Virus record (IMG/VR): IMGVR_UViG_3300037501_000111
Coordinates: 192,001 to 256,000 of that record
DNA length: 64,000 nucleotides
Reading direction: 5' to 3' (one strand)
From: a virus
Lineage: Duplodnaviria; Caudoviricetes
Shown: in pieces, positions 1 to 64,000 of the stretch
Numbering within the stretch: the stretch's first letter is position 1
Layout of the letters: each line of letters starts with the position of its first letter
The notes under the pieces: model-generated
The model's database searches: none
What the model was told of the DNA's origin: nothing
What the model saw: the letters and a program-made list of their open reading frames with translations, nothing else
Translations under genes and position numbers: made by a program

Positions 1-119
1 AAATCAAAAAGAATGGACAAGTAGTATCAGATCCGGTACCAGAAGCAAATCAGCCACCTGTTGTTAGATCAAGTTTAGACCAGGTAACACCTGGTCAACG
101 TTTTAAGAGGAATCAATGA
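1..119 (+). CDS. 3' end of a hypothetical protein (5'-truncated by window edge)
   Basis: Frame starting at base 3 is open to TGA at 117-119, which overlaps the ATG of the next gene (ATGA). Confidence 0.45.
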   Translation, partial: IKKNGQVVSDPVPEANQPPVVRSSLDQVTPGQRFKRNQ

Positions 120-481
120 AAAAGACTAAGAGACTTACTCGTAGACAACTTAAGAACGCACAACAATTTTTGTCTGATTTAGATCAGCCAAAAAAGAGTC
201 GTAGAAATACAAAATTAGTGCATGCTCTAAAGAAACACCTAACTAGTGTAGTAGAGAAGACTGCTCTTAAAGTTGCTAAAGTTGAACCAATTTTTAGCTT
301 GGCAAACTATTTTGCTAAGAAAGCACAAAAGAGGCTAGAGAAACTTACTCAGCGCGAGGAAGATCGTCAAGCTAAGGCGGATAAGATTGCTGTCAGGGCC
401 AAGTTGAAGGCAGCCAAGAAAGCGGCCCGTGAAGCAAGAGAAGCTAAAAGAGCTGCTAGATTAGCTAGAGAACAAGAATAA
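116..481 (+). CDS. Lys/Arg/Ala-rich basic hypothetical protein (possible nucleic-acid-binding)
   Basis: 121-aa ORF, very basic, helical C-terminus (KAAKKAAREAREAKRAARLARE). Confidence 0.6.
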   Translation: MKKTKRLTRRQLKNAQQFLSDLDQPKKSRRNTKLVHALKKHLTSVVEKTALKVAKVEPIFSLANYFAKKAQKRLEKLTQREEDRQAKADKIAVRAKLKAAKKAAREAREAKRAARLAREQE

Positions 482-490
482 GGCGGTTAC

Positions 491-1357
491 ATGGCAGAGT
501 TGATTAAAGGAATTGATGTATCTGTTTACCAAGGCGATAATATCAATTGGAAAGCAGTCGCAGCGGCAGGTTACAAATTCGTTATTTGTCGTTGCGGTGT
601 AGGTAATGGTTCTAAAGATAAGAATTATGCAAAGAATATAGCTGGTGCTAAAGCCGTAGGACTTAAAGTGGCAGCTTACCATTTTGTTTATCCGCTTCCT
701 ACTATTCCAAATCAACCATTACGCGATCCAAAAGCGCAAGCTAAGTTACATGCTGATTGGGCAGGCAAAGATATTTTAGCTGCATGTGACTTGGAGTGGC
801 CTGAACCAGAAAATTGGAGCAAATGGGGTTGTACTGCTCAGCAAATAATTGATTGGACCGTAACTTATTTAGAAGAGTATGAAAGGCTAACTGGTATCCG
901 ACCAGTTGTTTATACTTATCCATACTTTGCTAAAGCTATTAATCTTCCAACATCATTTGCTCAGAAATGGCAGTTGTGGATTGCTAGCTATACGGCTAAT
1001 CCAACTATTCCTAAACCTTGGACTGACTGGCTGCTTTGGCAAGACTCTGGCGGTAAAACTACAAATTTACCTGGTGGTGGGCCTGTGGATACCAATAAAG
1101 CCCGCGATCTGTCATGGTGGGAAAATTTTGAAAAGCGCAATGCTACACCAGAACCACCTCCACCAGAGCCGGTGCCAGAACCAACTCCTACACCAGAACC
1201 ACCTCCACCAGAGCCGGTGCCAGAACCAACTCCTACTCCAGTAGTTCCACCGCTCCCGCCGCCTCCAGTTCAGCCTACTGGTAATTCAAATTTCTTTGTT
1301 GCTTTTATTCAGGAAGTGATCGATTTGTTGAAAAAAGTATTTAAATTCAAGAAGTAA
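491..1357 (+). CDS. GH25 muramidase (endolysin) with Pro-rich linker and amphipathic C-terminal helix
   Basis: GIDVSVYQG N-terminal motif, D-L-E catalytic-type motif, YTYPYF, LWIASY, LWQDS and VDTN motifs of GH25 lysozymes. Confidence 0.9.
   Translation: MAELIKGIDVSVYQGDNINWKAVAAAGYKFVICRCGVGNGSKDKNYAKNIAGAKAVGLKVAAYHFVYPLPTIPNQPLRDPKAQAKLHADWAGKDILAACDLEWPEPENWSKWGCTAQQIIDWTVTYLEEYERLTGIRPVVYTYPYFAKAINLPTSFAQKWQLWIASYTANPTIPKPWTDWLLWQDSGGKTTNLPGGGPVDTNKARDLSWWENFEKRNATPEPPPPEPVPEPTPTPEPPPPEPVPEPTPTPVVPPLPPPPVQPTGNSNFFVAFIQEVIDLLKKVFKFKK
1143..1240 (+). repeat. 45-bp in-frame tandem repeat (2 perfect copies plus partial) encoding TPEPPPPEPVPEPTP
   Basis: ctacaccagaaccacctccaccagagccggtgccagaaccaactc at 1143-1187 and 1188-1232. 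Confidence 0.95.
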
Positions 1358-1429
1358 TCGCGCTACAGTTACTGCAATTAGCATGTAAGATTTGTCGAGA
1401 AAAAGGTATCAGTTATATATGATACCTGC

Positions 1430-2956
1430 ATGGCGAAGATCGTAATCAAAGGCAACACGTCGCAAATTATCGAAGAAGCAGATGTTGAGCACATTCTTGC
1501 TTTGGATAAGCATTTGTCGTTTTACGTACAAGGTGCCGAACATACTGCTGCATTCAAGGGATATCTCAATCGTGATGGGGATTGGGTTAAGTGGGATGGC
1601 TTTAAAAAGCTACTCACTCCAACTCTTCAATTTCCAAGTGGGCTCGTAGAAAGAGTCAAAGACTTCTACCATACTGCTGGCAAAGATATTGAAGTAATAG
1701 ACAAGAGAATTGCAAAGAGTCCTGGTAAGCCGCGCGACATTCTTACAAATTTAAAAAAGATTGGCAAAGAACCGTACCCGTATCAAACGGAAATTCTTGA
1801 TGTCATTGACAAATATGATCGAGGAATTATCAAAGTAGCTACAGGGGGTGGCAAGTCTCTCATCGCTGCTTTAATTGCTGCAAAATTAGGCAAGAAAACT
1901 ATTATTTACGTAATTGGCAAAGATTTACTCTACCAATTCCACGAGTTTTTCTCGCAATGTTTCGACGAACCAATTGGTATCATTGGAGATGGACAATGTC
2001 AAATTCATGATATCAATATCGCTAGTATTTGGACGGTAGGCCAAGCTATTGGTATGAAGAAGAATGAGATTCTTCTTGATTCGGATGACGATGAGAAGCT
2101 CATCAATAAGACTAAGTATGCTGATATTCTAAAAATGATGAAAGAAGCGAAAGTCTCTATCATTGATGAATGTCACATGTCAGCTTGTGAAACTATTCAA
2201 CAGATATTTAAACAATCAGCCACTGAGTATCTTTACGGACTTAGTGGATCTCCTTGGAGAGATGATGGTGCCGATCTTCTAATTGAGTCTATTCTTGGTA
2301 AGTATATTGTTAATATTCCAGCTTCCAGATTAATTAGAGAAGGATATCTAGCCCAACCATTTATCAAATTCCGAGTTACACCACCGTACCCTTATGAATT
2401 GGAAAAGAATTATCAATCAATCTATAAGAACTATGTCGTAGAAAATGATGTTCGTAATGGCTTGGTATTAGATGCTGCAAAAACATTGGTCAAGAAGGGA
2501 TATCAAACCTTAGTATTATTTAGTAGTATCAAACATGGAAAGATTTTGTATGAACTATTTAAAGAACACATGAACTGTGCTATTCTAGACGGCTCCAACG
2601 ATAAAGATGAAAGAGAAAAAGTCAAGAAGGACCTCATGGCTCATAAAATTGATTGTGTTCTAGCATCACGTATCTTTGATATAGGCGTCGATATCCCAAG
2701 TCTATCGGGTCTAGTCATTGCTTGCGGAGGCAAATCAACAGTTAAAGCTTTACAGAGGGTTGGCCGAGTTATTCGTAAATATCCGGGTAAAAAGTTTGCT
2801 GTGATAGTAGATTTTGCCGATCAGGTTACGTTCTTAGATAATCACTCTCGTATACGACATAGTATTTATTCATCTGAAGATGGATTTAATGTGTCATGGC
2901 CTGTAGAAGTAAAGCAAACAAGGAAGAGGAAAAAGAAGAATGAACAAGAAGAATGA
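1430..2956 (+). CDS. SF2 DEAD/DEAH-box helicase (UvsW/ResIII-like)
   Basis: Walker A VATGGGKS, DECH box, GLSGSP motif III, QRVGRVIR motif VI. Confidence 0.9.
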   Translation: MAKIVIKGNTSQIIEEADVEHILALDKHLSFYVQGAEHTAAFKGYLNRDGDWVKWDGFKKLLTPTLQFPSGLVERVKDFYHTAGKDIEVIDKRIAKSPGKPRDILTNLKKIGKEPYPYQTEILDVIDKYDRGIIKVATGGGKSLIAALIAAKLGKKTIIYVIGKDLLYQFHEFFSQCFDEPIGIIGDGQCQIHDINIASIWTVGQAIGMKKNEILLDSDDDEKLINKTKYADILKMMKEAKVSIIDECHMSACETIQQIFKQSATEYLYGLSGSPWRDDGADLLIESILGKYIVNIPASRLIREGYLAQPFIKFRVTPPYPYELEKNYQSIYKNYVVENDVRNGLVLDAAKTLVKKGYQTLVLFSSIKHGKILYELFKEHMNCAILDGSNDKDEREKVKKDLMAHKIDCVLASRIFDIGVDIPSLSGLVIACGGKSTVKALQRVGRVIRKYPGKKFAVIVDFADQVTFLDNHSRIRHSIYSSEDGFNVSWPVEVKQTRKRKKKNEQEE

Positions 2957-3542
2957 TGATGGAGGGGCATTATCGCCTATTCCAAATGACAAATACAAAA
3001 AGTTCTTCGAAAAGTTTGCTGAGATAGATACCCTGGATGTGTCGCAATGGAAGGTTGTCCACATCCTTGGTTATTTCTGCAAGAAGTATAAGCAGACTTA
3101 CGGAATTGATTATTCTTGGAAGTTCAATAACCAAAGTCCCACTAAATGCTTTGAAGTATGGCAAGCTAACACACTAGCAGCCAAACTATCTGCAAACCCC
3201 AAGATTCTGCGAGATTACATCGATTGGGTTTTCGTAAACCACGTGCCAAAGACCAAAGCACGTTTCAGATCCGTCTCATTCATTACTAAAGATGAAATAG
3301 TGCAAGACTATAAAATGAATGTACTTCTTGCGGGGCAGAAAAACCTACAAGTAGATCGTTCAACACTTTTGCCGTCAAACTACGTGGACATTATCAAAGA
3401 GCTGGCGAATCTTAATGTTTCTACATATGGTGATTTGGCGTTCATTTCACAAATGGATCCAATGCCGGACAATATTACCAAAGCGTTAGCAAAATTGTCA
3501 GAATTTGGTTTAGATCAAGATGTATTGAAGAGGATTGTATGA
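2940..3542 (+). CDS. hypothetical protein in replication operon
   Basis: 200-aa ORF overlapping both neighbours; no recognisable motif. Confidence 0.7.
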   Translation: MNKKNDDGGALSPIPNDKYKKFFEKFAEIDTLDVSQWKVVHILGYFCKKYKQTYGIDYSWKFNNQSPTKCFEVWQANTLAAKLSANPKILRDYIDWVFVNHVPKTKARFRSVSFITKDEIVQDYKMNVLLAGQKNLQVDRSTLLPSNYVDIIKELANLNVSTYGDLAFISQMDPMPDNITKALAKLSEFGLDQDVLKRIV

Positions 3543-4075
3543 ACTTAGGGCCACTTTCTATTGTTTCTAGAGGCAGCCATGTCAAGTATTTTCTACGCAG
3601 CGGAATGGTGCTAGAGGGAATTGTAGAAGAAGATACCGCATCGCAGGTAGTATTAAGATCATTAGATGGCGAAAGCTTAATGATTATACACCGCCCCACG
3701 GAAGATATAATGCTAACCAAGGTAATACTCAGGACCACACCCGAGGAAGCTCAGGTTGAACTAGAAAAACCACCAATTCGACCACTTGAAAAACAGGAAC
3801 AAATCAAGGAAAAATTGCACGAAGCGCTACAAACTCCAGATGATCCTGAACTTCAAAAGAAGAGTATTGCAGAATTACGTCAGCTTGTTCACGAGCAAGA
3901 GCGTCAAATTATTGCGCAGAAAAGACGTGAGCATTTTGGCGTCCCCGGCTCAACTAAGATGACTCAGTATAGTTCACCCTATATGCTGAGAGTGCATCCT
4001 AGATCTAATACTGCACGATATCAACCCGGCAAATTGCCTAATTGGGTTTATGGCCGCTCACCGGAGAAAAAGTAA
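3539..4075 (+). CDS. hypothetical protein, N-terminal domain possibly Sm/Hfq-like
   Basis: ATGA overlap with upstream gene; VKYFLRSGMVLEGIV pattern resembles the Sm1 motif. Confidence 0.6.
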   Translation: MNLGPLSIVSRGSHVKYFLRSGMVLEGIVEEDTASQVVLRSLDGESLMIIHRPTEDIMLTKVILRTTPEEAQVELEKPPIRPLEKQEQIKEKLHEALQTPDDPELQKKSIAELRQLVHEQERQIIAQKRREHFGVPGSTKMTQYSSPYMLRVHPRSNTARYQPGKLPNWVYGRSPEKK

Positions 4076-4776
4076 TGGAACCAATTGATTTTACTAGAAG
4101 CCGCGCCCTTAACAATGTACCTGGCAAAAAGCTTCAGGAAAGACTTGATAGTATCAATAATAGCTCCGATGAAGACCAGGTCAAACGTGTTAAGCTAATT
4201 GCTTACAACAGATATGCTGAAAGTAATATTCCAATTGAGTACTGGGATCTCAAGATGGAGAAAGATTTTGTTGGCGATGAACGTTTAAAGAAAAAGTATG
4301 AAGAGTATGTAGCGGACTTGAAAGCATCTCATCAGTCTGGATCTTCTTTTTGTCTTGCCGGAGGCCATGGTGTTGGTAAAACAATGACTATGACTTGTAT
4401 TCTCAAAAAGGCAAGTCAGAAGGGTTATTCTTGTTTATATACTACGCTTAGCGATATTGTCAGTGTATTAACTCAAGCACCGGCTGAAGAGAGATTCCTA
4501 GCGCGTCAAGAATTGATTAAGGTTGATTTTCTAGTCATAGATGAGTTTGATCCGAGATTTATGGCTTCAGAAAATGCTGCTGACTTGTATGCTAGAACGT
4601 TAGAAAGTATTTTCCGCACTCGCAGCGCTAATAAACAACCAACATTAATGTGTACAAATAGTCCAAATGTTATTGAGAGCTTCGGTGGTGCTTTGAAAGC
4701 TAGTATTGGTAGTTTAATGAAAGGCTACACTAAGATATTTCCAGTATTGGGCGAAGATGTTAGGGGTAAGAAATGA
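4075..4776 (+). CDS. DnaC/IstB-like AAA+ ATPase (helicase loader)
   Basis: Walker A GGHGVGKT, Walker B LVIDEFD, LMCTN; directly upstream of DnaB. Start moved to the TAATG overlap at 4075 (track start 4042). Confidence 0.85.
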   Translation: MEPIDFTRSRALNNVPGKKLQERLDSINNSSDEDQVKRVKLIAYNRYAESNIPIEYWDLKMEKDFVGDERLKKKYEEYVADLKASHQSGSSFCLAGGHGVGKTMTMTCILKKASQKGYSCLYTTLSDIVSVLTQAPAEERFLARQELIKVDFLVIDEFDPRFMASENAADLYARTLESIFRTRSANKQPTLMCTNSPNVIESFGGALKASIGSLMKGYTKIFPVLGEDVRGKK

Positions 4777-6218
4777 GTTTTGATGATTTGGAAATGAGAG
4801 TGCTTAAGACCATTACTTCAAATAAGAAGTTTGGTCTTGACTTTGCAAATGAGAATGATCCAAAACTCTTTTCTGGTGAGTTATGGAATTTTGCTAACGT
4901 AGTAGTTGGCTATATCAAAACCCACAAAGACTTGCCCACCATTCGTGTAATTAATGAAAAACTTGCCAAAGGCAACAACGACAATCTGCTTAAAAAAATT
5001 AACTCTGTGTGGAATGCATTGCAGAAGGTCCAAGCAGATGATAAAGAATATAAACACGATTTAGATAGGCTTAAGAAACGTTTTGCTGAAAAGCAAATAC
5101 TCGATACTTCTGGTATGCTCAGCAAACTAGAACCTGGTAGTATAGACGTAAACAAAACTGTCGTTGAGCTACAGAAAACTATTCAATCTATCAAGGGACT
5201 TAACCAAACCCGCTCATATGAACGCAGAACTTTAAAAGATGAAGTTCCTCATTTCCGTGATGAATACAATGCTAAGTTAGAAGATCCAAACTTTGATGCA
5301 GGTATTAAAACCGGTTATTCTTTTTTGGATTATGTAACTGATGGTTTGCGTGGCGGAGAAATGTTGCTCATTGGTGGTGAATCTGGTGGCGGTAAATCTA
5401 TGCTTCTAATGAACATGGCGCTCCAAATTTGGCTGCAAGAAAATCAAGCATTGCTAGAAGAATATTTGCAATCGCCGGCTAGTGAGTTTGATTTCACTAA
5501 ACTTAAACCGGGCAGTAACGTAATGTATTTTTCATTAGAAATGCCATTCAAGCCATGTCGCAACCGTGTGCTTGGTAGATTATCTACTAATCCCACGAAA
5601 CTAATTCGTACAGCCAAGTTGAATGGCGAGGAAGCGACCAAGCTAAAGAAAGTTCTCAAGTTTGTTCAACACTATCAATCTCAATTTGAAATCATTGATA
5701 TCCCTCGTGGCGCTACAATGGAAAGTCTTGAGATGATATATGAGGAAGCCAAAGTTCTGTATGACCCAAAGATCATCGTCATCGACTATCTCGGGTTGAT
5801 GGACTATGAAGGCGGCAAAGATATGGACGATTGGTTGAAGCTTGGTAAAATTGCCGAGCGTATCCATGAGTTCGCCCGTGTACATAATGTAATTGTATTG
5901 AGTGCAGTTCAGCTTAATAGAAATAAGGGAACTAAGGAAGAAGATAAAATTGGTTTGCATCGTATTGGTCGTTCCGCTTTGATTATGCAGAATGCTAACA
6001 TTGCGGTTCAAATTGAGACTCGTGCTAACGAAAAGAACTTCCCAGATATGAAGTATCATATTATCAAAAATCGTGATGGCGAGTTAGGTGATGGGCGCCT
6101 CATTAAAAATCTGGCTTGTGGCACACTTTTAGACGAAAAAACCGAAGAAGATCCAACTACTTTTGAGATGCGTGATATAGATGATATTTCTGAAAAGATT
6201 GAATTGCTTGATATATAA
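4773..6218 (+). CDS. dnaB: replicative DNA helicase, DnaB family
   Basis: GIKTGY, Walker A GGESGGGKS, FSLEM, IVIDYLGLM, SAVQLNR, IIKNRDG motifs. Confidence 0.92.
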   Translation: MSFDDLEMRVLKTITSNKKFGLDFANENDPKLFSGELWNFANVVVGYIKTHKDLPTIRVINEKLAKGNNDNLLKKINSVWNALQKVQADDKEYKHDLDRLKKRFAEKQILDTSGMLSKLEPGSIDVNKTVVELQKTIQSIKGLNQTRSYERRTLKDEVPHFRDEYNAKLEDPNFDAGIKTGYSFLDYVTDGLRGGEMLLIGGESGGGKSMLLMNMALQIWLQENQALLEEYLQSPASEFDFTKLKPGSNVMYFSLEMPFKPCRNRVLGRLSTNPTKLIRTAKLNGEEATKLKKVLKFVQHYQSQFEIIDIPRGATMESLEMIYEEAKVLYDPKIIVIDYLGLMDYEGGKDMDDWLKLGKIAERIHEFARVHNVIVLSAVQLNRNKGTKEEDKIGLHRIGRSALIMQNANIAVQIETRANEKNFPDMKYHIIKNRDGELGDGRLIKNLACGTLLDEKTEEDPTTFEMRDIDDISEKIELLDI

Positions 6219-6224
6219 AATGGT

Positions 6225-7022
6225 ATGGAAACCAAAAAATGTACGGGTAAATGTGGGCAAATTAAATCTATAACCGAATTCTCTACTCGTAGTGATAATG
6301 GCAAAGCCTATAATAAATGTAGGCAGTGTGTTAAAGAATACTACGAGAACTATAGAAAAGAAAAAGCAGACAAGATAAAACAGCAAAAGCTTAATCACTA
6401 CCTAAATAATAAAAACTCTATACTTGAAGAGAAAAAACAATATTACAAAAAGAATAAAGAGCGTATACTTCATAACTCGCAAAAATATTATGAAGACAAT
6501 AAAGAAGAACTTAAAATTCAACATAGGGCGTACTATCTCAAAAACAGGAATAAGATTTTAAGAGATAAAAAGTTGTATAGTAAGAGAAATCAAAAGAAGA
6601 TATCCAGGTATACCGTTCAATATTTTAAGTTGAGGCGTTCTAAAGACCCATCATTTGCATTAAGATGTGACTTATCAACTACAATAGGGAGGGCACTTAG
6701 ATTAGACATTAGCTCCAAAAATGGTAAATCTATAACCGAATACCTGCCTTACACTATTGATGAACTCAAAGTTCATCTTGAGGCTCAGTTCGAGCCATGG
6801 ATGAATTGGGATAACAGAGGCAAATATAATGAAATGTCTTGGAACGATAATGATCCAACCACTTGGACGTGGCAGATCGATCACATCATACCACACAGCA
6901 AATTCCACTATACCTCAATGACAGATCAGGCATTCCAAGACTGTTGGGCTCTAAGCAATTTGCGACCTCTCAGCGCAAAACAAAATCAAGCAGATGGCGC
7001 TAGTAAAACGAGACATAAATAG
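6225..7022 (+). CDS. free-standing HNH homing endonuclease with Lys/Tyr-rich N-terminus
   Basis: WQIDHIIP...NLRPLSAKQN HNH-type core; paralogue of 9864..10439. Confidence 0.8.
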   Translation: METKKCTGKCGQIKSITEFSTRSDNGKAYNKCRQCVKEYYENYRKEKADKIKQQKLNHYLNNKNSILEEKKQYYKKNKERILHNSQKYYEDNKEELKIQHRAYYLKNRNKILRDKKLYSKRNQKKISRYTVQYFKLRRSKDPSFALRCDLSTTIGRALRLDISSKNGKSITEYLPYTIDELKVHLEAQFEPWMNWDNRGKYNEMSWNDNDPTTWTWQIDHIIPHSKFHYTSMTDQAFQDCWALSNLRPLSAKQNQADGASKTRHK

Positions 7023-7041
7023 ACATATAATAGAGGTCAAA

Positions 7042-7212
7042 ATGCAGGATAAAGTAGTGGCAGAAGCCGTCAGAATAGAATACGAAGAAAAGACCGGAAA
7101 ACTGTTTATTGTATTTGAGGTCAAGGACGAAAAGTATAAGCAAGATATCAAAGCCAATTGGACAAAAGATATAGAATTTAGGCTAGTAGACAAATCTTTG
7201 GTGACAGGATGA
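7042..7212 (+). CDS. small hypothetical protein
   Basis: GAGG RBS before ATG 7042 (track start 6994); ATGA overlap downstream. Confidence 0.6.
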   Translation: MQDKVVAEAVRIEYEEKTGKLFIVFEVKDEKYKQDIKANWTKDIEFRLVDKSLVTG

Positions 7213-7556
7213 GAAAGAAAGAAATTAGTAACCTGAGAGAAATAATTGATGCAGGTTACCCGCACATTTGTATCAACCTTGACGACTTCAACCAATTTAT
7301 ACAAATCCCATGGGAAGCCAAGCGCTTTTACCCTATGAGAGGTCGTGGTAATTGGTATGAGAAAAAGGGGTTCTTTCATAATGGCAAAACTGCTGTCTGG
7401 GCAACACTCAGCATACAACAGAATCATATCAAGATTGCCGATAAAGAAATTCCAACTCTCTCGACTGGGGCTTATTGGTCTAGAAATTTTTCATTTGAAG
7501 AAGAAGGTAGCCCACGGATCATTCAGAAGATGATGAAATTGAAAGCGTTTTGGTAA
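7209..7556 (+). CDS. hypothetical protein ending in LKAFW
   Basis: 115-aa ORF with ATGA coupling. Confidence 0.65.
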   Translation: MRKKEISNLREIIDAGYPHICINLDDFNQFIQIPWEAKRFYPMRGRGNWYEKKGFFHNGKTAVWATLSIQQNHIKIADKEIPTLSTGAYWSRNFSFEEEGSPRIIQKMMKLKAFW

Positions 7557-7567
7557 GAGGAAATATC

Positions 7568-7876
7568 ATGCCAACTTATGAACATCGATGTGATACTTGT
7601 AAACACGAATGGGAAGATTCTTACTCTATTAAGGCTGACCCGCCTAAACAATGCCCTGAGTGTAAAGCAGAAACTGTAACAAGACTTATCTCTGGTACTG
7701 CTAAAGGGGTAGTTGAGCTATACGGGCAGGAGCTAGTAGATAAGATTAAGGCTGACGCTCAGAAAACAAAAGCTGAGGCTGCTAAAGATGAAAAAGTATA
7801 TGCAAATCTATTAGGGGAAGATAGATATCAAAGCATACAAACTCAAATGGATAAACGTAGACGCGAGCGCCGATGA
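7568..7876 (+). CDS. FmdB-family zinc-ribbon protein with helical C-terminal extension
   Basis: MPTYEHRCDTC...CPEC..RLIS signature; GAGGA RBS before ATG 7568. Confidence 0.8.
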   Translation: MPTYEHRCDTCKHEWEDSYSIKADPPKQCPECKAETVTRLISGTAKGVVELYGQELVDKIKADAQKTKAEAAKDEKVYANLLGEDRYQSIQTQMDKRRRERR

Positions 7877-8100
7877 ATGAGGACCGCCAACTTCAATTAT
7901 CCAGTGATATGTTAGTCTGTAAATATACAGTCAAGAAATTATTGCGTAGAATTTTTGATTTAGAATTAGATACCGAAACTTCTTCAGAAGAGAAGATGGC
8001 AGAAATCAAAAAGATTAAGGATGAAATGATGAAAGTTGGTGCGGAAATTGACAAGGTAAAAAAAGAGATTAGATTATTAGGAAACTACAACGTAAATTGA
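7873..8100 (+). CDS. small coiled-coil hypothetical protein
   Basis: 75-aa ORF, ATGA overlap. Confidence 0.6.
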   Translation: MNEDRQLQLSSDMLVCKYTVKKLLRRIFDLELDTETSSEEKMAEIKKIKDEMMKVGAEIDKVKKEIRLLGNYNVN

Positions 8101-8106
8101 GGATAA

Positions 8107-8301
8107 ATGCCGACGTATCTTTACGAGTGCCCCGAACATGGGGAGTTTGAACATCAACATTCAATTAATGATGAGTTGGAATTTTGCCCTAGATGTCAGG
8201 AAGAAAAATCTGCCACTCTACATAAGGTAAAAAGACTTATTGCTGGTGGAAGTGGTTTTATACTGAATGGCGGCGGCTGGGCCAAAGAAGGATATTCATG
8301 A
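8107..8301 (+). CDS. FmdB-family zinc-ribbon protein
   Basis: MPTYLYECPEHG...CPRC...RLI..GSGF.L.GGGW signature. Confidence 0.85.
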   Translation: MPTYLYECPEHGEFEHQHSINDELEFCPRCQEEKSATLHKVKRLIAGGSGFILNGGGWAKEGYS

Positions 8302-8930
8302 GCGCAGGAGATAAGCTTATAGGAAATAGATTTGGTAAATTAGTTGTATTGGGAGAATATGAACCCAGTCGCCAAGCTATTAATAATCTAAACCATTACT
8401 CTGCAAGAGTATATGCGTCCGTTCTTTGTCAATGTGATTGTGGAAATACTAAGAGAATTCCCGTTCATGATTTAAGAAAAGGCTCAACTAAATCATGTGG
8501 TTGTTTTAGGAGTGAAAATTCATCTAAAATGTGGAAGGAGCTAGGTAAAATTGGAGGAAGAAAAAGGCGTAAGTATTCAACAAAAGAGTCGAGCGCCAGG
8601 GACTTATTCCAAAAATACCTGAAAAGACATCCTGGTGATTTGACTTTCGAAGAGTTTTATAAATTAACACAACTTGAATGTCATCATTGCGGTGCAAATC
8701 CGCACCAAATATATCTGGTAAAGAACGCAACGGATGATGATAAAACAAGCCAATTTATTTACAATGGATTGGATAGAGTTGATATTTCAAGAGGATATGA
8801 TAAAGATAATGTAGTTCCATGTTGCGGTACGTGTAATTTTATGAGGCATAAATTATCATTGTCCGATTTTTATATGCACATAACTAAAATCGTTAAGCAT
8901 CGTGGTTGGGATTTACCAAAACACGGCTAA
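8298..8930 (+). CDS. free-standing HNH endonuclease (KSCGC-type N-terminal Zn domain)
   Basis: FGKLVV..CQCDCG..KSCGC, CHHCG, GLDRVD..GYDKDNVVPCCGTCN; paralogue of 24063..24650. Confidence 0.8.
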   Translation: MSAGDKLIGNRFGKLVVLGEYEPSRQAINNLNHYSARVYASVLCQCDCGNTKRIPVHDLRKGSTKSCGCFRSENSSKMWKELGKIGGRKRRKYSTKESSARDLFQKYLKRHPGDLTFEEFYKLTQLECHHCGANPHQIYLVKNATDDDKTSQFIYNGLDRVDISRGYDKDNVVPCCGTCNFMRHKLSLSDFYMHITKIVKHRGWDLPKHG

Positions 8931-8931
8931 C

Positions 8932-9084
8932 ATGAAAAACAAGGGTGGCAGAGAAAACGATAAACATAAGTTAGAGCATGTAGTTGAATTGCTCAAGTTT
9001 GCCCTATCTCTTGACGATGAAGAGATAATGAAGTCCACCGTTGAATCCGTTATTGAAATATTAGAAGAAGAAATTAGTAAGTGA
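8932..9084 (+). CDS. small hypothetical protein
   Basis: ATG one base after the upstream stop (track start 8902). Confidence 0.5.
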   Translation: MKNKGGRENDKHKLEHVVELLKFALSLDDEEIMKSTVESVIEILEEEISK

Positions 9085-9176
9085 ATCGACGAGTTGTAGC
9101 GGTCAACAATCTAATTTTGGAAGCCGTATCAATAATGGAGTATAACATTACTTTCGACTAAAGTGAGAGAAGACTA

Positions 9177-9806
9177 ATGCTGACAGAACAAGAAGCACAT
9201 GACCTAATGAATAAGCTAATTGATCTTAGAATCCAGGCTAAAGAGACTGGAGACTCTAAGATTATAGCCCAATTAAAGCGTCATGAACAAGAATGCATCG
9301 AGAAATTTAGATATCTTGTCACCATGAAAACTGGCCGTTACAAGGCGTTCAGTAATTATGAAGACTTGAATCAAGAGGGCTTTGAAGCTCTGATCAAAGC
9401 AATGAAAACCTTCAAACCAAACAAGGGATCTTTTTTTGCGTGGGCACATAACTATATTGGTACTCGTATTTCGAGAAGTGCCAATTTGCACACGACTATT
9501 CGTTTCCCTTTGAAGGTAGCTAAAGCCAACACCCCGCACAAAGAATCTATTATGCCTGTGCAGGTTGAGGAACGTTATTGCCCTGATAAGGAGCTTGAAG
9601 AATCTCAAGTTACTCATGCCGTGCAAGATGCTTTGTCTGTCCTCTCAAAAGAACAGAAGGAGATCATCAGTTTGGCATATGGCTTTGACGGTGACAAGCC
9701 CATGTCCATTAATAAGATATGTAAAAAATTAAACATATCTCGATTAAGTTGTATTAAAACAATCAACAGCGCTCTTTCTTCTATGAAAGAGAATATCAAA
9801 ATCTAA
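9177..9806 (+). CDS. RNA polymerase sigma-70 family factor
   Basis: Region 2 EDLNQEGFEALIKAMKTF.P.KGSF.AWA and region 4 HTH LS.EQKEIISLAYGF....SINKICKKLNISR. Confidence 0.88.
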   Translation: MLTEQEAHDLMNKLIDLRIQAKETGDSKIIAQLKRHEQECIEKFRYLVTMKTGRYKAFSNYEDLNQEGFEALIKAMKTFKPNKGSFFAWAHNYIGTRISRSANLHTTIRFPLKVAKANTPHKESIMPVQVEERYCPDKELEESQVTHAVQDALSVLSKEQKEIISLAYGFDGDKPMSINKICKKLNISRLSCIKTINSALSSMKENIKI

Positions 9807-9863
9807 TCAGTAGATTTTTGATTTACAAACTAAATTTAACTAACTTAATTCTAAGGACGGATT

Positions 9864-10439
9864 ATGCAGGATACTTTTATCTTAAGCTCTAAAGAAAAGT
9901 TGGAAAGGGCTAAAGAAGAAAAACGAAAATATGATCAGGTATATCGTGCTAAAAATAAATTGAAGCTATCAGAACAGTGGAAAAGTTATGATCAACGAAA
10001 CAAAGTAGAAGTTAGGGCGCGTAAAAGAAAGTACGTTAAACAGCGTAGAGCTACTGATCCTATTTTTAGATTACGACATAATGTGTCAAAATCTATTAGG
10101 GCCATGATGAAATTAAATAAAAATGATAATTCATGTAAGCAATATTTACCATTTTCTATGGATGAATTAAAAATTCATCTTGAAAATCAATTTGAGCCTT
10201 GGATGAATTGGAATAACCATGGAAAGTATAATTCCAAAACTTGGAATGATAATGACCCATCTACTTGGACTTGGCAGCTTGATCATATTGTTCCTCAAAG
10301 CGATTTGCCTTATGTATCAATGAAAGATGAAAATTTTAAGAAATGCTGGTCTTTAGATAATCTACGACCATTAAACGCTAAACAAAATTTAATAGATGGC
10401 GTAACGAAAGCAAGGCACAATTTTGGCGGGGGAAAATGA
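9864..10439 (+). CDS. free-standing HNH homing endonuclease
   Basis: WQLDHIVP...NLRPLNAKQN; paralogue of 6225..7022; overlaps the nrdJ start. Confidence 0.8.
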   Translation: MQDTFILSSKEKLERAKEEKRKYDQVYRAKNKLKLSEQWKSYDQRNKVEVRARKRKYVKQRRATDPIFRLRHNVSKSIRAMMKLNKNDNSCKQYLPFSMDELKIHLENQFEPWMNWNNHGKYNSKTWNDNDPSTWTWQLDHIVPQSDLPYVSMKDENFKKCWSLDNLRPLNAKQNLIDGVTKARHNFGGGK

Positions 10440-12943
10440 CTAATTCTTATACTTATTCTCAGGTTTTGGAAGCGTCAAAAGAATACTTTGAAGGTGACGA
10501 GTTTGCTGCTAAAGTATTTGTAGACAAGTATGCTTTACAAAACTTGAAAGGTGAATTTTTGGAGCTTACTCCAACTAATATGCATCGTCGATTGGCCAAG
10601 GAATTCGCACGCATTGAGGCGAAGTATCCTAATCCTCTTGACGAGGAGACCATTTTTCAACTTATTGATCATTTCAGATTTATAGTGCCCCAAGGTAGCC
10701 CTATGTCTGCAATTGGCAATCAATTTCAATTGCAAAGCCTTTCTAATTGCTTCGTCATTCAAGGCGTGCATTCAGATAAGCTAGATTCATATGGTGGTAT
10801 TATGTTGGCCGATCAAGAACTAGCTCAAATAATGAAACGTCGTGGAGGATGTGGATTAGATATTTCTGGTATACGACCTAAAGATGCGATTACTAATAAT
10901 GCCGCCAGAACTACTGACGGCATTGCTGTCTTTATGGAAAGATTTAGTAACACATGTCGTGAAGTGGCGCAGAATGGCCGACGTGGCGCAGAGATGCAAA
11001 CTATTTCTGTAAATCATCCTGAGATTGAAACATTCATCAATATTAAACGTGATCTCAAAAAGGTTACTGGGGCTAACATTTCTATTAAACTTAATGATGA
11101 GTTTATGACTGCCGTCAAAAACAATGAAGATTATATTCTTCGTTGGCCAGTTGATAAATCTGTTGAAGAGGCTAGAGTTACTAAGCGAGTGCGTGCAAAA
11201 TCTATTTGGGATCAAATTATTGAATCTGCTTGGGCATCTGCCGAGCCCGGATTGTTATTTTGGGATACAGTAAAAAAGCACACTCCATCTGATATCTATT
11301 CTATTTTTGGATTTGATTCTATTTCTACTAATCCGTGTGGAGAGATTATTCTTTGTGCCTATGATGCTTGTCGTCTATTAGTACAAAATCTTACCGGTTA
11401 TGTCAAAAATCCATTTACTTCTAAAGCCTCTTTTGATTTCAAAAAGTTCCATGAGCATGCTATTATTGCTCAACGATTGATGGATGATATTATTGATCTT
11501 GAGCTAGAGTGCATTGATAGAATTCTTGCCAAGATTGAATCTGATCCAGAGCCTTTAGAAGCTAAACAAGTTGAAATTAATCTATGGCACAAGATCCGTG
11601 ATATGAATACTAAAGGTCGCAGAACTGGTTTGGGTATTACTGCTTTAGGCGATGCTCTTGCTATGCTTGGTATCAAGTATGGCTCTAAAGAGTCTATTTC
11701 TATGACTAAGAAGATCTATCGCGCTTTAGCAGTTGGCTCACATACTTCTTCAGTTATTATGGCAAAAGAGCGAGGCGCGTTCCCAATTTTCGATTATCAA
11801 TTAGAGAAGAATCACGAATATCTTAATAGTATTTTTGGTGATTGCTCAGAAGAAATTAGACGGATGTGGAAGAAGACTGGTCGTCGAAACATTGCAAATA
11901 CTACTACAGCTCCTGCGGGATCGGTTTCTGCACTAACGCAAACTACCTCAGGTATTGAGCCGGTATTTTTGCTCTCGTATGTTCGCCGTAAAAAACATAA
12001 TCCATCTGATAAGAATGCTCGTATTGACTTTACGGACGCAATGGGTGATAATTGGCAGGAGTTTACTGTTTATCATCATGGTGTCAAAAAGTGGATGGAC
12101 ATTACTGGCGAAACTGATTTGCAGAAATCTCCTTATTGGGGAGCTACATCGGCCGAAATTGATTGGGTAGCATCTGTAGATATTCAAGCAGTAGCACAAC
12201 AATCTATTGATCACAGTATCAGCAAGACTTGTAATCTGCCTGAAGATGCCACCAAAGAACTTGTATCTGAAGTATACATGAGAGCTTGGGAATCTGGGTG
12301 TAAGGGATTTACTGTCTATCGCGACAAATGTCGTGATGGAGTATTGATTAGTAAATCTACTACGCCTAAGACTCAAGATGGCCGCCCTATTGGAATTGAA
12401 ACACATATGGCACCAAAACGTCCCTTAGAACTAATCTGTGATATCAGGAAGGCTAAGGTACAGGGTGAACAATGGACTATCTTTGTAGGCCTATTAAATG
12501 GTAAACCCTATGAAGTATTTGGCGGACTATCTAAGTATGTAGATATTCCTAATAAGTATAAGGTGGGTAAAATCGTCAAGAATGGTAAAGTGGAAGATAT
12601 TACTACTTACAATTTAATTGTAGGTGAAGGTGAAGACCAAATGCTAATCAAAGATATTGCGAATGTATTTGAAAATGCTAACTTTGGCGCTTTCACTCGT
12701 ACCATATCATTAGCTTTACGTCATGGTACTCCTGTTCAATACGTTGTAGAACAATTACAAAAAGATAAACATTCGGATGTGACATCTTTCTCTAAAGTAG
12801 CAGCAAGAGTTCTAAAGAATTATATTGCTGATGGTACTAAATCTACTGCGGAAAAGAAATGTCCTAAATGTCAGATGGAAAATAACTTTGCCTACCAGGA
12901 AAAATGCCTCACTTGTATGGAGTGCGGATGGAGCAAATGCTAA
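10436..12943 (+). CDS. nrdJ: class II (adenosylcobalamin-dependent) ribonucleotide reductase with C-terminal TSCPD/zinc-ribbon region
   Basis: LSNCF, GRRGA, TNPCGEI, RRTGLG, TTAPAGS, SGIEP, SISKTCNLP, CKGFTVYRD; no beta-subunit gene adjacent. Confidence 0.9.
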   Translation: MTNSYTYSQVLEASKEYFEGDEFAAKVFVDKYALQNLKGEFLELTPTNMHRRLAKEFARIEAKYPNPLDEETIFQLIDHFRFIVPQGSPMSAIGNQFQLQSLSNCFVIQGVHSDKLDSYGGIMLADQELAQIMKRRGGCGLDISGIRPKDAITNNAARTTDGIAVFMERFSNTCREVAQNGRRGAEMQTISVNHPEIETFINIKRDLKKVTGANISIKLNDEFMTAVKNNEDYILRWPVDKSVEEARVTKRVRAKSIWDQIIESAWASAEPGLLFWDTVKKHTPSDIYSIFGFDSISTNPCGEIILCAYDACRLLVQNLTGYVKNPFTSKASFDFKKFHEHAIIAQRLMDDIIDLELECIDRILAKIESDPEPLEAKQVEINLWHKIRDMNTKGRRTGLGITALGDALAMLGIKYGSKESISMTKKIYRALAVGSHTSSVIMAKERGAFPIFDYQLEKNHEYLNSIFGDCSEEIRRMWKKTGRRNIANTTTAPAGSVSALTQTTSGIEPVFLLSYVRRKKHNPSDKNARIDFTDAMGDNWQEFTVYHHGVKKWMDITGETDLQKSPYWGATSAEIDWVASVDIQAVAQQSIDHSISKTCNLPEDATKELVSEVYMRAWESGCKGFTVYRDKCRDGVLISKSTTPKTQDGRPIGIETHMAPKRPLELICDIRKAKVQGEQWTIFVGLLNGKPYEVFGGLSKYVDIPNKYKVGKIVKNGKVEDITTYNLIVGEGEDQMLIKDIANVFENANFGAFTRTISLALRHGTPVQYVVEQLQKDKHSDVTSFSKVAARVLKNYIADGTKSTAEKKCPKCQMENNFAYQEKCLTCMECGWSKC

Positions 12944-12970
12944 TATCAATTAACTAGCATTGTCATTAGA

Positions 12971-13369
12971 ATGCAAGGCACAATTCTTCTCAATTATAAC
13001 GAGAATACCAAACAAGTCGAAGAAGAAGAAAAGGCTAGATTTCTCAAGCTAATTCTAGAACAATGCTTCGAAAATACTGATGTTGCAACCCAAATTCAAA
13101 CAATTTGGAATTCAGACGGACCATTACCAGCGTCCCAAAGAGTAAAATTGAGAGGTATCCTCGCTACTTACGGCATTCAGGTTATAGATGACTTTGATGG
13201 CCATATGCAAGTTTATTTAGAAAATGAATTAATAGCTGAATGGTTCAAATGCACCTATAAGTTAAAGAGAGACTTGCGTGCTATAGACCCGCGTAAGCGG
13301 TTCTACCTTGAAATGGAAGTTAATTGTTGGTCAGTTTTTGACAACAAAGAGGAATCAGAGACAGAATGA
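12971..13369 (+). CDS. hypothetical protein
   Basis: 132-aa ORF coupled to phoH. Confidence 0.65.
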   Translation: MQGTILLNYNENTKQVEEEEKARFLKLILEQCFENTDVATQIQTIWNSDGPLPASQRVKLRGILATYGIQVIDDFDGHMQVYLENELIAEWFKCTYKLKRDLRAIDPRKRFYLEMEVNCWSVFDNKEESETE

Positions 13370-14679
13370 GAAAAACCTACGTACTTGATACTAGTACCTT
13401 AATTTATGATCCTGTTGCATATAGATCTTTTACCCGTAGCGATGTAATCATTCCGATCGCTGTACTCAATGAGCTTGATAAGCTAAAGAAAGGCGCTAAC
13501 GAAGCTAGCAAAAATGCGCGAGTAGCTATTAGACTATTGGATGAAATTGCCGATAAAGGCGACATCAGCATGGGTATTCTATTAGATGATGATATTATGC
13601 TCACTATTGATGCTACTTATCGAGATATATCTAATCCTGTCTATTTGGGGTTTGGCGATCCAACTTATGGGGACACTCATATCTTAGCTTGCCTTTACTC
13701 TACATGGTTAAGTCATCCATCTCATGACGTGATTTTGGTAAGTAATGATATCAACTTGCGAGTTAAATCCAAATCTCGCGGTATCGATGCAGAGTCTCAT
13801 GAGGGAACAAAATACTCTCTAAGTGATCTGTATGCTGGATTTCAAACTATTGTAAATGAAGATGCCGGCCTAGCTTTACAACAAGATGGTAAAATTGATC
13901 CGCGAGCATTTAATATACAACTCAACCCAAATGAGTGCGTATTATTTCTAGCAGATAATGGCGATGGCATTGCTATGGGCCGTAAAGTTGCAAGAGACTG
14001 TGTCAAACTGGTTCGTAAAATTTTCCCATGGAATATTTCTAGTCGCAATAAAGAACAGCAGTTTGCCATGGATTTAATCATGGATAGAAATATTGATCTA
14101 GTTACTTTAATTGGTAGGGCTGGTACTGGTAAAAGTTTAGTTGTTTTAGCTACTGCTCTAGAATTAGTTTTAGGTAGAAAAGAATATGACAAATTCATTA
14201 TTTATCGCCCAATTCAACCAGTAGGTAATGATATTGGTTATTTACCCGGTACTATGGAAGAGAAATTGGCTCCATGGTTTGGCGCTATAATGGATAATTT
14301 TGAATTTTTATTTACACCAAAGAATGGTGGTGGGGACTGGAAACGTGAATTAGAAATGTACCAGAAAAAGGGTAAAATTGAAATGGAAGCTATTACCTAT
14401 ATTCGTGGTAGAAGCATTCCAAATGCTATTATTCTAGTTGATGAATGTCAAAATTTGAGTAAAGATGATGTAAAAACAATACTTACTCGCGCTGGTGAAA
14501 ACACTAAAATTATTTTGACTGGTGATATAGAGCAGATTGACAATTCGCTACTAGATGCTACCAGTAACGGATTGACTCATGTTATCGAAAAGTTCAAAGA
14601 CTCTGAGTTGGCTGGACATATTACCTTCACTCAGGGGGAGCGTAGCAAGTTGGCCTCTAAAGCCGCTGAAATTTTGTAA
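13366..14679 (+). CDS. phoH: PIN-PhoH (PhoH2/YlaK-like) ATPase
   Basis: N-terminal PIN YVLDTS..VLNELD..SNDINLR; GRAGTGKS, GYLPG, YIRGRS, LVDECQN, LTGDIEQID. Confidence 0.92.
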   Translation: MRKTYVLDTSTLIYDPVAYRSFTRSDVIIPIAVLNELDKLKKGANEASKNARVAIRLLDEIADKGDISMGILLDDDIMLTIDATYRDISNPVYLGFGDPTYGDTHILACLYSTWLSHPSHDVILVSNDINLRVKSKSRGIDAESHEGTKYSLSDLYAGFQTIVNEDAGLALQQDGKIDPRAFNIQLNPNECVLFLADNGDGIAMGRKVARDCVKLVRKIFPWNISSRNKEQQFAMDLIMDRNIDLVTLIGRAGTGKSLVVLATALELVLGRKEYDKFIIYRPIQPVGNDIGYLPGTMEEKLAPWFGAIMDNFEFLFTPKNGGGDWKRELEMYQKKGKIEMEAITYIRGRSIPNAIILVDECQNLSKDDVKTILTRAGENTKIILTGDIEQIDNSLLDATSNGLTHVIEKFKDSELAGHITFTQGERSKLASKAAEIL

Positions 14680-14688
14680 GGAGTTTTC

Positions 14689-15063
14689 ATGTCTAAGAAG
14701 AAGAATCAACCAGGTGCTGAAGTGGTATTAACTCCAGATGAGACCTCGGCTGAACCTACTGTGAATGCTAATGGTGTTCCACTCGGCTCTGTAGTACCTA
14801 CACCACTTCCTGGCACACCTACTAGGTTAACTGATATTGATCGTATGGCTCTTGAATTAGCACGTCAACAGAGACTAACTGCTTTAGCTGATGCTAAAAC
14901 TGCTATTGCTCAAAACGAAAAAGCAGAATTAGCTTATAAGTATGTTGTACTTCAGCTTTACATGAAGTATGGGCTAACTGATGCAGACGCAATTAGTGAG
15001 ACCGGTGACATTGTAAAGAACGGGGCTTTAATGGCCGCCAACCAACCAGTAAAGAATCAGTAA
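14689..15063 (+). CDS. hypothetical protein
   Basis: AAGGAG RBS, 124 aa. Confidence 0.65.
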   Translation: MSKKKNQPGAEVVLTPDETSAEPTVNANGVPLGSVVPTPLPGTPTRLTDIDRMALELARQQRLTALADAKTAIAQNEKAELAYKYVVLQLYMKYGLTDADAISETGDIVKNGALMAANQPVKNQ

Positions 15064-15350
15064 TGGAACTCGAAGAACTTATTGCCCTGATCAAGATTAG
15101 AGAGTACGTTATCAATTCTATTGCCCTTCCTACCATTGATAGGAAAACGGTAAATGAATTGAATGGTATTCTTTTATTATTAGACAAAAAGATTATCGGA
15201 CTCTTGACAGGCGAAGACTTCAAGGATTACATTGGCTATAAAGATGTGCAGCGAGCTAAAGAAGCTGCGGCACGTATTACTAACATCTATTCGGGCATTG
15301 ATAATAAAAACACTGCCCTTCATAAACTGATTAAAAAAAACCAAGAGTAA
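15063..15350 (+). CDS. hypothetical protein
   Basis: TAATG overlap, 95 aa. Confidence 0.6.
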   Translation: MELEELIALIKIREYVINSIALPTIDRKTVNELNGILLLLDKKIIGLLTGEDFKDYIGYKDVQRAKEAAARITNIYSGIDNKNTALHKLIKKNQE

Positions 15351-15362
15351 TAGGTACACAAT

Positions 15363-16166
15363 ATGAGAATGAACGCTCCTAAAGAGCTGTTCAGTGATAA
15401 CAGTCTGGTTCGTCTTAAAGACAAGAACTGGTTGGAGAAACAAAGGGTCGCCGGTAGAATTGCTGCCGAGACCCTTTTGCTTTTGGATGGTTTTGTGAAG
15501 AACAAAAATTTCCATTCCATGACTGTTCTCAATGAAGTAGCTGAGAATTATATTGTCAAGAATGGTGGCATCCCCACTTTTAAAGGATACAAAGGCTTTC
15601 CCGCAGGTGTTTGTATATCTGTCAATAAAGAATTAGTCCATGGTATTCCTAAGAATATTGTACTAGATGACGGCGATATTGTTAGTTTCGATTTGGGTGT
15701 AACCTATCAAGGAGCTATTGCTGATACTGCAATCACTTGTATTTTTGGTGAGCCTAAACTTGAAAGACATGCTGCTCTTGTTAGAGCAACTGAAGCATGT
15801 TTAATGAAAGGTATTGAGGCCATTCAAGTAGGTAAACGATTAGGGGTTATTGGTCAAGCTATTTCTCAACATGCCAAAGTTTCTGGATTTGGCTTGATTA
15901 ATAATTATGGTGGTCATGGATTAGATTGGAATACTCCACACGCTCCGCCCTTCGTAGAAAACAAATCAGATTCTGGGCGCGGAATCCGAATTCAACCAGG
16001 ATTAGCCATTGCTATAGAGCCGATGCTTGTGCTCGGCTCAACTACCACCACTACATTGAATGATGGTTGGACTGTAGTGACTCCCGATCTAGGAGCACAT
16101 TTTGAGCATTCAGTATTTGTACATGAGGATCATGTGGAGATCATTACTGATAGGAGTAAGCTGTAA
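15363..16166 (+). CDS. map: type I methionine aminopeptidase
   Basis: CISVN..LVHGIP, FDLGV....IADTAIT, GHGL..H..P, AIEPM, AHFEHSV metal-ligand motifs. Confidence 0.92.
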   Translation: MRMNAPKELFSDNSLVRLKDKNWLEKQRVAGRIAAETLLLLDGFVKNKNFHSMTVLNEVAENYIVKNGGIPTFKGYKGFPAGVCISVNKELVHGIPKNIVLDDGDIVSFDLGVTYQGAIADTAITCIFGEPKLERHAALVRATEACLMKGIEAIQVGKRLGVIGQAISQHAKVSGFGLINNYGGHGLDWNTPHAPPFVENKSDSGRGIRIQPGLAIAIEPMLVLGSTTTTTLNDGWTVVTPDLGAHFEHSVFVHEDHVEIITDRSKL

Positions 16167-16198
16167 ATGTATACTATGGTGTGCCTAAAGGATATGCA

Positions 16199-16369
16199 AT
16201 GAAAATTACCTTTGATGATAAAAGTTTTATCGAATGCAAAAAATCTGACAATCCTGGTAAAGTAATTATTTCCATCTCGGCCAAAGATCATACCGATCCT
16301 CTCAAAAAAATTACAAATGCTGTCGAAATAACTATTGAAGAATTCAAGAAACTGATTTCTGAAATATGA
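16199..16369 (+). CDS. small hypothetical protein
   Basis: AAGGA RBS before ATG 16199. Confidence 0.55.
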   Translation: MKITFDDKSFIECKKSDNPGKVIISISAKDHTDPLKKITNAVEITIEEFKKLISEI

Positions 16370-16376
16370 GGTGTTT

Positions 16377-16928
16377 ATGAGAGTCTATTTTGTAGGAAGC
16401 CATTCAACTGGGAAAACAACTTGTGCCCGATACGTATCTGAGAAATACAATTTACCAATGATTACTGAAGTGGCCAGAGCCGTCTTATCTGAGAAAGAGC
16501 TTCATCTAGATAGTTTGCGCTATAATATGGATCTGGTAGATGAGTACCAGGAAGCTATCTTTTTCCGACAATTATCTGAGGAGCAAAAACATCATGATTT
16601 CGTCTCGGATAGAAGTTTTGATTGTTTAGCTTATACCGCCCAACATACCCGTATTCTACCTAAATTGTTACTTAGCGAACAAACTGGCCCCTATATTCAA
16701 AGGTTAAAGACACCAGATTCATTTATATTCTTTGTTCGACCTTGCCGTGCTACCCTAAAGGCTGACGGGGTACGAGAAAGTTTAACATGGGATGAGGTGG
16801 TCGCAATCGATGCTATGGTTAAAATGTATTTAGAGATGTGGCAAATTAGGTATTTTCAAATTAATATGGATAATATGCAGGAAAGAGTCCGTCTAATTGA
16901 CGCGGTATTGAGCACTCATAAAGGTTAA
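16377..16928 (+). CDS. AAA_28/NadR-type P-loop NTPase (possible nucleotide kinase)
   Basis: VYFVGSHSTGKTT, EVAR, FVSDRS..DCLAY; GAGGTG RBS. Confidence 0.75.
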   Translation: MRVYFVGSHSTGKTTCARYVSEKYNLPMITEVARAVLSEKELHLDSLRYNMDLVDEYQEAIFFRQLSEEQKHHDFVSDRSFDCLAYTAQHTRILPKLLLSEQTGPYIQRLKTPDSFIFFVRPCRATLKADGVRESLTWDEVVAIDAMVKMYLEMWQIRYFQINMDNMQERVRLIDAVLSTHKG

Positions 16929-16978
16929 GATATACTAAAATTTTGGTATTCTCTTGAGTAATTGTTTCAAGGGTATAC

Positions 16979-18655
16979 ATGAGTGGAATACTAACGCCAG
17001 GATATTTGAGATGGGATGGAACTAAGTACGTCCTAGACCAGGATGTGGAAATTGTGGGCCCAGCAGGCTCCCAAGGACCATCAGGCCCTACAGGTCCAGC
17101 CGGACCTCCGGGCCCTAATGGTACGGCTAGTGGCGATTTATTAGGCACTTATCCAGGCCCTATTTCTGTTGTTGGTTTGACTGGTATTTCTGGAGTTGTA
17201 AGTTTTGGATCTGGTATTACCAGCCCAACTATTACTCAGGTAACAACAGGTGGCACTACAGGAGAAAACTTAACTTATAGAGCCCAGAATGCGACTACAT
17301 TCGGTGGTAACGTTGTATTACAAAGTGGCACTGGTACTACTGCTGGTTTAGTTCAATTTTTAGTTGGTGCATCCTTAGCGGGCTATTTTGATGCCAATAG
17401 AATACTTAGACTTGGCCCAAGTGCAACCTCCACTTTTACTGGACCTAATGGTGTAGGTCCAGTTGCTGGTACTGATTATTTTTTTGGTGGTAATGCTGCT
17501 GGTAGCATATGGCAAGAGTTTTTCTCTGGAGCTAATGCTCATAGGGCGGCGGTTGGTGTTTATAACACTGGTGTTGGCGCTGCTAGCACTAATGGTATTA
17601 GTATTCAAGCACCAGGCACTACTTTTTCTGTAGCAAACTATGCCGGTCAAGCAGTAATTGAACAGTCTGGACCAACTACAGCCGCACTTGTTTTTGGTAA
17701 AGTCCAAGGTGATGGTACTAACCGTGCAGTTAGTGGTCGTATTTTTCAATCCGGTGTATGGACTATTGGTGATTTGGGAACTAGCTCTTCTTCTTTCTCC
17801 CAAGCTGGTTTAACTGGGCCATTTCTAAGTTTTGCACATGTTTCTGGAGCCTTAACAACTACCGGAGGACAAGCTACAATTTTTAAGACATTTGCTGGCG
17901 GTCCAGACGAAGGAACTTTATGGTTACAGGGTAATACCGGTATAAACTTACTTGCAGCCACTACAAATGTAGCCAGCGTAAGTACTACTAAATTTATTAC
18001 TAACATAGGTAGAAGGGTAAAAGTACTTACTACTACTGCAACTACAGTTAACGTAACTGCTAGTGATGAAATTATTAGTATTGGAACATTAGCTGCTCCA
18101 TGTACTGTTAACTTGCCAGCCACTCCAACAGTTGGTGATACTTATACCATCAAAGATGCAAATGGTAGTGCTGGAACTTTCAATATTACAGTTTCAGGAA
18201 ACGGCGTTAATATTGATGGTGGCTTTGCTAGCATTACAATAATGACTAATTTTACACAAGCAACATTTGTGTATAATGGTACAACATGGATTTCTTCACT
18301 AACTAACAATGTGTCTCCAAATGCAGGTTATACTTCAGTAGTAAATGTGCCGGGCGGAGGAAGCACCACTGTAACTGGATTTGATCAATTGGTACTGTGT
18401 GATACTTTGGGAGGTACAACTACTGTTACCGCCCCCGCCACACCACAAGTTAATATGAGATTTACTGTTAAGGATGCAAATAATAATGCTGCAACTAATA
18501 ATATAACAGTACAGGGTAATGGTAGAACCTTAGAAAGCCCAACTTCTCCGGGCACTTATGCCTCGCCGACTATTTTAAATACCAATAATAGATCGGCAAC
18601 ATGGGCTTACGATCCTACCAGAAATAGATATACTTTAATATCAACAGTTCCATAA
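16979..18655 (+). CDS. virion fibre-like protein with collagen-like stretch and two C-terminal gp9/gp10-like repeats
   Basis: Gly-X-Y run; two copies of T..LP..P..G..(Y/F)T(I/V)KDA...A...NITV.GNG; shares motifs with 46231..50898. Confidence 0.7.
   Translation: MSGILTPGYLRWDGTKYVLDQDVEIVGPAGSQGPSGPTGPAGPPGPNGTASGDLLGTYPGPISVVGLTGISGVVSFGSGITSPTITQVTTGGTTGENLTYRAQNATTFGGNVVLQSGTGTTAGLVQFLVGASLAGYFDANRILRLGPSATSTFTGPNGVGPVAGTDYFFGGNAAGSIWQEFFSGANAHRAAVGVYNTGVGAASTNGISIQAPGTTFSVANYAGQAVIEQSGPTTAALVFGKVQGDGTNRAVSGRIFQSGVWTIGDLGTSSSSFSQAGLTGPFLSFAHVSGALTTTGGQATIFKTFAGGPDEGTLWLQGNTGINLLAATTNVASVSTTKFITNIGRRVKVLTTTATTVNVTASDEIISIGTLAAPCTVNLPATPTVGDTYTIKDANGSAGTFNITVSGNGVNIDGGFASITIMTNFTQATFVYNGTTWISSLTNNVSPNAGYTSVVNVPGGGSTTVTGFDQLVLCDTLGGTTTVTAPATPQVNMRFTVKDANNNAATNNITVQGNGRTLESPTSPGTYASPTILNTNNRSATWAYDPTRNRYTLISTVP
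17057..17122 (+). repeat. collagen-like Gly-X-Y repeat (7 triplets)
   Basis: GPAGSQGPSGPTGPAGPPGPNG. Confidence 0.85.
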
Positions 18656-18665
18656 CAGGAGTACC

Positions 18666-19073
18666 ATGAGTTCCGTAGATAAAATTTTCAAACTAGCAGA
18701 TCGTTTTGCTCGTAAAATTTCTTTGGCTGAAAAACTAGCCATGCCCGCTCAGCCCGGAGATATTGCAGACGCTTTAGTTGCAGCAGGTTTGTTGGGAAAA
18801 CCTGATGATTTATTTCCAATAGCTGATCAATTAGATCTAGATGCTAGTGTTAATGTTGCAACTAGCATTAATATAGACCAAAATATGAATGTTACATTCA
18901 GTGTGGTTACTAGCCCAGCTCTACCCGCTAAAGCTACCCAATTTGCTGCTATCTTGAAACAAAAATATGGTGAACCTTTCAAAAAAGCTTGCCAAACATG
19001 GTGGGAAAAAAACAAAATAATTCCTGCTAAAGCAACCACCACTTGGCATAGTTTTGGTCCCAAAAAAGGATAA
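18666..19073 (+). CDS. hypothetical protein with N-terminal DKIFKLADRF motif
   Basis: AGGAG RBS, 135 aa. Confidence 0.65.
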   Translation: MSSVDKIFKLADRFARKISLAEKLAMPAQPGDIADALVAAGLLGKPDDLFPIADQLDLDASVNVATSINIDQNMNVTFSVVTSPALPAKATQFAAILKQKYGEPFKKACQTWWEKNKIIPAKATTTWHSFGPKKG

Positions 19074-19095
19074 GCTTTTGATATAACTACTAGGC

Positions 19096-20304
19096 ATGAA
19101 AGATTTTGATGTCGGTATTATTGGTGCTGGTGTAGCTGGAGCTTTTGCAACGTTAAAACTTGCGAAGGACCATAAGAACGTTAAAGCTATTCTATTTGAT
19201 TTGGGTCGCCCTCCTATGAAGCGTAGGAGGCAACTGGAAGGTTGGCTCGGCTGTTTTCCAAATAGTGATGGTAAATTATATCAAACTGATGTAGGGAAGG
19301 TCGCGCAGTTAACTGGCCTTCGTAGGGCCAAATCTGCTCATACTTGGTTTAGACATATTTTAGAAGAAATTGATGATTTTAAGGTGACTAAAGATCGTCC
19401 ATTATCTGTGGCTATGGATAAGAAAATAAAGAAATTGGGGTATGAAGTTACTCTCAATGATTATGTTCAAGTATATCCAAAAGAGATTCATGCCCTGTCT
19501 AAATATATGGCAGAAGTAATTGAAAAGGACAAAAACATTACTTTCAATTTTGATAGTGAAGTTATTAGGATTGTCAAACAAAAGAATGTTTTTGTTATTT
19601 CTACTGAAGATCAAGAATATCGTTGTAAGAAAATTATTGTGGCAGTAGGTCGTAGCGGTTGGCGCTGGGCTAGAGAACTTTACAAGAGCTTTGGTATTAT
19701 AGATAGTAATGACATTGCTCGTTTTGGTATTCGTGTGGAAGCTAGCTCTAGTGTTATGAAAGACTTTAATAAATCTAACTGTACACTGACCAAGCCAGAA
19801 TTAGAAGTGGGACCATTGTCATGGTTTGGAACTGTTATTCCAGAAGATCATTTAGATTTGGCAATTTCAGCATTTCGCTCTAATGAAAATAGATGGAAAA
19901 CAGATAAGGTTTCTTTTAATCTTATTGGCAATAGACCATTCCCTGGTTCTGGGTTTGAAGAAACTGACAGAATGGGTAAGTTAGCATTTGTATTAGCAAA
20001 TGATAGAATTGTTAAGGAAAGAATCTCGGCTATTTTAAATGAGAAAAGTAGAATATCTGTCATTCAAGAATATAATTGGCTTAAGCTAGCTATTGAAGAA
20101 CTGTCAATTATTATACCAGAAATTACTACTAAAGCGTACTTTCATGTTCCCACTATCATCCCTTCTGCTCCATCAATAAACATTGGAGATAATTTGGAAA
20201 CTGAAGTGGATAGAATGTTTGTAGCTGGCGAAAGTGCGGGTATTCATGGTATATTAGCTGCTGGGATTATGGGCATTATTGCGGCGGACGCAGTATGTAA
20301 ATGA
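19096..20304 (+). CDS. FAD/NAD(P)-dependent oxidoreductase (COG2509-like)
   Basis: DVGIIGAGVAG Rossmann motif, SDGKL, VAVGRSG, C-terminal FVAGESAG..GILAA. Confidence 0.8.
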   Translation: MKDFDVGIIGAGVAGAFATLKLAKDHKNVKAILFDLGRPPMKRRRQLEGWLGCFPNSDGKLYQTDVGKVAQLTGLRRAKSAHTWFRHILEEIDDFKVTKDRPLSVAMDKKIKKLGYEVTLNDYVQVYPKEIHALSKYMAEVIEKDKNITFNFDSEVIRIVKQKNVFVISTEDQEYRCKKIIVAVGRSGWRWARELYKSFGIIDSNDIARFGIRVEASSSVMKDFNKSNCTLTKPELEVGPLSWFGTVIPEDHLDLAISAFRSNENRWKTDKVSFNLIGNRPFPGSGFEETDRMGKLAFVLANDRIVKERISAILNEKSRISVIQEYNWLKLAIEELSIIIPEITTKAYFHVPTIIPSAPSINIGDNLETEVDRMFVAGESAGIHGILAAGIMGIIAADAVCK

Positions 20305-20339
20305 CCCTTAATTCTTGAAACTATAAATAAGAAAATCAA

Positions 20340-20717
20340 ATGGCTACTCCTACCAATAAGAATAAACCTAATACAGAACAGACCCCAAATTTACCCCCTG
20401 GTGGCTCGGAAGAGGCAAAGGACGGTAATCTCAAATACAATTTAAGTAAATTTGAATATGATTTGTATCATGAGGAAGATGATGTTGCTGAAAAAGTAAT
20501 TAGGGTCAAAAGAGTTTCCATGCCTAACAAAGGTGAAAAATGGAAAATTTTTGAAGACAATAAAGTTATGTTCGTTGTAGAGGGGACTAAACTAACCAAT
20601 AAGGAAAAAGAGTTTCTTCGTACAATTGACGGAGTGAATTTTCTAATTACTCAATATAAGCAAGGTATTAAGTCTTTCAATTCTCTAAAAAATGAGATCA
20701 AGAAAAAATTGAAATAA
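20340..20717 (+). CDS. hypothetical protein
   Basis: 125-aa ORF; TATAAATA at 20322-20329 upstream. Confidence 0.65.
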   Translation: MATPTNKNKPNTEQTPNLPPGGSEEAKDGNLKYNLSKFEYDLYHEEDDVAEKVIRVKRVSMPNKGEKWKIFEDNKVMFVVEGTKLTNKEKEFLRTIDGVNFLITQYKQGIKSFNSLKNEIKKKLK

Positions 20718-20723
20718 TAAGGG

Positions 20724-20751
20724 TTGACAGTCCTCCACTGATTCTTACATT
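20724..20751 (+). promoter_or_regulatory. sigma-70-like promoter TTGACA-N16-TACATT
   Basis: Intergenic, upstream of the exonuclease-GT-HAD-macro operon. Confidence 0.6.
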
Positions 20752-20783
20752 GACTTGAGCGATCAGCGCTAGAGGAGTATTGT

Positions 20784-21401
20784 ATGAATTATGTATTTTA
20801 TGTTGCCGATATTGAGACTACTGGATTAGACTCTCACGAACATGATATAATCGAATTATCGTTGCGCCGCATTGGTGACGATAGCGATAATGGCCAAAAG
20901 ACTTGGTGTTTCAAACCATTAACACCAGAAACCATTGATTCAACTTCGTTGAAAATAAATGGTCATAAGTTAGAGGATCTTTTACACAAGACCAAAGAGG
21001 GGCGCGAACGCTATCTAGATCCTGCTAGTACTCTGGTTAACATTGAAAATTGGCTGGCTGAAGATGGAGTCCCAGCAGAAAAGCGTTTTTTGATTGGGCA
21101 AAATATTGCCTTCGATAAAGAGCGCCTGCAAGTATTTTGGTCTAAGTGCAATTCGGATGACTCATTTCCATTTGGTCGTCGATTAATCGACACAATGATT
21201 ATAGAATTGTTTATGGACTACTGTAAAGGACAATTTGCTGAAGGATATAGTCTCAATAGTTTGGTCAAAAAGTATGGAGTCAAAAATGAGAAGGCCCATA
21301 CCGCGGCTGCTGACGTCAAAGCCACTGCGGAAGTTTTTGACAAGCAAGTTGAATTGATGCAAAAGCTAATCAAGTTAGGCAAAGAACACGGCATCCTGTG
21401 A
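20784..21401 (+). CDS. DEDDh 3'-5' exonuclease (DnaQ/epsilon-like)
   Basis: VADIETTG, GQNIAFD, AHTAAAD motifs; GAGGAG RBS. Confidence 0.88.
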   Translation: MNYVFYVADIETTGLDSHEHDIIELSLRRIGDDSDNGQKTWCFKPLTPETIDSTSLKINGHKLEDLLHKTKEGRERYLDPASTLVNIENWLAEDGVPAEKRFLIGQNIAFDKERLQVFWSKCNSDDSFPFGRRLIDTMIIELFMDYCKGQFAEGYSLNSLVKKYGVKNEKAHTAAADVKATAEVFDKQVELMQKLIKLGKEHGIL

Positions 21402-22372
21402 AAATTCTGTATGCAGCAGCCCATAACCAAAATGCTAAATTGCAACTCTTGCGCTTTTTAAGCGCAATGGAAGGGTCTAAACATCAAATTAAGATTGCTG
21501 CATTCAAAAAATCATCTCCCAAAGACATTAATATTGACTGGACTCTTGATGCTCTTCTAAATATCTATAGGCCAGACTTGATATCATTACATAGTGATAA
21601 TCTTAGTATTTATTTAGAGCAGGTAAAGAGCTTTGCGCCGGATCTAATAATTAGTGACCTAGAATACTTTACAAGTTGTGTAGCTAATGAGTTAAATATT
21701 CCATTGTGGCAGTGTAGTTCATCATTGATTAATTTTGCTCTGATTAGGAATGAAAAATACAATCTTGGTTTGTTTAAATATCATGCACACGCTTTGAATA
21801 GAGATACGCTACATTCGCAAAGAATGGTAAATATTCTAGATAACTCCAATCGTAATTTTGTATACTCTCATTATGGGGATATGGCTGAGCCGCCCTCATT
21901 ATTGGATGGTTTTCATTGGATTCGACCTTATCACCGAATTGCCAAAGGGTACGTACCTTGTCAACATTTTATGACGGCTGCCCTTTCAGTTTCTGATAAA
22001 AAACTGATAGCCTTCATGAAAAAATATCCTGACAGTGTTGTTTTTATTAATGAGCCGCGCGAACGCTATCAGAACCCGCAAGTTAAGGATATAAGGATCG
22101 TGGACGAATACTACTGTAATCTAAAAAATTCCGTTTTCTACGCTTGTCAAGGGCAAACAAGTTTTCTTGCAGACGCGTTTTACAATGGTAAATATGCTTT
22201 AATCTTCCCCGACTATGAAGACGCTGAGTCTCTTACTAACAGTCAGCTTGCTCAGAAGATAGGTATCGGCAGTATTATGACTTATTCAGATAGCTTGCCA
22301 GAACAGTCTTTGATTGAACCAGTTTATTCTGATTCAGTCAAATATCTACATGAACATATAGGTGAATTATGA
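21398..22372 (+). CDS. GT-B glycosyltransferase-like protein (MJ1255/VC2487-like)
   Basis: MKILYA N-terminus, PDLIISDLEY, GQTSFLADAFYNGK donor-binding-like motif. Confidence 0.6.
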   Translation: MKILYAAAHNQNAKLQLLRFLSAMEGSKHQIKIAAFKKSSPKDINIDWTLDALLNIYRPDLISLHSDNLSIYLEQVKSFAPDLIISDLEYFTSCVANELNIPLWQCSSSLINFALIRNEKYNLGLFKYHAHALNRDTLHSQRMVNILDNSNRNFVYSHYGDMAEPPSLLDGFHWIRPYHRIAKGYVPCQHFMTAALSVSDKKLIAFMKKYPDSVVFINEPRERYQNPQVKDIRIVDEYYCNLKNSVFYACQGQTSFLADAFYNGKYALIFPDYEDAESLTNSQLAQKIGIGSIMTYSDSLPEQSLIEPVYSDSVKYLHEHIGEL

Positions 22373-23031
22373 AGTATGCTGCTTTTGACATTGGTAATGT
22401 TCTTGTCAATGTTAATTTCCCCGGCTTCATCAACAAGTTATCTAAAACTCTTAATCTTTCGGTTGAAGAGGCTACATACTTTATGAACCGAAGTCAAAAA
22501 TTACATGACCTGGGATTAACGGTAATGAAAGATGAATTAATTGACCATCTTCATATCAAATCTTCAGTACTAAGAGATGAGTTAATTGAAGAGTGGAATA
22601 ATTGTATAATACCGGCCGACTGGTTACTTGAAAGAATAGATCAGATATGTGAAGAGCATAATATCAAGATAGCCTTACTTTCAAATGTTGGTCTAGAACA
22701 TGCTGTTAGAATGCGCAATATTCTAGGCCATAATAAGTTCTTTAGAGAAGGTATACACCATTTTAGTTGTGAGGTTGGTGCCCGTAAACCTAATTTAGTC
22801 TATTATTATAGTTTTCTTCAATTACATCCCGAATTTCATGGCTGTCCTTATTTTGATGATTTACAAGAGAACCTTGAAATAGGTGCCAAGTTTGGCTTCA
22901 AACCTTTTAGATTTTCATTAGAAGATATTACTGGTCCCAATTATAAAGAAGAGCTATTTAAGGCTGAAATGGAAAGTTTTGAAGCACATCTTATCCAAGA
23001 CCCCACAAAGGATGATATATTCATCTTGTAG
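22369..23031 (+). CDS. HAD-superfamily hydrolase
   Basis: AAFDIGNVL motif I, LLSN motif II, RKP motif III, YFDD motif IV. Confidence 0.82.
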   Translation: MKYAAFDIGNVLVNVNFPGFINKLSKTLNLSVEEATYFMNRSQKLHDLGLTVMKDELIDHLHIKSSVLRDELIEEWNNCIIPADWLLERIDQICEEHNIKIALLSNVGLEHAVRMRNILGHNKFFREGIHHFSCEVGARKPNLVYYYSFLQLHPEFHGCPYFDDLQENLEIGAKFGFKPFRFSLEDITGPNYKEELFKAEMESFEAHLIQDPTKDDIFIL

Positions 23032-23053
23032 GGTCGATCTAAAAGGATACAAT

Positions 23054-23545
23054 ATGAATAAAGATAGCAATCAAACTGCCAAGTTATTTCAACCACAAGG
23101 TAGAGTTAAAGTAATTCAGGGAAGTATTGTTTCCCCGCAAAATGCTGGCCTCAGATTTGTGTTAAATGTAGCTAACATGGGTGGTAAAGCAGAGGGACCA
23201 ATGTATTCTCTATTTGAGAAGAAATGGCCTACCGTAAAGAGAGAGGTTCGTGGTTGGTATACTACTCGTGATGGTAAGTATAAGCTAGGTGCCATTCATA
23301 CTCTTGCAGTCCAAAGTGATACCTGGGTAGTTAGTTTACTATGCCAAGACGATCAGCTTTCTACTAATGATGATGCACTTCGTACTTGTTTAAAAGAAGT
23401 ATGTAAATCAGCTAAGTATGAGAAGGCTACCGTTCATGTCTCAACTCAATTAACTGATGCGCTACCTGCTTTGCAGGATATGCTTACCGAAGAGCTGGTA
23501 AACCAGGGTGTGTCTGTAAACTTCTACGAAGAACCAACTACTTAA
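23054..23545 (+). CDS. macrodomain-like protein (TARG1/DarG/T4 Tk.4-like)
   Basis: VKVIQGSI..VLNVAN.GG....LFEKKWP..VVSLLCQ..ALRTCL pattern; AAGGA RBS before ATG 23054. Confidence 0.6.
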   Translation: MNKDSNQTAKLFQPQGRVKVIQGSIVSPQNAGLRFVLNVANMGGKAEGPMYSLFEKKWPTVKREVRGWYTTRDGKYKLGAIHTLAVQSDTWVVSLLCQDDQLSTNDDALRTCLKEVCKSAKYEKATVHVSTQLTDALPALQDMLTEELVNQGVSVNFYEEPTT

Positions 23546-24013
23546 GTGATCTTCATCAATTTAGCTCTACCTCATGATCGTGATTTGCTTGATGATGAGG
23601 AAGATGACGCCATAATTTCACATTATGGAATGACGAAACTCAAACCGGGAGACCGAGTTGATTGTCGTGTGAAGGCGTCCACCATAGTCAGCCCTTACAA
23701 AAGCTATGATGAGATTAAGACCTTCGAGGTTGTTGCAGTTGATAATCATGGGGTCTATTTGTATGTTCCCCACTATTATGGATTGAAGGGGACTTTTATT
23801 GCTGATAAACAGCAATGTAAAACTCTCGGTATCGATAGAAAATTTCTCAACGAAGAGGTCATTTATATACAGGGTAACATGGTCGCAGCCATTCATGAAT
23901 CTATAGATGGATTAACCTGTAAGATATGTAAAGATTTTTATCGGTATGCTGCGCCTAACCAGCCAGATGATACCCTTATATGTTACTCTTGTCGTCGGAA
24001 CCCCTACAGGTGA
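23546..24013 (+). CDS. hypothetical protein with C-terminal CxxC...CxxC zinc finger
   Basis: CKIC...CYSC; exact start uncertain. Confidence 0.6.
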   Translation: MIFINLALPHDRDLLDDEEDDAIISHYGMTKLKPGDRVDCRVKASTIVSPYKSYDEIKTFEVVAVDNHGVYLYVPHYYGLKGTFIADKQQCKTLGIDRKFLNEEVIYIQGNMVAAIHESIDGLTCKICKDFYRYAAPNQPDDTLICYSCRRNPYR

Positions 24014-24062
24014 TACTTTTGGATATGTTTGATTGTTTCTATGCATAACGATAAATAATTGT

Positions 24063-24650
24063 ATGCAAGAAGAACTGGTTAATCAAAAATTTGGAAGACT
24101 TACTATCGTTAGCTTGGCCAATTTCAATAAGTTTCATCAGCGAAGAGTGTTATGTGTTTGCGAATGTGGCAGCAAAAAAGTTGTACTACTTAACAAACTT
24201 AAAACGGGACAGACAAATAGTTGCGGATGTTTGCGTTCAGAAAATGCCAGCAAACAACTTACTGGAGCATCTAATAAAAACCCCAAGATAAAAGGTAAAT
24301 CAGAACCTAGAATAGCTACTGCAAAAATTGTATATCGTAGATACTCTGATGGTAACTTATCTTTTGATGATTTTTTATCTCTTAGTCAAAAAGAATGCTT
24401 CTATTGTGGCGCCCCGCCCTCAAATAAAACTAACTACTATATTACCAAAGAAAGTAAATACTCGAAGGAACGTCAAGCACTTGGTTACTTCATCTATAAT
24501 GGGCTAGATAGAATAAATAGTGAACTACCTCATGACATAGATAATGTGGTTCCCTCTTGTATTTACTGTAATAAGGCTAAACTCGACAGAACTCAAGAAG
24601 ATTTTTTCGCATGGGTAGCTAAAGTTCATGATCTACATCCATATCGATAA
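24063..24650 (+). CDS. free-standing HNH endonuclease
   Basis: FGRLTIV..CVCECG..SCGC, CFYCG, GLDRIN..NVVPSCIYCN; paralogue of 8298..8930. Confidence 0.8.
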   Translation: MQEELVNQKFGRLTIVSLANFNKFHQRRVLCVCECGSKKVVLLNKLKTGQTNSCGCLRSENASKQLTGASNKNPKIKGKSEPRIATAKIVYRRYSDGNLSFDDFLSLSQKECFYCGAPPSNKTNYYITKESKYSKERQALGYFIYNGLDRINSELPHDIDNVVPSCIYCNKAKLDRTQEDFFAWVAKVHDLHPYR

Positions 24651-24664
24651 CGAAGTATTAAGGT

Positions 24665-25456
24665 ATGGCAGATTCATCTGAAGGCTTTTTTCAGGGCTTG
24701 CTAAACCAATTAAAATCCCTGATTAGCCGTATAAATACTCCGAGCCCTCCAGTGGCTGGTACTACAACGACACCGGCAAGTCAATTTATAGGGTCGCCTA
24801 GTGGCTGGACAGCCCCAATTCATGGGTCGTGGCATAACCTGGGTGGATTTGATCCGGCCATGAAGAGATTTGATGATGATCCCAAGGCCGCCAAAGGTCG
24901 AGGTCATTTGGGTGTTGATATGGGAGCGCCTGCTGGAACCCCAGTGTACGCTATTGCTGCTGGCACAGTTGATACAGTAGATACCGATGGAAGAGGCGGT
25001 AACATTGTAGGTGTCATGCACCCTGATGGCCATTGGTCTTATTATGCTCATCTTTCTACTGCTAATGTACAGAAGGGAGATAAAGTAGATTCAAATTCTA
25101 TTATTGGAACTGTAGGCAATACTGGTAACCCAGGTGATCCTAAAAATCCTCTTGTTACTACGGAAGCCGGCAGAACTTGGCCTCATTTACATTTTGGTAT
25201 TAAAGACCATGGATCTTATGTTGATCCTGCTAAATTTTTTAGCATACCAAAATACGATCCAGTCTATGCTAAAAATCCTGGTAGGTTTCATAAATTTTGG
25301 CTTTCTGAAGACGCAAAACGAGCTGCGCAAACATTCAATATGAAGCAACATAAAGCTAAACAAAGAGTTGCATTTTCAAAAGATGTAGACACCATTTTGA
25401 AAGTATCTTTTGAATATTACAAATTTGCAAAGAAAATTAACGATCAACCCAAGTAA
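24665..25456 (+). CDS. M23-family metallopeptidase (peptidoglycan hydrolase)
   Basis: HLGVD (HxxxD), YYAHL, HLHF (HxH) zinc motifs, VDP. Confidence 0.88.
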   Translation: MADSSEGFFQGLLNQLKSLISRINTPSPPVAGTTTTPASQFIGSPSGWTAPIHGSWHNLGGFDPAMKRFDDDPKAAKGRGHLGVDMGAPAGTPVYAIAAGTVDTVDTDGRGGNIVGVMHPDGHWSYYAHLSTANVQKGDKVDSNSIIGTVGNTGNPGDPKNPLVTTEAGRTWPHLHFGIKDHGSYVDPAKFFSIPKYDPVYAKNPGRFHKFWLSEDAKRAAQTFNMKQHKAKQRVAFSKDVDTILKVSFEYYKFAKKINDQPK

Positions 25457-25760
25457 GTACCACTTCAATATTAGAAAGTAAATTTCCACTTGGTGGACTC
25501 AAATTAATTGAGTTGGTAGAATACCATACTTCATACTGGCCAGTTGTAGTATTATATCCTTGTAATTTGTAGTAGGTATTAAATCCAGTAGTCACCAAGG
25601 CAGTGGAATTAAGTCCTTCAATTTGTGTACTAGAGTTGTAAGTAATAGTGAAAAATATCTCATTAAAATCCTGAGTTCCATGGCTACCAGAATATTGACC
25701 ACGATAATTAAGGAATTCATTGAAATTAAATAGGTTATTTTGATCGCTAACTAATGCCAT
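25437..25760 (-). CDS. small virion-associated protein with YYK..W C-terminal module
   Basis: ATG one base after the upstream stop; C-terminus similar to 32549..33076 and to the LamG protein tails. Confidence 0.65.
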   Translation of the reverse strand: MALVSDQNNLFNFNEFLNYRGQYSGSHGTQDFNEIFFTITYNSSTQIEGLNSTALVTTGFNTYYKLQGYNTTTGQYEVWYSTNSINLSPPSGNLLSNIEVVLTWVDR

Positions 25761-25761
25761 G

Positions 25762-28311
25762 TTATGGTACCAATCCACCAGCTCCATTCCAAGCTAGATA
25801 AATTCCGTTTTGTAAATGTATCCAACGAGCAGTTCCATTTACTGTACCACCACTTGTATATGCTCCATTGCCCGTCGTACCATTTAATGTAAAGTGAGTG
25901 CTATCTACTACTGTGATCACAAAAGTTCCATTAGCTGCTGTGTTTCCATTAACGCCAGAAATTACAACCGTCTGACCTGTTGTTAAACTATTAGCAGCAG
26001 ACGTAGTAATCTGTATTGGTGATGTATTGCTTGCTTCAGTTACAGTAAGTGAAGCGGTATTCTCTGTGCTTTGTATAAATGCGCCAAAATTAGTTCTACC
26101 CTGTCTGATAAACGGAGCAGTGCCAAGTAATCTTTGATTGAGACCATATACGGTATTGCCGGTAGCGGGAAATGGCAAATTAAGACCAGGATCCGTTGCT
26201 ACGCCTCCCCATAATTCCCAAGGTAACACCTCAGTAGTGGTAGTAAATGGGCAGTCTCCTGCGTTGGCTGCGTATACAGGAGAAGTTCCTGAAATACCAT
26301 CAGCGTTAGCCCACCCAGCTAGACCGCACATTTCTGGTACGAAATCTCTGTATGTAAATCCTACATTGAAGTTTATTCCCCATCTTGCTTGAATAGTTCC
26401 ATAATCTCCCTGGTTATTGCCACCATATATAAACGGCCTATTTGAGTTTGCTGGAAGTGGAGTTGGTTCATTATCTGGTAGTCCAAATGTTACAAATCCA
26501 TTGCTGCCGCCGCCTTGTGGTCTTGCATATAGGAAAATGGCGCGGCCAGTATCATCGCCAACTATAGTAATACGTGGTGCAAATGAAGGATTAACAGATC
26601 CAATAATTGTATTTGAATATGGATTTCCTAGAGGAATATTGCTGTCTAAATATTGTGCTATGTGGGTGGTGACTCCGCCAACAGGAAAGTCACCAAAGAT
26701 ACTTCCGCCATAACCTATACTCATCGAGGCATAATTAGGAGAGCCGGAGATATTCCAAGGCTCACCAGCAATTCTAACCTGCCATCCACTTGAATGCGGG
26801 CTCTGAAGTATTATTCTACTGTTAGGTGACACATCATCACCTCCAGTATAACCAACACGACTTACAGTCCCTCCACTTGTATAGTTCCCGTTACCAGAAG
26901 ATCCATTAAGAGTAAATATGCCAGCTCCAACCCTAGTAATAGTCCAGGTACCGTTGGCCGCAGTATTACCATTAACTCCAGATATTGTTACTCGTTGTCC
27001 AGTATCGTAGTACGAAACAGCACTAAGATTTATTGTAATTTGAATGGGTGTTGTGTTTGTTGCGGTATTTATTGAGGTGCTAGTTACTTGATTATTATTT
27101 GGTAATAACAAATGTTCTGATATACGAGTTTCTGTTTCATACAGCCACCAATCCATAGTCTCAGGTGGTGGGGTGTCAGTTGATCTATAATCTATAGTAT
27201 AAGAATTGGTAGCAGTATTTGTGGCCGTTATCTTGAACAATCCACTATTTTTTGTGGGATATTTGCTACTTTTAAGAACTAATATTCTGCCAGTATCACC
27301 GGCTGATGGGGCTGCTCCATTTACTACTGTTCTAACAGTAGTTGGAACTTGTACTGCGTAAACAGAGGGCGCTCCGCCAAAATTAATACTAGCTCCAGTG
27401 CCGCCTGCTACGGTTCCAGAAGCAATTAATAATCCTTGAGGTAATATTGATGCGGTATTTGCCACAAATGTTGCTGCTACAGTCCAAAGTACTCTTAGTT
27501 GGTTTGAACTAACAACTTCTACTTTATACGGACCAAAATTTCCAAGGCTAGAGTTATTAAAACCATAAAAACTATTTGATAGATTATTGTTTATAGTAAG
27601 ATACTCGCCAGTATTCATTCCATGTGGAAACTGTGTTGTGATAACCAGAGGATTACCAGAAGCGGTAGAAATTCTATTTGGACCACAAGCTACTCCGCCA
27701 ATTCCTGCTGATGAAACACTATTACCAGTAGACATAGTTCCCGTACCGCCAGAACATCCAGTAAAGGTAGTGGCGGTGGTGCCCGTATATGTAACTGTTT
27801 GCACTCCAGCAGATGTAACAACGTAAATAGTTCCAGATGTAGGAAATCCAGTAGTGGAAGCTACGTTAATTGTTGCTGTTGGAAGAGCGACACCATTAGA
27901 AGCGGCAGCAATGGTGGTGGTGAACCCCGAGGACATAGTGCCGGTTCCACCTGTACAATTAGTAAAGGTAGTAGCAGTAGTTCCTGAGTATTTAACTAAT
28001 TGAACGCCATCGCTAGTTGTGACATATATAAGTCCAGAGGCTGGAAATCCAGTGGTAGAAACAACATTGATTGTTGCTTGAGGTAGAGATTGCCCATTAG
28101 AAGCGGCAGCGATTGCTGTGTTTTGAGAAAATGTAAAAGATAAGTTATTTGTATTGTTTAAATCAAATCCTGTATGCCCTACAATAGAGTACCCTAGCAC
28201 TTTATTTAAAAATACTGCGGTGCTGAATAGATATGAAACATGTTGAAAGGAAGATGCCGTTGTGTATCCGCTAGTAACGGGAGTAAAATCTCGTAGTATA
28301 TGAACTGCCAT
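25762..28311 (-). CDS. fibre/decoration protein, scaffold family A (849 aa), 2 T-modules plus 3 FCCH-like modules
   Basis: Shares RILVLKS..NSG, RIILQSPH..GWQVR, GDDTG, EPTPLP, GRTNFG blocks with 30268 and 33073. Confidence 0.75.
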   Translation of the reverse strand: MAVHILRDFTPVTSGYTTASSFQHVSYLFSTAVFLNKVLGYSIVGHTGFDLNNTNNLSFTFSQNTAIAAASNGQSLPQATINVVSTTGFPASGLIYVTTSDGVQLVKYSGTTATTFTNCTGGTGTMSSGFTTTIAAASNGVALPTATINVASTTGFPTSGTIYVVTSAGVQTVTYTGTTATTFTGCSGGTGTMSTGNSVSSAGIGGVACGPNRISTASGNPLVITTQFPHGMNTGEYLTINNNLSNSFYGFNNSSLGNFGPYKVEVVSSNQLRVLWTVAATFVANTASILPQGLLIASGTVAGGTGASINFGGAPSVYAVQVPTTVRTVVNGAAPSAGDTGRILVLKSSKYPTKNSGLFKITATNTATNSYTIDYRSTDTPPPETMDWWLYETETRISEHLLLPNNNQVTSTSINTATNTTPIQITINLSAVSYYDTGQRVTISGVNGNTAANGTWTITRVGAGIFTLNGSSGNGNYTSGGTVSRVGYTGGDDVSPNSRIILQSPHSSGWQVRIAGEPWNISGSPNYASMSIGYGGSIFGDFPVGGVTTHIAQYLDSNIPLGNPYSNTIIGSVNPSFAPRITIVGDDTGRAIFLYARPQGGGSNGFVTFGLPDNEPTPLPANSNRPFIYGGNNQGDYGTIQARWGINFNVGFTYRDFVPEMCGLAGWANADGISGTSPVYAANAGDCPFTTTTEVLPWELWGGVATDPGLNLPFPATGNTVYGLNQRLLGTAPFIRQGRTNFGAFIQSTENTASLTVTEASNTSPIQITTSAANSLTTGQTVVISGVNGNTAANGTFVITVVDSTHFTLNGTTGNGAYTSGGTVNGTARWIHLQNGIYLAWNGAGGLVP

Positions 28312-28313
28312 TT

Positions 28314-30260
28314 TTAAGCTCCACTCGCAAGAAAGTTATACGGTAGTATAGCGCCATCCCATGGAAGACATATACCATTAACTAAATGAATAAACTCTCC
28401 ACGATCGCCAATCAGAAAGAATGGTGGTAATCCTCCAAATGTTACTCTATGTGGTCTCATTCTTGCTCTGGCAAAAGAAAATTGACCGGCAGCAGATGAA
28501 ACTGCCATTAGAGTTTCTCCAGTTATTACTTTTGCGATTTTATTTTGATATCCTAATTGTGTATTTAAATTAAAACCCACAGTATATGTTGGACCAATGG
28601 TAGCGTTAGCAGTATCACCAACAAGGTTTCTACTAATTAATTGATGAGATCTGGTTGTTCCATCAAACCCAACCATACCAAATGAAGTACAAAAAGAATC
28701 TGTGCCAGTACTATTATTCAAAGTATTCCCACCAGCTAATATAGCAATTAAATTTGGGTCTTGTGTTTGTGTGTATAGTCTAGCTGGCGTAGTTATCATA
28801 AAATAAAGACCAGTTGTATTGCCGCCATTTGTGGGAGATTTAACATGTCCGAAAAAGAAATCCGTGTCAGCAATGAAAGACACAAATCCCGAAACGGCTG
28901 ATGTGGTTCCAGTAAAATTAGTTGCTGAAATTCTTTCAGACATAGTGGTATTACTACCGCTCCCGGAAAATGATGTGCCATTCCAGCTACCATTTGGAGA
29001 TCCTATGTATCCCATTTGACCAAATGCGTTGGCAGATCCTCTTAATAGCATCTGAAATTGACTTACAGCAGCGCCCGGATTTATGTTAGGGGCGCCTGTA
29101 AAATTACCAATAAAATAGTTACCGTTACCTATACTTAATTGAGACGCGGCAATCACATCAAGAACTCGATAGCTGAGCGATGCTCTTGCGGTCAAATTAT
29201 TCTTCAATGAAGAAATGTCAGTCGTACCACCACTAAATGGTACAATTTTTATCTGGGTATTTGATGGTACTGCAACTATTCTGTAGATTGAATCATCTGT
29301 GCTTGGAGGATTAACTGATACAGATCCATTAGGTTGCATTAATCCAGTGCCTCCCGAACATCCAACAAATGTTTGTCCAGTTACAGCATTACCAGTTGTC
29401 ATAGTCCCAGTACCACCTGAACATCCTGTAAAGGTTGTTGCTGTTACTCCTGTGTAAGTAACGACTTGTGGCACATTGTTAGAAGTTACTACATTGATTA
29501 CCCCAGAGGTTGGAAATCCAGTTGTGCTAGCGACATTGATTGTGGCTTGCGGTAAGACTTGACCGTTTGAACCCGCAGCGATTGTAGTACTAAGTATACC
29601 AGTGTAATTTACTGTTTGTAAGCCGGTGCTACTTTGAACGAAAACAGAGCCGCTGGCTGGAAATCCAATAGTAGATTGAACATTTAAAGTAGATTGTGGT
29701 AAAGTGAAACCGGCAGATCCTGGCGCAATACCGCTTCTGGCCCCCGCCAACCAAACAACTATATGCTTACCAATCATAGATTGAGAAAATGGTTGAGAAG
29801 ATGCCGCTGTAAATGTATCTCCTAATGCAGATGTTACTCCATCATTACCTACAGCAAGCACGGATGAACCTTCAAAAAATCCACTAGGAGAAGAAGTTGG
29901 TGAAATTGGAATACCACCGGGAATAGTAACTTGGCCACCAGTAGTGTAATTTGCATTACCCACCGCTCCATTTAAAGCAAATTGCGTAGAATTAACTACA
30001 GTAACATTAAATCCACCATTTGCTGAAGTATTACCTTGAACCCCATAAACTCCAACTAGTTGGTTATTTGATAGTCCGTGCGGAGTAGATGTAGTTATAA
30101 CAATTGGATTTGTATTGGAAGCGGCAGTAACAGTTAAAATACTAGGGGCACCGTTTACGCAATACGCCCAAAAATTGTAGGCAAGGTTTAAAAAGATAGG
30201 GATATCCCTACCATTTGTACCTGTTGTATATTGTAGCCCTCTCAGAAATTTAATGGCCAT
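28314..30260 (-). CDS. fibre/decoration protein, scaffold family B (648 aa), nested T-modules plus 1 FCCH-like module
   Basis: Shares FLRGL, FW.YCVNG, SP.G.WNG, RLY.Q..D, GQFS..R.R, NGI..WD..ILP blocks with 34840. Confidence 0.75.
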   Translation of the reverse strand: MAIKFLRGLQYTTGTNGRDIPIFLNLAYNFWAYCVNGAPSILTVTAASNTNPIVITTSTPHGLSNNQLVGVYGVQGNTSANGGFNVTVVNSTQFALNGAVGNANYTTGGQVTIPGGIPISPTSSPSGFFEGSSVLAVGNDGVTSALGDTFTAASSQPFSQSMIGKHIVVWLAGARSGIAPGSAGFTLPQSTLNVQSTIGFPASGSVFVQSSTGLQTVNYTGILSTTIAAGSNGQVLPQATINVASTTGFPTSGVINVVTSNNVPQVVTYTGVTATTFTGCSGGTGTMTTGNAVTGQTFVGCSGGTGLMQPNGSVSVNPPSTDDSIYRIVAVPSNTQIKIVPFSGGTTDISSLKNNLTARASLSYRVLDVIAASQLSIGNGNYFIGNFTGAPNINPGAAVSQFQMLLRGSANAFGQMGYIGSPNGSWNGTSFSGSGSNTTMSERISATNFTGTTSAVSGFVSFIADTDFFFGHVKSPTNGGNTTGLYFMITTPARLYTQTQDPNLIAILAGGNTLNNSTGTDSFCTSFGMVGFDGTTRSHQLISRNLVGDTANATIGPTYTVGFNLNTQLGYQNKIAKVITGETLMAVSSAAGQFSFARARMRPHRVTFGGLPPFFLIGDRGEFIHLVNGICLPWDGAILPYNFLASGA

Positions 30261-30267
30261 AGTTACC

Positions 30268-32541
30268 TTAAACTAATATTGGTGGTCCGCCCCAAAACAT
30301 AAACATTCCTCGTCTAATATGCATAAATGCGCGAGAAGTATCATGAGTTAATGTATATTCTCCGAAATTAGCTCTTCCTTCTCTTATATGCGGGATAGTT
30401 CCTATAAATCTCGGTTCTTGTACTGGAAAAGATGTACCGCTCCAGCCAGTAAAAGTTCCAGCAATCACATCTACTGGGAATAATTCTGTACCGCCTAACC
30501 AAGGATTATCTCCAGCGCTGCCGTCAAAAATAGGGCTACCGGTTTGTCCAACTCCACTAACGTATGTTATTAGTGATACTGCTGCTGATACCGGAATTGG
30601 AGTAGTAGTAGATTTAGTTTCTTGCATATTTACTCCTTGAGCTAAATTACTAGCTCCTATGTTACCGGGATACCAGCTAGTGTCATTTAAAAAGTCTCCA
30701 TTTGAACTGCCCGAGCCGCTGCCAATTGTAAATAGCCTAGCTTCATTATTACTTGGTAATGGTAAAGGTTCTACTTCTGGTATTCCAAACGTAACCAGAA
30801 AAGATTTAGGAGTAGTACCATTACTTGGTCTACGCCCAATCATGGTCACACCAAGACCATAACCATCGTCTCCAATTATAGTATGTCTATAAGTAGTATT
30901 AAGTGTTTGAGGATCTCCGCATCCTATGGCTCCACCTGAATAAGTTCCACTATTGCTGTTGTAGTATAATGGAGTATGAAGATGCCTTCCGGCAACCAAA
31001 AAATCTCCTGCTGAATTACCATCAAATCCTGGTGACATTGTTATTGGTGGACAATTTGCCTGATCGGTATTTGTTTCATTACAAATTCTAATTTGCCATC
31101 CAGTGGTGTGTGGGCTTTGTAAAATTATTCTCGGTGTCGTGGAATCTCCATTCCCTCTATATTGACCTGCTGGATTCGTATTGTTAGCTCCATTTGTTGG
31201 AGCGTTAGCGTCGCTAGCATACAAGTACCAATTCATACTATCTGTTGGTTCAATAGGCGGTAAACTTGGTGAGAAAAATACTGCTCCACCGGTTGACATA
31301 GTGCCAGTTCCACCAGTACATCCTGTAAAGGTTGTCTCTGTTCTTCCAGTATAAGCTACTTGTTGAACACCAGCGCTAGTTGTTACGAACACATTTCCAG
31401 ATGGAGAAAACCCGGCAAATACGCTGCCACCAGTTGACATTAATCCGGTACCACCAGTACACCCAGTAAATGTAGTAGCGGTTGTGCCAGTATATGCAAC
31501 AGTCTGAGTACCAGCATTAGTCGTTACGAAAATAATTCCAGTAGTTGGGAATCCTGTAGTTGAGTCTACGTTAATAGTACCTGTTGGTAACCTAACGTTA
31601 TTAGATCCTGAGGCAATTGTAGTTGTGGCTGTTGTAGTAGACGCTACATTGATGGTAGTTTGTGGTAGAGTTTGTCCGTTGGATCCTGCTGCAATAGTTG
31701 TAGCAATACCAGCTACAATCGGAGATCCTCCTAATACGCTACCAGTACCACCCGTACAACCAGTGAACGTAGTTCCAGTTGTACCAGTATAGTTAACTGT
31801 TTGCCTTCCTGCTGGAGTACAGATAAAAATAGTTCCGCTTGTAGCAAATCCAGATGTTGTACTAACATTAAGGGTACCTGTAGGCAATGCAATACTAGCA
31901 GTTACTGAATTATTAGTTGACATGGTTCCAGTGCCACCGGTGCACCCTGTAAAGGTGGAGCTAGTAGTTCCGGTGTAGTTAACCGTTTGTATTCCGGCAT
32001 TTGTTGCAACTAAAATTGTGCCGGATGTTGGAAAACCTGAAGTAGAAGCAACGTTGATAGTACCAGTTGGTAGAGAAACGTTGTTAGAGGCAGCCGCAAT
32101 AACGGTCGTACCACTCAGAAAAATGCTAGTTCTATATGCAATACGATATGAATTTGTTCCTGTATCATACCCATCAATTAAAAAACAGCCAGAATTATAC
32201 GTAGGATTAGAGGTACTTCTTAAAACTAATAATCTACCAACATCTACTTGACTAACTACTCTAGTGCCAGCGGGAATAGATACAAAAAATTCTAAACCTG
32301 AAGCCAGATTAATACCAGCTTTTGTTCCACCAGCAAAAGAAGGTACCGCGGCCGTAGGAGTAGAATCTGCAGTGGCAACTAAAAGTGTGCCCACTGAATT
32401 TATATTGAAATTAGTATCTCCAACATATGTATATAGTAATACTCTTCGAAGAAATATCGCCATCAGATAAGATGGAATATAATTTCTAGCTGGAAACGAT
32501 ACATTTTGTATTAAATAGTCTCGTAATAAATGTCTAGCCAT
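30268..32541 (-). CDS. fibre/decoration protein, scaffold family A (757 aa), 4 T-modules
   Basis: Family A conserved blocks; T-module block inserted between AYRTS and LPPIEP. Confidence 0.75.
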   Translation of the reverse strand: MARHLLRDYLIQNVSFPARNYIPSYLMAIFLRRVLLYTYVGDTNFNINSVGTLLVATADSTPTAAVPSFAGGTKAGINLASGLEFFVSIPAGTRVVSQVDVGRLLVLRSTSNPTYNSGCFLIDGYDTGTNSYRIAYRTSIFLSGTTVIAAASNNVSLPTGTINVASTSGFPTSGTILVATNAGIQTVNYTGTTSSTFTGCTGGTGTMSTNNSVTASIALPTGTLNVSTTSGFATSGTIFICTPAGRQTVNYTGTTGTTFTGCTGGTGSVLGGSPIVAGIATTIAAGSNGQTLPQTTINVASTTTATTTIASGSNNVRLPTGTINVDSTTGFPTTGIIFVTTNAGTQTVAYTGTTATTFTGCTGGTGLMSTGGSVFAGFSPSGNVFVTTSAGVQQVAYTGRTETTFTGCTGGTGTMSTGGAVFFSPSLPPIEPTDSMNWYLYASDANAPTNGANNTNPAGQYRGNGDSTTPRIILQSPHTTGWQIRICNETNTDQANCPPITMSPGFDGNSAGDFLVAGRHLHTPLYYNSNSGTYSGGAIGCGDPQTLNTTYRHTIIGDDGYGLGVTMIGRRPSNGTTPKSFLVTFGIPEVEPLPLPSNNEARLFTIGSGSGSSNGDFLNDTSWYPGNIGASNLAQGVNMQETKSTTTPIPVSAAVSLITYVSGVGQTGSPIFDGSAGDNPWLGGTELFPVDVIAGTFTGWSGTSFPVQEPRFIGTIPHIREGRANFGEYTLTHDTSRAFMHIRRGMFMFWGGPPILV

Positions 32542-32548
32542 TTTTACC

Positions 32549-33076
32549 TTACTGTATCCATCTTCCTACTATTTTGATGTCTACTAATGGATTTCCAGAA
32601 GGAGGGGTGTAGAATATACCTAAATCTACATTTGGGGGATTTCCATTTGGGTCAAATAATACTGGCGACGGATTTTGGTTTGAATCAAACAATTCTGGAC
32701 GAGGTACTATTTGTTCAGAAATGATCCATGTTTCATATAAACTTGTATTTGGGTTATATCCGGACACCTTATAATATATCTTTTGATCTTTTGGATGCAA
32801 CAGAATTGGATTATTATCCATTTGTTTTGACTGAGTGCTATCAACCAAAACAGTGTTGTAGTTATTGTTAACGCCAAAATAATCTTGGTCTTTAGTAATA
32901 TTACTAATACCTGTACTTACATCTATAGCGAGATAATTGTTTGCGATTCCAGCATAGAAAATTTCCACCTCTCCTTGACCATTTCCCAGATCTGTACCCA
33001 TAAAATTGCTGGAACTACCAGAATAATTTTCGTTGGTTCCAAAATTAATTGCAGTAATATCTGCCGCATAACTCAT
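32549..33076 (-). CDS. virion-associated protein with YYK..W C-terminal module
   Basis: ATGA overlap with the 33073 stop gives start 33076 (track start 33133). Confidence 0.65.
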   Translation of the reverse strand: MSYAADITAINFGTNENYSGSSSNFMGTDLGNGQGEVEIFYAGIANNYLAIDVSTGISNITKDQDYFGVNNNYNTVLVDSTQSKQMDNNPILLHPKDQKIYYKVSGYNPNTSLYETWIISEQIVPRPELFDSNQNPSPVLFDPNGNPPNVDLGIFYTPPSGNPLVDIKIVGRWIQ

Positions 33077-34830
33077 GGTATTACCTGTGGTCCATTCCAA
33101 GTCACATACACGCCTCGCTTCATGTGCATCCATGAATGTGAACTATCAGTAGTTACTGTAAAGTTACCAAAATTAGACCTTCCTGCTCTGAGATGTGGTA
33201 TTGTTCCTAATATTCTGGGTTCAATTGGAAATACGTTCTCAATTCCTGCATTTCCATTCCAGGTAGCAAATGTTCCTGCCAATAAATCTACCGAGAATAA
33301 TTCAGTAGATCCACTCCATGGACTATCTGCCGCAGAACCATCAAAAATAGGACTTCCAAATTGAGCTACTCCAGAAACATAAGTCCACAATGATGGAACG
33401 CAGCTACAAGGAACACCTCCCTGAGTTTGTGTTACTCCCTGACACCAGTTACCACGGTTTAAATCTCCAGAACTTCCCTGATACAAAATATTAGGAGACC
33501 AGCTTATATCGTTAAGAGAGTTGCCATATCCGCCGATACCACCAGTACTAATTCCGCTTCCGATCATAAATAATCTAGCTACATTATTCACTGGCAGTGG
33601 TGTTGGTTCATTTTCAGCTAAACCACAAGCAAAGAAATAATCTTGTGGTACGCTAATAAAACTTACTGCTGGGTTAAACTGTCTGCGGCCAAAAATAACT
33701 ACACCTTGTCCTGTGTCATCTCCGACAAGCGTTAATCTCCACGAGAATGGCCAGTAACTACTTGGTGTACCATTAACAGAAGAATCATCTCCAAATCCTG
33801 GTGCAGTTCCTGCAAATTTGGTTGTGTTATTTGTATTATAGTAAAGTGGTCCATGTAAGTGTGGGCCAGCTACAGCAAAATCTCCAGCAGAATTACCGCC
33901 AAAACCAGGCACACAAGTAATAGTGGGCACATTGCCATAATTACCGTTGCTATTAAAATTTTGACTATAATCAGCAAATGTTTCATGACATAGCCTAACT
34001 TGCCAGCCCAATGCATGAGGGCTTTGCATTATAATACGTGGGGTAGTAGAGTTTCCATATCCTCCGTACGTACCGCTATTTACAGCTACCCATGTACTGT
34101 TTGGAGATCCAGATGCTGGAGCAGCAGTGTCCTTTTCATAAATGTACCAATTCATGCTACCAAATGGTTCGACCGGTGGAAATCCGGTAGCACCCATTGT
34201 TCTATAGTCGATAATGTAGCAATTAGTTGTAACAGTACCTCCGCTTGTGTAGGTACCATTTCCAGTTGTTCCATTTAAAGTAAATTGAGTACTATTTAAT
34301 ACAGTAATTGTAAAAGTCCCGTTAGCTGCGGTATTACCACCAACTCCAGAAATGACAACAGTTTGCCCTGTAGTTAAAGTATGAGGGGTAGTAGTAGTAA
34401 TTTGAATTGGTGAAACGGCATTTCCTGAAGTAGTAGACACTGTATAGTTGAGCGCTTCAAATCCAGTGATAAGATAAATTCCTGAATTATATGTAGAATT
34501 AGCTGTGCTTCTTAGAACTAACAATCTACCAACATCAGTTAAACTTACTGTTCTAACCGATGGCGGTATCCAAACATAAAACTCTCTACCGGAACCCTGA
34601 TTAATCCCAGCTTTGGTGTTGGCTGGAAAAGTTGGCGTACCAGTTGGAGTAGTGTCGGCCGTAGCAATTAATAGTGTTCCGACAGCATTGATTGGGTAAT
34701 TAGTGTCACCAACATAACTATACAATAGTATTCTTCTCAGAAAAATACCCATCAGATAGCCACATATCCATTGCTTTGCATTAGTTGTTATGTTCTGAGT
34801 GAAATAATCTCGAACTGTGTGTATAGCCAT
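33073..34830 (-). CDS. fibre/decoration protein, scaffold family A (585 aa), 1 FCCH-like module
   Basis: Family A conserved blocks; closest to a bare scaffold. Confidence 0.75.
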   Translation of the reverse strand: MAIHTVRDYFTQNITTNAKQWICGYLMGIFLRRILLYSYVGDTNYPINAVGTLLIATADTTPTGTPTFPANTKAGINQGSGREFYVWIPPSVRTVSLTDVGRLLVLRSTANSTYNSGIYLITGFEALNYTVSTTSGNAVSPIQITTTTPHTLTTGQTVVISGVGGNTAANGTFTITVLNSTQFTLNGTTGNGTYTSGGTVTTNCYIIDYRTMGATGFPPVEPFGSMNWYIYEKDTAAPASGSPNSTWVAVNSGTYGGYGNSTTPRIIMQSPHALGWQVRLCHETFADYSQNFNSNGNYGNVPTITCVPGFGGNSAGDFAVAGPHLHGPLYYNTNNTTKFAGTAPGFGDDSSVNGTPSSYWPFSWRLTLVGDDTGQGVVIFGRRQFNPAVSFISVPQDYFFACGLAENEPTPLPVNNVARLFMIGSGISTGGIGGYGNSLNDISWSPNILYQGSSGDLNRGNWCQGVTQTQGGVPCSCVPSLWTYVSGVAQFGSPIFDGSAADSPWSGSTELFSVDLLAGTFATWNGNAGIENVFPIEPRILGTIPHLRAGRSNFGNFTVTTDSSHSWMHMKRGVYVTWNGPQVIP

Positions 34831-34839
34831 TCTGATTCC

Positions 34840-37800
34840 TTATATGATGAAGAACAAGTTTGATGGTAAGATTGTGTTATCCCAAATTATGGCAATACCA
34901 TTTTGTATATTAAGGAACTGTCCGCTTGGTGTACCAAATCTGTGATAGAGTGGTAGTTGCGTGCTTGTAAATTTTAGAGTTCTTAATCTTACTCTGCCCA
35001 ATGAAAATTGTCCTGTTACACCCGGCAAGCATAGTACACCATCTGAAGCTATTATAGTTCCTCGTGTTGTGTTGAATGCTAATTTAATGTCTGTAAGGTT
35101 AGCTCCAAAAGACGGCGAGCCATCTCCTGCTAAAGATTTAGATAACATTCGATGAACTCTAATAGTTCCAGTAGTATCTTTCATCCAAAAACCATTACCA
35201 ATAGTTCCGTTACCACCGGCAGATGTACCATCACATCTAAAAACAGTTCCATTGAATACTCCACCTCTTGTATTTACTATTACAGGATTTATATCCGCAG
35301 ATTGTGGATAAAGTCTGATTGGAATTTCACAGTGGAAATATGATGATCCATCTCCACTGTTTATATCTTTGTAATGCATCCAGAAGAATGCCGGATCAGC
35401 AGCCATTGTCATAGCCATAGTGTTAGCTGGGCCAGTGTTGAAGATATTTCCACTCAGTGTATTATTGAATTGTGCAGTTGCATCTATCTGCGGATCTCCA
35501 GTGACAGGAAATGTAAGGCCATTCCAATTTCCTCCTGGAGAAATAATAGTGCCAATGGTACCGGCAGTATCATTTCCAAACATTTGTACCTGGCTATTGG
35601 CTTGGCCAGGATTAATACCAACTGCTGATGGATTGAATTGCATAACCATATAGTTTCCGTTGCCGCTACTAAATGTTTGAGCAAGTCCAGCATCCACAAT
35701 TCTATAGTTGATATTTGTTCTATTAGTAAATGATGGGTGTAGATTTGTTGGATCGGGAGTGCCCCCAGTATTCAAATTGACTCTAATAGAGTTAGGACTA
35801 TTAACAGCAGTGATTATGTAGATAGCATCTTCAGTAGTTCCAGAATTTGGCTTCCACATTATTAACAGTTTTCCAACCATATTGCTGGTTGTAACTGTTT
35901 GTGTTCCACCACTGGTCCAAGATCCGTTTGGGGCAGAATTATTTAGGTATATACTATTACGATTGGCAATAGATCCTCCGCTTGTATATGTTCCTGATGC
36001 AAAAGATCCGTTTAATGTAGCAATTCTATTGCTAATTGCTGTGGTTAAAAATGTGCTATTAGCATTTGGCAAACCACCTATTCCAGATGTTATAACAGTC
36101 TGTCCAGTTAGTAATGTATGGAAATCGGAAGTGATAACAGTAATTGGCGACAGTATAGTATTTCCAGTAGTCATTGTACCGGTACCGCCCGAACAACCAG
36201 TGAAAGTATTATGAGTGGTTCCAGTATAGCTTACTGTTTGAACTCCGGCGCTACTTGTGATATTAAAAGATCCGCTTGAGGCATAGTTAATAGTCACTGG
36301 ATTGCCGGTTGACATGGTGCCAATACCGCCCGAACAACCAGTGAAAGTTGTGCCGGTCGTTCCAGTGTAAGTAACTGGTTGATATCCAAGAGTGGTTAAA
36401 ACATAAATGTATCCACTAGTTGGGAATCCTGTGGTAGACGCAACGTTAATAGTAGATTGTGGTAAGGCTTGTCCGTTAGAAGCAACAGCAATCGAAGTAT
36501 AGTTGCTTGCTGGAGAAAATGCCGTAAATACAGCACCGTCCGAGGAGGTATTTCCTGTACCACCAGAAGCCCCAGTTAATGTAGTGGCTGTTACTCCAGT
36601 ATATGTTACTAGTTGAGATCCGTTAGTAGTAGTAATATAAAGTGAGCCAGTAGTTGGGAAATTGGTAAAGAAACCAGTATTATTTACAGTATTACCAGTA
36701 AACATAGTTCCAACACCACCTAGTGCTCCAGTAAATGTAGTTGCTGTTGTGCCAGTATATGTAACAGCTTGATTAAATGGTCCACCACCGATTGGGTTAT
36801 TAATCAGTAAAGTACCAGTACCACCTGTTACACCAGTAAATGATGTAGCGGTAATTCCAGTATAAGTAACTGAGGTAGCTGCATAAACAGTGCCACCAGT
36901 TGACATGGTACCACCTCCGCCAGAACATCCAGTAAAGGTAGTAGCAGTGGTACCAGTATATGTAACTATCTGAGAACCAGTGCTGGTTGTTACAAAAATT
37001 GTACCAGAGGCTGCAAATCCAGTCGTAGACGCTACGTTGATAGTTCCTTGTGGTAGAGCTTGTCCGTTGGATCCTGCTGCAATAGTTGTTTGAATAGCGT
37101 TATCTGCTACACTTAGTGTGCCGCTGGTTGGAAATCCACTAGTAGTAGATACGTTAATAGTTGATTGTGGGAGTGATTGCCCGCTAGATCCAAGTGCAAT
37201 ACTTGTTACAACTATTGTTGCAACATTCAAAGTACCAGAGGTTGGGAATCCGGTAGTAGAGGCTACGTTAATTGTGCCTGTCGGCAGATTAACATTGTTA
37301 GAGGCAGCAGCTACAGTTGTAGAGGCAGTTGCGGTAGCAGCTACGTTAATAGTTGCTTGTGGGAGCGTTTGAACACCAGTTGTAGTTGTAAATGGTGCAA
37401 CAGTACTTGAGTTAACAGTTGCTTGTGGCAATGTGGCACCGTTTGATGGAAACGCCGTAGTAGTATTAAAATATGTTGCATTAGAAATAGAGTTAGTTGG
37501 TGTATTAATAGTCCACGTACCATTAGCTGTGGTATTTCCAGTTACTCCGCTTACAACAACTGATGCCAAGTTAACATAAGAATTTGCCGCGGTCATATTT
37601 ACTGAAATTGGAGCATACACAGCGCCATCAATAGACATAGTTCCTGTACCACCTGAACATCCTGTAAAGGTTGTTCCCGTAATTCCTGTATATGTAACTG
37701 TTTGTATACCAGCACTAGTGGTGACATGAATTGTTCCAGAACTTGGGAATCCGATAGAAATAGATCCGCCAGTTTGCATAGATCCTCGACCTAAAGTACA

Positions 37801-38613
37801 TCCGGTAAACGTAGTTGCAGTTATACCGGTGTACAAAACTAACTGGGTGCCCTCTGTTGTCTGCACATTTAGAAATCCACCTGATGGAAATCCTGTTGTG
37901 GAGGCTACGTTAATAGTGCCAGTTGGCAGAGAAACATTGTTAGAGGCAGCAGCGATAGTTGTGCTAGCGGTAGTTGTGGAGGCAACATTGATTGTTGCTT
38001 GAGGTAAACTTTGTCCGTTAGATCCTGCTGCGATTGTAGTTCTGTAATTAGAAACATTATTAATAGTAAAGCTAGTGTTTAAATTAGTAAAAGGATTAAT
38101 ATTTGTGGCATTAAAAATAGCATTGCCATTAACGTTGGTACTTATTTGAGCTGGAGTATATCCATCATTGCCAATTGCTAAAACAGGAGTTCCTTCAGTA
38201 AAGTTAACTGGCCAAGCGAATGGTGTAGTGTTAACAGTTCCACCACCAGTATATGAACCATTTCCAGTTGATCCATTTAAACTAAATGTAGTTGTGCTTG
38301 TGACAGTAATTTGGAAGGTACCATTGGCCGCTAAATTACCGAGCACGCCAGAAATTGTAACTTGTTGTCCAGTAAATAAAGCATTAGTTGTGGTAGTGGT
38401 TATTACAATTGGAGAAACGCCAGCTCCCGTAGTGTTTGATACGGAATAGGTTGTGCTCATAGTGGTTGCAAATCCGCCTGGAGATTGAAGGCTAGAAGTA
38501 CCATTAACGCAATATCCCCAGAACTCGTAGAGTATTTTAAGGAACTCGGAAGCTCTTCCAGTTTGGTTATAGTTGTAAAGTAGTCCTCGACAGAACCTTA
38601 GTGAAGTTGGCAT
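34840..38613 (-). CDS. fibre/decoration protein, scaffold family B (1257 aa), 8 T-modules plus 3 FCCH-like modules, deeply nested
   Basis: Family B conserved blocks at both ends; Thr/Gly-rich repeats in the centre. Confidence 0.78.
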   Translation of the reverse strand: MPTSLRFCRGLLYNYNQTGRASEFLKILYEFWGYCVNGTSSLQSPGGFATTMSTTYSVSNTTGAGVSPIVITTTTTNALFTGQQVTISGVLGNLAANGTFQITVTSTTTFSLNGSTGNGSYTGGGTVNTTPFAWPVNFTEGTPVLAIGNDGYTPAQISTNVNGNAIFNATNINPFTNLNTSFTINNVSNYRTTIAAGSNGQSLPQATINVASTTTASTTIAAASNNVSLPTGTINVASTTGFPSGGFLNVQTTEGTQLVLYTGITATTFTGCTLGRGSMQTGGSISIGFPSSGTIHVTTSAGIQTVTYTGITGTTFTGCSGGTGTMSIDGAVYAPISVNMTAANSYVNLASVVVSGVTGNTTANGTWTINTPTNSISNATYFNTTTAFPSNGATLPQATVNSSTVAPFTTTTGVQTLPQATINVAATATASTTVAAASNNVNLPTGTINVASTTGFPTSGTLNVATIVVTSIALGSSGQSLPQSTINVSTTSGFPTSGTLSVADNAIQTTIAAGSNGQALPQGTINVASTTGFAASGTIFVTTSTGSQIVTYTGTTATTFTGCSGGGGTMSTGGTVYAATSVTYTGITATSFTGVTGGTGTLLINNPIGGGPFNQAVTYTGTTATTFTGALGGVGTMFTGNTVNNTGFFTNFPTTGSLYITTTNGSQLVTYTGVTATTLTGASGGTGNTSSDGAVFTAFSPASNYTSIAVASNGQALPQSTINVASTTGFPTSGYIYVLTTLGYQPVTYTGTTGTTFTGCSGGIGTMSTGNPVTINYASSGSFNITSSAGVQTVSYTGTTHNTFTGCSGGTGTMTTGNTILSPITVITSDFHTLLTGQTVITSGIGGLPNANSTFLTTAISNRIATLNGSFASGTYTSGGSIANRNSIYLNNSAPNGSWTSGGTQTVTTSNMVGKLLIMWKPNSGTTEDAIYIITAVNSPNSIRVNLNTGGTPDPTNLHPSFTNRTNINYRIVDAGLAQTFSSGNGNYMVMQFNPSAVGINPGQANSQVQMFGNDTAGTIGTIISPGGNWNGLTFPVTGDPQIDATAQFNNTLSGNIFNTGPANTMAMTMAADPAFFWMHYKDINSGDGSSYFHCEIPIRLYPQSADINPVIVNTRGGVFNGTVFRCDGTSAGGNGTIGNGFWMKDTTGTIRVHRMLSKSLAGDGSPSFGANLTDIKLAFNTTRGTIIASDGVLCLPGVTGQFSLGRVRLRTLKFTSTQLPLYHRFGTPSGQFLNIQNGIAIIWDNTILPSNLFFII

Positions 38614-38652
38614 TTATTCTCCGTTTAACCAAAATGTCGTATTATTAGGTGT

Positions 38653-39612
38653 TTATGCAAACCAAGTATCTATCACTTCAGGAGTAGAATATGGGCCTGA
38701 GCACGGGAAAGCTGGTGCATTTGCTAAAGAAATTTGCGTATCAACCCAAACAACCGGAGTAGGAGTGACGCAGGATGTATCATAAGCTCTCAATTTGTAA
38801 TATTGAACGGCGCTAGTAACTGTGATTGGTAGTGCTCCAACTTTATAAATCAACTTAAAATAGTCTAATGTTCTTTCTACGTTGGCCACTCTAATATCTT
38901 GAATAAGAATATTTGGCTCTTCTTTGTTAGATGAGCCAGTTGCAGTAATAGCTCCAGTTCTCCAGAAACCAAATCCGTTAATACCATCTGTATAAGATAT
39001 TGAGGCTGCCGGAAATGTATTAAGCTGAACACCAGCCGAATATCTAATACATTGAATGCCATTTAAATAAGCTCTTACAGATGTTCCATCGTAAGACATT
39101 CCTATATGAGACCATTGTTGTAATGGAATTGGAAAATCTGTAACGTTAAATGAAGCATTTGTAGAAGAATTTAAAGCGAGTTCTGCTCCCCAATCTTGAC
39201 CACCATTAGATGTAAACGTGGATAAATTAATAGCCTGAAATGGTGCTGCCCAACTTGATGTAATTGTACTATCTCTGTATTCTTTAGCAACTATTGTTGT
39301 ATTATTAGAAGTGGTGTAAGATTTTAAATATATCCAACAAGAAAGAGAAATTGGAGGGCTTGGATTTATCGTTCTAGCTCCAGCGGCATAATTTCTAGTT
39401 GCAGAAGCTCCTGTTGGGTAATTTCCTGTGCTAGGAAATTGTGCACAAGGATCATCGAATACGCCCGTACCAGTTCTTACTATCGTATTGGTAATGTTTA
39501 AATCTGTAGTAGTATCATTAGGAGATAGAGAGCCCGAATTTCTATAAGGCCCCGAAGTTTCATTCAACCTCCATACTAAAATATCATTTACATCAGGTGG
39601 TATTCTGGCCAT
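38653..39612 (-). CDS. LamG/concanavalin A-like lectin-domain protein with YYK..W tail
   Basis: VWRLNE, SLSCWIY, QWSHIGMSYDGTSVRAYLNG, IQDIRV. Confidence 0.8.
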   Translation of the reverse strand: MARIPPDVNDILVWRLNETSGPYRNSGSLSPNDTTTDLNITNTIVRTGTGVFDDPCAQFPSTGNYPTGASATRNYAAGARTINPSPPISLSCWIYLKSYTTSNNTTIVAKEYRDSTITSSWAAPFQAINLSTFTSNGGQDWGAELALNSSTNASFNVTDFPIPLQQWSHIGMSYDGTSVRAYLNGIQCIRYSAGVQLNTFPAASISYTDGINGFGFWRTGAITATGSSNKEEPNILIQDIRVANVERTLDYFKLIYKVGALPITVTSAVQYYKLRAYDTSCVTPTPVVWVDTQISLANAPAFPCSGPYSTPEVIDTWFA

Positions 39613-39615
39613 ATG

Positions 39616-40557
39616 TTAAAATCCTAGTTTTGTCCAAGAGCCTACAATTTCTATTGGCCCAAGATTGCCGCCACATGGAGCAGGAGGTGCTCCGTTATAG
39701 TTTATTCCTGTAGAAATCCAATAAACAGGATTTGAAGTAGCACAATTAGTGTCATATGCTCTTAACTTATAATACCTAGTTAAAGGGCTTGTCCCTGTAC
39801 CAGGAGATAATACTCCATTTCTATATATATTCTGGAAATATGATTGTGGTCTAACTATATTCGCAATTCTAAAATCACAAATTGAAACAACTGGCTCTTC
39901 TGGATTTCCAGACCCCGATGGAATAGCTCCAAAAAACCATGGTCCTGGCGTGGATCCATAATTAATAGGCCCAGTTGAGGTAGCGGTAGCTACAACGTTT
40001 CCGTTTATATAAGCTATTTGCGTAGTACCATCCCAAGTCACCGCAGTGTGAGTCCAAGCATGAAGAGGAACTGTACTCTCTGCTGATACTAATGGAGTTC
40101 CACCTGATGTTGGTAAAACAAATAAATCCCACTGCTGAGATTGGCCAGCATATGTTCTATTTTGTAGTTCGACAGAAGCAAATGTACTGGACCAGTTCCC
40201 AGTATTAGTTTGTTTGACCCATAAATGTTGTGTGAATCCTGTTGTATTATATGCTCGCAAATATACCCAACAAGAAAATGAAACTGGTGCTTGCGGCATA
40301 ACACTATTAGCTCCAGAAATAAAATTTCGAGGACTGCTACTGTTGGCACCAGTAAACATGATACAACTATTAGCACCAGAAGCTGCAAATAAGCTTGGTT
40401 GCTGTAATAATATTGTTCCAGATAGAGTAGATAAATCGGAAATGGCATGTGACGGGGCGGAAGGAGACGTAGATGAATTTACGAACGGAGCGCCAGCTTC
40501 GTCTAATCTCCACACAACAATATCATTATCATCTGGTGCTATTCTTGTTCCTGACAT
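39616..40557 (-). CDS. LamG/concanavalin A-like lectin-domain protein with YYK..W tail
   Basis: VWRLDE, SFSCWVY, WTHTAVTWDGTTQIAYING. Confidence 0.8.
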   Translation of the reverse strand: MSGTRIAPDDNDIVVWRLDEAGAPFVNSSTSPSAPSHAISDLSTLSGTILLQQPSLFAASGANSCIMFTGANSSSPRNFISGANSVMPQAPVSFSCWVYLRAYNTTGFTQHLWVKQTNTGNWSSTFASVELQNRTYAGQSQQWDLFVLPTSGGTPLVSAESTVPLHAWTHTAVTWDGTTQIAYINGNVVATATSTGPINYGSTPGPWFFGAIPSGSGNPEEPVVSICDFRIANIVRPQSYFQNIYRNGVLSPGTGTSPLTRYYKLRAYDTNCATSNPVYWISTGINYNGAPPAPCGGNLGPIEIVGSWTKLGF

Positions 40558-40566
40558 TAGTTTTCC

Positions 40567-41289
40567 TTATGGTACCGTTCCGCCAAAATATACATCAGCA
40601 AAATAAGATTGTGGTCTAACAATATTGGCCAGCCTAACATCCTGTACCATTATATTTCCTCCGTCTAATGACGTCGTGTCTGGAATAGTTCCTATGAACC
40701 ATTTACCTGGATTTGAACTATTATCAACCGCTCCTCCCCCAGGGACTAATGTTCCCACTAAAGTACCATTTAGATAAGCTCTAAGTGTAGTACCATCCCA
40801 AGTTTCCCCAATATGAACCCATCTACCTTGTGGTATAAGATTTGGAGAATTAATAGCCAATTCTCTTAAAGTGCCGCTGGTAGTAACGTAAGCAATCCAT
40901 CTTCCATCAGAAGTATTTCTAATGTATAAACCACATGTCAAAAATGGAAAAGCCCAGGAATTAGCAATGTACTGCTTAGTAAAAACGGAACCAAAATTAC
41001 TAGCGTATCTTCTAACATAAACCCAAGCAGAGATTGAAAAATTGGTTGGAACGGTAACTCCATATGCTCCACCAGTGCCATCGTGATTAGGAGAGATGCT
41101 TTGCCCAGGTATATAAACCCCTTTGAAATCTTCATCTATCTTAATAATTCCAGGTACTTCGGTAAGCATGTTTCCATAATCTACAAGATCGCCAATCGAT
41201 CCTAATGTTCCTAAATTTGGACGATTAGGACCTTTCTCGTTAAGTGGATATACTAGGATATCATTTGCATCAGGCGCTACTCTAGCCAT
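40567..41289 (-). CDS. LamG/concanavalin A-like lectin-domain protein
   Basis: FSISAWVY, WVHIGETWDGTTLRAYLNG, VQDVRL. Confidence 0.8.
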   Translation of the reverse strand: MARVAPDANDILVYPLNEKGPNRPNLGTLGSIGDLVDYGNMLTEVPGIIKIDEDFKGVYIPGQSISPNHDGTGGAYGVTVPTNFSISAWVYVRRYASNFGSVFTKQYIANSWAFPFLTCGLYIRNTSDGRWIAYVTTSGTLRELAINSPNLIPQGRWVHIGETWDGTTLRAYLNGTLVGTLVPGGGAVDNSSNPGKWFIGTIPDTTSLDGGNIMVQDVRLANIVRPQSYFADVYFGGTVP

Positions 41290-41296
41290 CTATTCC

Positions 41297-42679
41297 TCAC
41301 GAGTACACTATAGTTATTCGAGCATTGTTACATATTACTCTATCTGTCACAGATCCGCTTGTTTTCCAAATTTGAACTTCATATCTGGTAGGAGCATCGC
41401 TTCTAATATTTCCTGGACTAGTACCCACAACTAAAGGTATGGAAGTGTATTCTGTGGTAACAGTGTTATTAAATTGGAATAGTGTATTTGTAACAGCTAC
41501 ATTGTGTGTAGTATCAAATAACCTACAATATCCATCTACACCAACCGAAGAAACTTCTAGACTGGCTTTAAATGTCATACTTCTAGCTCTTCCACTATTA
41601 TCTGTTAGTAGTGCCGGATACAGTGTAATATCCACTTCTCTACCACCTGTTCCTGCTGGTGTAGAAAATCCATTCATTTCTGTGCCAGACACAAAATTAA
41701 TATCAGAAGGCATAGCTAAAGCTAGAAGCGTAGTAATTAAAACAGGCGGACTATAAACAATATTAATTCTAGCATTTCTACAGATAACTTGATCATTAGC
41801 CCCGCCACCAGTAATAAAAATTTGAACTTCATACTGAGCAGTCATATCTGTTCTCATCAATCCAGGAGTTACTCCTGAATTAATATTGGCAGACAGCTCT
41901 ACTGAAGTTAAACTGCTGGTAGATAATGTACTACTTGTAATAACAACATTGTTTGTAACATCTTTGATTCTTACGAAACCCGTGGCTGCCGCATTAGTTA
42001 CTTCCAGATCAGCTTTAAAGGTCATAGTTCTAGTACGACCATCTAGAGTGGTAGATGGAAATGGTGACATATCTACAGCACGAGCGCCTACTCTGAATGG
42101 AGAAGAAGAGTTAGTATATCCGTCTCCTCCTACAAAAACAATATCAACCGGCAAAAGAATAACGGTTGGTAGAATATTTAAAGTTACACTTTGAGTAACT
42201 GGTTTCCAAATATAACCGTCCCAAGTAAGTACTTGATTGGATGTTGGGGCTTGAGTAGAAACTGGACGACCCTGTAATCCGGTAACATATGGAAGTGTGT
42301 GTGTATTTCCTAAATCTTGTGCTAATTGAACTGAATTAGTAGGTTGCCAAACAATACCATTCCATCCTATAACTTGATTAGGTAATGGTGCGGCACTGGA
42401 AAGTGGACGATCCTGTAAACCGATAACTAATGGATGAGATGGTGTGCCACCTAAATCTCCAGCTATTGTTACAACTTGCTGAGTAATTAAATTCTCAATA
42501 CGGTCCATTCTAGATCTGACAGTAGCAAATGTGCCGCTCGGTTTAGCTCCTAATTCATTTTCAATTGCAATAATGGCATCTCTTAGTCGATTGACCGTAT
42601 CTCCACCAATTGGGGATTGGTTATCCTCTACAAGAGGCAAAGTAACATTATTGTCTATCTGTGCTGGATAAGTAGTCAT
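41297..42679 (-). CDS. tail-fibre-like protein with duplicated C-terminal beta-domain
   Basis: N-terminus homologous to 42785; two DLG..P.V.GLQ.RP repeats; two tandem domains each ending VIC.NARI.IVYS. Confidence 0.7.
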   Translation of the reverse strand: MTTYPAQIDNNVTLPLVEDNQSPIGGDTVNRLRDAIIAIENELGAKPSGTFATVRSRMDRIENLITQQVVTIAGDLGGTPSHPLVIGLQDRPLSSAAPLPNQVIGWNGIVWQPTNSVQLAQDLGNTHTLPYVTGLQGRPVSTQAPTSNQVLTWDGYIWKPVTQSVTLNILPTVILLPVDIVFVGGDGYTNSSSPFRVGARAVDMSPFPSTTLDGRTRTMTFKADLEVTNAAATGFVRIKDVTNNVVITSSTLSTSSLTSVELSANINSGVTPGLMRTDMTAQYEVQIFITGGGANDQVICRNARINIVYSPPVLITTLLALAMPSDINFVSGTEMNGFSTPAGTGGREVDITLYPALLTDNSGRARSMTFKASLEVSSVGVDGYCRLFDTTHNVAVTNTLFQFNNTVTTEYTSIPLVVGTSPGNIRSDAPTRYEVQIWKTSGSVTDRVICNNARITIVYS

Positions 42680-42784
42680 GAAAGCCTTTGGATCTCTTAA
42701 CGTTATTTTTTACTCAGATGTATGCTAAAAATTTAGTATACTTGTGTGGTAAGGCCCTACCGCCCTAGGCTGAAACGTTAAAAC

Positions 42785-45733
42785 ATGAGTAATTATCCTT
42801 TTAGTTTCGACAATAACATAACCCTCCCTGGTGTTTCTGGAAGTTCACAGGAAGATGTAGCTATTACTGCGCTTAGAAGTGCGGTTTTTGCCATTGAAAC
42901 AGAGTTGGGCGTAACGCCTAGTGGAATTTATCCAGATGTCAGAACTAGATTAGATATTTTAGAATCTAGGCTCCAATTTGGGGTTTCTCCGCAAATTCCA
43001 AATGATGGTTATGTAAAAAGTCCTTTATATATCTGGAATGTGCCTCAAAATGTAGTTTTAAGCATTAGTGACGGCTACGGCGCTCCCACCGAAAATAGAT
43101 TAGACGGCTCTCTTTATATGAGAGGTGGGGATGGTTACGCTAATAATCAACTTTATGTTAGGTTAAATGGCCAATGGAAGCCCGTTCAAACTGAACAATT
43201 TGTTGCATCAAATGATCTAATTGGATATCCTCCTGGTTCAGACGGGCATTTAGCTCAAACAGTTGTGGGTTTGTATAACCATCCATTTGCCACAACTATG
43301 AACTCTGTTGGTGCCATTCAAGATGGTTACCATGTTACCTGGAATAACTTTACCAGTCACTGGGAAGAACAAACTGGATTTATACCAGGTCGTGATTTGA
43401 TGGCATTTTCTGGCCCTTATGGCCGCACCGGTCAGCAAGTTATTGGTCTGCAAGGATTCCCATTATCAGGGTTCCCTCCAACTGACGGATATACATTAGT
43501 CTGGCAGGCATCGGATAACCGCTGGGAACCACAAGCCCGTGCAGTTGTATTCGATGGTTATGTTGCTCGTGTTAATTTGAGGTCCAACCGCGCTCAACAA
43601 TCACCAATTTTAAACACTAAGACTGGAATTGTAAACTTTGGAACTGATACAAGTGGAGCGAGCCTCGGAGCCACCAACGACTATGCTATAATTTTAGGTG
43701 GTGACAGAAACCTTTCATCCGGAATTCATGCAATCACAGTAGGCGGTTTTGCTAATAATTCTTCGGATGGCTATGCCTTAATAATTAACGGAAATTCTAA
43801 CATAGCGTCTGCCCAAAACTCGACAGTACTTAATGGAATTACCAACACAGCTAGCGGAATACGATCATTTGTACTTAATGGTACATCAAATACTGCTTCC
43901 GGTGTCAACTCGTTCGTTGGTAATGGAACTAGTAACACAGCCGCAGCTAATCTTTCTGCAATTCTAAACGGATCTTCTAATAGTATTTCTATAGGATCCA
44001 CACACACAGGTATTGGGTTTGGAACAAATAACCAAATAACAGGCGGGGCAGCTTCTCAATTCTCTGTTATTATTGGCGGCACCACAAATGTAATTTCTAG
44101 TGCAGAAAATGTTCTGATCGGCGTTCCAGATAGTTCTGATTCGGCCGCGCCACATTCTATTCTGTTATCTGGTGTAAATAACTCTATACTTACACTGTCT
44201 GATTATTCTGCGGTCTTAACCGGCGTAAATAATACAGTAAACATTTCTTCAGAATATGGATTCATTGGAACCGGTCAAAACAACAGCGTAACCGGCCACT
44301 TCTCTACTATTTTGAATGCTGATACTTCTACGGTTAATGGTCAGCACGCTACGGTTCTAAAAGGACTTAGCAACAGCGCAACTGGTCCATACTCCACTAT
44401 TGTTAATGGTAATAATAACCTTATCAATAGTGCTGGTTGGAGTATTATCCTCGATGGATACAATAATAGTGTAACTGGTACCGGCTCATTTATTGCTGAT
44501 GGTTACAATAATAGTGTTTCTGGGTTCTTTTCATCCATTCTAAATGGTAACTTCAATACTATTGCAGGTAGAAATAGCACTGTATTAAATGGTGCCAATA
44601 ATACCATAGACTCTACTAGTGCCGAGAGCACAGTTATAGTTGGAGCTAATAACTCATTCGTTAACTCGGCCAATACTACTGCAACTGGAAGTGGAAATAC
44701 TTTCACAAACGCCGCCCAGACTTTTGTAATTGGAACTACTAATAGTATTCAATCGGCCTCTTCGTTTATTAACGGTTCAACTAACACACTTGCAGCCGGA
44801 TCTATATTTAACAGAATGTTTGGCTCCTTTAACACTATTGGCGCTAATGCATCTACTAATTTTATTATTGGTAATGCAAATATTATTGGCCCATCTAATA
44901 CTACATCCAATACTATAGTACTAGGAACTAATAACTTAGTTGATAACTCTAATACAGTACTTATCAGAGGATCTAGCAATATAGCCAACTCTAATTTTGG
45001 TAGTGTAAGTGGTCAATTTGGTAAATCTAGGATGTTTGGCCAAGAAGTTAGAGCCAACTCTAGATTTACTTCTACTACCATTGCGGCTGGTTCTAACGGA
45101 GCTAGCTTGCCACAAGCTACAATTAACGTAGCATCTACCGCAGGATTTCCAGCTAGCGGATCAATTGCAGTTATTACCTCATTAGGTATGCAATCCGTGA
45201 ACTATTCTGGTACAACTGGAACTAGTTTCACAGGATGCTCTGGTGGTACTGGTACTATGTCAACTGGTAATGCAGTTGGTAAAATTGGTGAGGCTCAGTG
45301 GTCACACTTAGTATTAACTGGCATGGCTGCTGGTGGTGCGGCTGTTCCACTACAATTACAGGATGCTATTGCAGCTAATCCAACTTTTGTTGATGGTTAT
45401 TCTTATGATTTAAGCATCAAAGTGCTTATAGTAAATACATCTCCAATTACACCAAATCCTGTTGTTCCTGCAAGATATTATATTGATGTACTTGCACATC
45501 AGGAAAGTGGTGTCTTAGTTCTTGATAATATTAACTATACTTTATCTACACCTAACACGGTAGATAGTATATCTAGAACGCCTTGGACAGTTACAGTTTC
45601 TACCAATGGCGCTAACCAAATGTTAGTTACGGTTGATACCGAATCAATTACTTCCTACGTGCAACCAAGCAATACTCCATCTGACAGAAGGGCAATTGCT
45701 ACGATTGAAATGCGAGAAATTTCGAGAATATAA
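42785..45733 (+). CDS. tail-fibre/adhesin protein with YadA-head-like ~14-residue beta-roll repeats and one T-module
   Basis: Repeats such as NSTVLNGITNTASG and RSFVLNGTSNTASG over ~450 aa. Confidence 0.75.
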   Translation: MSNYPFSFDNNITLPGVSGSSQEDVAITALRSAVFAIETELGVTPSGIYPDVRTRLDILESRLQFGVSPQIPNDGYVKSPLYIWNVPQNVVLSISDGYGAPTENRLDGSLYMRGGDGYANNQLYVRLNGQWKPVQTEQFVASNDLIGYPPGSDGHLAQTVVGLYNHPFATTMNSVGAIQDGYHVTWNNFTSHWEEQTGFIPGRDLMAFSGPYGRTGQQVIGLQGFPLSGFPPTDGYTLVWQASDNRWEPQARAVVFDGYVARVNLRSNRAQQSPILNTKTGIVNFGTDTSGASLGATNDYAIILGGDRNLSSGIHAITVGGFANNSSDGYALIINGNSNIASAQNSTVLNGITNTASGIRSFVLNGTSNTASGVNSFVGNGTSNTAAANLSAILNGSSNSISIGSTHTGIGFGTNNQITGGAASQFSVIIGGTTNVISSAENVLIGVPDSSDSAAPHSILLSGVNNSILTLSDYSAVLTGVNNTVNISSEYGFIGTGQNNSVTGHFSTILNADTSTVNGQHATVLKGLSNSATGPYSTIVNGNNNLINSAGWSIILDGYNNSVTGTGSFIADGYNNSVSGFFSSILNGNFNTIAGRNSTVLNGANNTIDSTSAESTVIVGANNSFVNSANTTATGSGNTFTNAAQTFVIGTTNSIQSASSFINGSTNTLAAGSIFNRMFGSFNTIGANASTNFIIGNANIIGPSNTTSNTIVLGTNNLVDNSNTVLIRGSSNIANSNFGSVSGQFGKSRMFGQEVRANSRFTSTTIAAGSNGASLPQATINVASTAGFPASGSIAVITSLGMQSVNYSGTTGTSFTGCSGGTGTMSTGNAVGKIGEAQWSHLVLTGMAAGGAAVPLQLQDAIAANPTFVDGYSYDLSIKVLIVNTSPITPNPVVPARYYIDVLAHQESGVLVLDNINYTLSTPNTVDSISRTPWTVTVSTNGANQMLVTVDTESITSYVQPSNTPSDRRAIATIEMREISRI

Positions 45734-46161
45734 TGGCAACAACAGTTAGAACTACAAGAACATTAGCTCTGCCCGATATGTCGGACAGATATCCAAGTAA
45801 TAATCCTCCTGACGGCTACATTCTTACTTTCAGTGGTGCGGACGGTTATTACCTCGCAAAACCTTTATCTAGAATTTTAGCAATTAGTTCACCAAACTCT
45901 CCATATACTCCAACAACTGAAGATGTTGTTCTAGTTCCTAATCATGTTGGAGTTTTTACAATCAATTTGCCACTGGGTCAAACTCCAGGAAAAACTTTTT
46001 ACATTAAGGACTTTGCGGGAGTGGCTGCCGCTAATAATATTGTAGTTTCTGGCAACGGAAATAATATTGATGGCGCCCCAAGCCAAACTCTAAATGTAAA
46101 TTATAGTGGAATACAAGTTATTTGGAGCGGTGCCAGTTGGGCAATTCTCGCTAACATCTAA
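45733..46161 (+). CDS. small structural protein with gp9/gp10-like module
   Basis: FTINLP..PGKTFYIKDFAG.A..NNIVVSGNGNNIDG; TAATG overlap. Confidence 0.65.
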   Translation: MATTVRTTRTLALPDMSDRYPSNNPPDGYILTFSGADGYYLAKPLSRILAISSPNSPYTPTTEDVVLVPNHVGVFTINLPLGQTPGKTFYIKDFAGVAAANNIVVSGNGNNIDGAPSQTLNVNYSGIQVIWSGASWAILANI

Positions 46162-46230
46162 TAACCATCAAAATTCTACGCATTTAGAATAGGGATAATC
46201 TAATAAAGAGACATCTCTCTAGGAGATTCT

Positions 46231-49200
46231 ATGGCAATACAGTACTATATGCGAGCCTACAATACGACTTTGTCCCAATATGTGGAATGGGTCGTAAATG
46301 ACGCGCCAGACAGTATAGGAACATTTTCTGGTTACCCAACAAACCAGTTAGTTAACATTATTGTCAACAGAATAGTACAGTCAAAAGTTGAGAATTTTCT
46401 AAAACCAAATCAATCACTTGGTGGCACTGATGGCCTTTTCTTTCACGTCAATAGCTATGACTGGAGAAATGCAGTTACCCCGATTCCTCCACCAACTGGA
46501 TTGACTGGATTTCAAATTGAACGAGGCGTAAACTTTATTGCCAGCATTACCGCGGCCTCTAACGCTTCGCCAATCAATATTACTACAGCCACTAACCATG
46601 GTTTGGTAACTGGTCAAATTGTAACTATTAATGGTGTTACTGGAAATGTAGCCGCTAATGGTAGCTGGCCAATTACTGTTCTTGGGCCAACTAATTTTAC
46701 ACTGAATGGTTCTGTAGGTAGTGGAGCCTCTTCTCCGGGCGGAAATGTTTTTACCCCAAGAGATATGTCATCTCTTATTTGGGACGAAACCAACGCTTTA
46801 TGGCGCTTCGTTTTTAACACCAATGGTGATGGTACTTCTCTTGGAGCATCGCAATCCTTAGTTGTAAATAACTTATTTGTTGATGGATTTTTAGCTCTAG
46901 GAATAGATCCTGCCGACACTGGTATTATCAGAATTCCTAATAATCAATATATTTTCTCAGAATCTAATCCAACCGGTATCGATATTCAATTAATCGGTGC
47001 TGACTTATTTAATAGGGTAAAACTTGGTAGTACAGTTACTGATATTGTTTATACTCCTGGTGTAATGGTAGTAGATGGATATGTTCAACATGATGGCACC
47101 AGCGATAACGTTGCAGCTTCAACTGGATTTATCCGTGAACTAAACAATACAAACATTGTTGCTTTCAAGAATGTTAACCAAGCATTTACTGATATCGTTG
47201 CACTAGGGTCTAATACATTCAATAATGTTATTATTGGTGATACGGTTAACACTGGAACCATTCACAATACAGCTAGTGGTACATTTAGCATTACTGCCGC
47301 TACTGCCGCAAACCCTGTTCAAATTACAGTATCTACTCCAACTACATTTGTAACTGGACAAAGCGTTACGATTAATGGTATCACTGGTACTATTGGTACT
47401 GACCCAACTAACGGATTGAATGGAAAAACATTCTCGATTGTAGTACTAAATACTACTCAGTTTACCCTAACTGGCTCTAACGGTACTGGTTTAGCCTATA
47501 CCAGTGGTGGCACAGTTACAACTAATAACGTTCACTCATTTCAAGTTGGCGGAAACACTCAAGTAGAAATTGGTGCACCATTCGTTAGATTTCCGTCATC
47601 TATAATTGCTCCGTTTATTTTACAATCTACAGCAGCAGTATCTACCAGTGGTCAAAATATGACCATTCAGTCACAGAATGCTGGATTGGGTGGCAGCAAT
47701 GGTGGTAATTTAACACTTACTACTGGTACTGGAACTACTAACGGTCTTATCAATTTGCAAACTGGTGGAGTAACTAGAGTTACCTTGAGTGATACTACTG
47801 AAACTCATATTCATCAGACAATTACTTTTGCTAACACTATTGCAAATCCAATTATTACTCAGGATACGACTTCTTCTGCCGCAGGTACTACACTAACTGT
47901 ACAAGCGCAAGCAACTTCATTAGCAGCTTCTGCTGGAGGAAATTTAGCACTAAGTTCTGGTATTGGTACATCACAATCTGGAAACGTCTTCATTCAGACT
48001 GGCGGAACAACACAGATCGTTGTATCGCCATTGACTATCGCACCAAGTGATTCTACCTTTGGTCCACCGACCACAGGCACTGTTATTATTAAAGGTAACT
48101 TAGAAGTTCAAGGGTCGATGACTACCGTAGAAAGTACGGTTGTTGATATTATTGGTAGAGTAATTCATGCTAATTGGGCTGATCCAATAAGTTCACCAAA
48201 CATATCGCCTTCTACACAGATAACTGGCTATAGTATCCATCGTGGTAATTTTGGAAGCGGTATTCCTCGTGATGGTAGCGCCTGGATTTGGACTGAGAAT
48301 CCAGATGGTTATTCGCATGCTGGCGCAGATGGATATTGGAGAGCAGTGACCATTCCTGGTGATGGTATTGGCACTGACAATTTTACAATTGCCAACTCTT
48401 TAAATATTGTTGGAGTTATGGGTAATGATTTTGCTGCTAGTTCTGATCCAAATCCTCTATCAGGATATTTGGCTGGTACCGGCAGTTTAAGAACCGCTAA
48501 TAACGTACCTGTAGCTGTTTCAAGAAACCTAACTGCAAGTACAACTGTTGCTGCCGCGTCTAATTTAACTACATTACCTCAAGCAACAATTAACGTAGTA
48601 TCTACGACCGGATTCACCAGTTCTGGTACGCTATTAATTCTATCTTCTACTGGTGTTCAAACGGTAACATACACTGGCACAACTGGAACAAGTTTTACCG
48701 GTGCAACTGGTGGTACAGGTCAAATTATTACTGGAAGTATTGTTGGACAAACTAATAGATCAACTACATTTAATGGAACTAACGGCACTACACTACCAAC
48801 AGCTACAATTACTGTAGCTTCCACTACCGGTTTCCCAGCTTCTGGAACTCTGCGTGTAGTAAGTCGTACTAGCAATAACTCTATTTCTCCACCAAGTGTA
48901 CAAGTAATTACTTACACTGGTACAACCGCTACTACATTTACTGGATGTTCTGGTGGTACGGGGTTCTTGTTTATTGGCGATTCTGTCACCAGCGTTCCAC
49001 CAGTTGGAACTCAAGATTTAGTTTTGTTAGGAACTGATTTTGGTAATCGCATCCTACACGGGTCTCCAAATAGTAATACTGGCCATATCTTCGATACACC
49101 AACTGGATTTTTCTATGACTTCCAGATTAATAGTATCTCTCAACTACAGGTTAGAGGCGATCTTGATTCGGATAGCTTTACCAGAACTTTAACAATTGCT

Positions 49201-50898
49201 CCAACTGTTAATACCCCAAAACTATATCAGGTTGTTAGACCTGATACTGGTGCAAATGCTGGATTTAATCTGGGCGTATTTGCTCAGGCGGGACAGCAAC
49301 AAACTGGCGCAAACGCCAATAACAATGGTGGAAATCTAGTTATTGGTTCTGGTACTGCTGGTACGGGTGGTAGCGGCGCAGCAGGAACTCATGGTACAGT
49401 TGATATTCAAACTGGCCCAACTCTCAAGGTCAGAATTTTCCCAACAGATGCAGCATCTCCGGGACCAAGTGCTAACGATAATAGCATTTTGTACTTCGAG
49501 AATTTGTTTAGAGTCGATACTGCTCAACTAACTCCATTATTTAGGCAAGATGATACTGGTGGTGCAACCGGCCAAACCTACACTATTCAAGCGCAAAATG
49601 CCGCTACAACTGGTGGTGCCCTAATACTAACTTCTGGTACAGGAGCTACTACAGCCGGTGATGTTCAAATTAGAACTGGTGGTGTTGATAAAGTTATTGT
49701 TCATCCATTGTTCACCGAGTTTAGAGATACTGCTGAGGCACTGCGTATCACTCCGGTATCTGCTGGTACAACTCAGATTACATACGCCTCTACTGTAACA
49801 TCTGCCCAGGTTAATCACACTCAGACTGCGTCTACACCAAGTGCGCCGATGACAATCCAGTCTCAGGTGACTACGGCAGCAAGCGGTATTGGTGGAAATC
49901 TAATCTTAATTGCAGGTAATGCAACTGGTACAACTTCTACTGGTGGAAATGCAATACTAACTTCTGGAACTGGTACCACTGTAGCTGGCAATACTCAACT
50001 ACAAACTGGCGGTGTGGACAGAGTAGTTGTACACCCAACATTTACTGAGTTTAGAGATGCTGCTGAAGCTTTACGTATTACTCCAGTATCTGCTGGCACT
50101 ACACAAGTCACATTCGCTTCTACAGTAACTGCTGCTCAGATCAACCAGACCACTACAGGCGGTGCAACTGGCACTAACATGACTGTTCAGGCTCAGAACG
50201 CAGCAACCACTGGTGGTAATCTAGTTCTAACTTCTGGTACAGCAACTACTGCTGGTAATATTCAATTACAAACTGGCGCGGTTGATAGGGTAGTTATTCA
50301 CCCAACGTTCACCGAATTCAGAGACGCTGCTGAGGCATATCGCATTACTCCGGTTTCGTCTGGTGCAACTACGTTGCAAGCCGCAAGCACTGCAACTTCT
50401 GTTACCTACAGACAAGCAGATCTTACTACCGCATCCGGTACTGGAGCAACTACAACAGTTCAGGCTCAAAATGAAACTGGCACTACCTCTACGGGTGGAG
50501 ATCTTAACCTTACCTCAGGTACAGGAACTTCTAATAATGGAAATGTTAACCTACAAGCTGGTGGCGTAACTACTGCTAGGGTAACAACAAATAAGGTTGT
50601 TTACCTAAAGGGGCAGAGAAGAAATGTAACCAGCGTAACTGGTACTTATCAAGTTTTGGTAACTGATGATTACATTGCAATCACCACTCTAGCATCGCCA
50701 TTCACGATCACCTTACCAGCATCCCCAACGACCGGCGATGCCTACACTATTAAAGATGCAGTAGGAAATGCAGCTACCAATAACGTAACAGTTTCAGGTA
50801 ACGGGGCCAATATTGATGGGGCTGCTTCAATCGTATTGAGTCAGAATTATGCGGCTGTAGAGTTAACCTACACCGGAACTCAGTGGAGCATAAGCTAA
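46231..50898 (+). CDS. long tail-fibre-like protein (1555 aa): N-terminal YY..W module, 2 FCCH-like modules, 2 T-modules, beta-helix repeats, C-terminal gp9/gp10-like module
   Basis: AGGAG RBS; multiple internal repeats shared with the other fibre genes. Confidence 0.78.
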   Translation: MAIQYYMRAYNTTLSQYVEWVVNDAPDSIGTFSGYPTNQLVNIIVNRIVQSKVENFLKPNQSLGGTDGLFFHVNSYDWRNAVTPIPPPTGLTGFQIERGVNFIASITAASNASPINITTATNHGLVTGQIVTINGVTGNVAANGSWPITVLGPTNFTLNGSVGSGASSPGGNVFTPRDMSSLIWDETNALWRFVFNTNGDGTSLGASQSLVVNNLFVDGFLALGIDPADTGIIRIPNNQYIFSESNPTGIDIQLIGADLFNRVKLGSTVTDIVYTPGVMVVDGYVQHDGTSDNVAASTGFIRELNNTNIVAFKNVNQAFTDIVALGSNTFNNVIIGDTVNTGTIHNTASGTFSITAATAANPVQITVSTPTTFVTGQSVTINGITGTIGTDPTNGLNGKTFSIVVLNTTQFTLTGSNGTGLAYTSGGTVTTNNVHSFQVGGNTQVEIGAPFVRFPSSIIAPFILQSTAAVSTSGQNMTIQSQNAGLGGSNGGNLTLTTGTGTTNGLINLQTGGVTRVTLSDTTETHIHQTITFANTIANPIITQDTTSSAAGTTLTVQAQATSLAASAGGNLALSSGIGTSQSGNVFIQTGGTTQIVVSPLTIAPSDSTFGPPTTGTVIIKGNLEVQGSMTTVESTVVDIIGRVIHANWADPISSPNISPSTQITGYSIHRGNFGSGIPRDGSAWIWTENPDGYSHAGADGYWRAVTIPGDGIGTDNFTIANSLNIVGVMGNDFAASSDPNPLSGYLAGTGSLRTANNVPVAVSRNLTASTTVAAASNLTTLPQATINVVSTTGFTSSGTLLILSSTGVQTVTYTGTTGTSFTGATGGTGQIITGSIVGQTNRSTTFNGTNGTTLPTATITVASTTGFPASGTLRVVSRTSNNSISPPSVQVITYTGTTATTFTGCSGGTGFLFIGDSVTSVPPVGTQDLVLLGTDFGNRILHGSPNSNTGHIFDTPTGFFYDFQINSISQLQVRGDLDSDSFTRTLTIAPTVNTPKLYQVVRPDTGANAGFNLGVFAQAGQQQTGANANNNGGNLVIGSGTAGTGGSGAAGTHGTVDIQTGPTLKVRIFPTDAASPGPSANDNSILYFENLFRVDTAQLTPLFRQDDTGGATGQTYTIQAQNAATTGGALILTSGTGATTAGDVQIRTGGVDKVIVHPLFTEFRDTAEALRITPVSAGTTQITYASTVTSAQVNHTQTASTPSAPMTIQSQVTTAASGIGGNLILIAGNATGTTSTGGNAILTSGTGTTVAGNTQLQTGGVDRVVVHPTFTEFRDAAEALRITPVSAGTTQVTFASTVTAAQINQTTTGGATGTNMTVQAQNAATTGGNLVLTSGTATTAGNIQLQTGAVDRVVIHPTFTEFRDAAEAYRITPVSSGATTLQAASTATSVTYRQADLTTASGTGATTTVQAQNETGTTSTGGDLNLTSGTGTSNNGNVNLQAGGVTTARVTTNKVVYLKGQRRNVTSVTGTYQVLVTDDYIAITTLASPFTITLPASPTTGDAYTIKDAVGNAATNNVTVSGNGANIDGAASIVLSQNYAAVELTYTGTQWSIS
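49657..50400 (+). repeat. three tandem ~90-110-aa repeats containing VHPTFTEFRDAAEALRITPVS
   Basis: Near-identical peptide and DNA (e.g. gcgtatcactccggtatctgctggtac vs acgtattactccagtatctgctggcac). End coordinates approximate. Confidence 0.85.
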
Positions 50899-51464
50899 TG
50901 AGTTATAGATATTTTGATGGTTATGTAAATCCTGGGCCAGATGGCTACATTAGAATTTCTAGTGATGGCTATAGCATCATTACATCTGATGGATATAATG
51001 TTGCCTTCTTCACTCAGAGCGGAACAGTCTTTGATTCTGCAAAGGGAATTATATATTTGCTTGATAGAACTGTGGCGCCTACATTTGGACCAGCCGGTGG
51101 TGGTTGGCTATATGCAGAAGCAGGAGATGCCTATTGGTACGCTAGTAATAGTATGGTTCAATCCATATCAGGTACACGAATAGTACGACAACTAACAGCA
51201 GATGCAAATTACACTGCAGTACAAGCAGATTATCAAGCCCGAATAATGGAATTCACAAGTTCTCTAAGCTTAACAGCTACAAGAGATATAGTCGTGCCAC
51301 TTGTTTCTGGTTATGAGTGGATTGTGTTCAATAATACAACTGGGGCCCAATCTTTACAATTCATTGGAGCAACTGGTACTGGAGTTACTGTAGCTAACGG
51401 CAAGAGAGCTATTATCTATGCTGACGGCACTAACATTGTCAGGGTAACAGCAGATAACCCGTAA
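50898..51464 (+). CDS. structural/fibre-associated protein
   Basis: TAATG overlap gives start 50898; C-terminus RDIVVP..GYEWIVFNNTTG..VTVANGKRAIIYADGTNIV resembles fibre-associated domains. Confidence 0.65.
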   Translation: MSYRYFDGYVNPGPDGYIRISSDGYSIITSDGYNVAFFTQSGTVFDSAKGIIYLLDRTVAPTFGPAGGGWLYAEAGDAYWYASNSMVQSISGTRIVRQLTADANYTAVQADYQARIMEFTSSLSLTATRDIVVPLVSGYEWIVFNNTTGAQSLQFIGATGTGVTVANGKRAIIYADGTNIVRVTADNP

Positions 51465-51468
51465 CTAT

Positions 51469-51978
51469 CTAGACTCTCTCGTATATTACAACCATAGCTT
51501 TTAAATCTTCCTTTTCGGGAGCTAGCTTCAGTATTTGCTTGATATTAAATTCTAATGGATTAATCCATGGGAAACGTGCAGATTCTTGGCCATATGTGGC
51601 ATCAATCCAATTTGGAACGACAGTTAAATGAATTTCTTCGGCAAATTCCATACCAGCTTCATAAATACGTTCACCACCCATAATCCAAACATCTTTATTA
51701 TTATCGCAAGTATCAAGTGCTTCTGGCACAGATGCAAACACTTCAATACCATCATTGTTCAAAACTCCAAGCCCATTAGCTAAGCGGCTGATGACTATGT
51801 TTCTTCGATTGGGTAAGGGCCTACTATTGATGGATTCAAAAGTTTTCCTACCCATGATAACCGTAGAGTTCTTTGTTTTATTAGCAAAGAGCCTCATGTC
51901 CTCTGGATAATGCCATGGTAATTTCCCATCTAGACCAATATATCCATTTTGTGAGACGGCTGCAATCATTTTAATCAT
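51469..51978 (-). CDS. folA: dihydrofolate reductase
   Basis: MIAAVSQNGYIGLDGKLPW, VIMGRKTFESI..RPLPNRRNIVISR, IMGGERIY. Confidence 0.93.
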   Translation of the reverse strand: MIKMIAAVSQNGYIGLDGKLPWHYPEDMRLFANKTKNSTVIMGRKTFESINSRPLPNRRNIVISRLANGLGVLNNDGIEVFASVPEALDTCDNNKDVWIMGGERIYEAGMEFAEEIHLTVVPNWIDATYGQESARFPWINPLEFNIKQILKLAPEKEDLKAMVVIYERV

Positions 51979-51987
51979 AGCAATACC

Positions 51988-52239
51988 TTATATAAATGCC
52001 GATAGTTTTTTTAGTCTTATTATTTCTTGAGTTAGTTCTGCAAGAAATTCTTCCTGGTTAATATCTTTATCTATACGCAATCTCTCTTCAAATTTGCACA
52101 TGACGGTTGGCTCTAAAGCTATATTGAACCCTATTACAATATACCATGAACTCTTTGGCATCCTCGTAATAACTCGAAGCGCTTGCAAAGCAATGTCTTG
52201 AATAGAGACTGCTGCCCATGGTCCTCCCCAATATTCCAT
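51988..52239 (-). CDS. small hypothetical protein ending in LSAFI
   Basis: 83-aa ORF; start uncertain (see finding on 52088-52345). Confidence 0.5.
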   Translation of the reverse strand: MEYWGGPWAAVSIQDIALQALRVITRMPKSSWYIVIGFNIALEPTVMCKFEERLRIDKDINQEEFLAELTQEIIRLKKLSAFI

Positions 52240-52337
52240 GCCAGTAAAAACCTATAGCATACCCCTGGTTAGTTTTAATTATCTCAGAACCACTAGAGCC
52301 AAACACACCAGGTAAAGCTCCGGTCATTCCAGAAATA

Positions 52338-52985
52338 TTAGCCATAAATTTTTTCCTTAGTCCAACCAAATGCATCTAACGATAGTTTAAAAGCATCAGT
52401 ATCAGAAACTTGTTTTAGCATTGCTTTAGCTAAATTTTGCACTTCGAGTTGGGCGCTTTCTTCATTACGCAATCCTTGGAAATGCATAAAAGATCGGAAA
52501 TTAAACATTACGTCAGCCGTTAGTTGGTGATTGTAAGGTAGATAGAAACGTGCGCTTTCTTTAGCACGTTTACGACTATACCCTTTTGCAACTAATCTTT
52601 CCAGAGTGACATGATATTTCTTGAAGGATTCATTATAGTGATCTAATAGTAACGCCTGCTCTTCTTCCGGCCAATCTTGTGGAATGAAACCCTTTTCTTC
52701 TTGTAGTTTCTTGTAGCGAGCTGATTCGCCATTTACTGAAACACCAATTCTGTGTTTAAGAATATGAATATGTGTTGCAATGTCCGTGGTGACTAGGAAG
52801 TGTAAAGAGGATTTTTCAAATGGAGTATGATGCCCATTCTCTGCCAGCATGATAAGTAATTTTCCCATGCGACCTTTCTTCTCTTCAGTCAAATCTCTAG
52901 AAGTTGAAGTCCAGGCGGAGAGCGCATGTGTTTCATCAGAGCCGTAGTAGCCTACTAGCTCTACTAAATTGTCATGTTCTTTCAT
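52338..52985 (-). CDS. thyX: FAD-dependent thymidylate synthase
   Basis: GHHTPFE, KHRIGVSVNGESARY (RHR..SxR variant), ARFYLP, FNFRSFMHF..LR...AQLEV. Confidence 0.88.
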   Translation of the reverse strand: MKEHDNLVELVGYYGSDETHALSAWTSTSRDLTEEKKGRMGKLLIMLAENGHHTPFEKSSLHFLVTTDIATHIHILKHRIGVSVNGESARYKKLQEEKGFIPQDWPEEEQALLLDHYNESFKKYHVTLERLVAKGYSRKRAKESARFYLPYNHQLTADVMFNFRSFMHFQGLRNEESAQLEVQNLAKAMLKQVSDTDAFKLSLDAFGWTKEKIYG

Positions 52986-52997
52986 GTCTTATCCTAA

Positions 52998-53636
52998 TTA
53001 TTTAGCTGTTGTTATCAAATCAGAAATCATCTTGTTCAAAGCAGGATCAGAGGCGGACTCCGGGTTACCAGCTTTAATATTGGCAGCTTCTGCCGCAAAT
53101 CTTGCATCCTCGCCAAATGGCATCATCCAGTAATATGACGAGTTCTTAAAATTGTTTGCATAATATGGTCCAGAAAGTGATGGATCTATTCCGTGTAGTT
53201 CGTAACCAACTCTCATACTAACAAAATAAGCCCTTCTCTCCGAAGACGCTCTAAAGGGAGCTGGCCAGGGCGCTAAGCACAATAAAGATAAAGGTATTAC
53301 AATCTTCCAAGATAGAAGAAATAGTAACAGTAACATAGGAAGTGCTAGAATTTGAGGGAACAAATAGCCAAGCTTAAACTTTGTGCCCAATCTCTTTTCA
53401 TCGTATATGTGGGTACATTCGTGAATAAAAACACCAGTTACAGATTTGTCTTCTACATATTCTTTACTTGGAAAATAAATGGTGTCACCAATAGTAGTAA
53501 CAAATGAAGTCATAAATGCTGGATTAAAAAACATCAACATTCCAAGAAACTTCATGAAAGGATCTTGGTCTTTGTATTTGATTTTCAAATTAGGAAAGTA
53601 AATCTGAGCTTTTGCGACGAGTTCATTAAATGCCAT
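52998..53636 (-). CDS. HExxH zincin-like metalloprotein with a hydrophobic segment
   Basis: FIHECTH, downstream ERRAY, putative TM helix. Confidence 0.6.
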   Translation of the reverse strand: MAFNELVAKAQIYFPNLKIKYKDQDPFMKFLGMLMFFNPAFMTSFVTTIGDTIYFPSKEYVEDKSVTGVFIHECTHIYDEKRLGTKFKLGYLFPQILALPMLLLLFLLSWKIVIPLSLLCLAPWPAPFRASSERRAYFVSMRVGYELHGIDPSLSGPYYANNFKNSSYYWMMPFGEDARFAAEAANIKAGNPESASDPALNKMISDLITTAK

Positions 53637-53730
53637 GTTTACCCTATTTCTTGGACTGTAATTTCTGTTGGCAGAAATCCAAAGGTGGCCCGTTTAAAAG
53701 GTATGTCTTTAAAGCCCCCAGCTTTTGGAT

Positions 53731-53925
53731 TTATAATGAGCCGCCAGCCCAGTAGATAATTATTGCAAACATCATATCTACAGTCTTCAGTTTCAAATAT
53801 GATGCCGCTGTAATCTTTACATGAATATTTTTTTCGTATTCCAGATTGGCCGGATAAACAAAAAGATATTTATCCAATCTATATTCCTTAAGAGATGCTA
53901 CACTCTCTTTTTTTGAATCTTCCAT
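53731..53925 (-). CDS. small hypothetical protein
   Basis: 64-aa ORF; overlaps the 53888..54067 ORF by 38 nt. Confidence 0.4.
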   Translation of the reverse strand: MEDSKKESVASLKEYRLDKYLFVYPANLEYEKNIHVKITAASYLKLKTVDMMFAIIIYWAGGSL

Positions 53926-54067
53926 AGACTATTCCACCTATAAACCCAGTTAAGCCAGCCGCGAAACCTAGCCAGCAACCAAATTTTACTCCTGTATATA
54001 GAGCTTGTGCCATCACTAACCCAAAGAACATCCAGGCTAATGATTTACATATTTTACACAGATTCAT
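53888..54067 (-). CDS. 59-aa membrane protein (not in ORF track; holin-like candidate)
   Basis: Manual translation MNLCKICKSLAWMFFGLVMAQALYTGVKFGCWLGFAAGLTGFIGGIVYGRFKKRECSIS; ATGA overlap with the upstream stop. Confidence 0.6.
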   Translation of the reverse strand: MNLCKICKSLAWMFFGLVMAQALYTGVKFGCWLGFAAGLTGFIGGIVYGRFKKRECSIS

Positions 54068-54258
54068 TTCTTCCCAAAGAAATACTTATAGTCAACATAA
54101 GAAAAATAACCAAATGGCACCAGTAATGTGGTAAGTACTACCGGCATAATAACTGGTAGACCTGACGCAATTGACCACACGAGACCGCCAAGTAGTGCAA
54201 CATTGGTAAGTGCTGTAGCGGATGCTGTAATGACTTTGATGGTAGTTTTAAAGTCCAT
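54064..54258 (-). CDS. small two-TM membrane protein (holin-like candidate)
   Basis: GAGG RBS before ATG 54258; two hydrophobic segments, basic C-terminus FFGKK. Confidence 0.6.
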   Translation of the reverse strand: MDFKTTIKVITASATALTNVALLGGLVWSIASGLPVIMPVVLTTLLVPFGYFSYVDYKYFFGKK

Positions 54259-54265
54259 AATAACC

Positions 54266-55309
54266 TCATTTAATGATAACATCGTGGGGATGAGATTCTC
54301 TCAATCCAGCGCTGGTTATCCTAATAAATGTCGGATTATCCTTAAGTTCTTCTAAATTATGAGATCCTTGATATGAGCAACCAGACTGTAATCCTTCAAT
54401 AAGTTTAGTCATTATGTTCTGGAACGTGCCCTTATAGGGAACCAAAGCGGCCACACCTTCAACGTGATTAGTCTTGTGCGTCGAGCTGCCAACATATTCT
54501 TTGTAGATAACCTTATCAATCTCTACACGGCGACCTGGTGCTTCTTCACATCCTGCAAACAGGTTGCCGATCATTACCATATCAGCAAAGCATAAAGCTT
54601 TTACAATATCACCAGCACTCTTAATGCCACCATCGGAGATGAAGCGAAATTGTCGTTTCTTTTCATTAGGATAACGCTTAGTGCGCTCTAATTCATTTAA
54701 CTGTCGTTGTACTTCTGCTACGTCTGAAAGGGCCGTAAACTGTGGAACACCATTACCAGTCTCTATTCTAGTAGTACATAAACTACCTGGACCTACACCC
54801 ACTTTTACTACATCTGCACCGGCTTCCCATAATCTGCGGGCACCTTCCCCTGTAGCTACATTACCGGAAATAACAAACATGTCTGGATACGTGTTCTTAA
54901 TCCAATTAGTCATTTCAACACACATCTTAGAGTCTCCGTGTGCTACATCAATGCAGACTATCCGAATACCAGCATTTCTAAAATGAGCAACCATTTCCTT
55001 ATCAGATAACTTTACACCAACAGATACAGCGAAGTTTTCATTACCATGATTATCCACCATATAGTTAGCTAATCGTAGTTGTTCTTTATCTTCCATGAAA
55101 CGGTGTAAAATAGCTAGGCCACCACTTTTGATAATCTTGACAGCCATTTCTTCACCGATAACCGTTTTCATGTTGGCTGGAATAATTGGATGCGCAAAAT
55201 GTAAACATCCCCATTTCACCGAAACATCTACGTCTTTTGAGCGACTCTCTACGTCGGAATGTTGGGGAACTAAAAGCACATCGTCAAATGTCAGACCTTC
55301 ACGAATCAT
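54266..55309 (-). CDS. IMP dehydrogenase/GMP reductase family enzyme lacking CBS domains
   Basis: GLTFDDVLLVP, PANM, DVAHGDS, GNVAT, catalytic loop GVGPGSLCTTR, DGGI, EG..VPYKG; GGAGG RBS. Confidence 0.9.
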   Translation of the reverse strand: MIREGLTFDDVLLVPQHSDVESRSKDVDVSVKWGCLHFAHPIIPANMKTVIGEEMAVKIIKSGGLAILHRFMEDKEQLRLANYMVDNHGNENFAVSVGVKLSDKEMVAHFRNAGIRIVCIDVAHGDSKMCVEMTNWIKNTYPDMFVISGNVATGEGARRLWEAGADVVKVGVGPGSLCTTRIETGNGVPQFTALSDVAEVQRQLNELERTKRYPNEKKRQFRFISDGGIKSAGDIVKALCFADMVMIGNLFAGCEEAPGRRVEIDKVIYKEYVGSSTHKTNHVEGVAALVPYKGTFQNIMTKLIEGLQSGCSYQGSHNLEELKDNPTFIRITSAGLRESHPHDVIIK

Positions 55310-55397
55310 GGGTTACCTCCAATAAGAAGCCAGAAGCGATATAACGTTCGCCATAATAATGCATATTAGACGAGACTAATTTAACTGAAACAGGGAT

Positions 55398-55425
55398 AAG
55401 ATAATGATTTAATTATCTTTGTCAA
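55398..55425 (-). promoter_or_regulatory. sigma-70-like promoter TTGACA-N16-TATCTT
   Basis: Intergenic, upstream of the leftward IMPDH-thyX-folA block. Confidence 0.55.
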
Positions 55426-55464
55426 GTCCGCAGTAAAGAAAATCATTAGTAAGTCAGGAGTTTT

Positions 55465-56391
55465 ATGAGCCTAGATATTTTCAAATTGATTCAGGATTTG
55501 ATCAATAGCCTATTTGGCTCAAAACCAAAGGGAGATTCGTCGATGCCAGACCCAGTAGACAACTCATCAACACCAGCCGAAACACCAGCCGAGACTCAAC
55601 CCGAGATAAATCCAGATTCCGGACCAGCGCCTACTACGAGTTCAATCCCGGATCGCAACCCTTATTCAGTCACAGGTTCAGAGTTTGTCCAAGCAAATTT
55701 AAATTTAGTTGGTGCTGCTCGTGAAGCTAATATTTTAAAGGAGTTTCAAGAAGGCAATATCCCTGACTTCTTAAGAAACTTTGTAGAAATAACAGTTTCC
55801 GATGGTTCTAATACTATTGTCTATAAAGTAATGGCAGATTACCTTTGTATTGGAAGTGATGAGGATTATGTCAGAGTACCAATGAATCCTCACACAGCAC
55901 AATCTATTGCCGACCAATATGATTGTACTTTAATTACTAGAAAAATGGTCAATGATATTTGGAAACAGTCAATAAATAAATTATCACCAAAACCATGGGG
56001 CCCACCATATAACTCTGATATGGAAAAAACGCACCGAATTGGTACGCACAGCAATACTATTCAAAAACAATTAATTGCTAATGGACAAAATCCATTTGCA
56101 CTTACATCCGGTCATAAGAAAGATGTTGTTTTAACAAACAAGTTAGCGCCGAATAACCCTGCTAAAAGAGTTGCGATATATGGTTGGATACAACCTAACG
56201 GGCAACCAATTCAGGGTTTAAACCCAACTAGTCACGATGATAAATATGCTGACTATAGTCATGGTATTAGATTGGCCGACAATATTTCTGTTGTTAATGG
56301 CCAATCAATGAGAATGAGAGATGTATTCAAACATCCTGTTTATTCTAAACTAGTCAGTGATGAAGGTCCCCTTAATTTCTTGAGCTACTAA
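55465..56391 (+). CDS. conserved-looking hypothetical enzyme with N-terminal amphipathic helix and IYGW..H..Y.DYSHG motif
   Basis: AGGAG RBS; homologous to the N-terminal half of 56394..57770. Confidence 0.7.
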   Translation: MSLDIFKLIQDLINSLFGSKPKGDSSMPDPVDNSSTPAETPAETQPEINPDSGPAPTTSSIPDRNPYSVTGSEFVQANLNLVGAAREANILKEFQEGNIPDFLRNFVEITVSDGSNTIVYKVMADYLCIGSDEDYVRVPMNPHTAQSIADQYDCTLITRKMVNDIWKQSINKLSPKPWGPPYNSDMEKTHRIGTHSNTIQKQLIANGQNPFALTSGHKKDVVLTNKLAPNNPAKRVAIYGWIQPNGQPIQGLNPTSHDDKYADYSHGIRLADNISVVNGQSMRMRDVFKHPVYSKLVSDEGPLNFLSY

Positions 56392-56393
56392 CA

Positions 56394-57770
56394 ATGAGCT
56401 TTGAACAAGATTTTGCTAAGACACCAGCAGGCCCACAGAGAGAAAGATTAGTATACCAAGCAGTAGTCAGCCAGGGTAAACCTACTGATCTATGGCCAGT
56501 TACTGTTAATGGACCTCAGGGCACCAAAATTACGTTCTATATTACAAGAGACTTTTTAAAAGTAGGTAATCAGTATTTACCAATGACTGGCACTACTGCC
56601 CAAATGATCGCTAACAAATTTAACATGTCTCTGCCAACTAATACTATTGCTGATCATGTCTGGTCAGCCGCGCAGGCCGCAGGTTCTGTTGTTAAGGTAG
56701 ATCCTTTGAGTGGTACTGGCTATCGTGGGGAGGGTGGCCAGTGGTATTCTGGCACTGATGTATCCAATAAACGTATTGGTACTACAGATGCCGCTGTAGA
56801 GTTTAGCAATCGAGTTAATCAACAAATAGCACAGAATCCTAATTCCCAAAAAGGTCTTGTGGATATTGGAAGTGGTGGTAAGTGGTTAACGGTTCCACCA
56901 GCTAGTGGCAGTCTTGGTTTACATGGGATTAGACAGCCTGGCGGAATGTTACAAAGTGGCTATGGAACTAAACATCCAAATTATGAAGATCATGTAGAGT
57001 ATGGAACTTATGTTCGTTTAGTTGACAACCGTGTTGATGTACAATATCCTGATGGACGAAAAGAGACGATGTCCATGGACAAGTTTATCAAAAGCCCCTA
57101 TCGCTCCGCATTGTTTATGGAAGGCCAAGATATTCGTGATGGTGGCTTGGCCCAGTACGATGTAAAAAGAGACAGGGCGGGCCTAGCTCGTTTAGATCTT
57201 AAAATACCAACCAAAGACTCGAATGTCCCAGGCTTAGAGCAAATAGATCAATTCCTGGATCAGGCGCTTACTCAGGTGGCTAGTAGAATGAAAGTCTATA
57301 CAGAAATCATGAAGCAAGCTTCTAAAATACAAATTCTACCAAGTATCGGCAAAGACCCCGCAATCAAAGACCTGAGCAAAAACAGTATCCCTGGTCGTCC
57401 TCCAGCAGGTTATAGGCCACTGAAACGTGGCGAGGGTGGTAAAGAGATTGGTCCTATTGCTATGAAAATACTAAATTCATCTGAGCTGGGAGATCAGACT
57501 CCATTCACTATTGATGGTGAATCTTATATGGGTCGTACCGAGCCACATTATCACCCGTCACCTCCTAGTGGAGCTGATCCTACTAAATATCCAAAACCCT
57601 GGGGATGGCATAAGGGTGTAACGGTTTTCAAAGAGATAGAAGGCGGATCTTCCGCGCAAACTTCTAATGTTCAAAGTAGGATGAAATTGCTGCAAAGAGT
57701 ACAAAATACTCCTGCGGAAAGCGAAAGCACTATCGAAAAATTACTCTCAGAAATTGAAAGAGATGTTTAA
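56394..57770 (+). CDS. two-domain hypothetical protein; N-terminal domain paralogous to 55465..56391
   Basis: DFLKVG..LPM...AQ.IA..L vs DYLCIG..VPM...AQ.IA..L; C-terminal domain with EPHYH and WHKGVTVF. Confidence 0.7.
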   Translation: MSFEQDFAKTPAGPQRERLVYQAVVSQGKPTDLWPVTVNGPQGTKITFYITRDFLKVGNQYLPMTGTTAQMIANKFNMSLPTNTIADHVWSAAQAAGSVVKVDPLSGTGYRGEGGQWYSGTDVSNKRIGTTDAAVEFSNRVNQQIAQNPNSQKGLVDIGSGGKWLTVPPASGSLGLHGIRQPGGMLQSGYGTKHPNYEDHVEYGTYVRLVDNRVDVQYPDGRKETMSMDKFIKSPYRSALFMEGQDIRDGGLAQYDVKRDRAGLARLDLKIPTKDSNVPGLEQIDQFLDQALTQVASRMKVYTEIMKQASKIQILPSIGKDPAIKDLSKNSIPGRPPAGYRPLKRGEGGKEIGPIAMKILNSSELGDQTPFTIDGESYMGRTEPHYHPSPPSGADPTKYPKPWGWHKGVTVFKEIEGGSSAQTSNVQSRMKLLQRVQNTPAESESTIEKLLSEIERDV

Positions 57771-57988
57771 GCGCCTTTGATACGGTATACGATACGCCCT
57801 CTACTTAGGTCATATTCAGAGACTTCAATTTTCACTCTATCTCCTAATAGGATGCGAACTGAATTTGTTCTGATCTTACCAGATAAAGTACAAAGAACCG
57901 TGTAATTATCACTTACTTGAACTTTAAACTGTCCCTTATTGGCATCAACAACTTCGCCTTCAAACTCTAATCTATCACGATCGTGCAA
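57767..57988 (-). CDS. infA: translation initiation factor IF-1
   Basis: EFEGEVV..FKVQV..VLCTLSGKIR...RILLGDRVKIEVSEYDLSRGRIVYR; TTG start after AAAGG gives 73 aa. Confidence 0.9.
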   Translation of the reverse strand: MHDRDRLEFEGEVVDANKGQFKVQVSDNYTVLCTLSGKIRTNSVRILLGDRVKIEVSEYDLSRGRIVYRIKGA

Positions 57989-58001
57989 TTTAGTGTACCT
58001 T

Positions 58002-58226
58002 TCATAAAAATACCTTATTGTCAAGGGCTTTACGTAAATCTTTCAAACTGTCAAAAGTGTGTCCCATTACTTTAAATTGTATGGATTCTAATTCGGGTGT
58101 TTGATTATTTCTGTTAGTATAAACAAGTTCAACAAAAATACCATACTCTAACGACATTTCTTGTGCTTTTTCTCTCCAATTTTGAAAATCTTTGGAGGAT
58201 AAGTGTATGTGTTTTGGTATATTCAT
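58002..58226 (-). CDS. small hypothetical protein ending in NKVFL
   Basis: ATGA overlap with the upstream stop gives start 58226 (track start 58328). Confidence 0.6.
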   Translation of the reverse strand: MNIPKHIHLSSKDFQNWREKAQEMSLEYGIFVELVYTNRNNQTPELESIQFKVMGHTFDSLKDLRKALDNKVFL

Positions 58227-58873
58227 AACTTTATAATGTCCGATAGTATTTCGGATTGTTTGTTTAGTTTTGACATAAATGCTGTACTTGCGGGCAAATA
58301 AGATAGCCATGCCTCGGCCGAAATGCAAGGAATTGCGGAATTTTCTTTCTTTCCCAACTGCTGAAAATATTTCACGTCTAAATGATTTGCTATGGTTTTT
58401 AAACTATGTAAACCCATTGTAAGTGGCGAAACTTGTTGCCATTCTTCATACCAGTATAAGTATGAGCGCAGATGCTCATCGATACCAAGGAAATTCACAA
58501 GGCAACAATCTTGGTAAAGATCCTCATCCTTTCCATGAATGAGATGTACCATCTTACTCATCTTTGCAATCTTGTCAAGGGCCAACCCATAATATAAATC
58601 AGTACTAATAATTTTCTTTCTATCCAGGCGGAGATCATTGTGTATGATTTCTAGTCGTTTGTATTTGTTTATTATGAGTGAGTTGCCAAACTCATCAAAC
58701 CACCATTTGTACAACACTATCTTTTCGGTTCGCTCATCAAAAATGTAATCGTAAGGTTTTAAACGACATGACTTAATAATAAACTCCAACTCTGGAACTT
58801 CAGCAAATGAAGTTGCTAGTTTTATATGTTTATCTATTTTGGCATGTAACCATTCGATACTTGGACTTCTCAT
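58223..58873 (-). CDS. hypothetical protein
   Basis: 216-aa ORF coupled by ATGA overlaps on both sides. Confidence 0.65.
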   Translation of the reverse strand: MRSPSIEWLHAKIDKHIKLATSFAEVPELEFIIKSCRLKPYDYIFDERTEKIVLYKWWFDEFGNSLIINKYKRLEIIHNDLRLDRKKIISTDLYYGLALDKIAKMSKMVHLIHGKDEDLYQDCCLVNFLGIDEHLRSYLYWYEEWQQVSPLTMGLHSLKTIANHLDVKYFQQLGKKENSAIPCISAEAWLSYLPASTAFMSKLNKQSEILSDIIKL

Positions 58874-59541
58874 TCTTGGTCTAGTAATAACGCTGGATCT
58901 AATCCTTCATCTGCATCTGGGGCAACGAAAGAATGTATATGTGTTTTAACGAATGGCAAATAATCAATCTTCTTTTCATCTATTAAATTACGATAAAGTA
59001 GGTATGTATTCCTACTATCTACCTTGGCATTGTGGGCCTCAGAAATCTTCTTGATACCAACCATATCACAACAGGCATGAAGTTTTGTACTAACTTTACC
59101 AGTTGCTGTTTTGACGATGTTTAGTTGTGATGTATCATTTTCATCAATAAACTTCTTGGTTAATTGGATGGTGTCCAACCATAAATGAGCTGGGAACTCT
59201 TTACCAGCAGTCTCCCACATGGCATGTAAAAACTTCCTATCAAATGGTGCATTGTGAGCAATAATGCAACGATGTGCTGGAGTCAATCCGTCTTCGGCAA
59301 AAAACTTTTCACATTCAGCCACCACCGCATCGCGATCAAAACCTCGTTCTAAATCAGCCATCGTTTTCTTAGTAATAGCCAAAGCATCAAAATTAGCACG
59401 CTCGGGATATACGCACTTAATTTGTCGCCAAAGTTGGACTCTGTCGGTAACACGGATGATACCAATTTCAGTTATCTCATGATAACCACTTTTTAAACCT
59501 GTTGTTTCTGTGTCAATTACGTAATAGTTTAATCCGGACAT
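58870..59541 (-). CDS. DEDDh 3'-5' exonuclease (second paralogue)
   Basis: VIDTETTG, AHNAPFD, AHNAKVD. Confidence 0.88.
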   Translation of the reverse strand: MSGLNYYVIDTETTGLKSGYHEITEIGIIRVTDRVQLWRQIKCVYPERANFDALAITKKTMADLERGFDRDAVVAECEKFFAEDGLTPAHRCIIAHNAPFDRKFLHAMWETAGKEFPAHLWLDTIQLTKKFIDENDTSQLNIVKTATGKVSTKLHACCDMVGIKKISEAHNAKVDSRNTYLLYRNLIDEKKIDYLPFVKTHIHSFVAPDADEGLDPALLLDQE

Positions 59542-59551
59542 TCTTCCTCAC

Positions 59552-59866
59552 TTACCAAAAAGCTTTATTTCTCATGTAACATTCAAACTCTTGTTGAGTT
59601 TCTACAAATAATTTTGTACCATCAATCCACCACTCCATAGTCCCATCATGTTTTATAACTGCAGGGCCATCTTTATTATGGATTTGCCACCTGTCAAATA
59701 AGCGTGTGGCAGTTCGGTTCTCTTCCTTTATATATACAGTAACATAGTCTTCCCAATCAGGGCCTAATAAAACGGGCATCAAGCCCCTAAGAACACTACC
59801 TAGCCTTAAATCTAGACTTTTATCGTATATATCAATTTCCCCGGCGTGAATATGAACCCTATTCAT
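59552..59866 (-). CDS. hypothetical protein with HxxDGPA repeat unit, ending in NKAFW
   Basis: HNKDGPAVIKHDGTMEWWIDG. Confidence 0.65.
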   Translation of the reverse strand: MNRVHIHAGEIDIYDKSLDLRLGSVLRGLMPVLLGPDWEDYVTVYIKEENRTATRLFDRWQIHNKDGPAVIKHDGTMEWWIDGTKLFVETQQEFECYMRNKAFW

Positions 59867-60360
59867 CTTTTGTGAATTAAAGTAGGTTGCAATATATATA
59901 ATGGAAACATGTTTTTCTTCTTATATTCTTCTTGCAGTGATGCATCAAGATATTGATATCCACTGATCAGCTTCCTGCATTTAAAAGAACCACATTTACA
60001 CTCCATTTTCCATGAATCATGAGTATCAGTAGATGTAGTAGAATAATCAAAAGTAAGTTCTGCGCCGACTGGTATTACATACAACGAGTACAGGAAAGCT
60101 CTATTACCTACAACATGCATTCTGCAATTGGGATCACAAGAATGATTCAAATATTCTGGGACACGATTGCCGGATGGACCGATAAAAGTATTGGGGCCCA
60201 CTTGTAAATAAACATCAAAATCTGCGGTTGACGGAACTTCTCTATCTAATACAATTGGCCCAGTTACTTCTACAACTAATGAGTTTGCAGGAATGGTAAC
60301 TTTAGAAAAAGTACCTTTACCTATTCTAGATTCGCGAACTTCTAAATATTGTGAATACAT
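59863..60360 (-). CDS. SET-domain protein-lysine methyltransferase with post-SET Cys cluster
   Basis: SRIGKGTF (GxG), YLNHSCDPN, ELTFDY, CKCGSFKCR. Confidence 0.9.
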   Translation of the reverse strand: MYSQYLEVRESRIGKGTFSKVTIPANSLVVEVTGPIVLDREVPSTADFDVYLQVGPNTFIGPSGNRVPEYLNHSCDPNCRMHVVGNRAFLYSLYVIPVGAELTFDYSTTSTDTHDSWKMECKCGSFKCRKLISGYQYLDASLQEEYKKKNMFPLYILQPTLIHKR

Positions 60361-60708
60361 TCATCTACCTAACAGGTGTTTCATCCATCTTAGCATAGTA
60401 GTTCCAGCATCATAAACACTGAGTTTTGAGTCTTTTCTTCCGACTAACCTATGTTGTACAGATCTTGGAGAAGCACCTTTGATTAGCTCGGCAGCTTCCT
60501 CTGGAGTCTCTGCTAATACACGGAAAGTTAGGGTGGCTGGTATCATACACTCTACCTTAACATCGTAGTAATGTTTCTCTTTAATAGGAGGACTTTTAGT
60601 ATGAGCTAAAGGCTTCTTAGCCTGTTTAACTACCGGATTAGTTTCAGGTACAATTTGTTTAATGATTTCGTCCACTAATTGTGGATCTTTTTTGTTATTA
60701 TCAGTCAT
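60361..60708 (-). CDS. hypothetical protein
   Basis: 115-aa ORF. Confidence 0.6.
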   Translation of the reverse strand: MTDNNKKDPQLVDEIIKQIVPETNPVVKQAKKPLAHTKSPPIKEKHYYDVKVECMIPATLTFRVLAETPEEAAELIKGASPRSVQHRLVGRKDSKLSVYDAGTTMLRWMKHLLGR

Positions 60709-60721
60709 ACTATTATCTATA

Positions 60722-61648
60722 TCAAAGAACGTCCCTGTTCCTTAAATAATGTTCATAATTAGAAGGATCAACCCCAATCAGCTCATAAAAGCGCTGCATA
60801 AACATATCCTTAGCTTTTTGTTGATCCCAAGCTTCGATAACAAATGGCAGTGGTGCAACTCTTTGTAGCCAATCTTTATGCAAAGGTGCCATTAAATCTC
60901 TTGCTTCCGTAGCTAGAAGTTTAGCATCTGCTTTCTTGACCGAAGGTGGCTCGTCATACGGTAAACCAAAACGTTTACAAATAGCAGTCTGCATTAGAGA
61001 CTCCAACCTAAGATATTCTTCAAAGAAGCCAGATCGTTTCAGAGGGCGAGGGACATCAGTTAAATATGCCTCTGAGGCATCATGCAATAACCCCCACAAA
61101 GCATCTTCTTCATTACAAATATAGCTAACATAAACGCTGTGTTGCGCAACTGAATAGAATTTCTTGATATGCCCAGTGAACCTGCACTGCATAGATAGTG
61201 AATGCGCAATATCTTGAATAACAATGGCATTTGGATTAGGATTAGTTGGACAAAAACGCCTTCCAGAGTATGTTTGAATCCAAGCTGAATCCGGATCATA
61301 TCCAGCAGTTACCCCAGTTCCATTATGAAATATATTAACACTAGGAACTATTACCTCATCATGAAATTTATTAGCAGCAGTAATTGTCTCCTCAACAGTA
61401 GCAGGGCCAACTCTATCTACAAGCTGTTCATAAAATGAATTGGCAGCCCCTATCTGGTCTTCTGTTGCAAGAGGCGGGAATTTAGCATTCTGCATCGAGG
61501 AGGGATCAATAACGTAATTGGGTATACCACTACCCAATAATGTGGTATCAAAGGGATCTATCCTTGGACTATTACTTACTGGTGGAACCGAAGCCGCCGG
61601 CACCTCTGCTGGCACTTCTTTCTTTACAGAGCTTTTCGTATTCTTCAT
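60722..61648 (-). CDS. HD-domain 5'-deoxynucleotidase (YfdR/YfbR-like) with low-complexity N-terminal extension; start uncertain
   Basis: WIQTYSGRRF, DIAHSLS.QCRF.GH..FYSVAQHS, LLHDASEAY..DVPRP, KKAD..LATE.RDL. The track start overlaps dut by 77 nt. Confidence 0.85.
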   Translation of the reverse strand: MKNTKSSVKKEVPAEVPAASVPPVSNSPRIDPFDTTLLGSGIPNYVIDPSSMQNAKFPPLATEDQIGAANSFYEQLVDRVGPATVEETITAANKFHDEVIVPSVNIFHNGTGVTAGYDPDSAWIQTYSGRRFCPTNPNPNAIVIQDIAHSLSMQCRFTGHIKKFYSVAQHSVYVSYICNEEDALWGLLHDASEAYLTDVPRPLKRSGFFEEYLRLESLMQTAICKRFGLPYDEPPSVKKADAKLLATEARDLMAPLHKDWLQRVAPLPFVIEAWDQQKAKDMFMQRFYELIGVDPSNYEHYLRNRDVL

Positions 61649-62120
61649 TGCTTACTCTTTCTACTATCATCTCTTGTCTTTTAATAGGTATGATTTGCCC
61701 AATAGCCTCGCCCTCTTGAATTATAAGGTCTTCGGCAACATACTTAGTAATTACACCGTTAATCTTGTAACCAGATCCATAGGGCTCATCTAATTCTGCT
61801 TCAATTCTCAGAGGAGGAATATATTGACATGCAAAGATACATTGACCTTCGTAGTCTTCGTCTATAACACCATGCAGTGCATGCAGGTTCTTTTTTGCAA
61901 AGGATGATGAGCGAGGTCTTAATTCCATCCACCAGCCTAGCGGACAAAACAATCGAAATCCTAATGGTATTTTAGCGTACTCTCCCGCTCTGATGATTAA
62001 TCTATCTGCAGATCTAACATCCCAGCCAGTAGATTTCTCAGTACCTCTAGTTGGCAAGTATATGTCAGAGAGTCCTTCTTTTATTGCGAATTTGAATTTC
62101 GGAACATTATTTTCTTCCAT
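61572..62120 (-). CDS. dut: trimeric dUTPase
   Basis: STGWDV, LRPRSS, GVIDEDYEG, GQII, RGAGGFGST motifs I-V; extra insert after motif III. Confidence 0.9.
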   Translation of the reverse strand: MEENNVPKFKFAIKEGLSDIYLPTRGTEKSTGWDVRSADRLIIRAGEYAKIPLGFRLFCPLGWWMELRPRSSSFAKKNLHALHGVIDEDYEGQCIFACQYIPPLRIEAELDEPYGSGYKINGVITKYVAEDLIIQEGEAIGQIIPIKRQEMIVERVSNEEYEKLCKERSASRGAGGFGSTSK

Positions 62121-62142
62121 TTTTCCTCACATACTTTCCTTC

Positions 62143-62170
62143 ATTCTAAGAATCAATCAATTTTCGTCAA
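62143..62170 (-). promoter_or_regulatory. sigma-70-like promoter TTGACG-N16-TAGAAT
   Basis: Upstream of the dut operon, followed by a GAGGA RBS. Confidence 0.6.
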
Positions 62171-62192
62171 GTGAATAAAATCCTATATAATT

Positions 62193-62846
62193 ATGTCGGC
62201 CCTACCTCCAGCAATCTTTTTCATTAATGGCGATATCAACTATCCACCAACTCCTCCATATTTTCCTGGGACAGATCCGAATGCCCCAACAAATACTTAT
62301 ACTATTCTGAAGACCCAATTATTTATAAACGACACGATGACTAAGGAAGAATTTGATGCGAGAGTTGAAGCAGATCCAAATTATCCAACCATCGTTCATT
62401 TGCAGGGTTATCGCATTCTAGTAATTGTTCCAAAGTATAATGATGGCCATAACTACATGAACTTACCAAATCTTCAATATGCTGACGTGGTAATGTTTAT
62501 TCATCAGGGGTTGGCTGATATTGAGAAAAACAATTTCGGGCCGCCTTTCCAAGACTTTGAGATTCAAAGAATTAATATGTATCAACTTTTGAGGGCTAAC
62601 AATTCTCCGAACGTGGTTATCCTGCCTTTTTATACTATGCCGCGCTGCAATACTTGTAAATATCCTTTTTATTGTGACCGATGCCATACTTTTTCTGGAA
62701 TTAGAGCCTGCGGAGGATGTGGCTGTGGCTGCCAATGTGGTTGTACCTGTGGGCTAATCGATAATCAGGGTATTAAACAAAGTATAATCTCCGCCCCAAA
62801 TTGTGACAACGAATATTATAATACAGATTTTATCAATAGAAAGTGA
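62193..62846 (+). CDS. hypothetical protein with Cys-rich C-terminal domain
   Basis: CNTC, CDRC, CGGCGCGCQCGCTCG and one further Cys. Confidence 0.7.
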   Translation: MSALPPAIFFINGDINYPPTPPYFPGTDPNAPTNTYTILKTQLFINDTMTKEEFDARVEADPNYPTIVHLQGYRILVIVPKYNDGHNYMNLPNLQYADVVMFIHQGLADIEKNNFGPPFQDFEIQRINMYQLLRANNSPNVVILPFYTMPRCNTCKYPFYCDRCHTFSGIRACGGCGCGCQCGCTCGLIDNQGIKQSIISAPNCDNEYYNTDFINRK

Positions 62847-62902
62847 TTTTCACGGGGCATAATGGTGTATAATAAGTAGTATTTGCGGAAAAGGAACCCA
62901 GA

Positions 62903-63754
62903 ATGTCTAAAGCTGATAAATTACTAAAGAGAGTTGAATTCTACGAGAAAATGGCCTCATCTCAGAAGCCTGAGACTGATGAATTGCTCAATAAAGTTTC
63001 TCTTTTTGAAAGACTAGCATTGTATTCTGATCGTAAATCTTTTCTATCCGCTATTGCACAGGATGGCCCAAGTCAAATTATGCAAACTGAAAACTACATT
63101 CGTGGTGCAGTTAGTGCATTGAGCAGCGCAATCCAAGAATGGATTGGTAGTAGTGCTGAAAGACAGGGAGATATCCCAGGCCGTTTACCAGGTTTACCTA
63201 TTGGTATGAGAGGACCAGTTCAAGTAATTAACAAAGCTGCAAGAGATAATAATTATGACGCAGCTACACTACCATCAATTCGTGAAGCGGCCCGTAGTCT
63301 TGCCGCAGTTGCTAATTTAGGTGATATGAGTGATGATGCTAAAAATGCTTGGATGCAATTAGTCTTTCCAAAAGCTGCACAGCTAATTGACTTAACGGGC
63401 AAGCAAATGAAAAATCTTCAAGACTGGGCCAACCAGTTTGGCCCACAAGATACGCCTCCAGCCGAAATTGGTAGTGGTATACTAACTATTCCAGAAGTTA
63501 CCGTACAGGGAACTCCGCCTCCAAAAGGTTATCCATCAATTAGCAAAGCTGATCAACAAGCTTTACTTAGATTTGTAACAGAAGAAGGATTGGGATTTGT
63601 AAGCCCAGATAAAATGAATGATGGAGTATTAGGACCAGAAACTAGAAAAGCTCTAGAACTCGTCAAAGATTATTTCAAGAAAACATATCCTCAAAATCCA
63701 AGAATGACTGATCCACAAGCTATTACAGCGGCTAAAGTCCCACGTAGAACTTAA
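62903..63754 (+). CDS. hypothetical protein with two N-terminal helical motifs and a C-terminal peptidoglycan-binding-like motif
   Basis: DGVLGPETRKAL matches the DGxxGPxTxxAL pattern of PG_binding_1-type domains. Confidence 0.65.
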   Translation: MSKADKLLKRVEFYEKMASSQKPETDELLNKVSLFERLALYSDRKSFLSAIAQDGPSQIMQTENYIRGAVSALSSAIQEWIGSSAERQGDIPGRLPGLPIGMRGPVQVINKAARDNNYDAATLPSIREAARSLAAVANLGDMSDDAKNAWMQLVFPKAAQLIDLTGKQMKNLQDWANQFGPQDTPPAEIGSGILTIPEVTVQGTPPPKGYPSISKADQQALLRFVTEEGLGFVSPDKMNDGVLGPETRKALELVKDYFKKTYPQNPRMTDPQAITAAKVPRRT

Positions 63755-63825
63755 TTTAGTATTGGGCAGTCACGCAAGCGTCCCTGCCAGGTTGATAAAG
63801 TTCGGCAGATATACACCTTAGACTT

Positions 63826-63864
63826 AAATGACGATGACTAAAAATCATCGTCATTTTTATTTTG
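63826..63864 (+). terminator. Rho-independent terminator
   Basis: Perfect 12-bp stem aaatgacgatga / tcatcgtcattt, 7-nt loop, followed by a T-rich tract. Confidence 0.8.
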
Positions 63865-63956
63865 ATCAAAACAGAAGTTGATCTCGACAATTGAAAGGGG
63901 GATCTATAGGGGGATCAGGATCTTTTTAGATCAAACCCTCAACCTAAAAATCGATC
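63860..63956. repeat. GATC cluster (7 sites in 93 bp) with GGGGGATC direct repeat and TTTTGATCAAAA palindrome
   Basis: GATC at 63864, 63880, 63901, 63913, 63919, 63929 and 63953. Confidence 0.85.
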
Positions 63957-63965
63957 AATTAGTTG

Positions 63966-63993
63966 TTGCGGCTTTTTGTACCATGATTATACT
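63966..63993 (+). promoter_or_regulatory. sigma-70-like promoter TTGCGG-N16-TATACT (target gene outside window)
   Basis: Good -10 box; same 16-bp spacing as three other candidates. Confidence 0.45.
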
Positions 63994-64000
63994 CTATTCA

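Follow-up and report, generated by a model that had tools for sequence, protein, structure and literature searches.

How one small protein segment came to lie at different places in six fibre-like genes of a single phage genome is the question raised by the stretch of 64,000 nucleotides analyzed here (the window). A sequence-only reading had counted 19 copies of this segment, the T-module, and had regarded them as products of recent copy-and-insert or gene conversion events, serving either as a reusable domain that decorates fibres or as a selfish coding element similar to the Rickettsia palindromic elements (RPEs). The evidence favours the decoration reading: with a probability of roughly 0.8, the T-module is an old, reusable, and insertable decoration domain of tail-fibre/baseplate-like proteins in a clade of huge freshwater phages.

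Distribution of T-Modules

With a profile of 68 positions constructed from the window, 26 significant T-units were detected in six open reading frames (ORFs), 12 of full length and 14 partial. Since the partial units form seven pairs, which represent split copies, the window contains 12 intact and 7 split copies and thus 19 domains. The profile reproduced exactly the earlier count for each gene (two in g25762, two in g28314, four in g30268, eight in g34840, one in g42785, and two in g46231). The genes and their T-modules are as follows:

25762..28311, minus strand: g25762, 849 aa, family-A scaffold A1
27715-28119 (aa 65-199): two tandem T-modules of g25762, near the N-terminus at scaffold site ~65
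28314..30260, minus strand: g28314, 648 aa, family-B scaffold B1
29319-29729: T block of g28314, a split copy (aa 178-226 + 293-314) around an intact copy (aa 225-293)
30268..32541, minus strand: g30268, 757 aa, family-A scaffold A2
31279-32106: T block of g30268, two intact copies followed by a split copy (aa 281-308 + 375-421) around an intact copy (aa 307-374)
33073..34830, minus strand: g33073, 585 aa, family-A scaffold A3 without T-module
34840..38613, minus strand: g34840, 1257 aa, family-B scaffold B2 with eight T domains
37618-38040: block 1 of g34840, a split copy around an intact copy
36154-37464: block 2 of g34840, with four split copies (aa 384/774, 412/645, 432/615, and 470/579)
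42785..45733, plus strand: g42785, 982 aa, beta-helix fibre-like protein (family C)
45074-45277 (aa 764-831): the one T-module of g42785, in the hairpin SRFT/GKIGE
46231..50898, plus strand: g46231, 1555 aa, large fibre-like protein (family D)
48541-48987 (aa 771-919): two tandem T-modules of g46231

The T-bearing proteins were assigned to the tail or fibre only via weak PHROG matches in neighbouring genes. E1_FCCH-like modules are found in g25762, which has two besides its T pair, and in g46231, which has two near its N-terminus.

The translations confirmed the insertion points given by the sequence-only reading. In family A, the segment AYRTS / LPPIEP is broken by T-modules only in g30268, whose T block is located behind AYRTS at scaffold site ~130-140, and is uninterrupted in g25762 (IDYRSTDTPPPE) and g33073 (IDYRTMGATGFPPVE). 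The same hot-spot loop is filled by an E1_FCCH-like module in g33073 (scaffold site ~128). The T-modules of family B lie behind the GKHIVVW strand in g28314 and ahead of GKLLIMW in g34840, and the single copy of g42785 splits RANSRF / GKIGEAQ.

Searching all six reading frames of the 64-kb window with the profile gave no T matches outside the six fibre-like ORFs; matches reached E values of 1e-33 and were confined to structural ORFs. In the database search, the profile matched 2,598 protein clusters (defined at 50% identity) at E<=1e-3, mostly structural proteins of huge phages, and 1,049 of these clusters also passed a cutoff of E<=1e-10. No Pfam or PHROG model covers the T-module, which is a member of a large family that has no name in any database.

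Predicted Fold and Comparison with Known Domains

AlphaFold2 modelling of 34 T copies yielded a small barrel of 4-6 strands (pLDDT 96.2, pTM 0.81), and according to these models the T-module is predicted to be an autonomous beta-barrel domain of ~68 residues. A cyanophage baseplate protein matched the model with a TM score of 0.85, and Z scores of 5-8 were obtained with loop-inserted phage tail-tip barrels, the coat I-domain of phage P22, and E1 FCCH. The P22 I-domain (2m5s) and the tail-tip/baseplate insertion domains of phage Chi, lambda gpJ, and JBD30 are small barrels that resemble the T model, and each interrupts a loop of a conserved scaffold. Their superposition on T (Z 5-8, rmsd 2.0-2.7, 60-75 residues aligned, 7-18% identity) lies in a range that permits no more than the claim of a shared arrangement. 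They are, however, single and fixed insertions, whereas T forms a multi-copy family.

The E1_FCCH-like module (PF16190) resembles T in being all-beta, in its size of ~65 residues, and in its occurrence in the same proteins, and the two are interchangeable in the same family-A hot-spot loops. The E1 FCCH structure matched the T model with a Z score of 5.0, but no sequence kinship was detectable between the two modules (hhalign probability 0.5%) and, unlike T, the E1_FCCH-like module was not observed to nest within itself. An identification of T as E1_FCCH was rejected, as the PF16190 profile matched the other module and never T, in line with the low profile-profile probability.

Promiscuous Ig-like, FN3, or Big_2 decoration domains are reported from the tail, fibre, and capsid proteins of phage virions (Fraser et al. 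2006). Like T, they may provide weak surface binding. Both these domains and T are small, all-beta, variable in position and copy number on virion proteins, and dispensable for the fold of their scaffold. T differs from them by its predicted closed small barrel instead of an Ig sandwich, by its location within hairpin loops rather than as an appended domain, and by nesting in itself. A search with the Pfam Ig, FN3, and Big_2 models gave no match to T at E<=0.1, and since the best structural matches are barrels, an assignment to these folds was discarded.

Split Copies and Nesting

The breakpoints of the split copies fall in three predicted inter-strand loops of the module (in g28314 at profile position ~50). 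In g34840, nesting reaches a depth of five levels: the four split copies of block 2 surround an intact copy (aa 509-576) as their core, and the outermost of them also encloses another intact copy (aa 706-773). Bracket-like nesting of T was found in dozens of unrelated database proteins as well. In a sample of 150 such proteins, 37 pairs of bracket-matched N- and C-fragments were identified, and the breakpoints were complementary in 34 of them (rho 0.83), compared to a mean of 15.6 and a maximum of 27 in 5000 shuffles.

One might regard the partial units as tandem repeats that decayed or were truncated by deletions, or as parts of a continuous beta-structure, rather than as halves of an interrupted domain. 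Repeats rich in Thr, Gly, and Ser do often grow and shrink by slippage, and the database sample contained eight N-fragments and ten C-fragments without a partner. Yet the fragments are bracket-balanced in each of the three fragment-bearing genes and in four genomes, even in a relative with one more nested insertion; they are conserved under purifying selection; and both the complementarity of the pairs beyond the shuffled maximum and the restriction of breakpoints to three predicted loops argue against decay. An AlphaFold2 model of a split-plus-intact segment was also of high confidence (pLDDT 95.6, pTM 0.74), with the 22-residue N-fragment at 93-97, and its secondary structure repeated the single-module pattern, cut at the break loop. 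Decayed repeats are therefore an improbable explanation. The confidence values and secondary structure, not contacts, suggest that an N- and a C-fragment together would form one barrel; in a structure search with the split-plus-intact model, the inner domain alone was aligned. The fragments are complementary, properly nested, and conserved, as is expected of nested insertions.

Whether this recursive self-insertion is a selected building principle rather than an accident can be answered only tentatively, with chances slightly below even in favour of selection. The three permissive loops of the T-barrel would then accept further T-barrels, giving rise to tree-like clusters of identical small domains on the fibre, five levels deep in this phage, and such branched clusters might multiply weak binding sites. 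Their occurrence in dozens of unrelated metagenomic proteins would represent independent recurrence.

Age of the Copies and Selection

Copies in different genes had been described as nearly identical in DNA, which does not hold as a generalization: the median nucleotide identity between paralogous T copies is 62% (typically 60-75%), and their synonymous sites are saturated (median pS 0.67; dN ~0.3). The differences are not limited to particular sites. In two syntenic relatives (one of them a 480-kb contig), which are separated from the window by a dS of about 1.4-1.7, every module position is kept, including the split copies. All that differs is an additional copy in the g25762 orthologue of one relative, with no more than 72% identity to any other copy, and the replacement of one copy in the second relative.

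Mobility would predict that copies cluster across host genes in a nucleotide tree, but they were found to group by orthologous position, which requires 16 changes on the tree (minimum 12) as opposed to 29.7 with shuffled labels. The T copies of the window are 72-81% identical to those of the nearest relative and 64-75% to their best paralogue, and at 11 of 12 positions it is the orthologue that is more similar. In the nearest relative, the second module of g46231 is unexpectedly divergent (61%). The T copies in this genome are old and are not a currently jumping element; the recent origin proposed by the sequence-only reading is not supported, in view of the saturated synonymous sites, the fixed positions across this divergence, and the position-wise clustering. 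Of the features that had been named as marks of an ancient fixed architecture, fixed positions and synonymous saturation are both present, but the third, a lack of empty-site alleles, is not, as such alleles do exist in other phages (see below).

The dN/dS ratios of the T codons (0.078 and 0.135) and of the scaffold (0.094 and 0.152) indicate that the T-modules are kept by purifying selection on the protein. They are therefore predicted to act as folded, surface-exposed domains.

Probable Gene Conversion Between Copies

The match of 41 of 42 nt between positions 37048-37089 and 31660-31701, on which the claim of near identity was based, was confirmed and is part of a longer match of 65 nt at 91% identity:

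31637..31701, minus strand: one arm of the probable conversion tract, encoding the first ~22 residues of a module
37025..37089, minus strand: other arm of the probable conversion tract, where the intact core copy in g34840 begins

This is the best DNA match in the window, and no longer tract reaches an identity of >=90%. The g30268/g34840 tract matches at 57 of 63 nt in register, compared to a mean of 52.7 under codon resampling (p about 0.005), and the two genes share 59/66 nt with each other versus 49/66 with the orthologue. A comparable match within the genome of a relative amounts to 57/66. The sequence comparison suggests that the tract probably arose by a short gene conversion later than the split from the nearest relative, and it shows that some DNA exchange between T copies is still happening.

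A more far-reaching interpretation would be ongoing concerted evolution, in which frequent conversion among copies serves as a surface-variation system by making the fibres more uniform or more diverse. Such a system could explain why the two tract arms are closer to each other than either copy is to its orthologue, the within-genome match in the relative, and the divergent second module of g46231. It is nevertheless quite improbable: apart from the 65-nt tract, copies within the genome are not more alike than orthologues. The closer orthologues in 11 of 12 positions, the position-wise copy tree, and the lack of any tract above 65 nt at 90% identity imply that conversion is rare and short and does not constitute a system.

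Empty and Filled Sites in Related Phages

Comparison with related phages, as recommended by the sequence-only reading, revealed clean empty and filled alleles. Among 60 family-C homologues of g42785, 37 lack a T-module and read SRFT-xG-KIGE at the site, 18 contain an exact insert of 70-73 residues at SRFT/KIGE, and the remaining 5 carry T at a second hairpin (AHQE/VLDN) instead. Each insert set forms one clade in the module tree and is of single origin, followed by reshuffling through recombination between phages. Seven changes of T presence or absence are needed on the family-C scaffold tree, and these gains and losses are attributed to recombination on the basis of one clear case: over its N-terminal part, protein P0312 shares 90% identity with a filled sister, but this value drops to 68-69% around the insertion site, at which an empty lineage is its closest match; the protein is a recombinant mosaic. 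In family A, bare scaffolds of 483 aa account for 46 of 123 proteins, and four hot-spot loops hold T, an FCCH-like module, or nothing. Variable position and copy number together with bare homologues, as found in both families, characterize decoration domains. The view that a discrete module is inserted in frame at differing loops of paralogous scaffolds is supported, and T insertion is well supported on an evolutionary timescale.

These patterns could also be produced by an active mobile or selfish coding element whose DNA is copied and pasted in frame and merely tolerated in loops. T does occupy differing positions in paralogues and within itself, its presence at one exact site flips at least seven times on the family-C scaffold tree, and the g25762 orthologue of a relative has an extra copy. 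This copy, however, is no close match to any other; all inserts at the flipping site share a single origin, and at least one flip is a recombinant mosaic; and what the copies have in common is protein rather than DNA sequence (synonymous saturation, dN/dS ~0.1), at positions that are fixed across genomes. No inverted repeats were found flanking the T-modules, and a check of junctions for target duplications was negative, with filled and empty g25762 orthologues having only a trivial AAC in common. Neither a transposase nor a reverse transcriptase was present among the 27 ORFs scanned with Pfam, and T matches are confined to structural genes. An active element is extremely improbable on this evidence.

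In RPEs, it is the DNA sequence that is conserved and palindromic, and unrelated housekeeping genes serve as their insertion targets. T shares with them the short in-frame insertions in many genes, tolerated in surface loops, but its conservation is restricted to the protein, it lacks a palindrome and terminal repeats, and it occurs only in structural genes. With the low median identity and the saturation of its copies, T was rejected as an RPE-like element. A diversity-generating retroelement would require a reverse transcriptase and a pair of template and variable repeats; no reverse transcriptase was seen among the 27 ORFs scanned, and the copies do not differ at particular sites only.

Origin and Significance of the T-Module Architecture

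The architecture of this old decoration domain probably originated by rare in-frame insertions or duplications of the domain-coding segment. T came to occupy tight beta-hairpin turns in conserved scaffolds, to form tandem pairs, and to lie within three loops of T itself, where insertion of T into T would produce the nested "Russian-doll" arrays. Later transfer between related phages, or loss, is probably due to ordinary homologous recombination of gene segments, accompanied by occasional short gene conversion between copies, and dedicated mobility machinery is probably not involved. Most probably, the T-modules provide the fibres with additional binding sites, reach, or bulk.

What appeared to be a mobile coding element is instead a long-established domain architecture that ordinary phage recombination has reshuffled. 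The same scaffolds occur bare, with T, with another module, or with nested T, and represent a natural domain-insertion experiment, whose defined hairpins are useful for studies of protein evolution and for engineering insertion-tolerant sites in fibres. A name for the T domain would help to annotate that part of huge-phage genomes which is least understood. Self-nesting to five levels, conserved in genomes that have diverged deeply, is seldom encountered in any protein domain and offers a concrete, testable structural prediction; if nesting is indeed selected, the T-modules would represent both a new family and a new mode of constructing multivalent phage adhesins.

Genome setting of the fibre-like genes

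The analyzed window derives from a large uncultured phage, and its lineage is that of a 'huge phage', since the syntenic relatives lie on contigs of 210–498 kb. Apart from structural genes, it encodes:

UvsW-like helicase
DnaB helicase with an IstB/DnaC-like loader
class II ribonucleotide reductase
GH25 lysozyme
M23 peptidase
13366–14679 (+), PIN-PhoH protein (auxiliary gene, a PIN-PhoH fusion)
15363–16166 (+), M24 methionine-aminopeptidase-like protein (auxiliary gene)
54266–55309 (−), IMPDH/GMP-reductase-family enzyme (auxiliary gene; E 1e-91)

In searches of the phage collection, in which the low-complexity filter may mask the T-module, megablast retrieved no near DNA match to this region and tblastn gave no match to the C-terminus of g42785 (ORFs are named by their start coordinate). 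The window DNA is present in freshwater metagenomes (Logan contigs from three metagenomes, two of which probably represent the source sample). A Logan contig of 81.7 kb contains the whole stretch, and the 'joints' reported for it arise where further module copies on this contig align at 85%.

Seven large Thr/Gly/Ser/Asn-rich proteins are encoded at 25.7–51 kb, none of which has a PHROG match. Nearby genes encode three LamG-like paralogues and small proteins with weak PHROG matches to tail-fibre or baseplate families, from which we infer that the seven proteins are fibre- or baseplate-like. By scaffold they fall into families A (g25762, g30268, g33073), B (g28314, g34840), C (g42785), and D (g46231). 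The LamG/concanavalin-like lectin-fold genes are arranged in tandem (38653–41289, −; 319, 313, and 240 aa), adjoin the fibre genes, and have conserved DNA blocks between them. A 194-aa ORF (32549–33133, −) lies between g30268 and g33073 and overlaps the 3' end of the latter by ~60 nt; it has no family match, and its length is kept in both syntenic relatives (190 and 172 aa). At 16979–18655 (+), beyond the main fibre block, a 558-aa protein with a short collagen-like Gly-X-Y stretch matches the T4-type tail-fibre proximal subunit family (phrog_972).

Number and divergence of the T-modules

An iterated profile of the T-module, a predicted beta-barrel domain of ~68 residues, was seeded with the single copy of g42785 and run on the six-frame translation of the window. 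Significant matches were confined to six ORFs. Against the seven proteins, the profile recognized 26 units, 12 of full length (profile positions 1–68, or 9–67) and 14 partial, the latter being N-terminal and C-terminal pieces with complementary profile coordinates. When these are counted as seven split copies, the total is 19 T domains (2 in g25762, 2 in g28314, 4 in g30268, 8 in g34840, 1 in g42785, and 2 in g46231), in exact agreement with the number and distribution obtained by a sequence-only reading of this DNA. The junction motifs quoted there were all found as described, and a 41/42-nt DNA match between copies in different genes was verified as part of a 65-nt stretch with 91% identity. 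The observation as such is confirmed. Nearly all intact copies carry a single cysteine at profile position 55 (motif FTGC-GG-G); three C-terminal fragments from the deep nest of g34840 have V, A, and A instead. Separate from the T-module is a repeat family in the C-terminal region of g46231 (49554–50417, +), with 3–4 direct repeats of ~270–330 nt (62–74% identical) that encode a 'TEFRDAAEALRITPVSAGTTQ...' unit.

The interpretation of the copies as a recent mobile element or as products of gene conversion is largely refuted. Codon-aligned, the 12 full copies have a median identity of 62% on the nucleotide and 65% on the amino acid level; the proportion of synonymous differences ranges from 0.50 to 0.85 (median 0.67), which amounts to saturation, with a dN of ~0.2–0.3, and the direct-repeat families are 60–75% identical. 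With synonymous sites saturated and positions kept in the relatives, the T copies are not recent. The 65-nt tract is the single best DNA match within 26 kb and comprises the first 22 codons of one module in g30268 and one in g34840. In 200 trials in which synonymous codons were resampled while the protein sequences and the codon usage of the genes were kept, the best in-register 63-nt window had on average 52.7 and at most 57 identities, compared to 57 observed (p ~0.005). Because the two genes are more similar to each other in this tract (59/66) than to their own orthologues from the nearest relative (49/66 and 54/66, respectively), it probably reflects a short gene conversion, an exception rather than the rule; such events are rare among the T copies.

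Conservation in syntenic relatives

Two IMG/VR contigs, the nearest syntenic relative R1 and the second relative R2 (480 kb), carry the same gene block in conserved order, with protein identities to the window of 78–86% and 67–70%, respectively. The positions of the T units, including the split copies, are common to all three genomes apart from two differences. The R2 orthologue of g25762 has a third T-module, cleanly inserted as 73 residues into a loop that is continuous in both the window and R1; this extra copy has ≤72% DNA identity to any other copy, and no duplication was found at its junctions. The second T-module of g46231 (48763–48987) and its R1 counterpart (L003:15966–16178) share 61% nucleotide identity, compared to 72–81% at the other eleven positions, and the R1 copy, which lacks the SRTSNNSISPPS loop, may represent a module replacement.

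A maximum-likelihood tree of 37 full copies grouped them largely by orthologous position (16 label changes; minimum 12, shuffled labels 29.7). Among the three genomes dS is ~1.4 and 1.7, and dN/dS is 0.078 and 0.135 for T codons versus 0.094 and 0.152 for scaffold codons. As the T positions were kept over these distances and dN/dS is as low as or lower than in the scaffold, the T architecture is older than the very deep split between these genomes, and the modules are constrained at the protein level. Most of what the sequence-only reading had named as evidence against recent mobility was thus found, namely the same positions in R1 and R2 and synonymous saturation, but empty alleles do exist.

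Empty and filled insertion sites

Family C has ~350 homologues, and sixty having both flanks of the g42785 insertion site were compared. No T-module is present in 37 of them, and the SRFT-xG-KIGE segment is a two-residue hairpin turn. A further 18 contain one module of 70–73 residues exactly within this turn, between SRFT and GKIGE (site 1), and in the remaining five, whose SRFT-xG-KIGE turn is empty, a module resides in a second hairpin between AHQE and VLDN (site 2), which is uninterrupted in the window. On the family C scaffold tree, calculated with the modules masked, the presence of the site 1 module changes seven times, and six of these changes are forced by well-supported branches. The pattern is not one of repeated transposition: the 18 site 1 modules form one clade and the five site 2 modules another, so each site was filled once, and at least one empty homologue nested among filled ones, P0312, is a mosaic. 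Its N-terminal part is 90% identical to its filled sister, whereas around the site the identity drops to 68–69% and P0312 is closest to an empty lineage. The flips between empty and filled are therefore most readily explained if related phages exchanged gene segments, whether or not modules were also lost now and then.

Family A has 373 database homologues. Among 123 examined, the scaffold is bare (483 residues) in 46; an E1_FCCH-like module (PF16190) alone is present in 40, T-modules alone in 14, and both in 23. Mapping by per-domain matches located the inserts in four loops (scaffold positions ~65, 128, 180, and 460), and one and the same loop can be empty or be occupied by a T-module, a nested T array, or an FCCH-like module. 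The FCCH-like module (~65 aa) is unrelated in sequence to the T-module. It behaves similarly, with 9–10 copies at varying positions (33073–34830, 25762–28311, 34840–38613, and 46231–50898), and is interchangeable with T in the family A hot-spot loops; no FCCH-like module nested within itself was seen. In family B, the modules follow the GKxxxxW strand in g28314 and precede it in g34840, with the site of the other being empty in each.

Predicted fold and distribution

An AlphaFold2 model of the T-module based on an alignment of 34 copies reached a pLDDT of 96.2 and a pTM of 0.81, with predicted main strands at residues 16–19, 29–35, 38–44, and 51–53. Exhaustive structure comparison retrieved, at Z 5–8, small loop-inserted barrels from tail-tip, tail-tube, and capsid proteins of phages (Chi, GP4, Mystique, lambda gpJ, JBD30, P22 I-domain), together with the barrels at the N-terminus of F1/V1 ATPases, translation-factor domain II, and the E1 FCCH domain. 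These matches of the predicted model support a common barrel arrangement rather than homology. The best match among predicted viral structures was a cyanophage baseplate wedge protein (TM 0.85, 22% identity), and Foldseek found nothing in the PDB at E ≤ 0.001. A PDB sequence search with the T profile retrieved designer 'Pizza' propellers alone, which were rejected as compositional, no stretch passing alone. No Pfam or PHROG model covers the T-module in the window or its database relatives. Among 1.84 billion representatives, the profile matched 2,598 clusters at E ≤ 1e-3, of which 1,049 also pass E ≤ 1e-10; the T-bearing database proteins have 250 to 3,300 residues and up to 15 units.

Nesting of T domains

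Split copies, interrupted by enclosed copies, occur in three proteins:

g28314: one split copy, broken at profile position ~50
g30268: one split copy, broken at ~22
g34840: five split copies, of which two pairs are broken near 22 and the others at 22/18, 35/40, and 36/39
g34840, deepest nest: aa 384{412{432{470{509-576}579}615}645}{706-773}774

In all three, the split pieces always enclose complete copies in proper nested order. The same brackets recur in R1 and R2 and in P0008, a fourth relative; there, an additional insertion interrupts the counterpart of aa 706–773 without upsetting the balance of the brackets. Split units were detected in 40 of the 150 best database matches. Bracket matching in these 150 proteins yielded 37 pairs, 34 of them with complementary breakpoints within 8 profile positions, compared to a mean of 15.6 and a maximum of 27 in 5000 shufflings (Spearman rho 0.83); 28 simple triplets of N-fragment, full copy, and C-fragment were listed. 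The breakpoints cluster at profile positions 25–30, 33–39, and 47–51, which are the three loops between the main predicted strands.

A split-plus-intact segment of g34840 (aa 190–334) was modelled using 14 natural sequences that share its topology. The best model had a pLDDT of 95.6 (>92 in 5/5 models) and a pTM of 0.74; its 22-residue N-fragment scored 93–97, and the strand pattern is the single-module pattern cut at that loop, suggesting that the outer split fragments would pack together. A two-chain prediction of the outermost g34840 pair (aa 380–412 with 772–822) scored 0.02 with poorly folded fragments and gives no verdict, and when the nested model was used for a structure search, all matches aligned with the inner domain only (residues 25–99).

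Origin and significance of the T-modules

The T-module is a discrete unit, predicted to fold, that resides in hairpin turns, each filled site examined has one origin, and T alleles move by recombination. Nothing suggests that a transposase, reverse transcriptase, or homing function is at work, since none was found among the ORFs scanned, no terminal repeats of T-modules were found, and no DNA-level conservation between the copies was detected. Originally, illegitimate or microhomology-mediated recombination may have duplicated or inserted a coding segment of ~204 nt in frame, and the inserted segments would have persisted because turns tolerate a barrel whose ends lie next to each other. The view of T as a reusable decoration domain is supported, and the present results extend it.

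A literature search (nested domain insertion, matryoshka, FCCH in phages) found no description of the T-module or of self-nesting domains in phage fibres. The finding belongs to a known kind, that of promiscuous decoration domains and inserted domains of phage structural proteins. The T-modules would protrude from the fibre and provide it with binding sites, reach, or bulk. Unusual are that T constitutes a new family, that its hot-spot loops have clean empty alleles, and that it nests recursively within itself.

Follow-up and report, generated by a model that had tools for sequence, protein, structure and literature searches.

Small beta-barrels nested inside one another in a predicted tail-fibre-type protein from an uncultured freshwater jumbo phage

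How is a protein built when its repeats do not stand in tandem, but open in one order and close in the reverse? This question is raised by a reading frame on the minus strand (34840..38613, intact across all 1257 codons; its product is here called P0001) of a 64,000-nucleotide stretch from a Caudoviricetes virus (IMG/VR record IMGVR_UViG_3300037501_000111, positions 192,001 to 256,000), which as a whole is the window of this study. The initial annotation had read P0001 as modules inserted into copies of themselves, about seven levels deep. Our analysis makes it very probable that P0001 is a tail-fibre-type protein, as predicted, of an uncultured freshwater jumbo phage, in which a scaffold of the gp47 type carries a tree of barrels nested in cis.

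RESULTS

Repeat halves open and close in mirrored order

We described the repeats with a 72-position HMM of the T module, built from 7 uninterrupted copies within the window, and with an HMM of the FCCH-like module. The T HMM reproduced the proposed bracket order, a, b, c, d, e, d', c', b', f, a'. The N-halves are found at residues 383-411 (a, hmm 3-31), 415-428 (b, hmm 13-26; both a and b are weak hits, each with iE 0.002), 429-466 (c, hmm 1-38) and 469-505 (d, hmm 3-39), and are followed by a complete copy at 507-577 (e, hmm 2-72). The C-halves then follow at 581-608 (d', hmm 44-71), 615-643 (c', hmm 43-71), 650-695 (b', hmm 26-71) and, beyond a second complete copy at 704-774 (f, hmm 2-72), at 774-820 (a', hmm 25-71). 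The N/C break points are complementary in each pair (a, 24-26/25; b, 26/26; c, 38-39/43; d, 39/44), and in all pairs an N-half joined to its mirrored C-half matches the profile with no internal gaps, the sole shortfall among the rejoined pairs being about 11 N-terminal positions missing from b. A further pair that had been placed within the outer FCCH-like module is indeed there: residues 191-214 (o1, hmm 3-26) and 288-333 (hmm 27-72) enclose a complete copy, i1, at 215-286 (hmm 1-72); residues 191-333 correspond to 37615..38043.

The FCCH HMM finds one complete copy at residues 55-130 (2e-34) and three pieces, at 330-374 (hmm 9-52), 813-883 (hmm 5-74) and 888-907 (hmm 56-75). Since the first and last pieces flank the inner copy, the outer FCCH-like module is split by the inner one at about position 53-55, and the T nest separates the first strand of the inner module from its remaining strands. 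The HMM and the AF2 model agree that the T block lies within one FCCH-like module, which lies within another. Thus, by both HMMs, host sequences with complementary parts are interrupted by complete domains, and inserted domains themselves host others, in the order outer FCCH > inner FCCH > a > b > c > d > e, which bears out the seven levels. The whole tree occupies 35887..38076, in keeping with the extent first assigned to it, and its parts are as follows.

34840..38613, minus strand: P0001, whole gene, scaffold family B, 1257 aa
38224..38451, minus strand: contiguous FCCH-like barrel in a separate scaffold loop, aa 55-130 (Pfam PF16190 and our FCCH HMM)
38050..38076, minus strand: outer FCCH strand b0, aa 180-188 (strand E5-13 of the AF2 model)
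37972..38043, minus strand: T o1 N-half, aa 191-214, hmm 3-26 (iE 2.8e-11)
37753..37971, minus strand: T i1, complete, inside o1, aa 215-287 (iE 2e-37; VIA matches at model residues 40..112)
37615..37752, minus strand: T o1 C-half, aa 288-333, hmm 27-72 (iE 2.8e-20)
37498..37614, minus strand: outer FCCH strands b1-b3, aa 334-372, hmm 9-52 (iE 7e-9)
37474..37497, minus strand: inner FCCH strand b0, aa 373-380 (alignment to UBA1 FCCH begins at aa 371, model residue 196)
37399..37467, minus strand: T a N-half, aa 383-405 (weak HMM hit, iE 0.002; barrel matches)
37330..37389, minus strand: T b N-half, aa 409-428 (weak HMM hit, iE 0.002; barrel matches)
37213..37329, minus strand: T c N-half, aa 429-467, hmm 1-38 (iE 1.8e-17)
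37099..37212, minus strand: T d N-half, aa 468-505, hmm 3-39 (iE 1.5e-13)
36883..37098, minus strand: T e, complete innermost barrel, aa 506-577 (iE 2e-36; VIA matches at model residues 329..406)
36784..36882, minus strand: T d' C-half, aa 578-610, hmm 44-71 (HMM, split-chain contacts)
36679..36783, minus strand: T c' C-half, aa 611-645, hmm 43-71 (HMM, VIA, split-chain contacts)
36523..36678, minus strand: T b' C-half, aa 646-697, hmm 26-71 (HMM, VIA)
36292..36507, minus strand: T f, complete, aa 703-774, the second of two inserts sharing a loop of a (iE 4e-38; VIA matches at model residues 524..601)
36151..36291, minus strand: T a' C-half, aa 775-821, hmm 25-71 (HMM, VIA)
35959..36150, minus strand: inner FCCH strands b1-b5, aa 822-885 (iE 1.3e-13; UBA1 FCCH Z 10.3)
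35887..35958, minus strand: outer FCCH strands b4-b5, aa 886-909, hmm 56-75 (iE 0.004; strands E712-716 and E730-734 of the AF2 model)

Strand b0 of the outer FCCH-like barrel is below HMM detection and was assigned by motif analogy with contiguous copies; f and b share one host loop of a.

Architectures in which a complete copy stands between an N-half and a C-half are common among T-bearing proteins. In 327 such proteins, 174 of 224 stack-matched N/C pairs had complementary break points, compared to a mean of 64 and a maximum of 88 in 2000 shuffles. Three clusters of break points are seen, at hmm 25-27, 37-41 and 51-54, together with a smaller one at 29-32, and they coincide with loops or turns in the models. 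This accords with the proposal that the module is grafted into its own loops, the sites being barrel loops or hairpin turns at hmm ~26, ~39-43 and ~52.

Predicted structures close barrels from distant halves

The AF2 model of residues 176-925, made from a 24-sequence alignment, has a pLDDT of 81.2 and a pTM of 0.59, the latter leaving the inter-barrel geometry (stiffness and overall shape) uncertain. Single PDB barrels of ~70 residues align with discontinuous ranges of this model, 207..649 (a+a'), 229..525 (b+b') and 253..472 (c+c'), the pairing of halves being judged from the aligned length relative to the range, and the FCCH barrel of UBA1 aligns 74 residues across 196..710 (rmsd 1.7, Z 10.3; VIA-align). 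The first and last strands of an inserted barrel prolong the hairpin of its host as long strands; those crossing the c>d>e junctions run outward at 285-297 and 323-336 and return at 400-409 and 432-444. This fits the earlier suggestion that the termini of the module lie close together. In the AF2 model of the paralogue P0003 (83 sequences, pLDDT 86.4, pTM 0.87), an outer T barrel (173..319) encloses an inner one (222..296) within a host scaffold domain at 129..375.

Similarly, when the N-halves of c and d and the C-halves d' and c' were given to ESMFold2 as separate chains, the ipSAE was 0.78, compared to 0.00 for the best control, with a partner pLDDT of at least 93 and 99% agreement between runs. 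Among solved complexes, 58 of 80 attain this ipSAE mark, as do 2 of 110 mismatched pairs; since we supplied our own alignments, these rates apply here only approximately. The 40 lowest-error contacts comprise 34 between the c halves and 6 between the d halves, with none crossed, and all are thus mirrored. In the two AF2 models and in the split chains, then, the two parts of a host are predicted to fold together around the insert, and half-modules pair with their distant mirrored partners rather than with adjacent sequence, as had been claimed. Any N-half could complement any C-half, and the predictors may therefore complete barrels by homology.

Nesting depth differs among orthologues and paralogues

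We found 24 orthologues of P0001 in JGI, ENA, NCBI and Logan samples (52-87% identity), and all keep the brackets. Depth was expected to vary among relatives and it does: T depth is 5 in P0007-10, P0012, P0014-18 and P0021, 4 in, for example, P0011 and P0013, and 3 in P0030. N-half and C-half counts are balanced, the two halves of a lost level always disappear together, and some orthologues (for example P0009, P0010, P0012, P0016 and P0018) carry an extra T within f.

The single-level nests proposed in two other genes of the window were confirmed with the T HMM.

28314..30260, minus strand: P0003, a family B paralogue in which a second T interrupts a T at hmm ~52 (T HMM, orthologues, AF2 model)
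30268..32541, minus strand: P0002, a family A paralogue in which two T stand in tandem ahead of a third that another T interrupts at hmm 26 (T HMM)

Orthologues of P0003 form a series, from a bare scaffold of ~430 aa, to a scaffold with FCCH (~505 aa), to one with a contiguous T in addition (~575 aa), to forms of ~650 aa in which that T is split by a clean 72-column insertion. The window holds both scaffold families, between which profile comparison found no similarity. The neighbouring genes include Laminin_G_3 lectin-like ones and further giant FCCH/T-bearing frames, and the gene cluster is syntenic in a 498-kb contig.

The scaffold resembles JBD30 gp47 and the barrels resemble the FCCH domain of E1 enzymes

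The P0003 model superposes on JBD30 gp47 (8rk3_c) with a Z of 17.4 over 259/317 residues (rmsd 3.9, 10% identity); chain c was taken as gp47 because the supplement of the JBD30 paper gives gp47 317/318 residues. The C-terminal 350 aa of P0001 are 32% identical to P0003 (E 2e-45), and the gp47-like fold would therefore extend to P0001. This link is structural only, as a bare-scaffold profile had no match among PDB chains at E <= 10; nor did the scaffold match Pfam or PHROG. Like gp47, P0001 would be a baseplate- or fibre-region protein encoded beside paralogous partners, but gp47 is not described with such barrel decorations. JBD30 fibres are built of repeated gp47/gp48 heterodimers (PMC11445458), while the phage studied here has two scaffold families whose presence in the virion is putative. 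The nest itself appears from the models to be a protrusion grafted into a loop of the gp47-like scaffold, not a fibre shaft. Thus, of the branched fibre that the initial annotation envisaged, the branching stands, as a tree with three leaves (i1, e and f), but 'fibre' is imprecise for what would be a side protrusion.

Pfam PF16190 scores 51.2 bits in P0004, 38.7 in P0005, 29.5 (equal to the cut-off) in P0001 and 23.3 (under the cut-off) in P0003. Contiguous barrels and the inner split barrel superpose on the FCCH domains of UBA1 and UBA6 (Z 10-11.4, rmsd 1.7-2.0, 74-77 residues, 18-26% identity). However, Pfam found no ThiF/E1 domains in any of five window proteins, giving no sign of membership among E1 enzymes; the E1 barrel is part of an enzyme, whereas the phage barrel is a free-standing decoration that serves as both host and insert. 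Similar small accessory or insertion beta-barrels occur in the phi92 endosialidase (4hiz), lambda gpJ (8iyk), the phage Chi tail tip (8vjh) and Klebsiella depolymerases (7w1c/7vul), and structural neighbours in the ESM Atlas are adaptor, wedge and nozzle proteins. Compared to FCCH or T barrels, the tailspike and tail-tip barrels score Z 5.5-8.9, a range that indicates general fold only, and unlike the barrels here they are single insertions or tandem domains, with no recursion.

A propeller fold of the NHL/PknD type was considered and rejected. The 'Pizza' designs match with a whole-protein E of 4e-7, which is inflated by their six identical designed blades; the per-blade i-E is ~1-3, the resemblance is weak and confined to the first 42 T-profile residues, and the models are closed barrels.

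Other explanations for the mirrored halves

The N-halves of one fibre subunit might pair with the C-halves of another, by 3D domain swapping. Phage fibres are often intertwined oligomers, and monomer predictions miss such assembly. Complementation in trans is physically plausible, as the N-stack and C-stack assemble with high confidence as separate chains in ESMFold2, and the repeated heterodimers of JBD30 fibres are in line with it. Yet in the monomer models, whose pLDDT is good, every barrel is closed in cis, and closure in cis, like a hairpin, is favoured by junction linkers of 0-5 residues and by continuous strands that run out and back; we consider pairing in trans unlikely. The orthologue indels, which would delete both halves in cis or in trans, do not discriminate between the two. 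We give slightly less credence still to halves that are independent N-type and C-type sub-repeats in separate tandem arrays, forming a fibrous beta-structure, be it a solenoid, a propeller-like form or an intertwined sheet, in which distant halves do not pair. Two partial tandem duplications could give an N-N-C-C order, the sequence is rich in Thr, Gly and Ser, and there is the weak likeness to PknD-type blades. However, N-halves and C-halves are equal in number in P0001 orthologues, the break-point types follow a mirrored order (26, 26, 39, 39 | 44, 43, 26, 25), complementarity is far above shuffles family-wide, P0003 orthologues of ~575 aa have this module unbroken, both predictors form closed barrels from distant halves, and the propeller similarity is non-significant per repeat.

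An artefact, either a misassembled repeat-rich region or a decaying pseudogene, is exceedingly improbable. Repeat-rich genes are prone to assembly errors, and the two Logan runs that hold this stretch may be its source samples. Nevertheless, the Logan contigs from these freshwater runs, produced by an independent assembler, span 34700-38700 with 0 differences; T modules of the five-gene array share 60-75% DNA identity, which is too low to mislead assemblers; the frame is intact; and the orthologues from other samples have the same bracket order. We thus found no sign of misassembly.

DISCUSSION

We favour nesting in cis. The conserved N- and C-terminal parts of P0001 would build the gp47-type scaffold, one loop of which would bear ten small six-stranded beta-barrels arranged as a tree, each set in a loop or hairpin turn of its predecessor. 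The outer FCCH-like barrel would host its inner counterpart as well as the T pair o1>i1; the inner FCCH-like barrel would host a, and a in turn would host f and the chain b > c > d > e. Since the first and last strands of a barrel are neighbours, an insert would merely lengthen the hairpin of its host. The chain would ascend one side of the stack and return along the other, with each joint secured by two strands and not by one linker. The product may be a stiff, double-tethered protrusion, whose reach could be tuned level by level while the virion-assembling scaffold is left undisturbed. By analogy with other accessory barrels of phage tail proteins, the barrels may serve in adhesion to the host surface, probably to glycans.

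Nesting of this depth had been thought new, but it is known in Si3 of the beta' subunit of cyanobacterial and plastid RNA polymerase, which consists of nested sandwich-barrel hybrid motifs (SBHM), SBHM-2 to -5 being discontinuous (PMC10895346), and to which a 2026 survey of 2.7 million domains ascribes a 'six-level recursive insertion architecture', the deepest and most complex case that it names (PMC13114784). P0001 is therefore a viral variant of a known architecture and not a new principle; the part of the claim that stands is that we found no description in the literature of a virion protein with such nesting. Both proteins assemble repeated small beta domains from distant parts of the chain, which runs out and back to form an elongated appendage. 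Si3, however, sits in the trigger loop of an enzyme, whereas the host of the nest in P0001 would be a gp47-like phage scaffold, and P0001 combines two barrel types (FCCH-like and T) with no detected sequence relation to SBHM. In addition, P0001 has seven inserted levels, its close orthologues differ in depth (T depth 3-5), and several genes of one operon draw on the same modules. Pfam found no SBHM match and no RNA polymerase domains in P0001, and thus no trigger-loop location. A Foldseek search with the nest model had Si3 at the top (9dvs_F and 8emb_B), at non-significant values (E 0.01, probability 0.05, TM < 0.1).

With seven levels, the nesting of P0001 equals or exceeds in depth that of Si3, the deepest reported so far. 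A bolder reading, which we put forward tentatively and would not yet back over its contrary, is that this is the deepest natural recursive nesting (seven inserted levels, or eight with the scaffold host) and the first in a virion protein, made from an unnamed family of ~72-residue barrels with three permissive loops, and that depth is tuned as a general fibre mechanism of jumbo phages. The T family comprises about 2,300 representative proteins and has no Pfam model; as an unannotated family it merits a profile in public libraries.

P0001 provides a second, independent natural case of deep nesting of small beta-barrels, beside Si3. The 0 to 7 levels found at three defined loops among its orthologues and paralogues constitute a natural experiment, a series open to direct tests of the order of folding, of mechanical stability and of how well domain insertion is tolerated, and a compact barrel into which its own copies can be inserted is a candidate scaffold for protein engineering. 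The arrangement suggests that fibre decorations, and perhaps host range, can vary while the part that assembles into the virion is not altered. Since depth varies among close relatives, the most far-reaching reading, if true, is that phages would adjust how far a host-binding protrusion reaches, and its valency, through gain and loss of whole barrels.

Nested T and FCCH-like modules in P0001

A profile HMM of the T module, with 72 positions and built from seven unsplit copies in the window, was scanned over the proteins. In P0001, the 1257-aa product of ORF 34840..38613 (minus strand), it returns the parenthesis-like order claimed in the initial annotation, a( b( c( d( e ) d') c') b') f a'), in which a to d are N-halves of split copies, a' to d' are the mirrored C-halves, and e and f are complete copies. 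The start of each C-half corresponds to the stop of its mirrored N-half, and in every such pair the joined halves align to the T profile without internal gaps. A second HMM, built from contiguous copies of the FCCH-like module, gives four matches in P0001 and bears out the annotated nesting of one such module inside another: the outer copy is split around the inner one and, because its parts cover positions 9-52 and 56-75, the split lies in the b3-b4 turn.

Modules of P0001 (residues; matched profile positions, hmm)
55-130, FCCH, complete copy
191-214, N-half of o1, the split T of the first pair; hmm 3-26
215-286, i1, the complete T inside o1; hmm 1-72
288-333, C-half of o1; hmm 27-72
330-374, outer FCCH, N-part; hmm 9-52
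383-411, a; hmm 3-31 (weak)
415-428, b; hmm 13-26 (weak)
429-466, c; hmm 1-38
469-505, d; hmm 3-39
507-577, e, complete; hmm 2-72
581-608, d'; hmm 44-71
615-643, c'; hmm 43-71
650-695, b'; hmm 26-71
704-774, f, complete; hmm 2-72
774-820, a'; hmm 25-71
813-883, inner FCCH, complete copy
888-907, outer FCCH, C-part; hmm 56-75

Ten barrels form a branching tree: inserted in the outer FCCH are the pair o1>i1 and the inner FCCH, the latter carries a, and a in turn carries both the series b>c>d>e and f. Seven inserted levels are counted, in agreement with the depth of about seven first proposed, and the permissive loops are three in T and two in FCCH. The single-level nests named in 28314..30260 (paralogue P0003) and 30268..32541 (paralogue P0002) are also present, with T split at hmm ~52 and hmm 26, respectively. 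The observation of nested modules is confirmed, and its reading as nesting is supported.

Predicted pairing of distant half-modules

AlphaFold2 modeled aa 176-925 of P0001 from a 24-orthologue alignment with a mean pLDDT of 81.2 and a pTM of 0.59, a value at which the overall shape of the nest is not established. The pairing of halves was deduced from discontinuous alignments of this model to 48,161 PDB chains (VIA-align), together with a split-chain run. The alignments are single-domain matches, in which ~65-77 aligned residues are spread over very long ranges of the model (numbered by residues of the modeled fragment). The FCCH domain of UBA1 aligns to 196..710 (Z 10.3, 74 aligned, rmsd 1.7), which defines the inner FCCH as strand 196-205 plus 646-710; six-stranded barrels of the HerA N-domain and the phage R4C baseplate protein align to 207..649 (a+a'), domain-II barrels of eRF3/Hbs1 to 229..525 (b+b'), and other barrels to 253..472 (c+c'). 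Contiguous barrel matches are found at 329..406 (e), 524..601 (f) and 40..112 (i1). Since compact domains of ~70 residues match discontinuous ranges, the distant halves sit together in the model. Every split module has the full set of six strands by DSSP, and long unbroken strands run over the c>d>e junctions, outward at 285-297 and 323-336 and returning at 400-409 and 432-444; thus, the insert at these junctions is predicted to prolong the b3-b4 hairpin of its host.

In the split-chain test, the N-stack (aa 429-505, N-halves c and d) and the C-stack (aa 578-645, d' and c') were given to ESMFold2 as separate chains. The ipSAE was 0.78, compared to 0.00 for the best control, and this mark is attained by 58 of 80 solved complexes and by 2 of 110 mismatched pairs, counts that apply only roughly to a run with our own alignments. 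Partner pLDDT was at least 93, runs agreed at 99%, and all of the 40 lowest-error contacts were mirrored (34 between c and c', 6 between d and d', none crossed). Both predictions thus have the half-modules pairing with their distant partners and not with adjacent sequence; on the split-chain run, the structural test that the initial annotation had made decisive comes out for nesting. The AlphaFold2 model of P0003, from 83 sequences, is better than that of the P0001 nest (pLDDT 86.4, pTM 0.87); in it an outer T (173..319) encloses an inner T (222..296), both within scaffold domain 129..375.

Variation of nesting depth among relatives

Nesting depth varies among the orthologues of P0001, one of the comparisons the initial annotation had called for. 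T depth is 5 in P0001 and in orthologues P0007-10, 12, 14-18 and 21, 4 in others (e.g. P0011 and P0013, without level d/e) and 3 in P0030, while f itself carries a further T, at its position 26, in e.g. P0009, P0010, P0012, P0016 and P0018. Without exception, a level is either present with both its N- and C-halves or missing altogether. Similarly, the P0003 orthologues (P0260-P0332) fall into discrete length classes, with stepwise additions at fixed loops.

Length classes of P0003 orthologues
~430 aa, bare scaffold
~505 aa, plus FCCH
~575 aa, plus a single T, unsplit (hmm 2-72)
~650 aa, that same T broken after 'YTG' by a second complete T, one gap-free 72-column insertion

Because the same T is contiguous in these relatives, the split halves of P0003 are one module. 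Evolution has both added and removed levels. Of 1.84 billion representative proteins searched with the T profile, 2278 carry T modules (E ≤ 0.001), and the N-F-C architecture is common among T-bearing proteins.

Alternative explanations and origin of the nest

Among 327 T-bearing proteins collected, T break points are concentrated at hmm 25-27, 37-41 and 51-54, a minor cluster lies at 29-32, and the points are complementary in 174 of the 224 stack-matched N/C pairs (2000 shuffles: mean 64, maximum 88). Such complementarity argues against independent N-type and C-type sub-repeats that form a fibrous structure, and both the contiguous module of the ~575-aa class and the two structure predictors contradict this arrangement, which we regard as quite improbable. 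Completion of the barrels in trans, within an oligomer, is also unlikely, if marginally less so. A misassembly, which the initial annotation had held would undo its reading, or a pseudogene can be given hardly any credence: Logan contigs from two runs, which may be the source samples, reproduce 34700-38700 with 0 differences, and the architecture is kept in 24 intact orthologues from JGI, ENA, NCBI and Logan data.

The nest may have arisen by whole-module insertion or by two partial tandem duplications; the sequences fit either. DNA identity among the T modules of the five-gene array that includes P0001 is only 60-75%, a further point against misassembly, and the modules are old. The inserts at T position 26 (P0001 191-333 and 409-467; P0002 278-424) are of an 'ASNNV.LPTG' subtype, and 'LPQ' occupies the corresponding position of their hosts, two of the three having SNGQ.LPQ. 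The recurrence of such inserts inside 'LPQ' hosts in both P0001 and P0002 suggests that a ready-made T-in-T cassette was copied between paralogues, rather than independently assembled each time.

Genomic setting and identity of the scaffold

The window belongs to the genome of a large phage: the P0001 contig reaches 359 kb, and the contigs with orthologues measure 490-498 kb. Genes for phage-type replication and nucleotide metabolism occupy the left part of the window, and 25.7-51 kb is a block of large structural-looking genes; an IMPDH/GMP-reductase family gene (54266-55309, minus strand; PF00478, E 1e-91; phrog_9582) adjoins this block. Within it, P0004, P0003, P0002, P0005 and P0001 are five consecutive genes that share two kinds of ~70-residue module, of which Pfam detects only one, as E1_FCCH; PHROGs gave no match for any of the five fibre proteins.

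Structural-looking genes of the block (window positions)
25762-38613, minus strand, five-gene array
38653-41289, minus strand, three consecutive Laminin_G_3 (ConA-like lectin) proteins, directly upstream of P0001
42785-45733, plus strand, giant ORF of 982 aa with 1 T and 0 FCCH, all contiguous
46231-50898, plus strand, giant ORF of 1555 aa with 2 T and 2 FCCH, all contiguous

The two giant ORFs are thus oriented opposite to the array, and the Laminin_G_3 trio and the gene cluster are syntenic in a 498-kb relative (L001). The 982-aa protein has a sub-threshold match to the ice-binding beta-roll PF21300 (27.3 bits versus a cut-off of 30). The phage lineage is uncultured: the public runs that contain the stretch are freshwater metagenomes only, and DNA and protein searches of GenBank phages, in which the low-complexity filter may have masked T, found no locus, T module or bare scaffold.

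The array has two scaffold families, A (P0004, P0002, P0005) and B (P0003, P0001), each of which carries T barrels, FCCH barrels or both, in loops that differ. The P0003 model aligns to 259 of the 317 residues of chain c in the JBD30 baseplate (8rk3), at Z 17.4; by its length, this chain fits gp47, the tail-fibre-forming protein listed as 317/318 residues in the supplement of the JBD30 paper. The C-terminal 350 aa of P0001 are homologous to P0003 (32% identity, E 2e-45), and P0001 therefore has the same scaffold; family B is predicted to fold like gp47. The nest of P0001 occupies the loop immediately before strand 'MVGKLLIMW', and the T pair of P0003 the loop immediately after the equivalent strand. 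JBD30 gp47 builds lateral fibres as heterodimers with gp48, a structurally similar partner (PMC11445458). A similar A/B heterodimer is speculation by analogy, since profile-profile comparison found no relation between the two families (probability 0.4%).

T and FCCH barrels resemble the accessory barrels of tailspikes, tail tips and wedges in general fold only (Z 5-9). Compared with PDB sequences, T hmm 5-46 weakly resembles NHL/PknD-type propeller blades ('Pizza' designs), but we dropped this identity, as it is not significant per blade and a propeller is contradicted by the barrel models; the resemblance might reflect a beta-hairpin motif inherited from a common ancestor.

Comparison with known nests and proposed function

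The principle of nesting is already known. Of the eight SBHMs in the Si3 insertion of cyanobacterial RNA polymerase, four are assembled from segments far apart in the chain (PMC10895346), and a survey from 2026, covering 2.7 million classified domains, named this 'six-level' nest its most complex example (PMC13114784). Foldseek with the whole 750-residue nest model gave no significant match, and its top, non-significant matches are Si3 structures. Both are deep nests of repeated small beta domains, but the nest of P0001 goes deeper (seven inserted levels) and sits in a virion fibre scaffold, its barrels are FCCH-like and of the unnamed T family, which has no Pfam model, and its depth is polymorphic among close relatives. 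Our literature search on nested insertions in phage fibres or 'matryoshka' phage domains found no description, consistent with the earlier statement that no described virion protein is known to be recursively nested this deeply. P0001 is thus a new and extreme example of this known principle, in a new context.

With two antiparallel strands at each joint, the stack would be expected to bend and unfold less readily than beads on a string, and because the chain comes back to its exit point, the virion-assembling scaffold would be left undisturbed. Reach and valency could then be tuned one level at a time. The likeliest, putative, role of the nest is adhesion to host-surface polymers, and the length classes of P0003 orthologues offer folding and engineering studies a graded set of natural variants.
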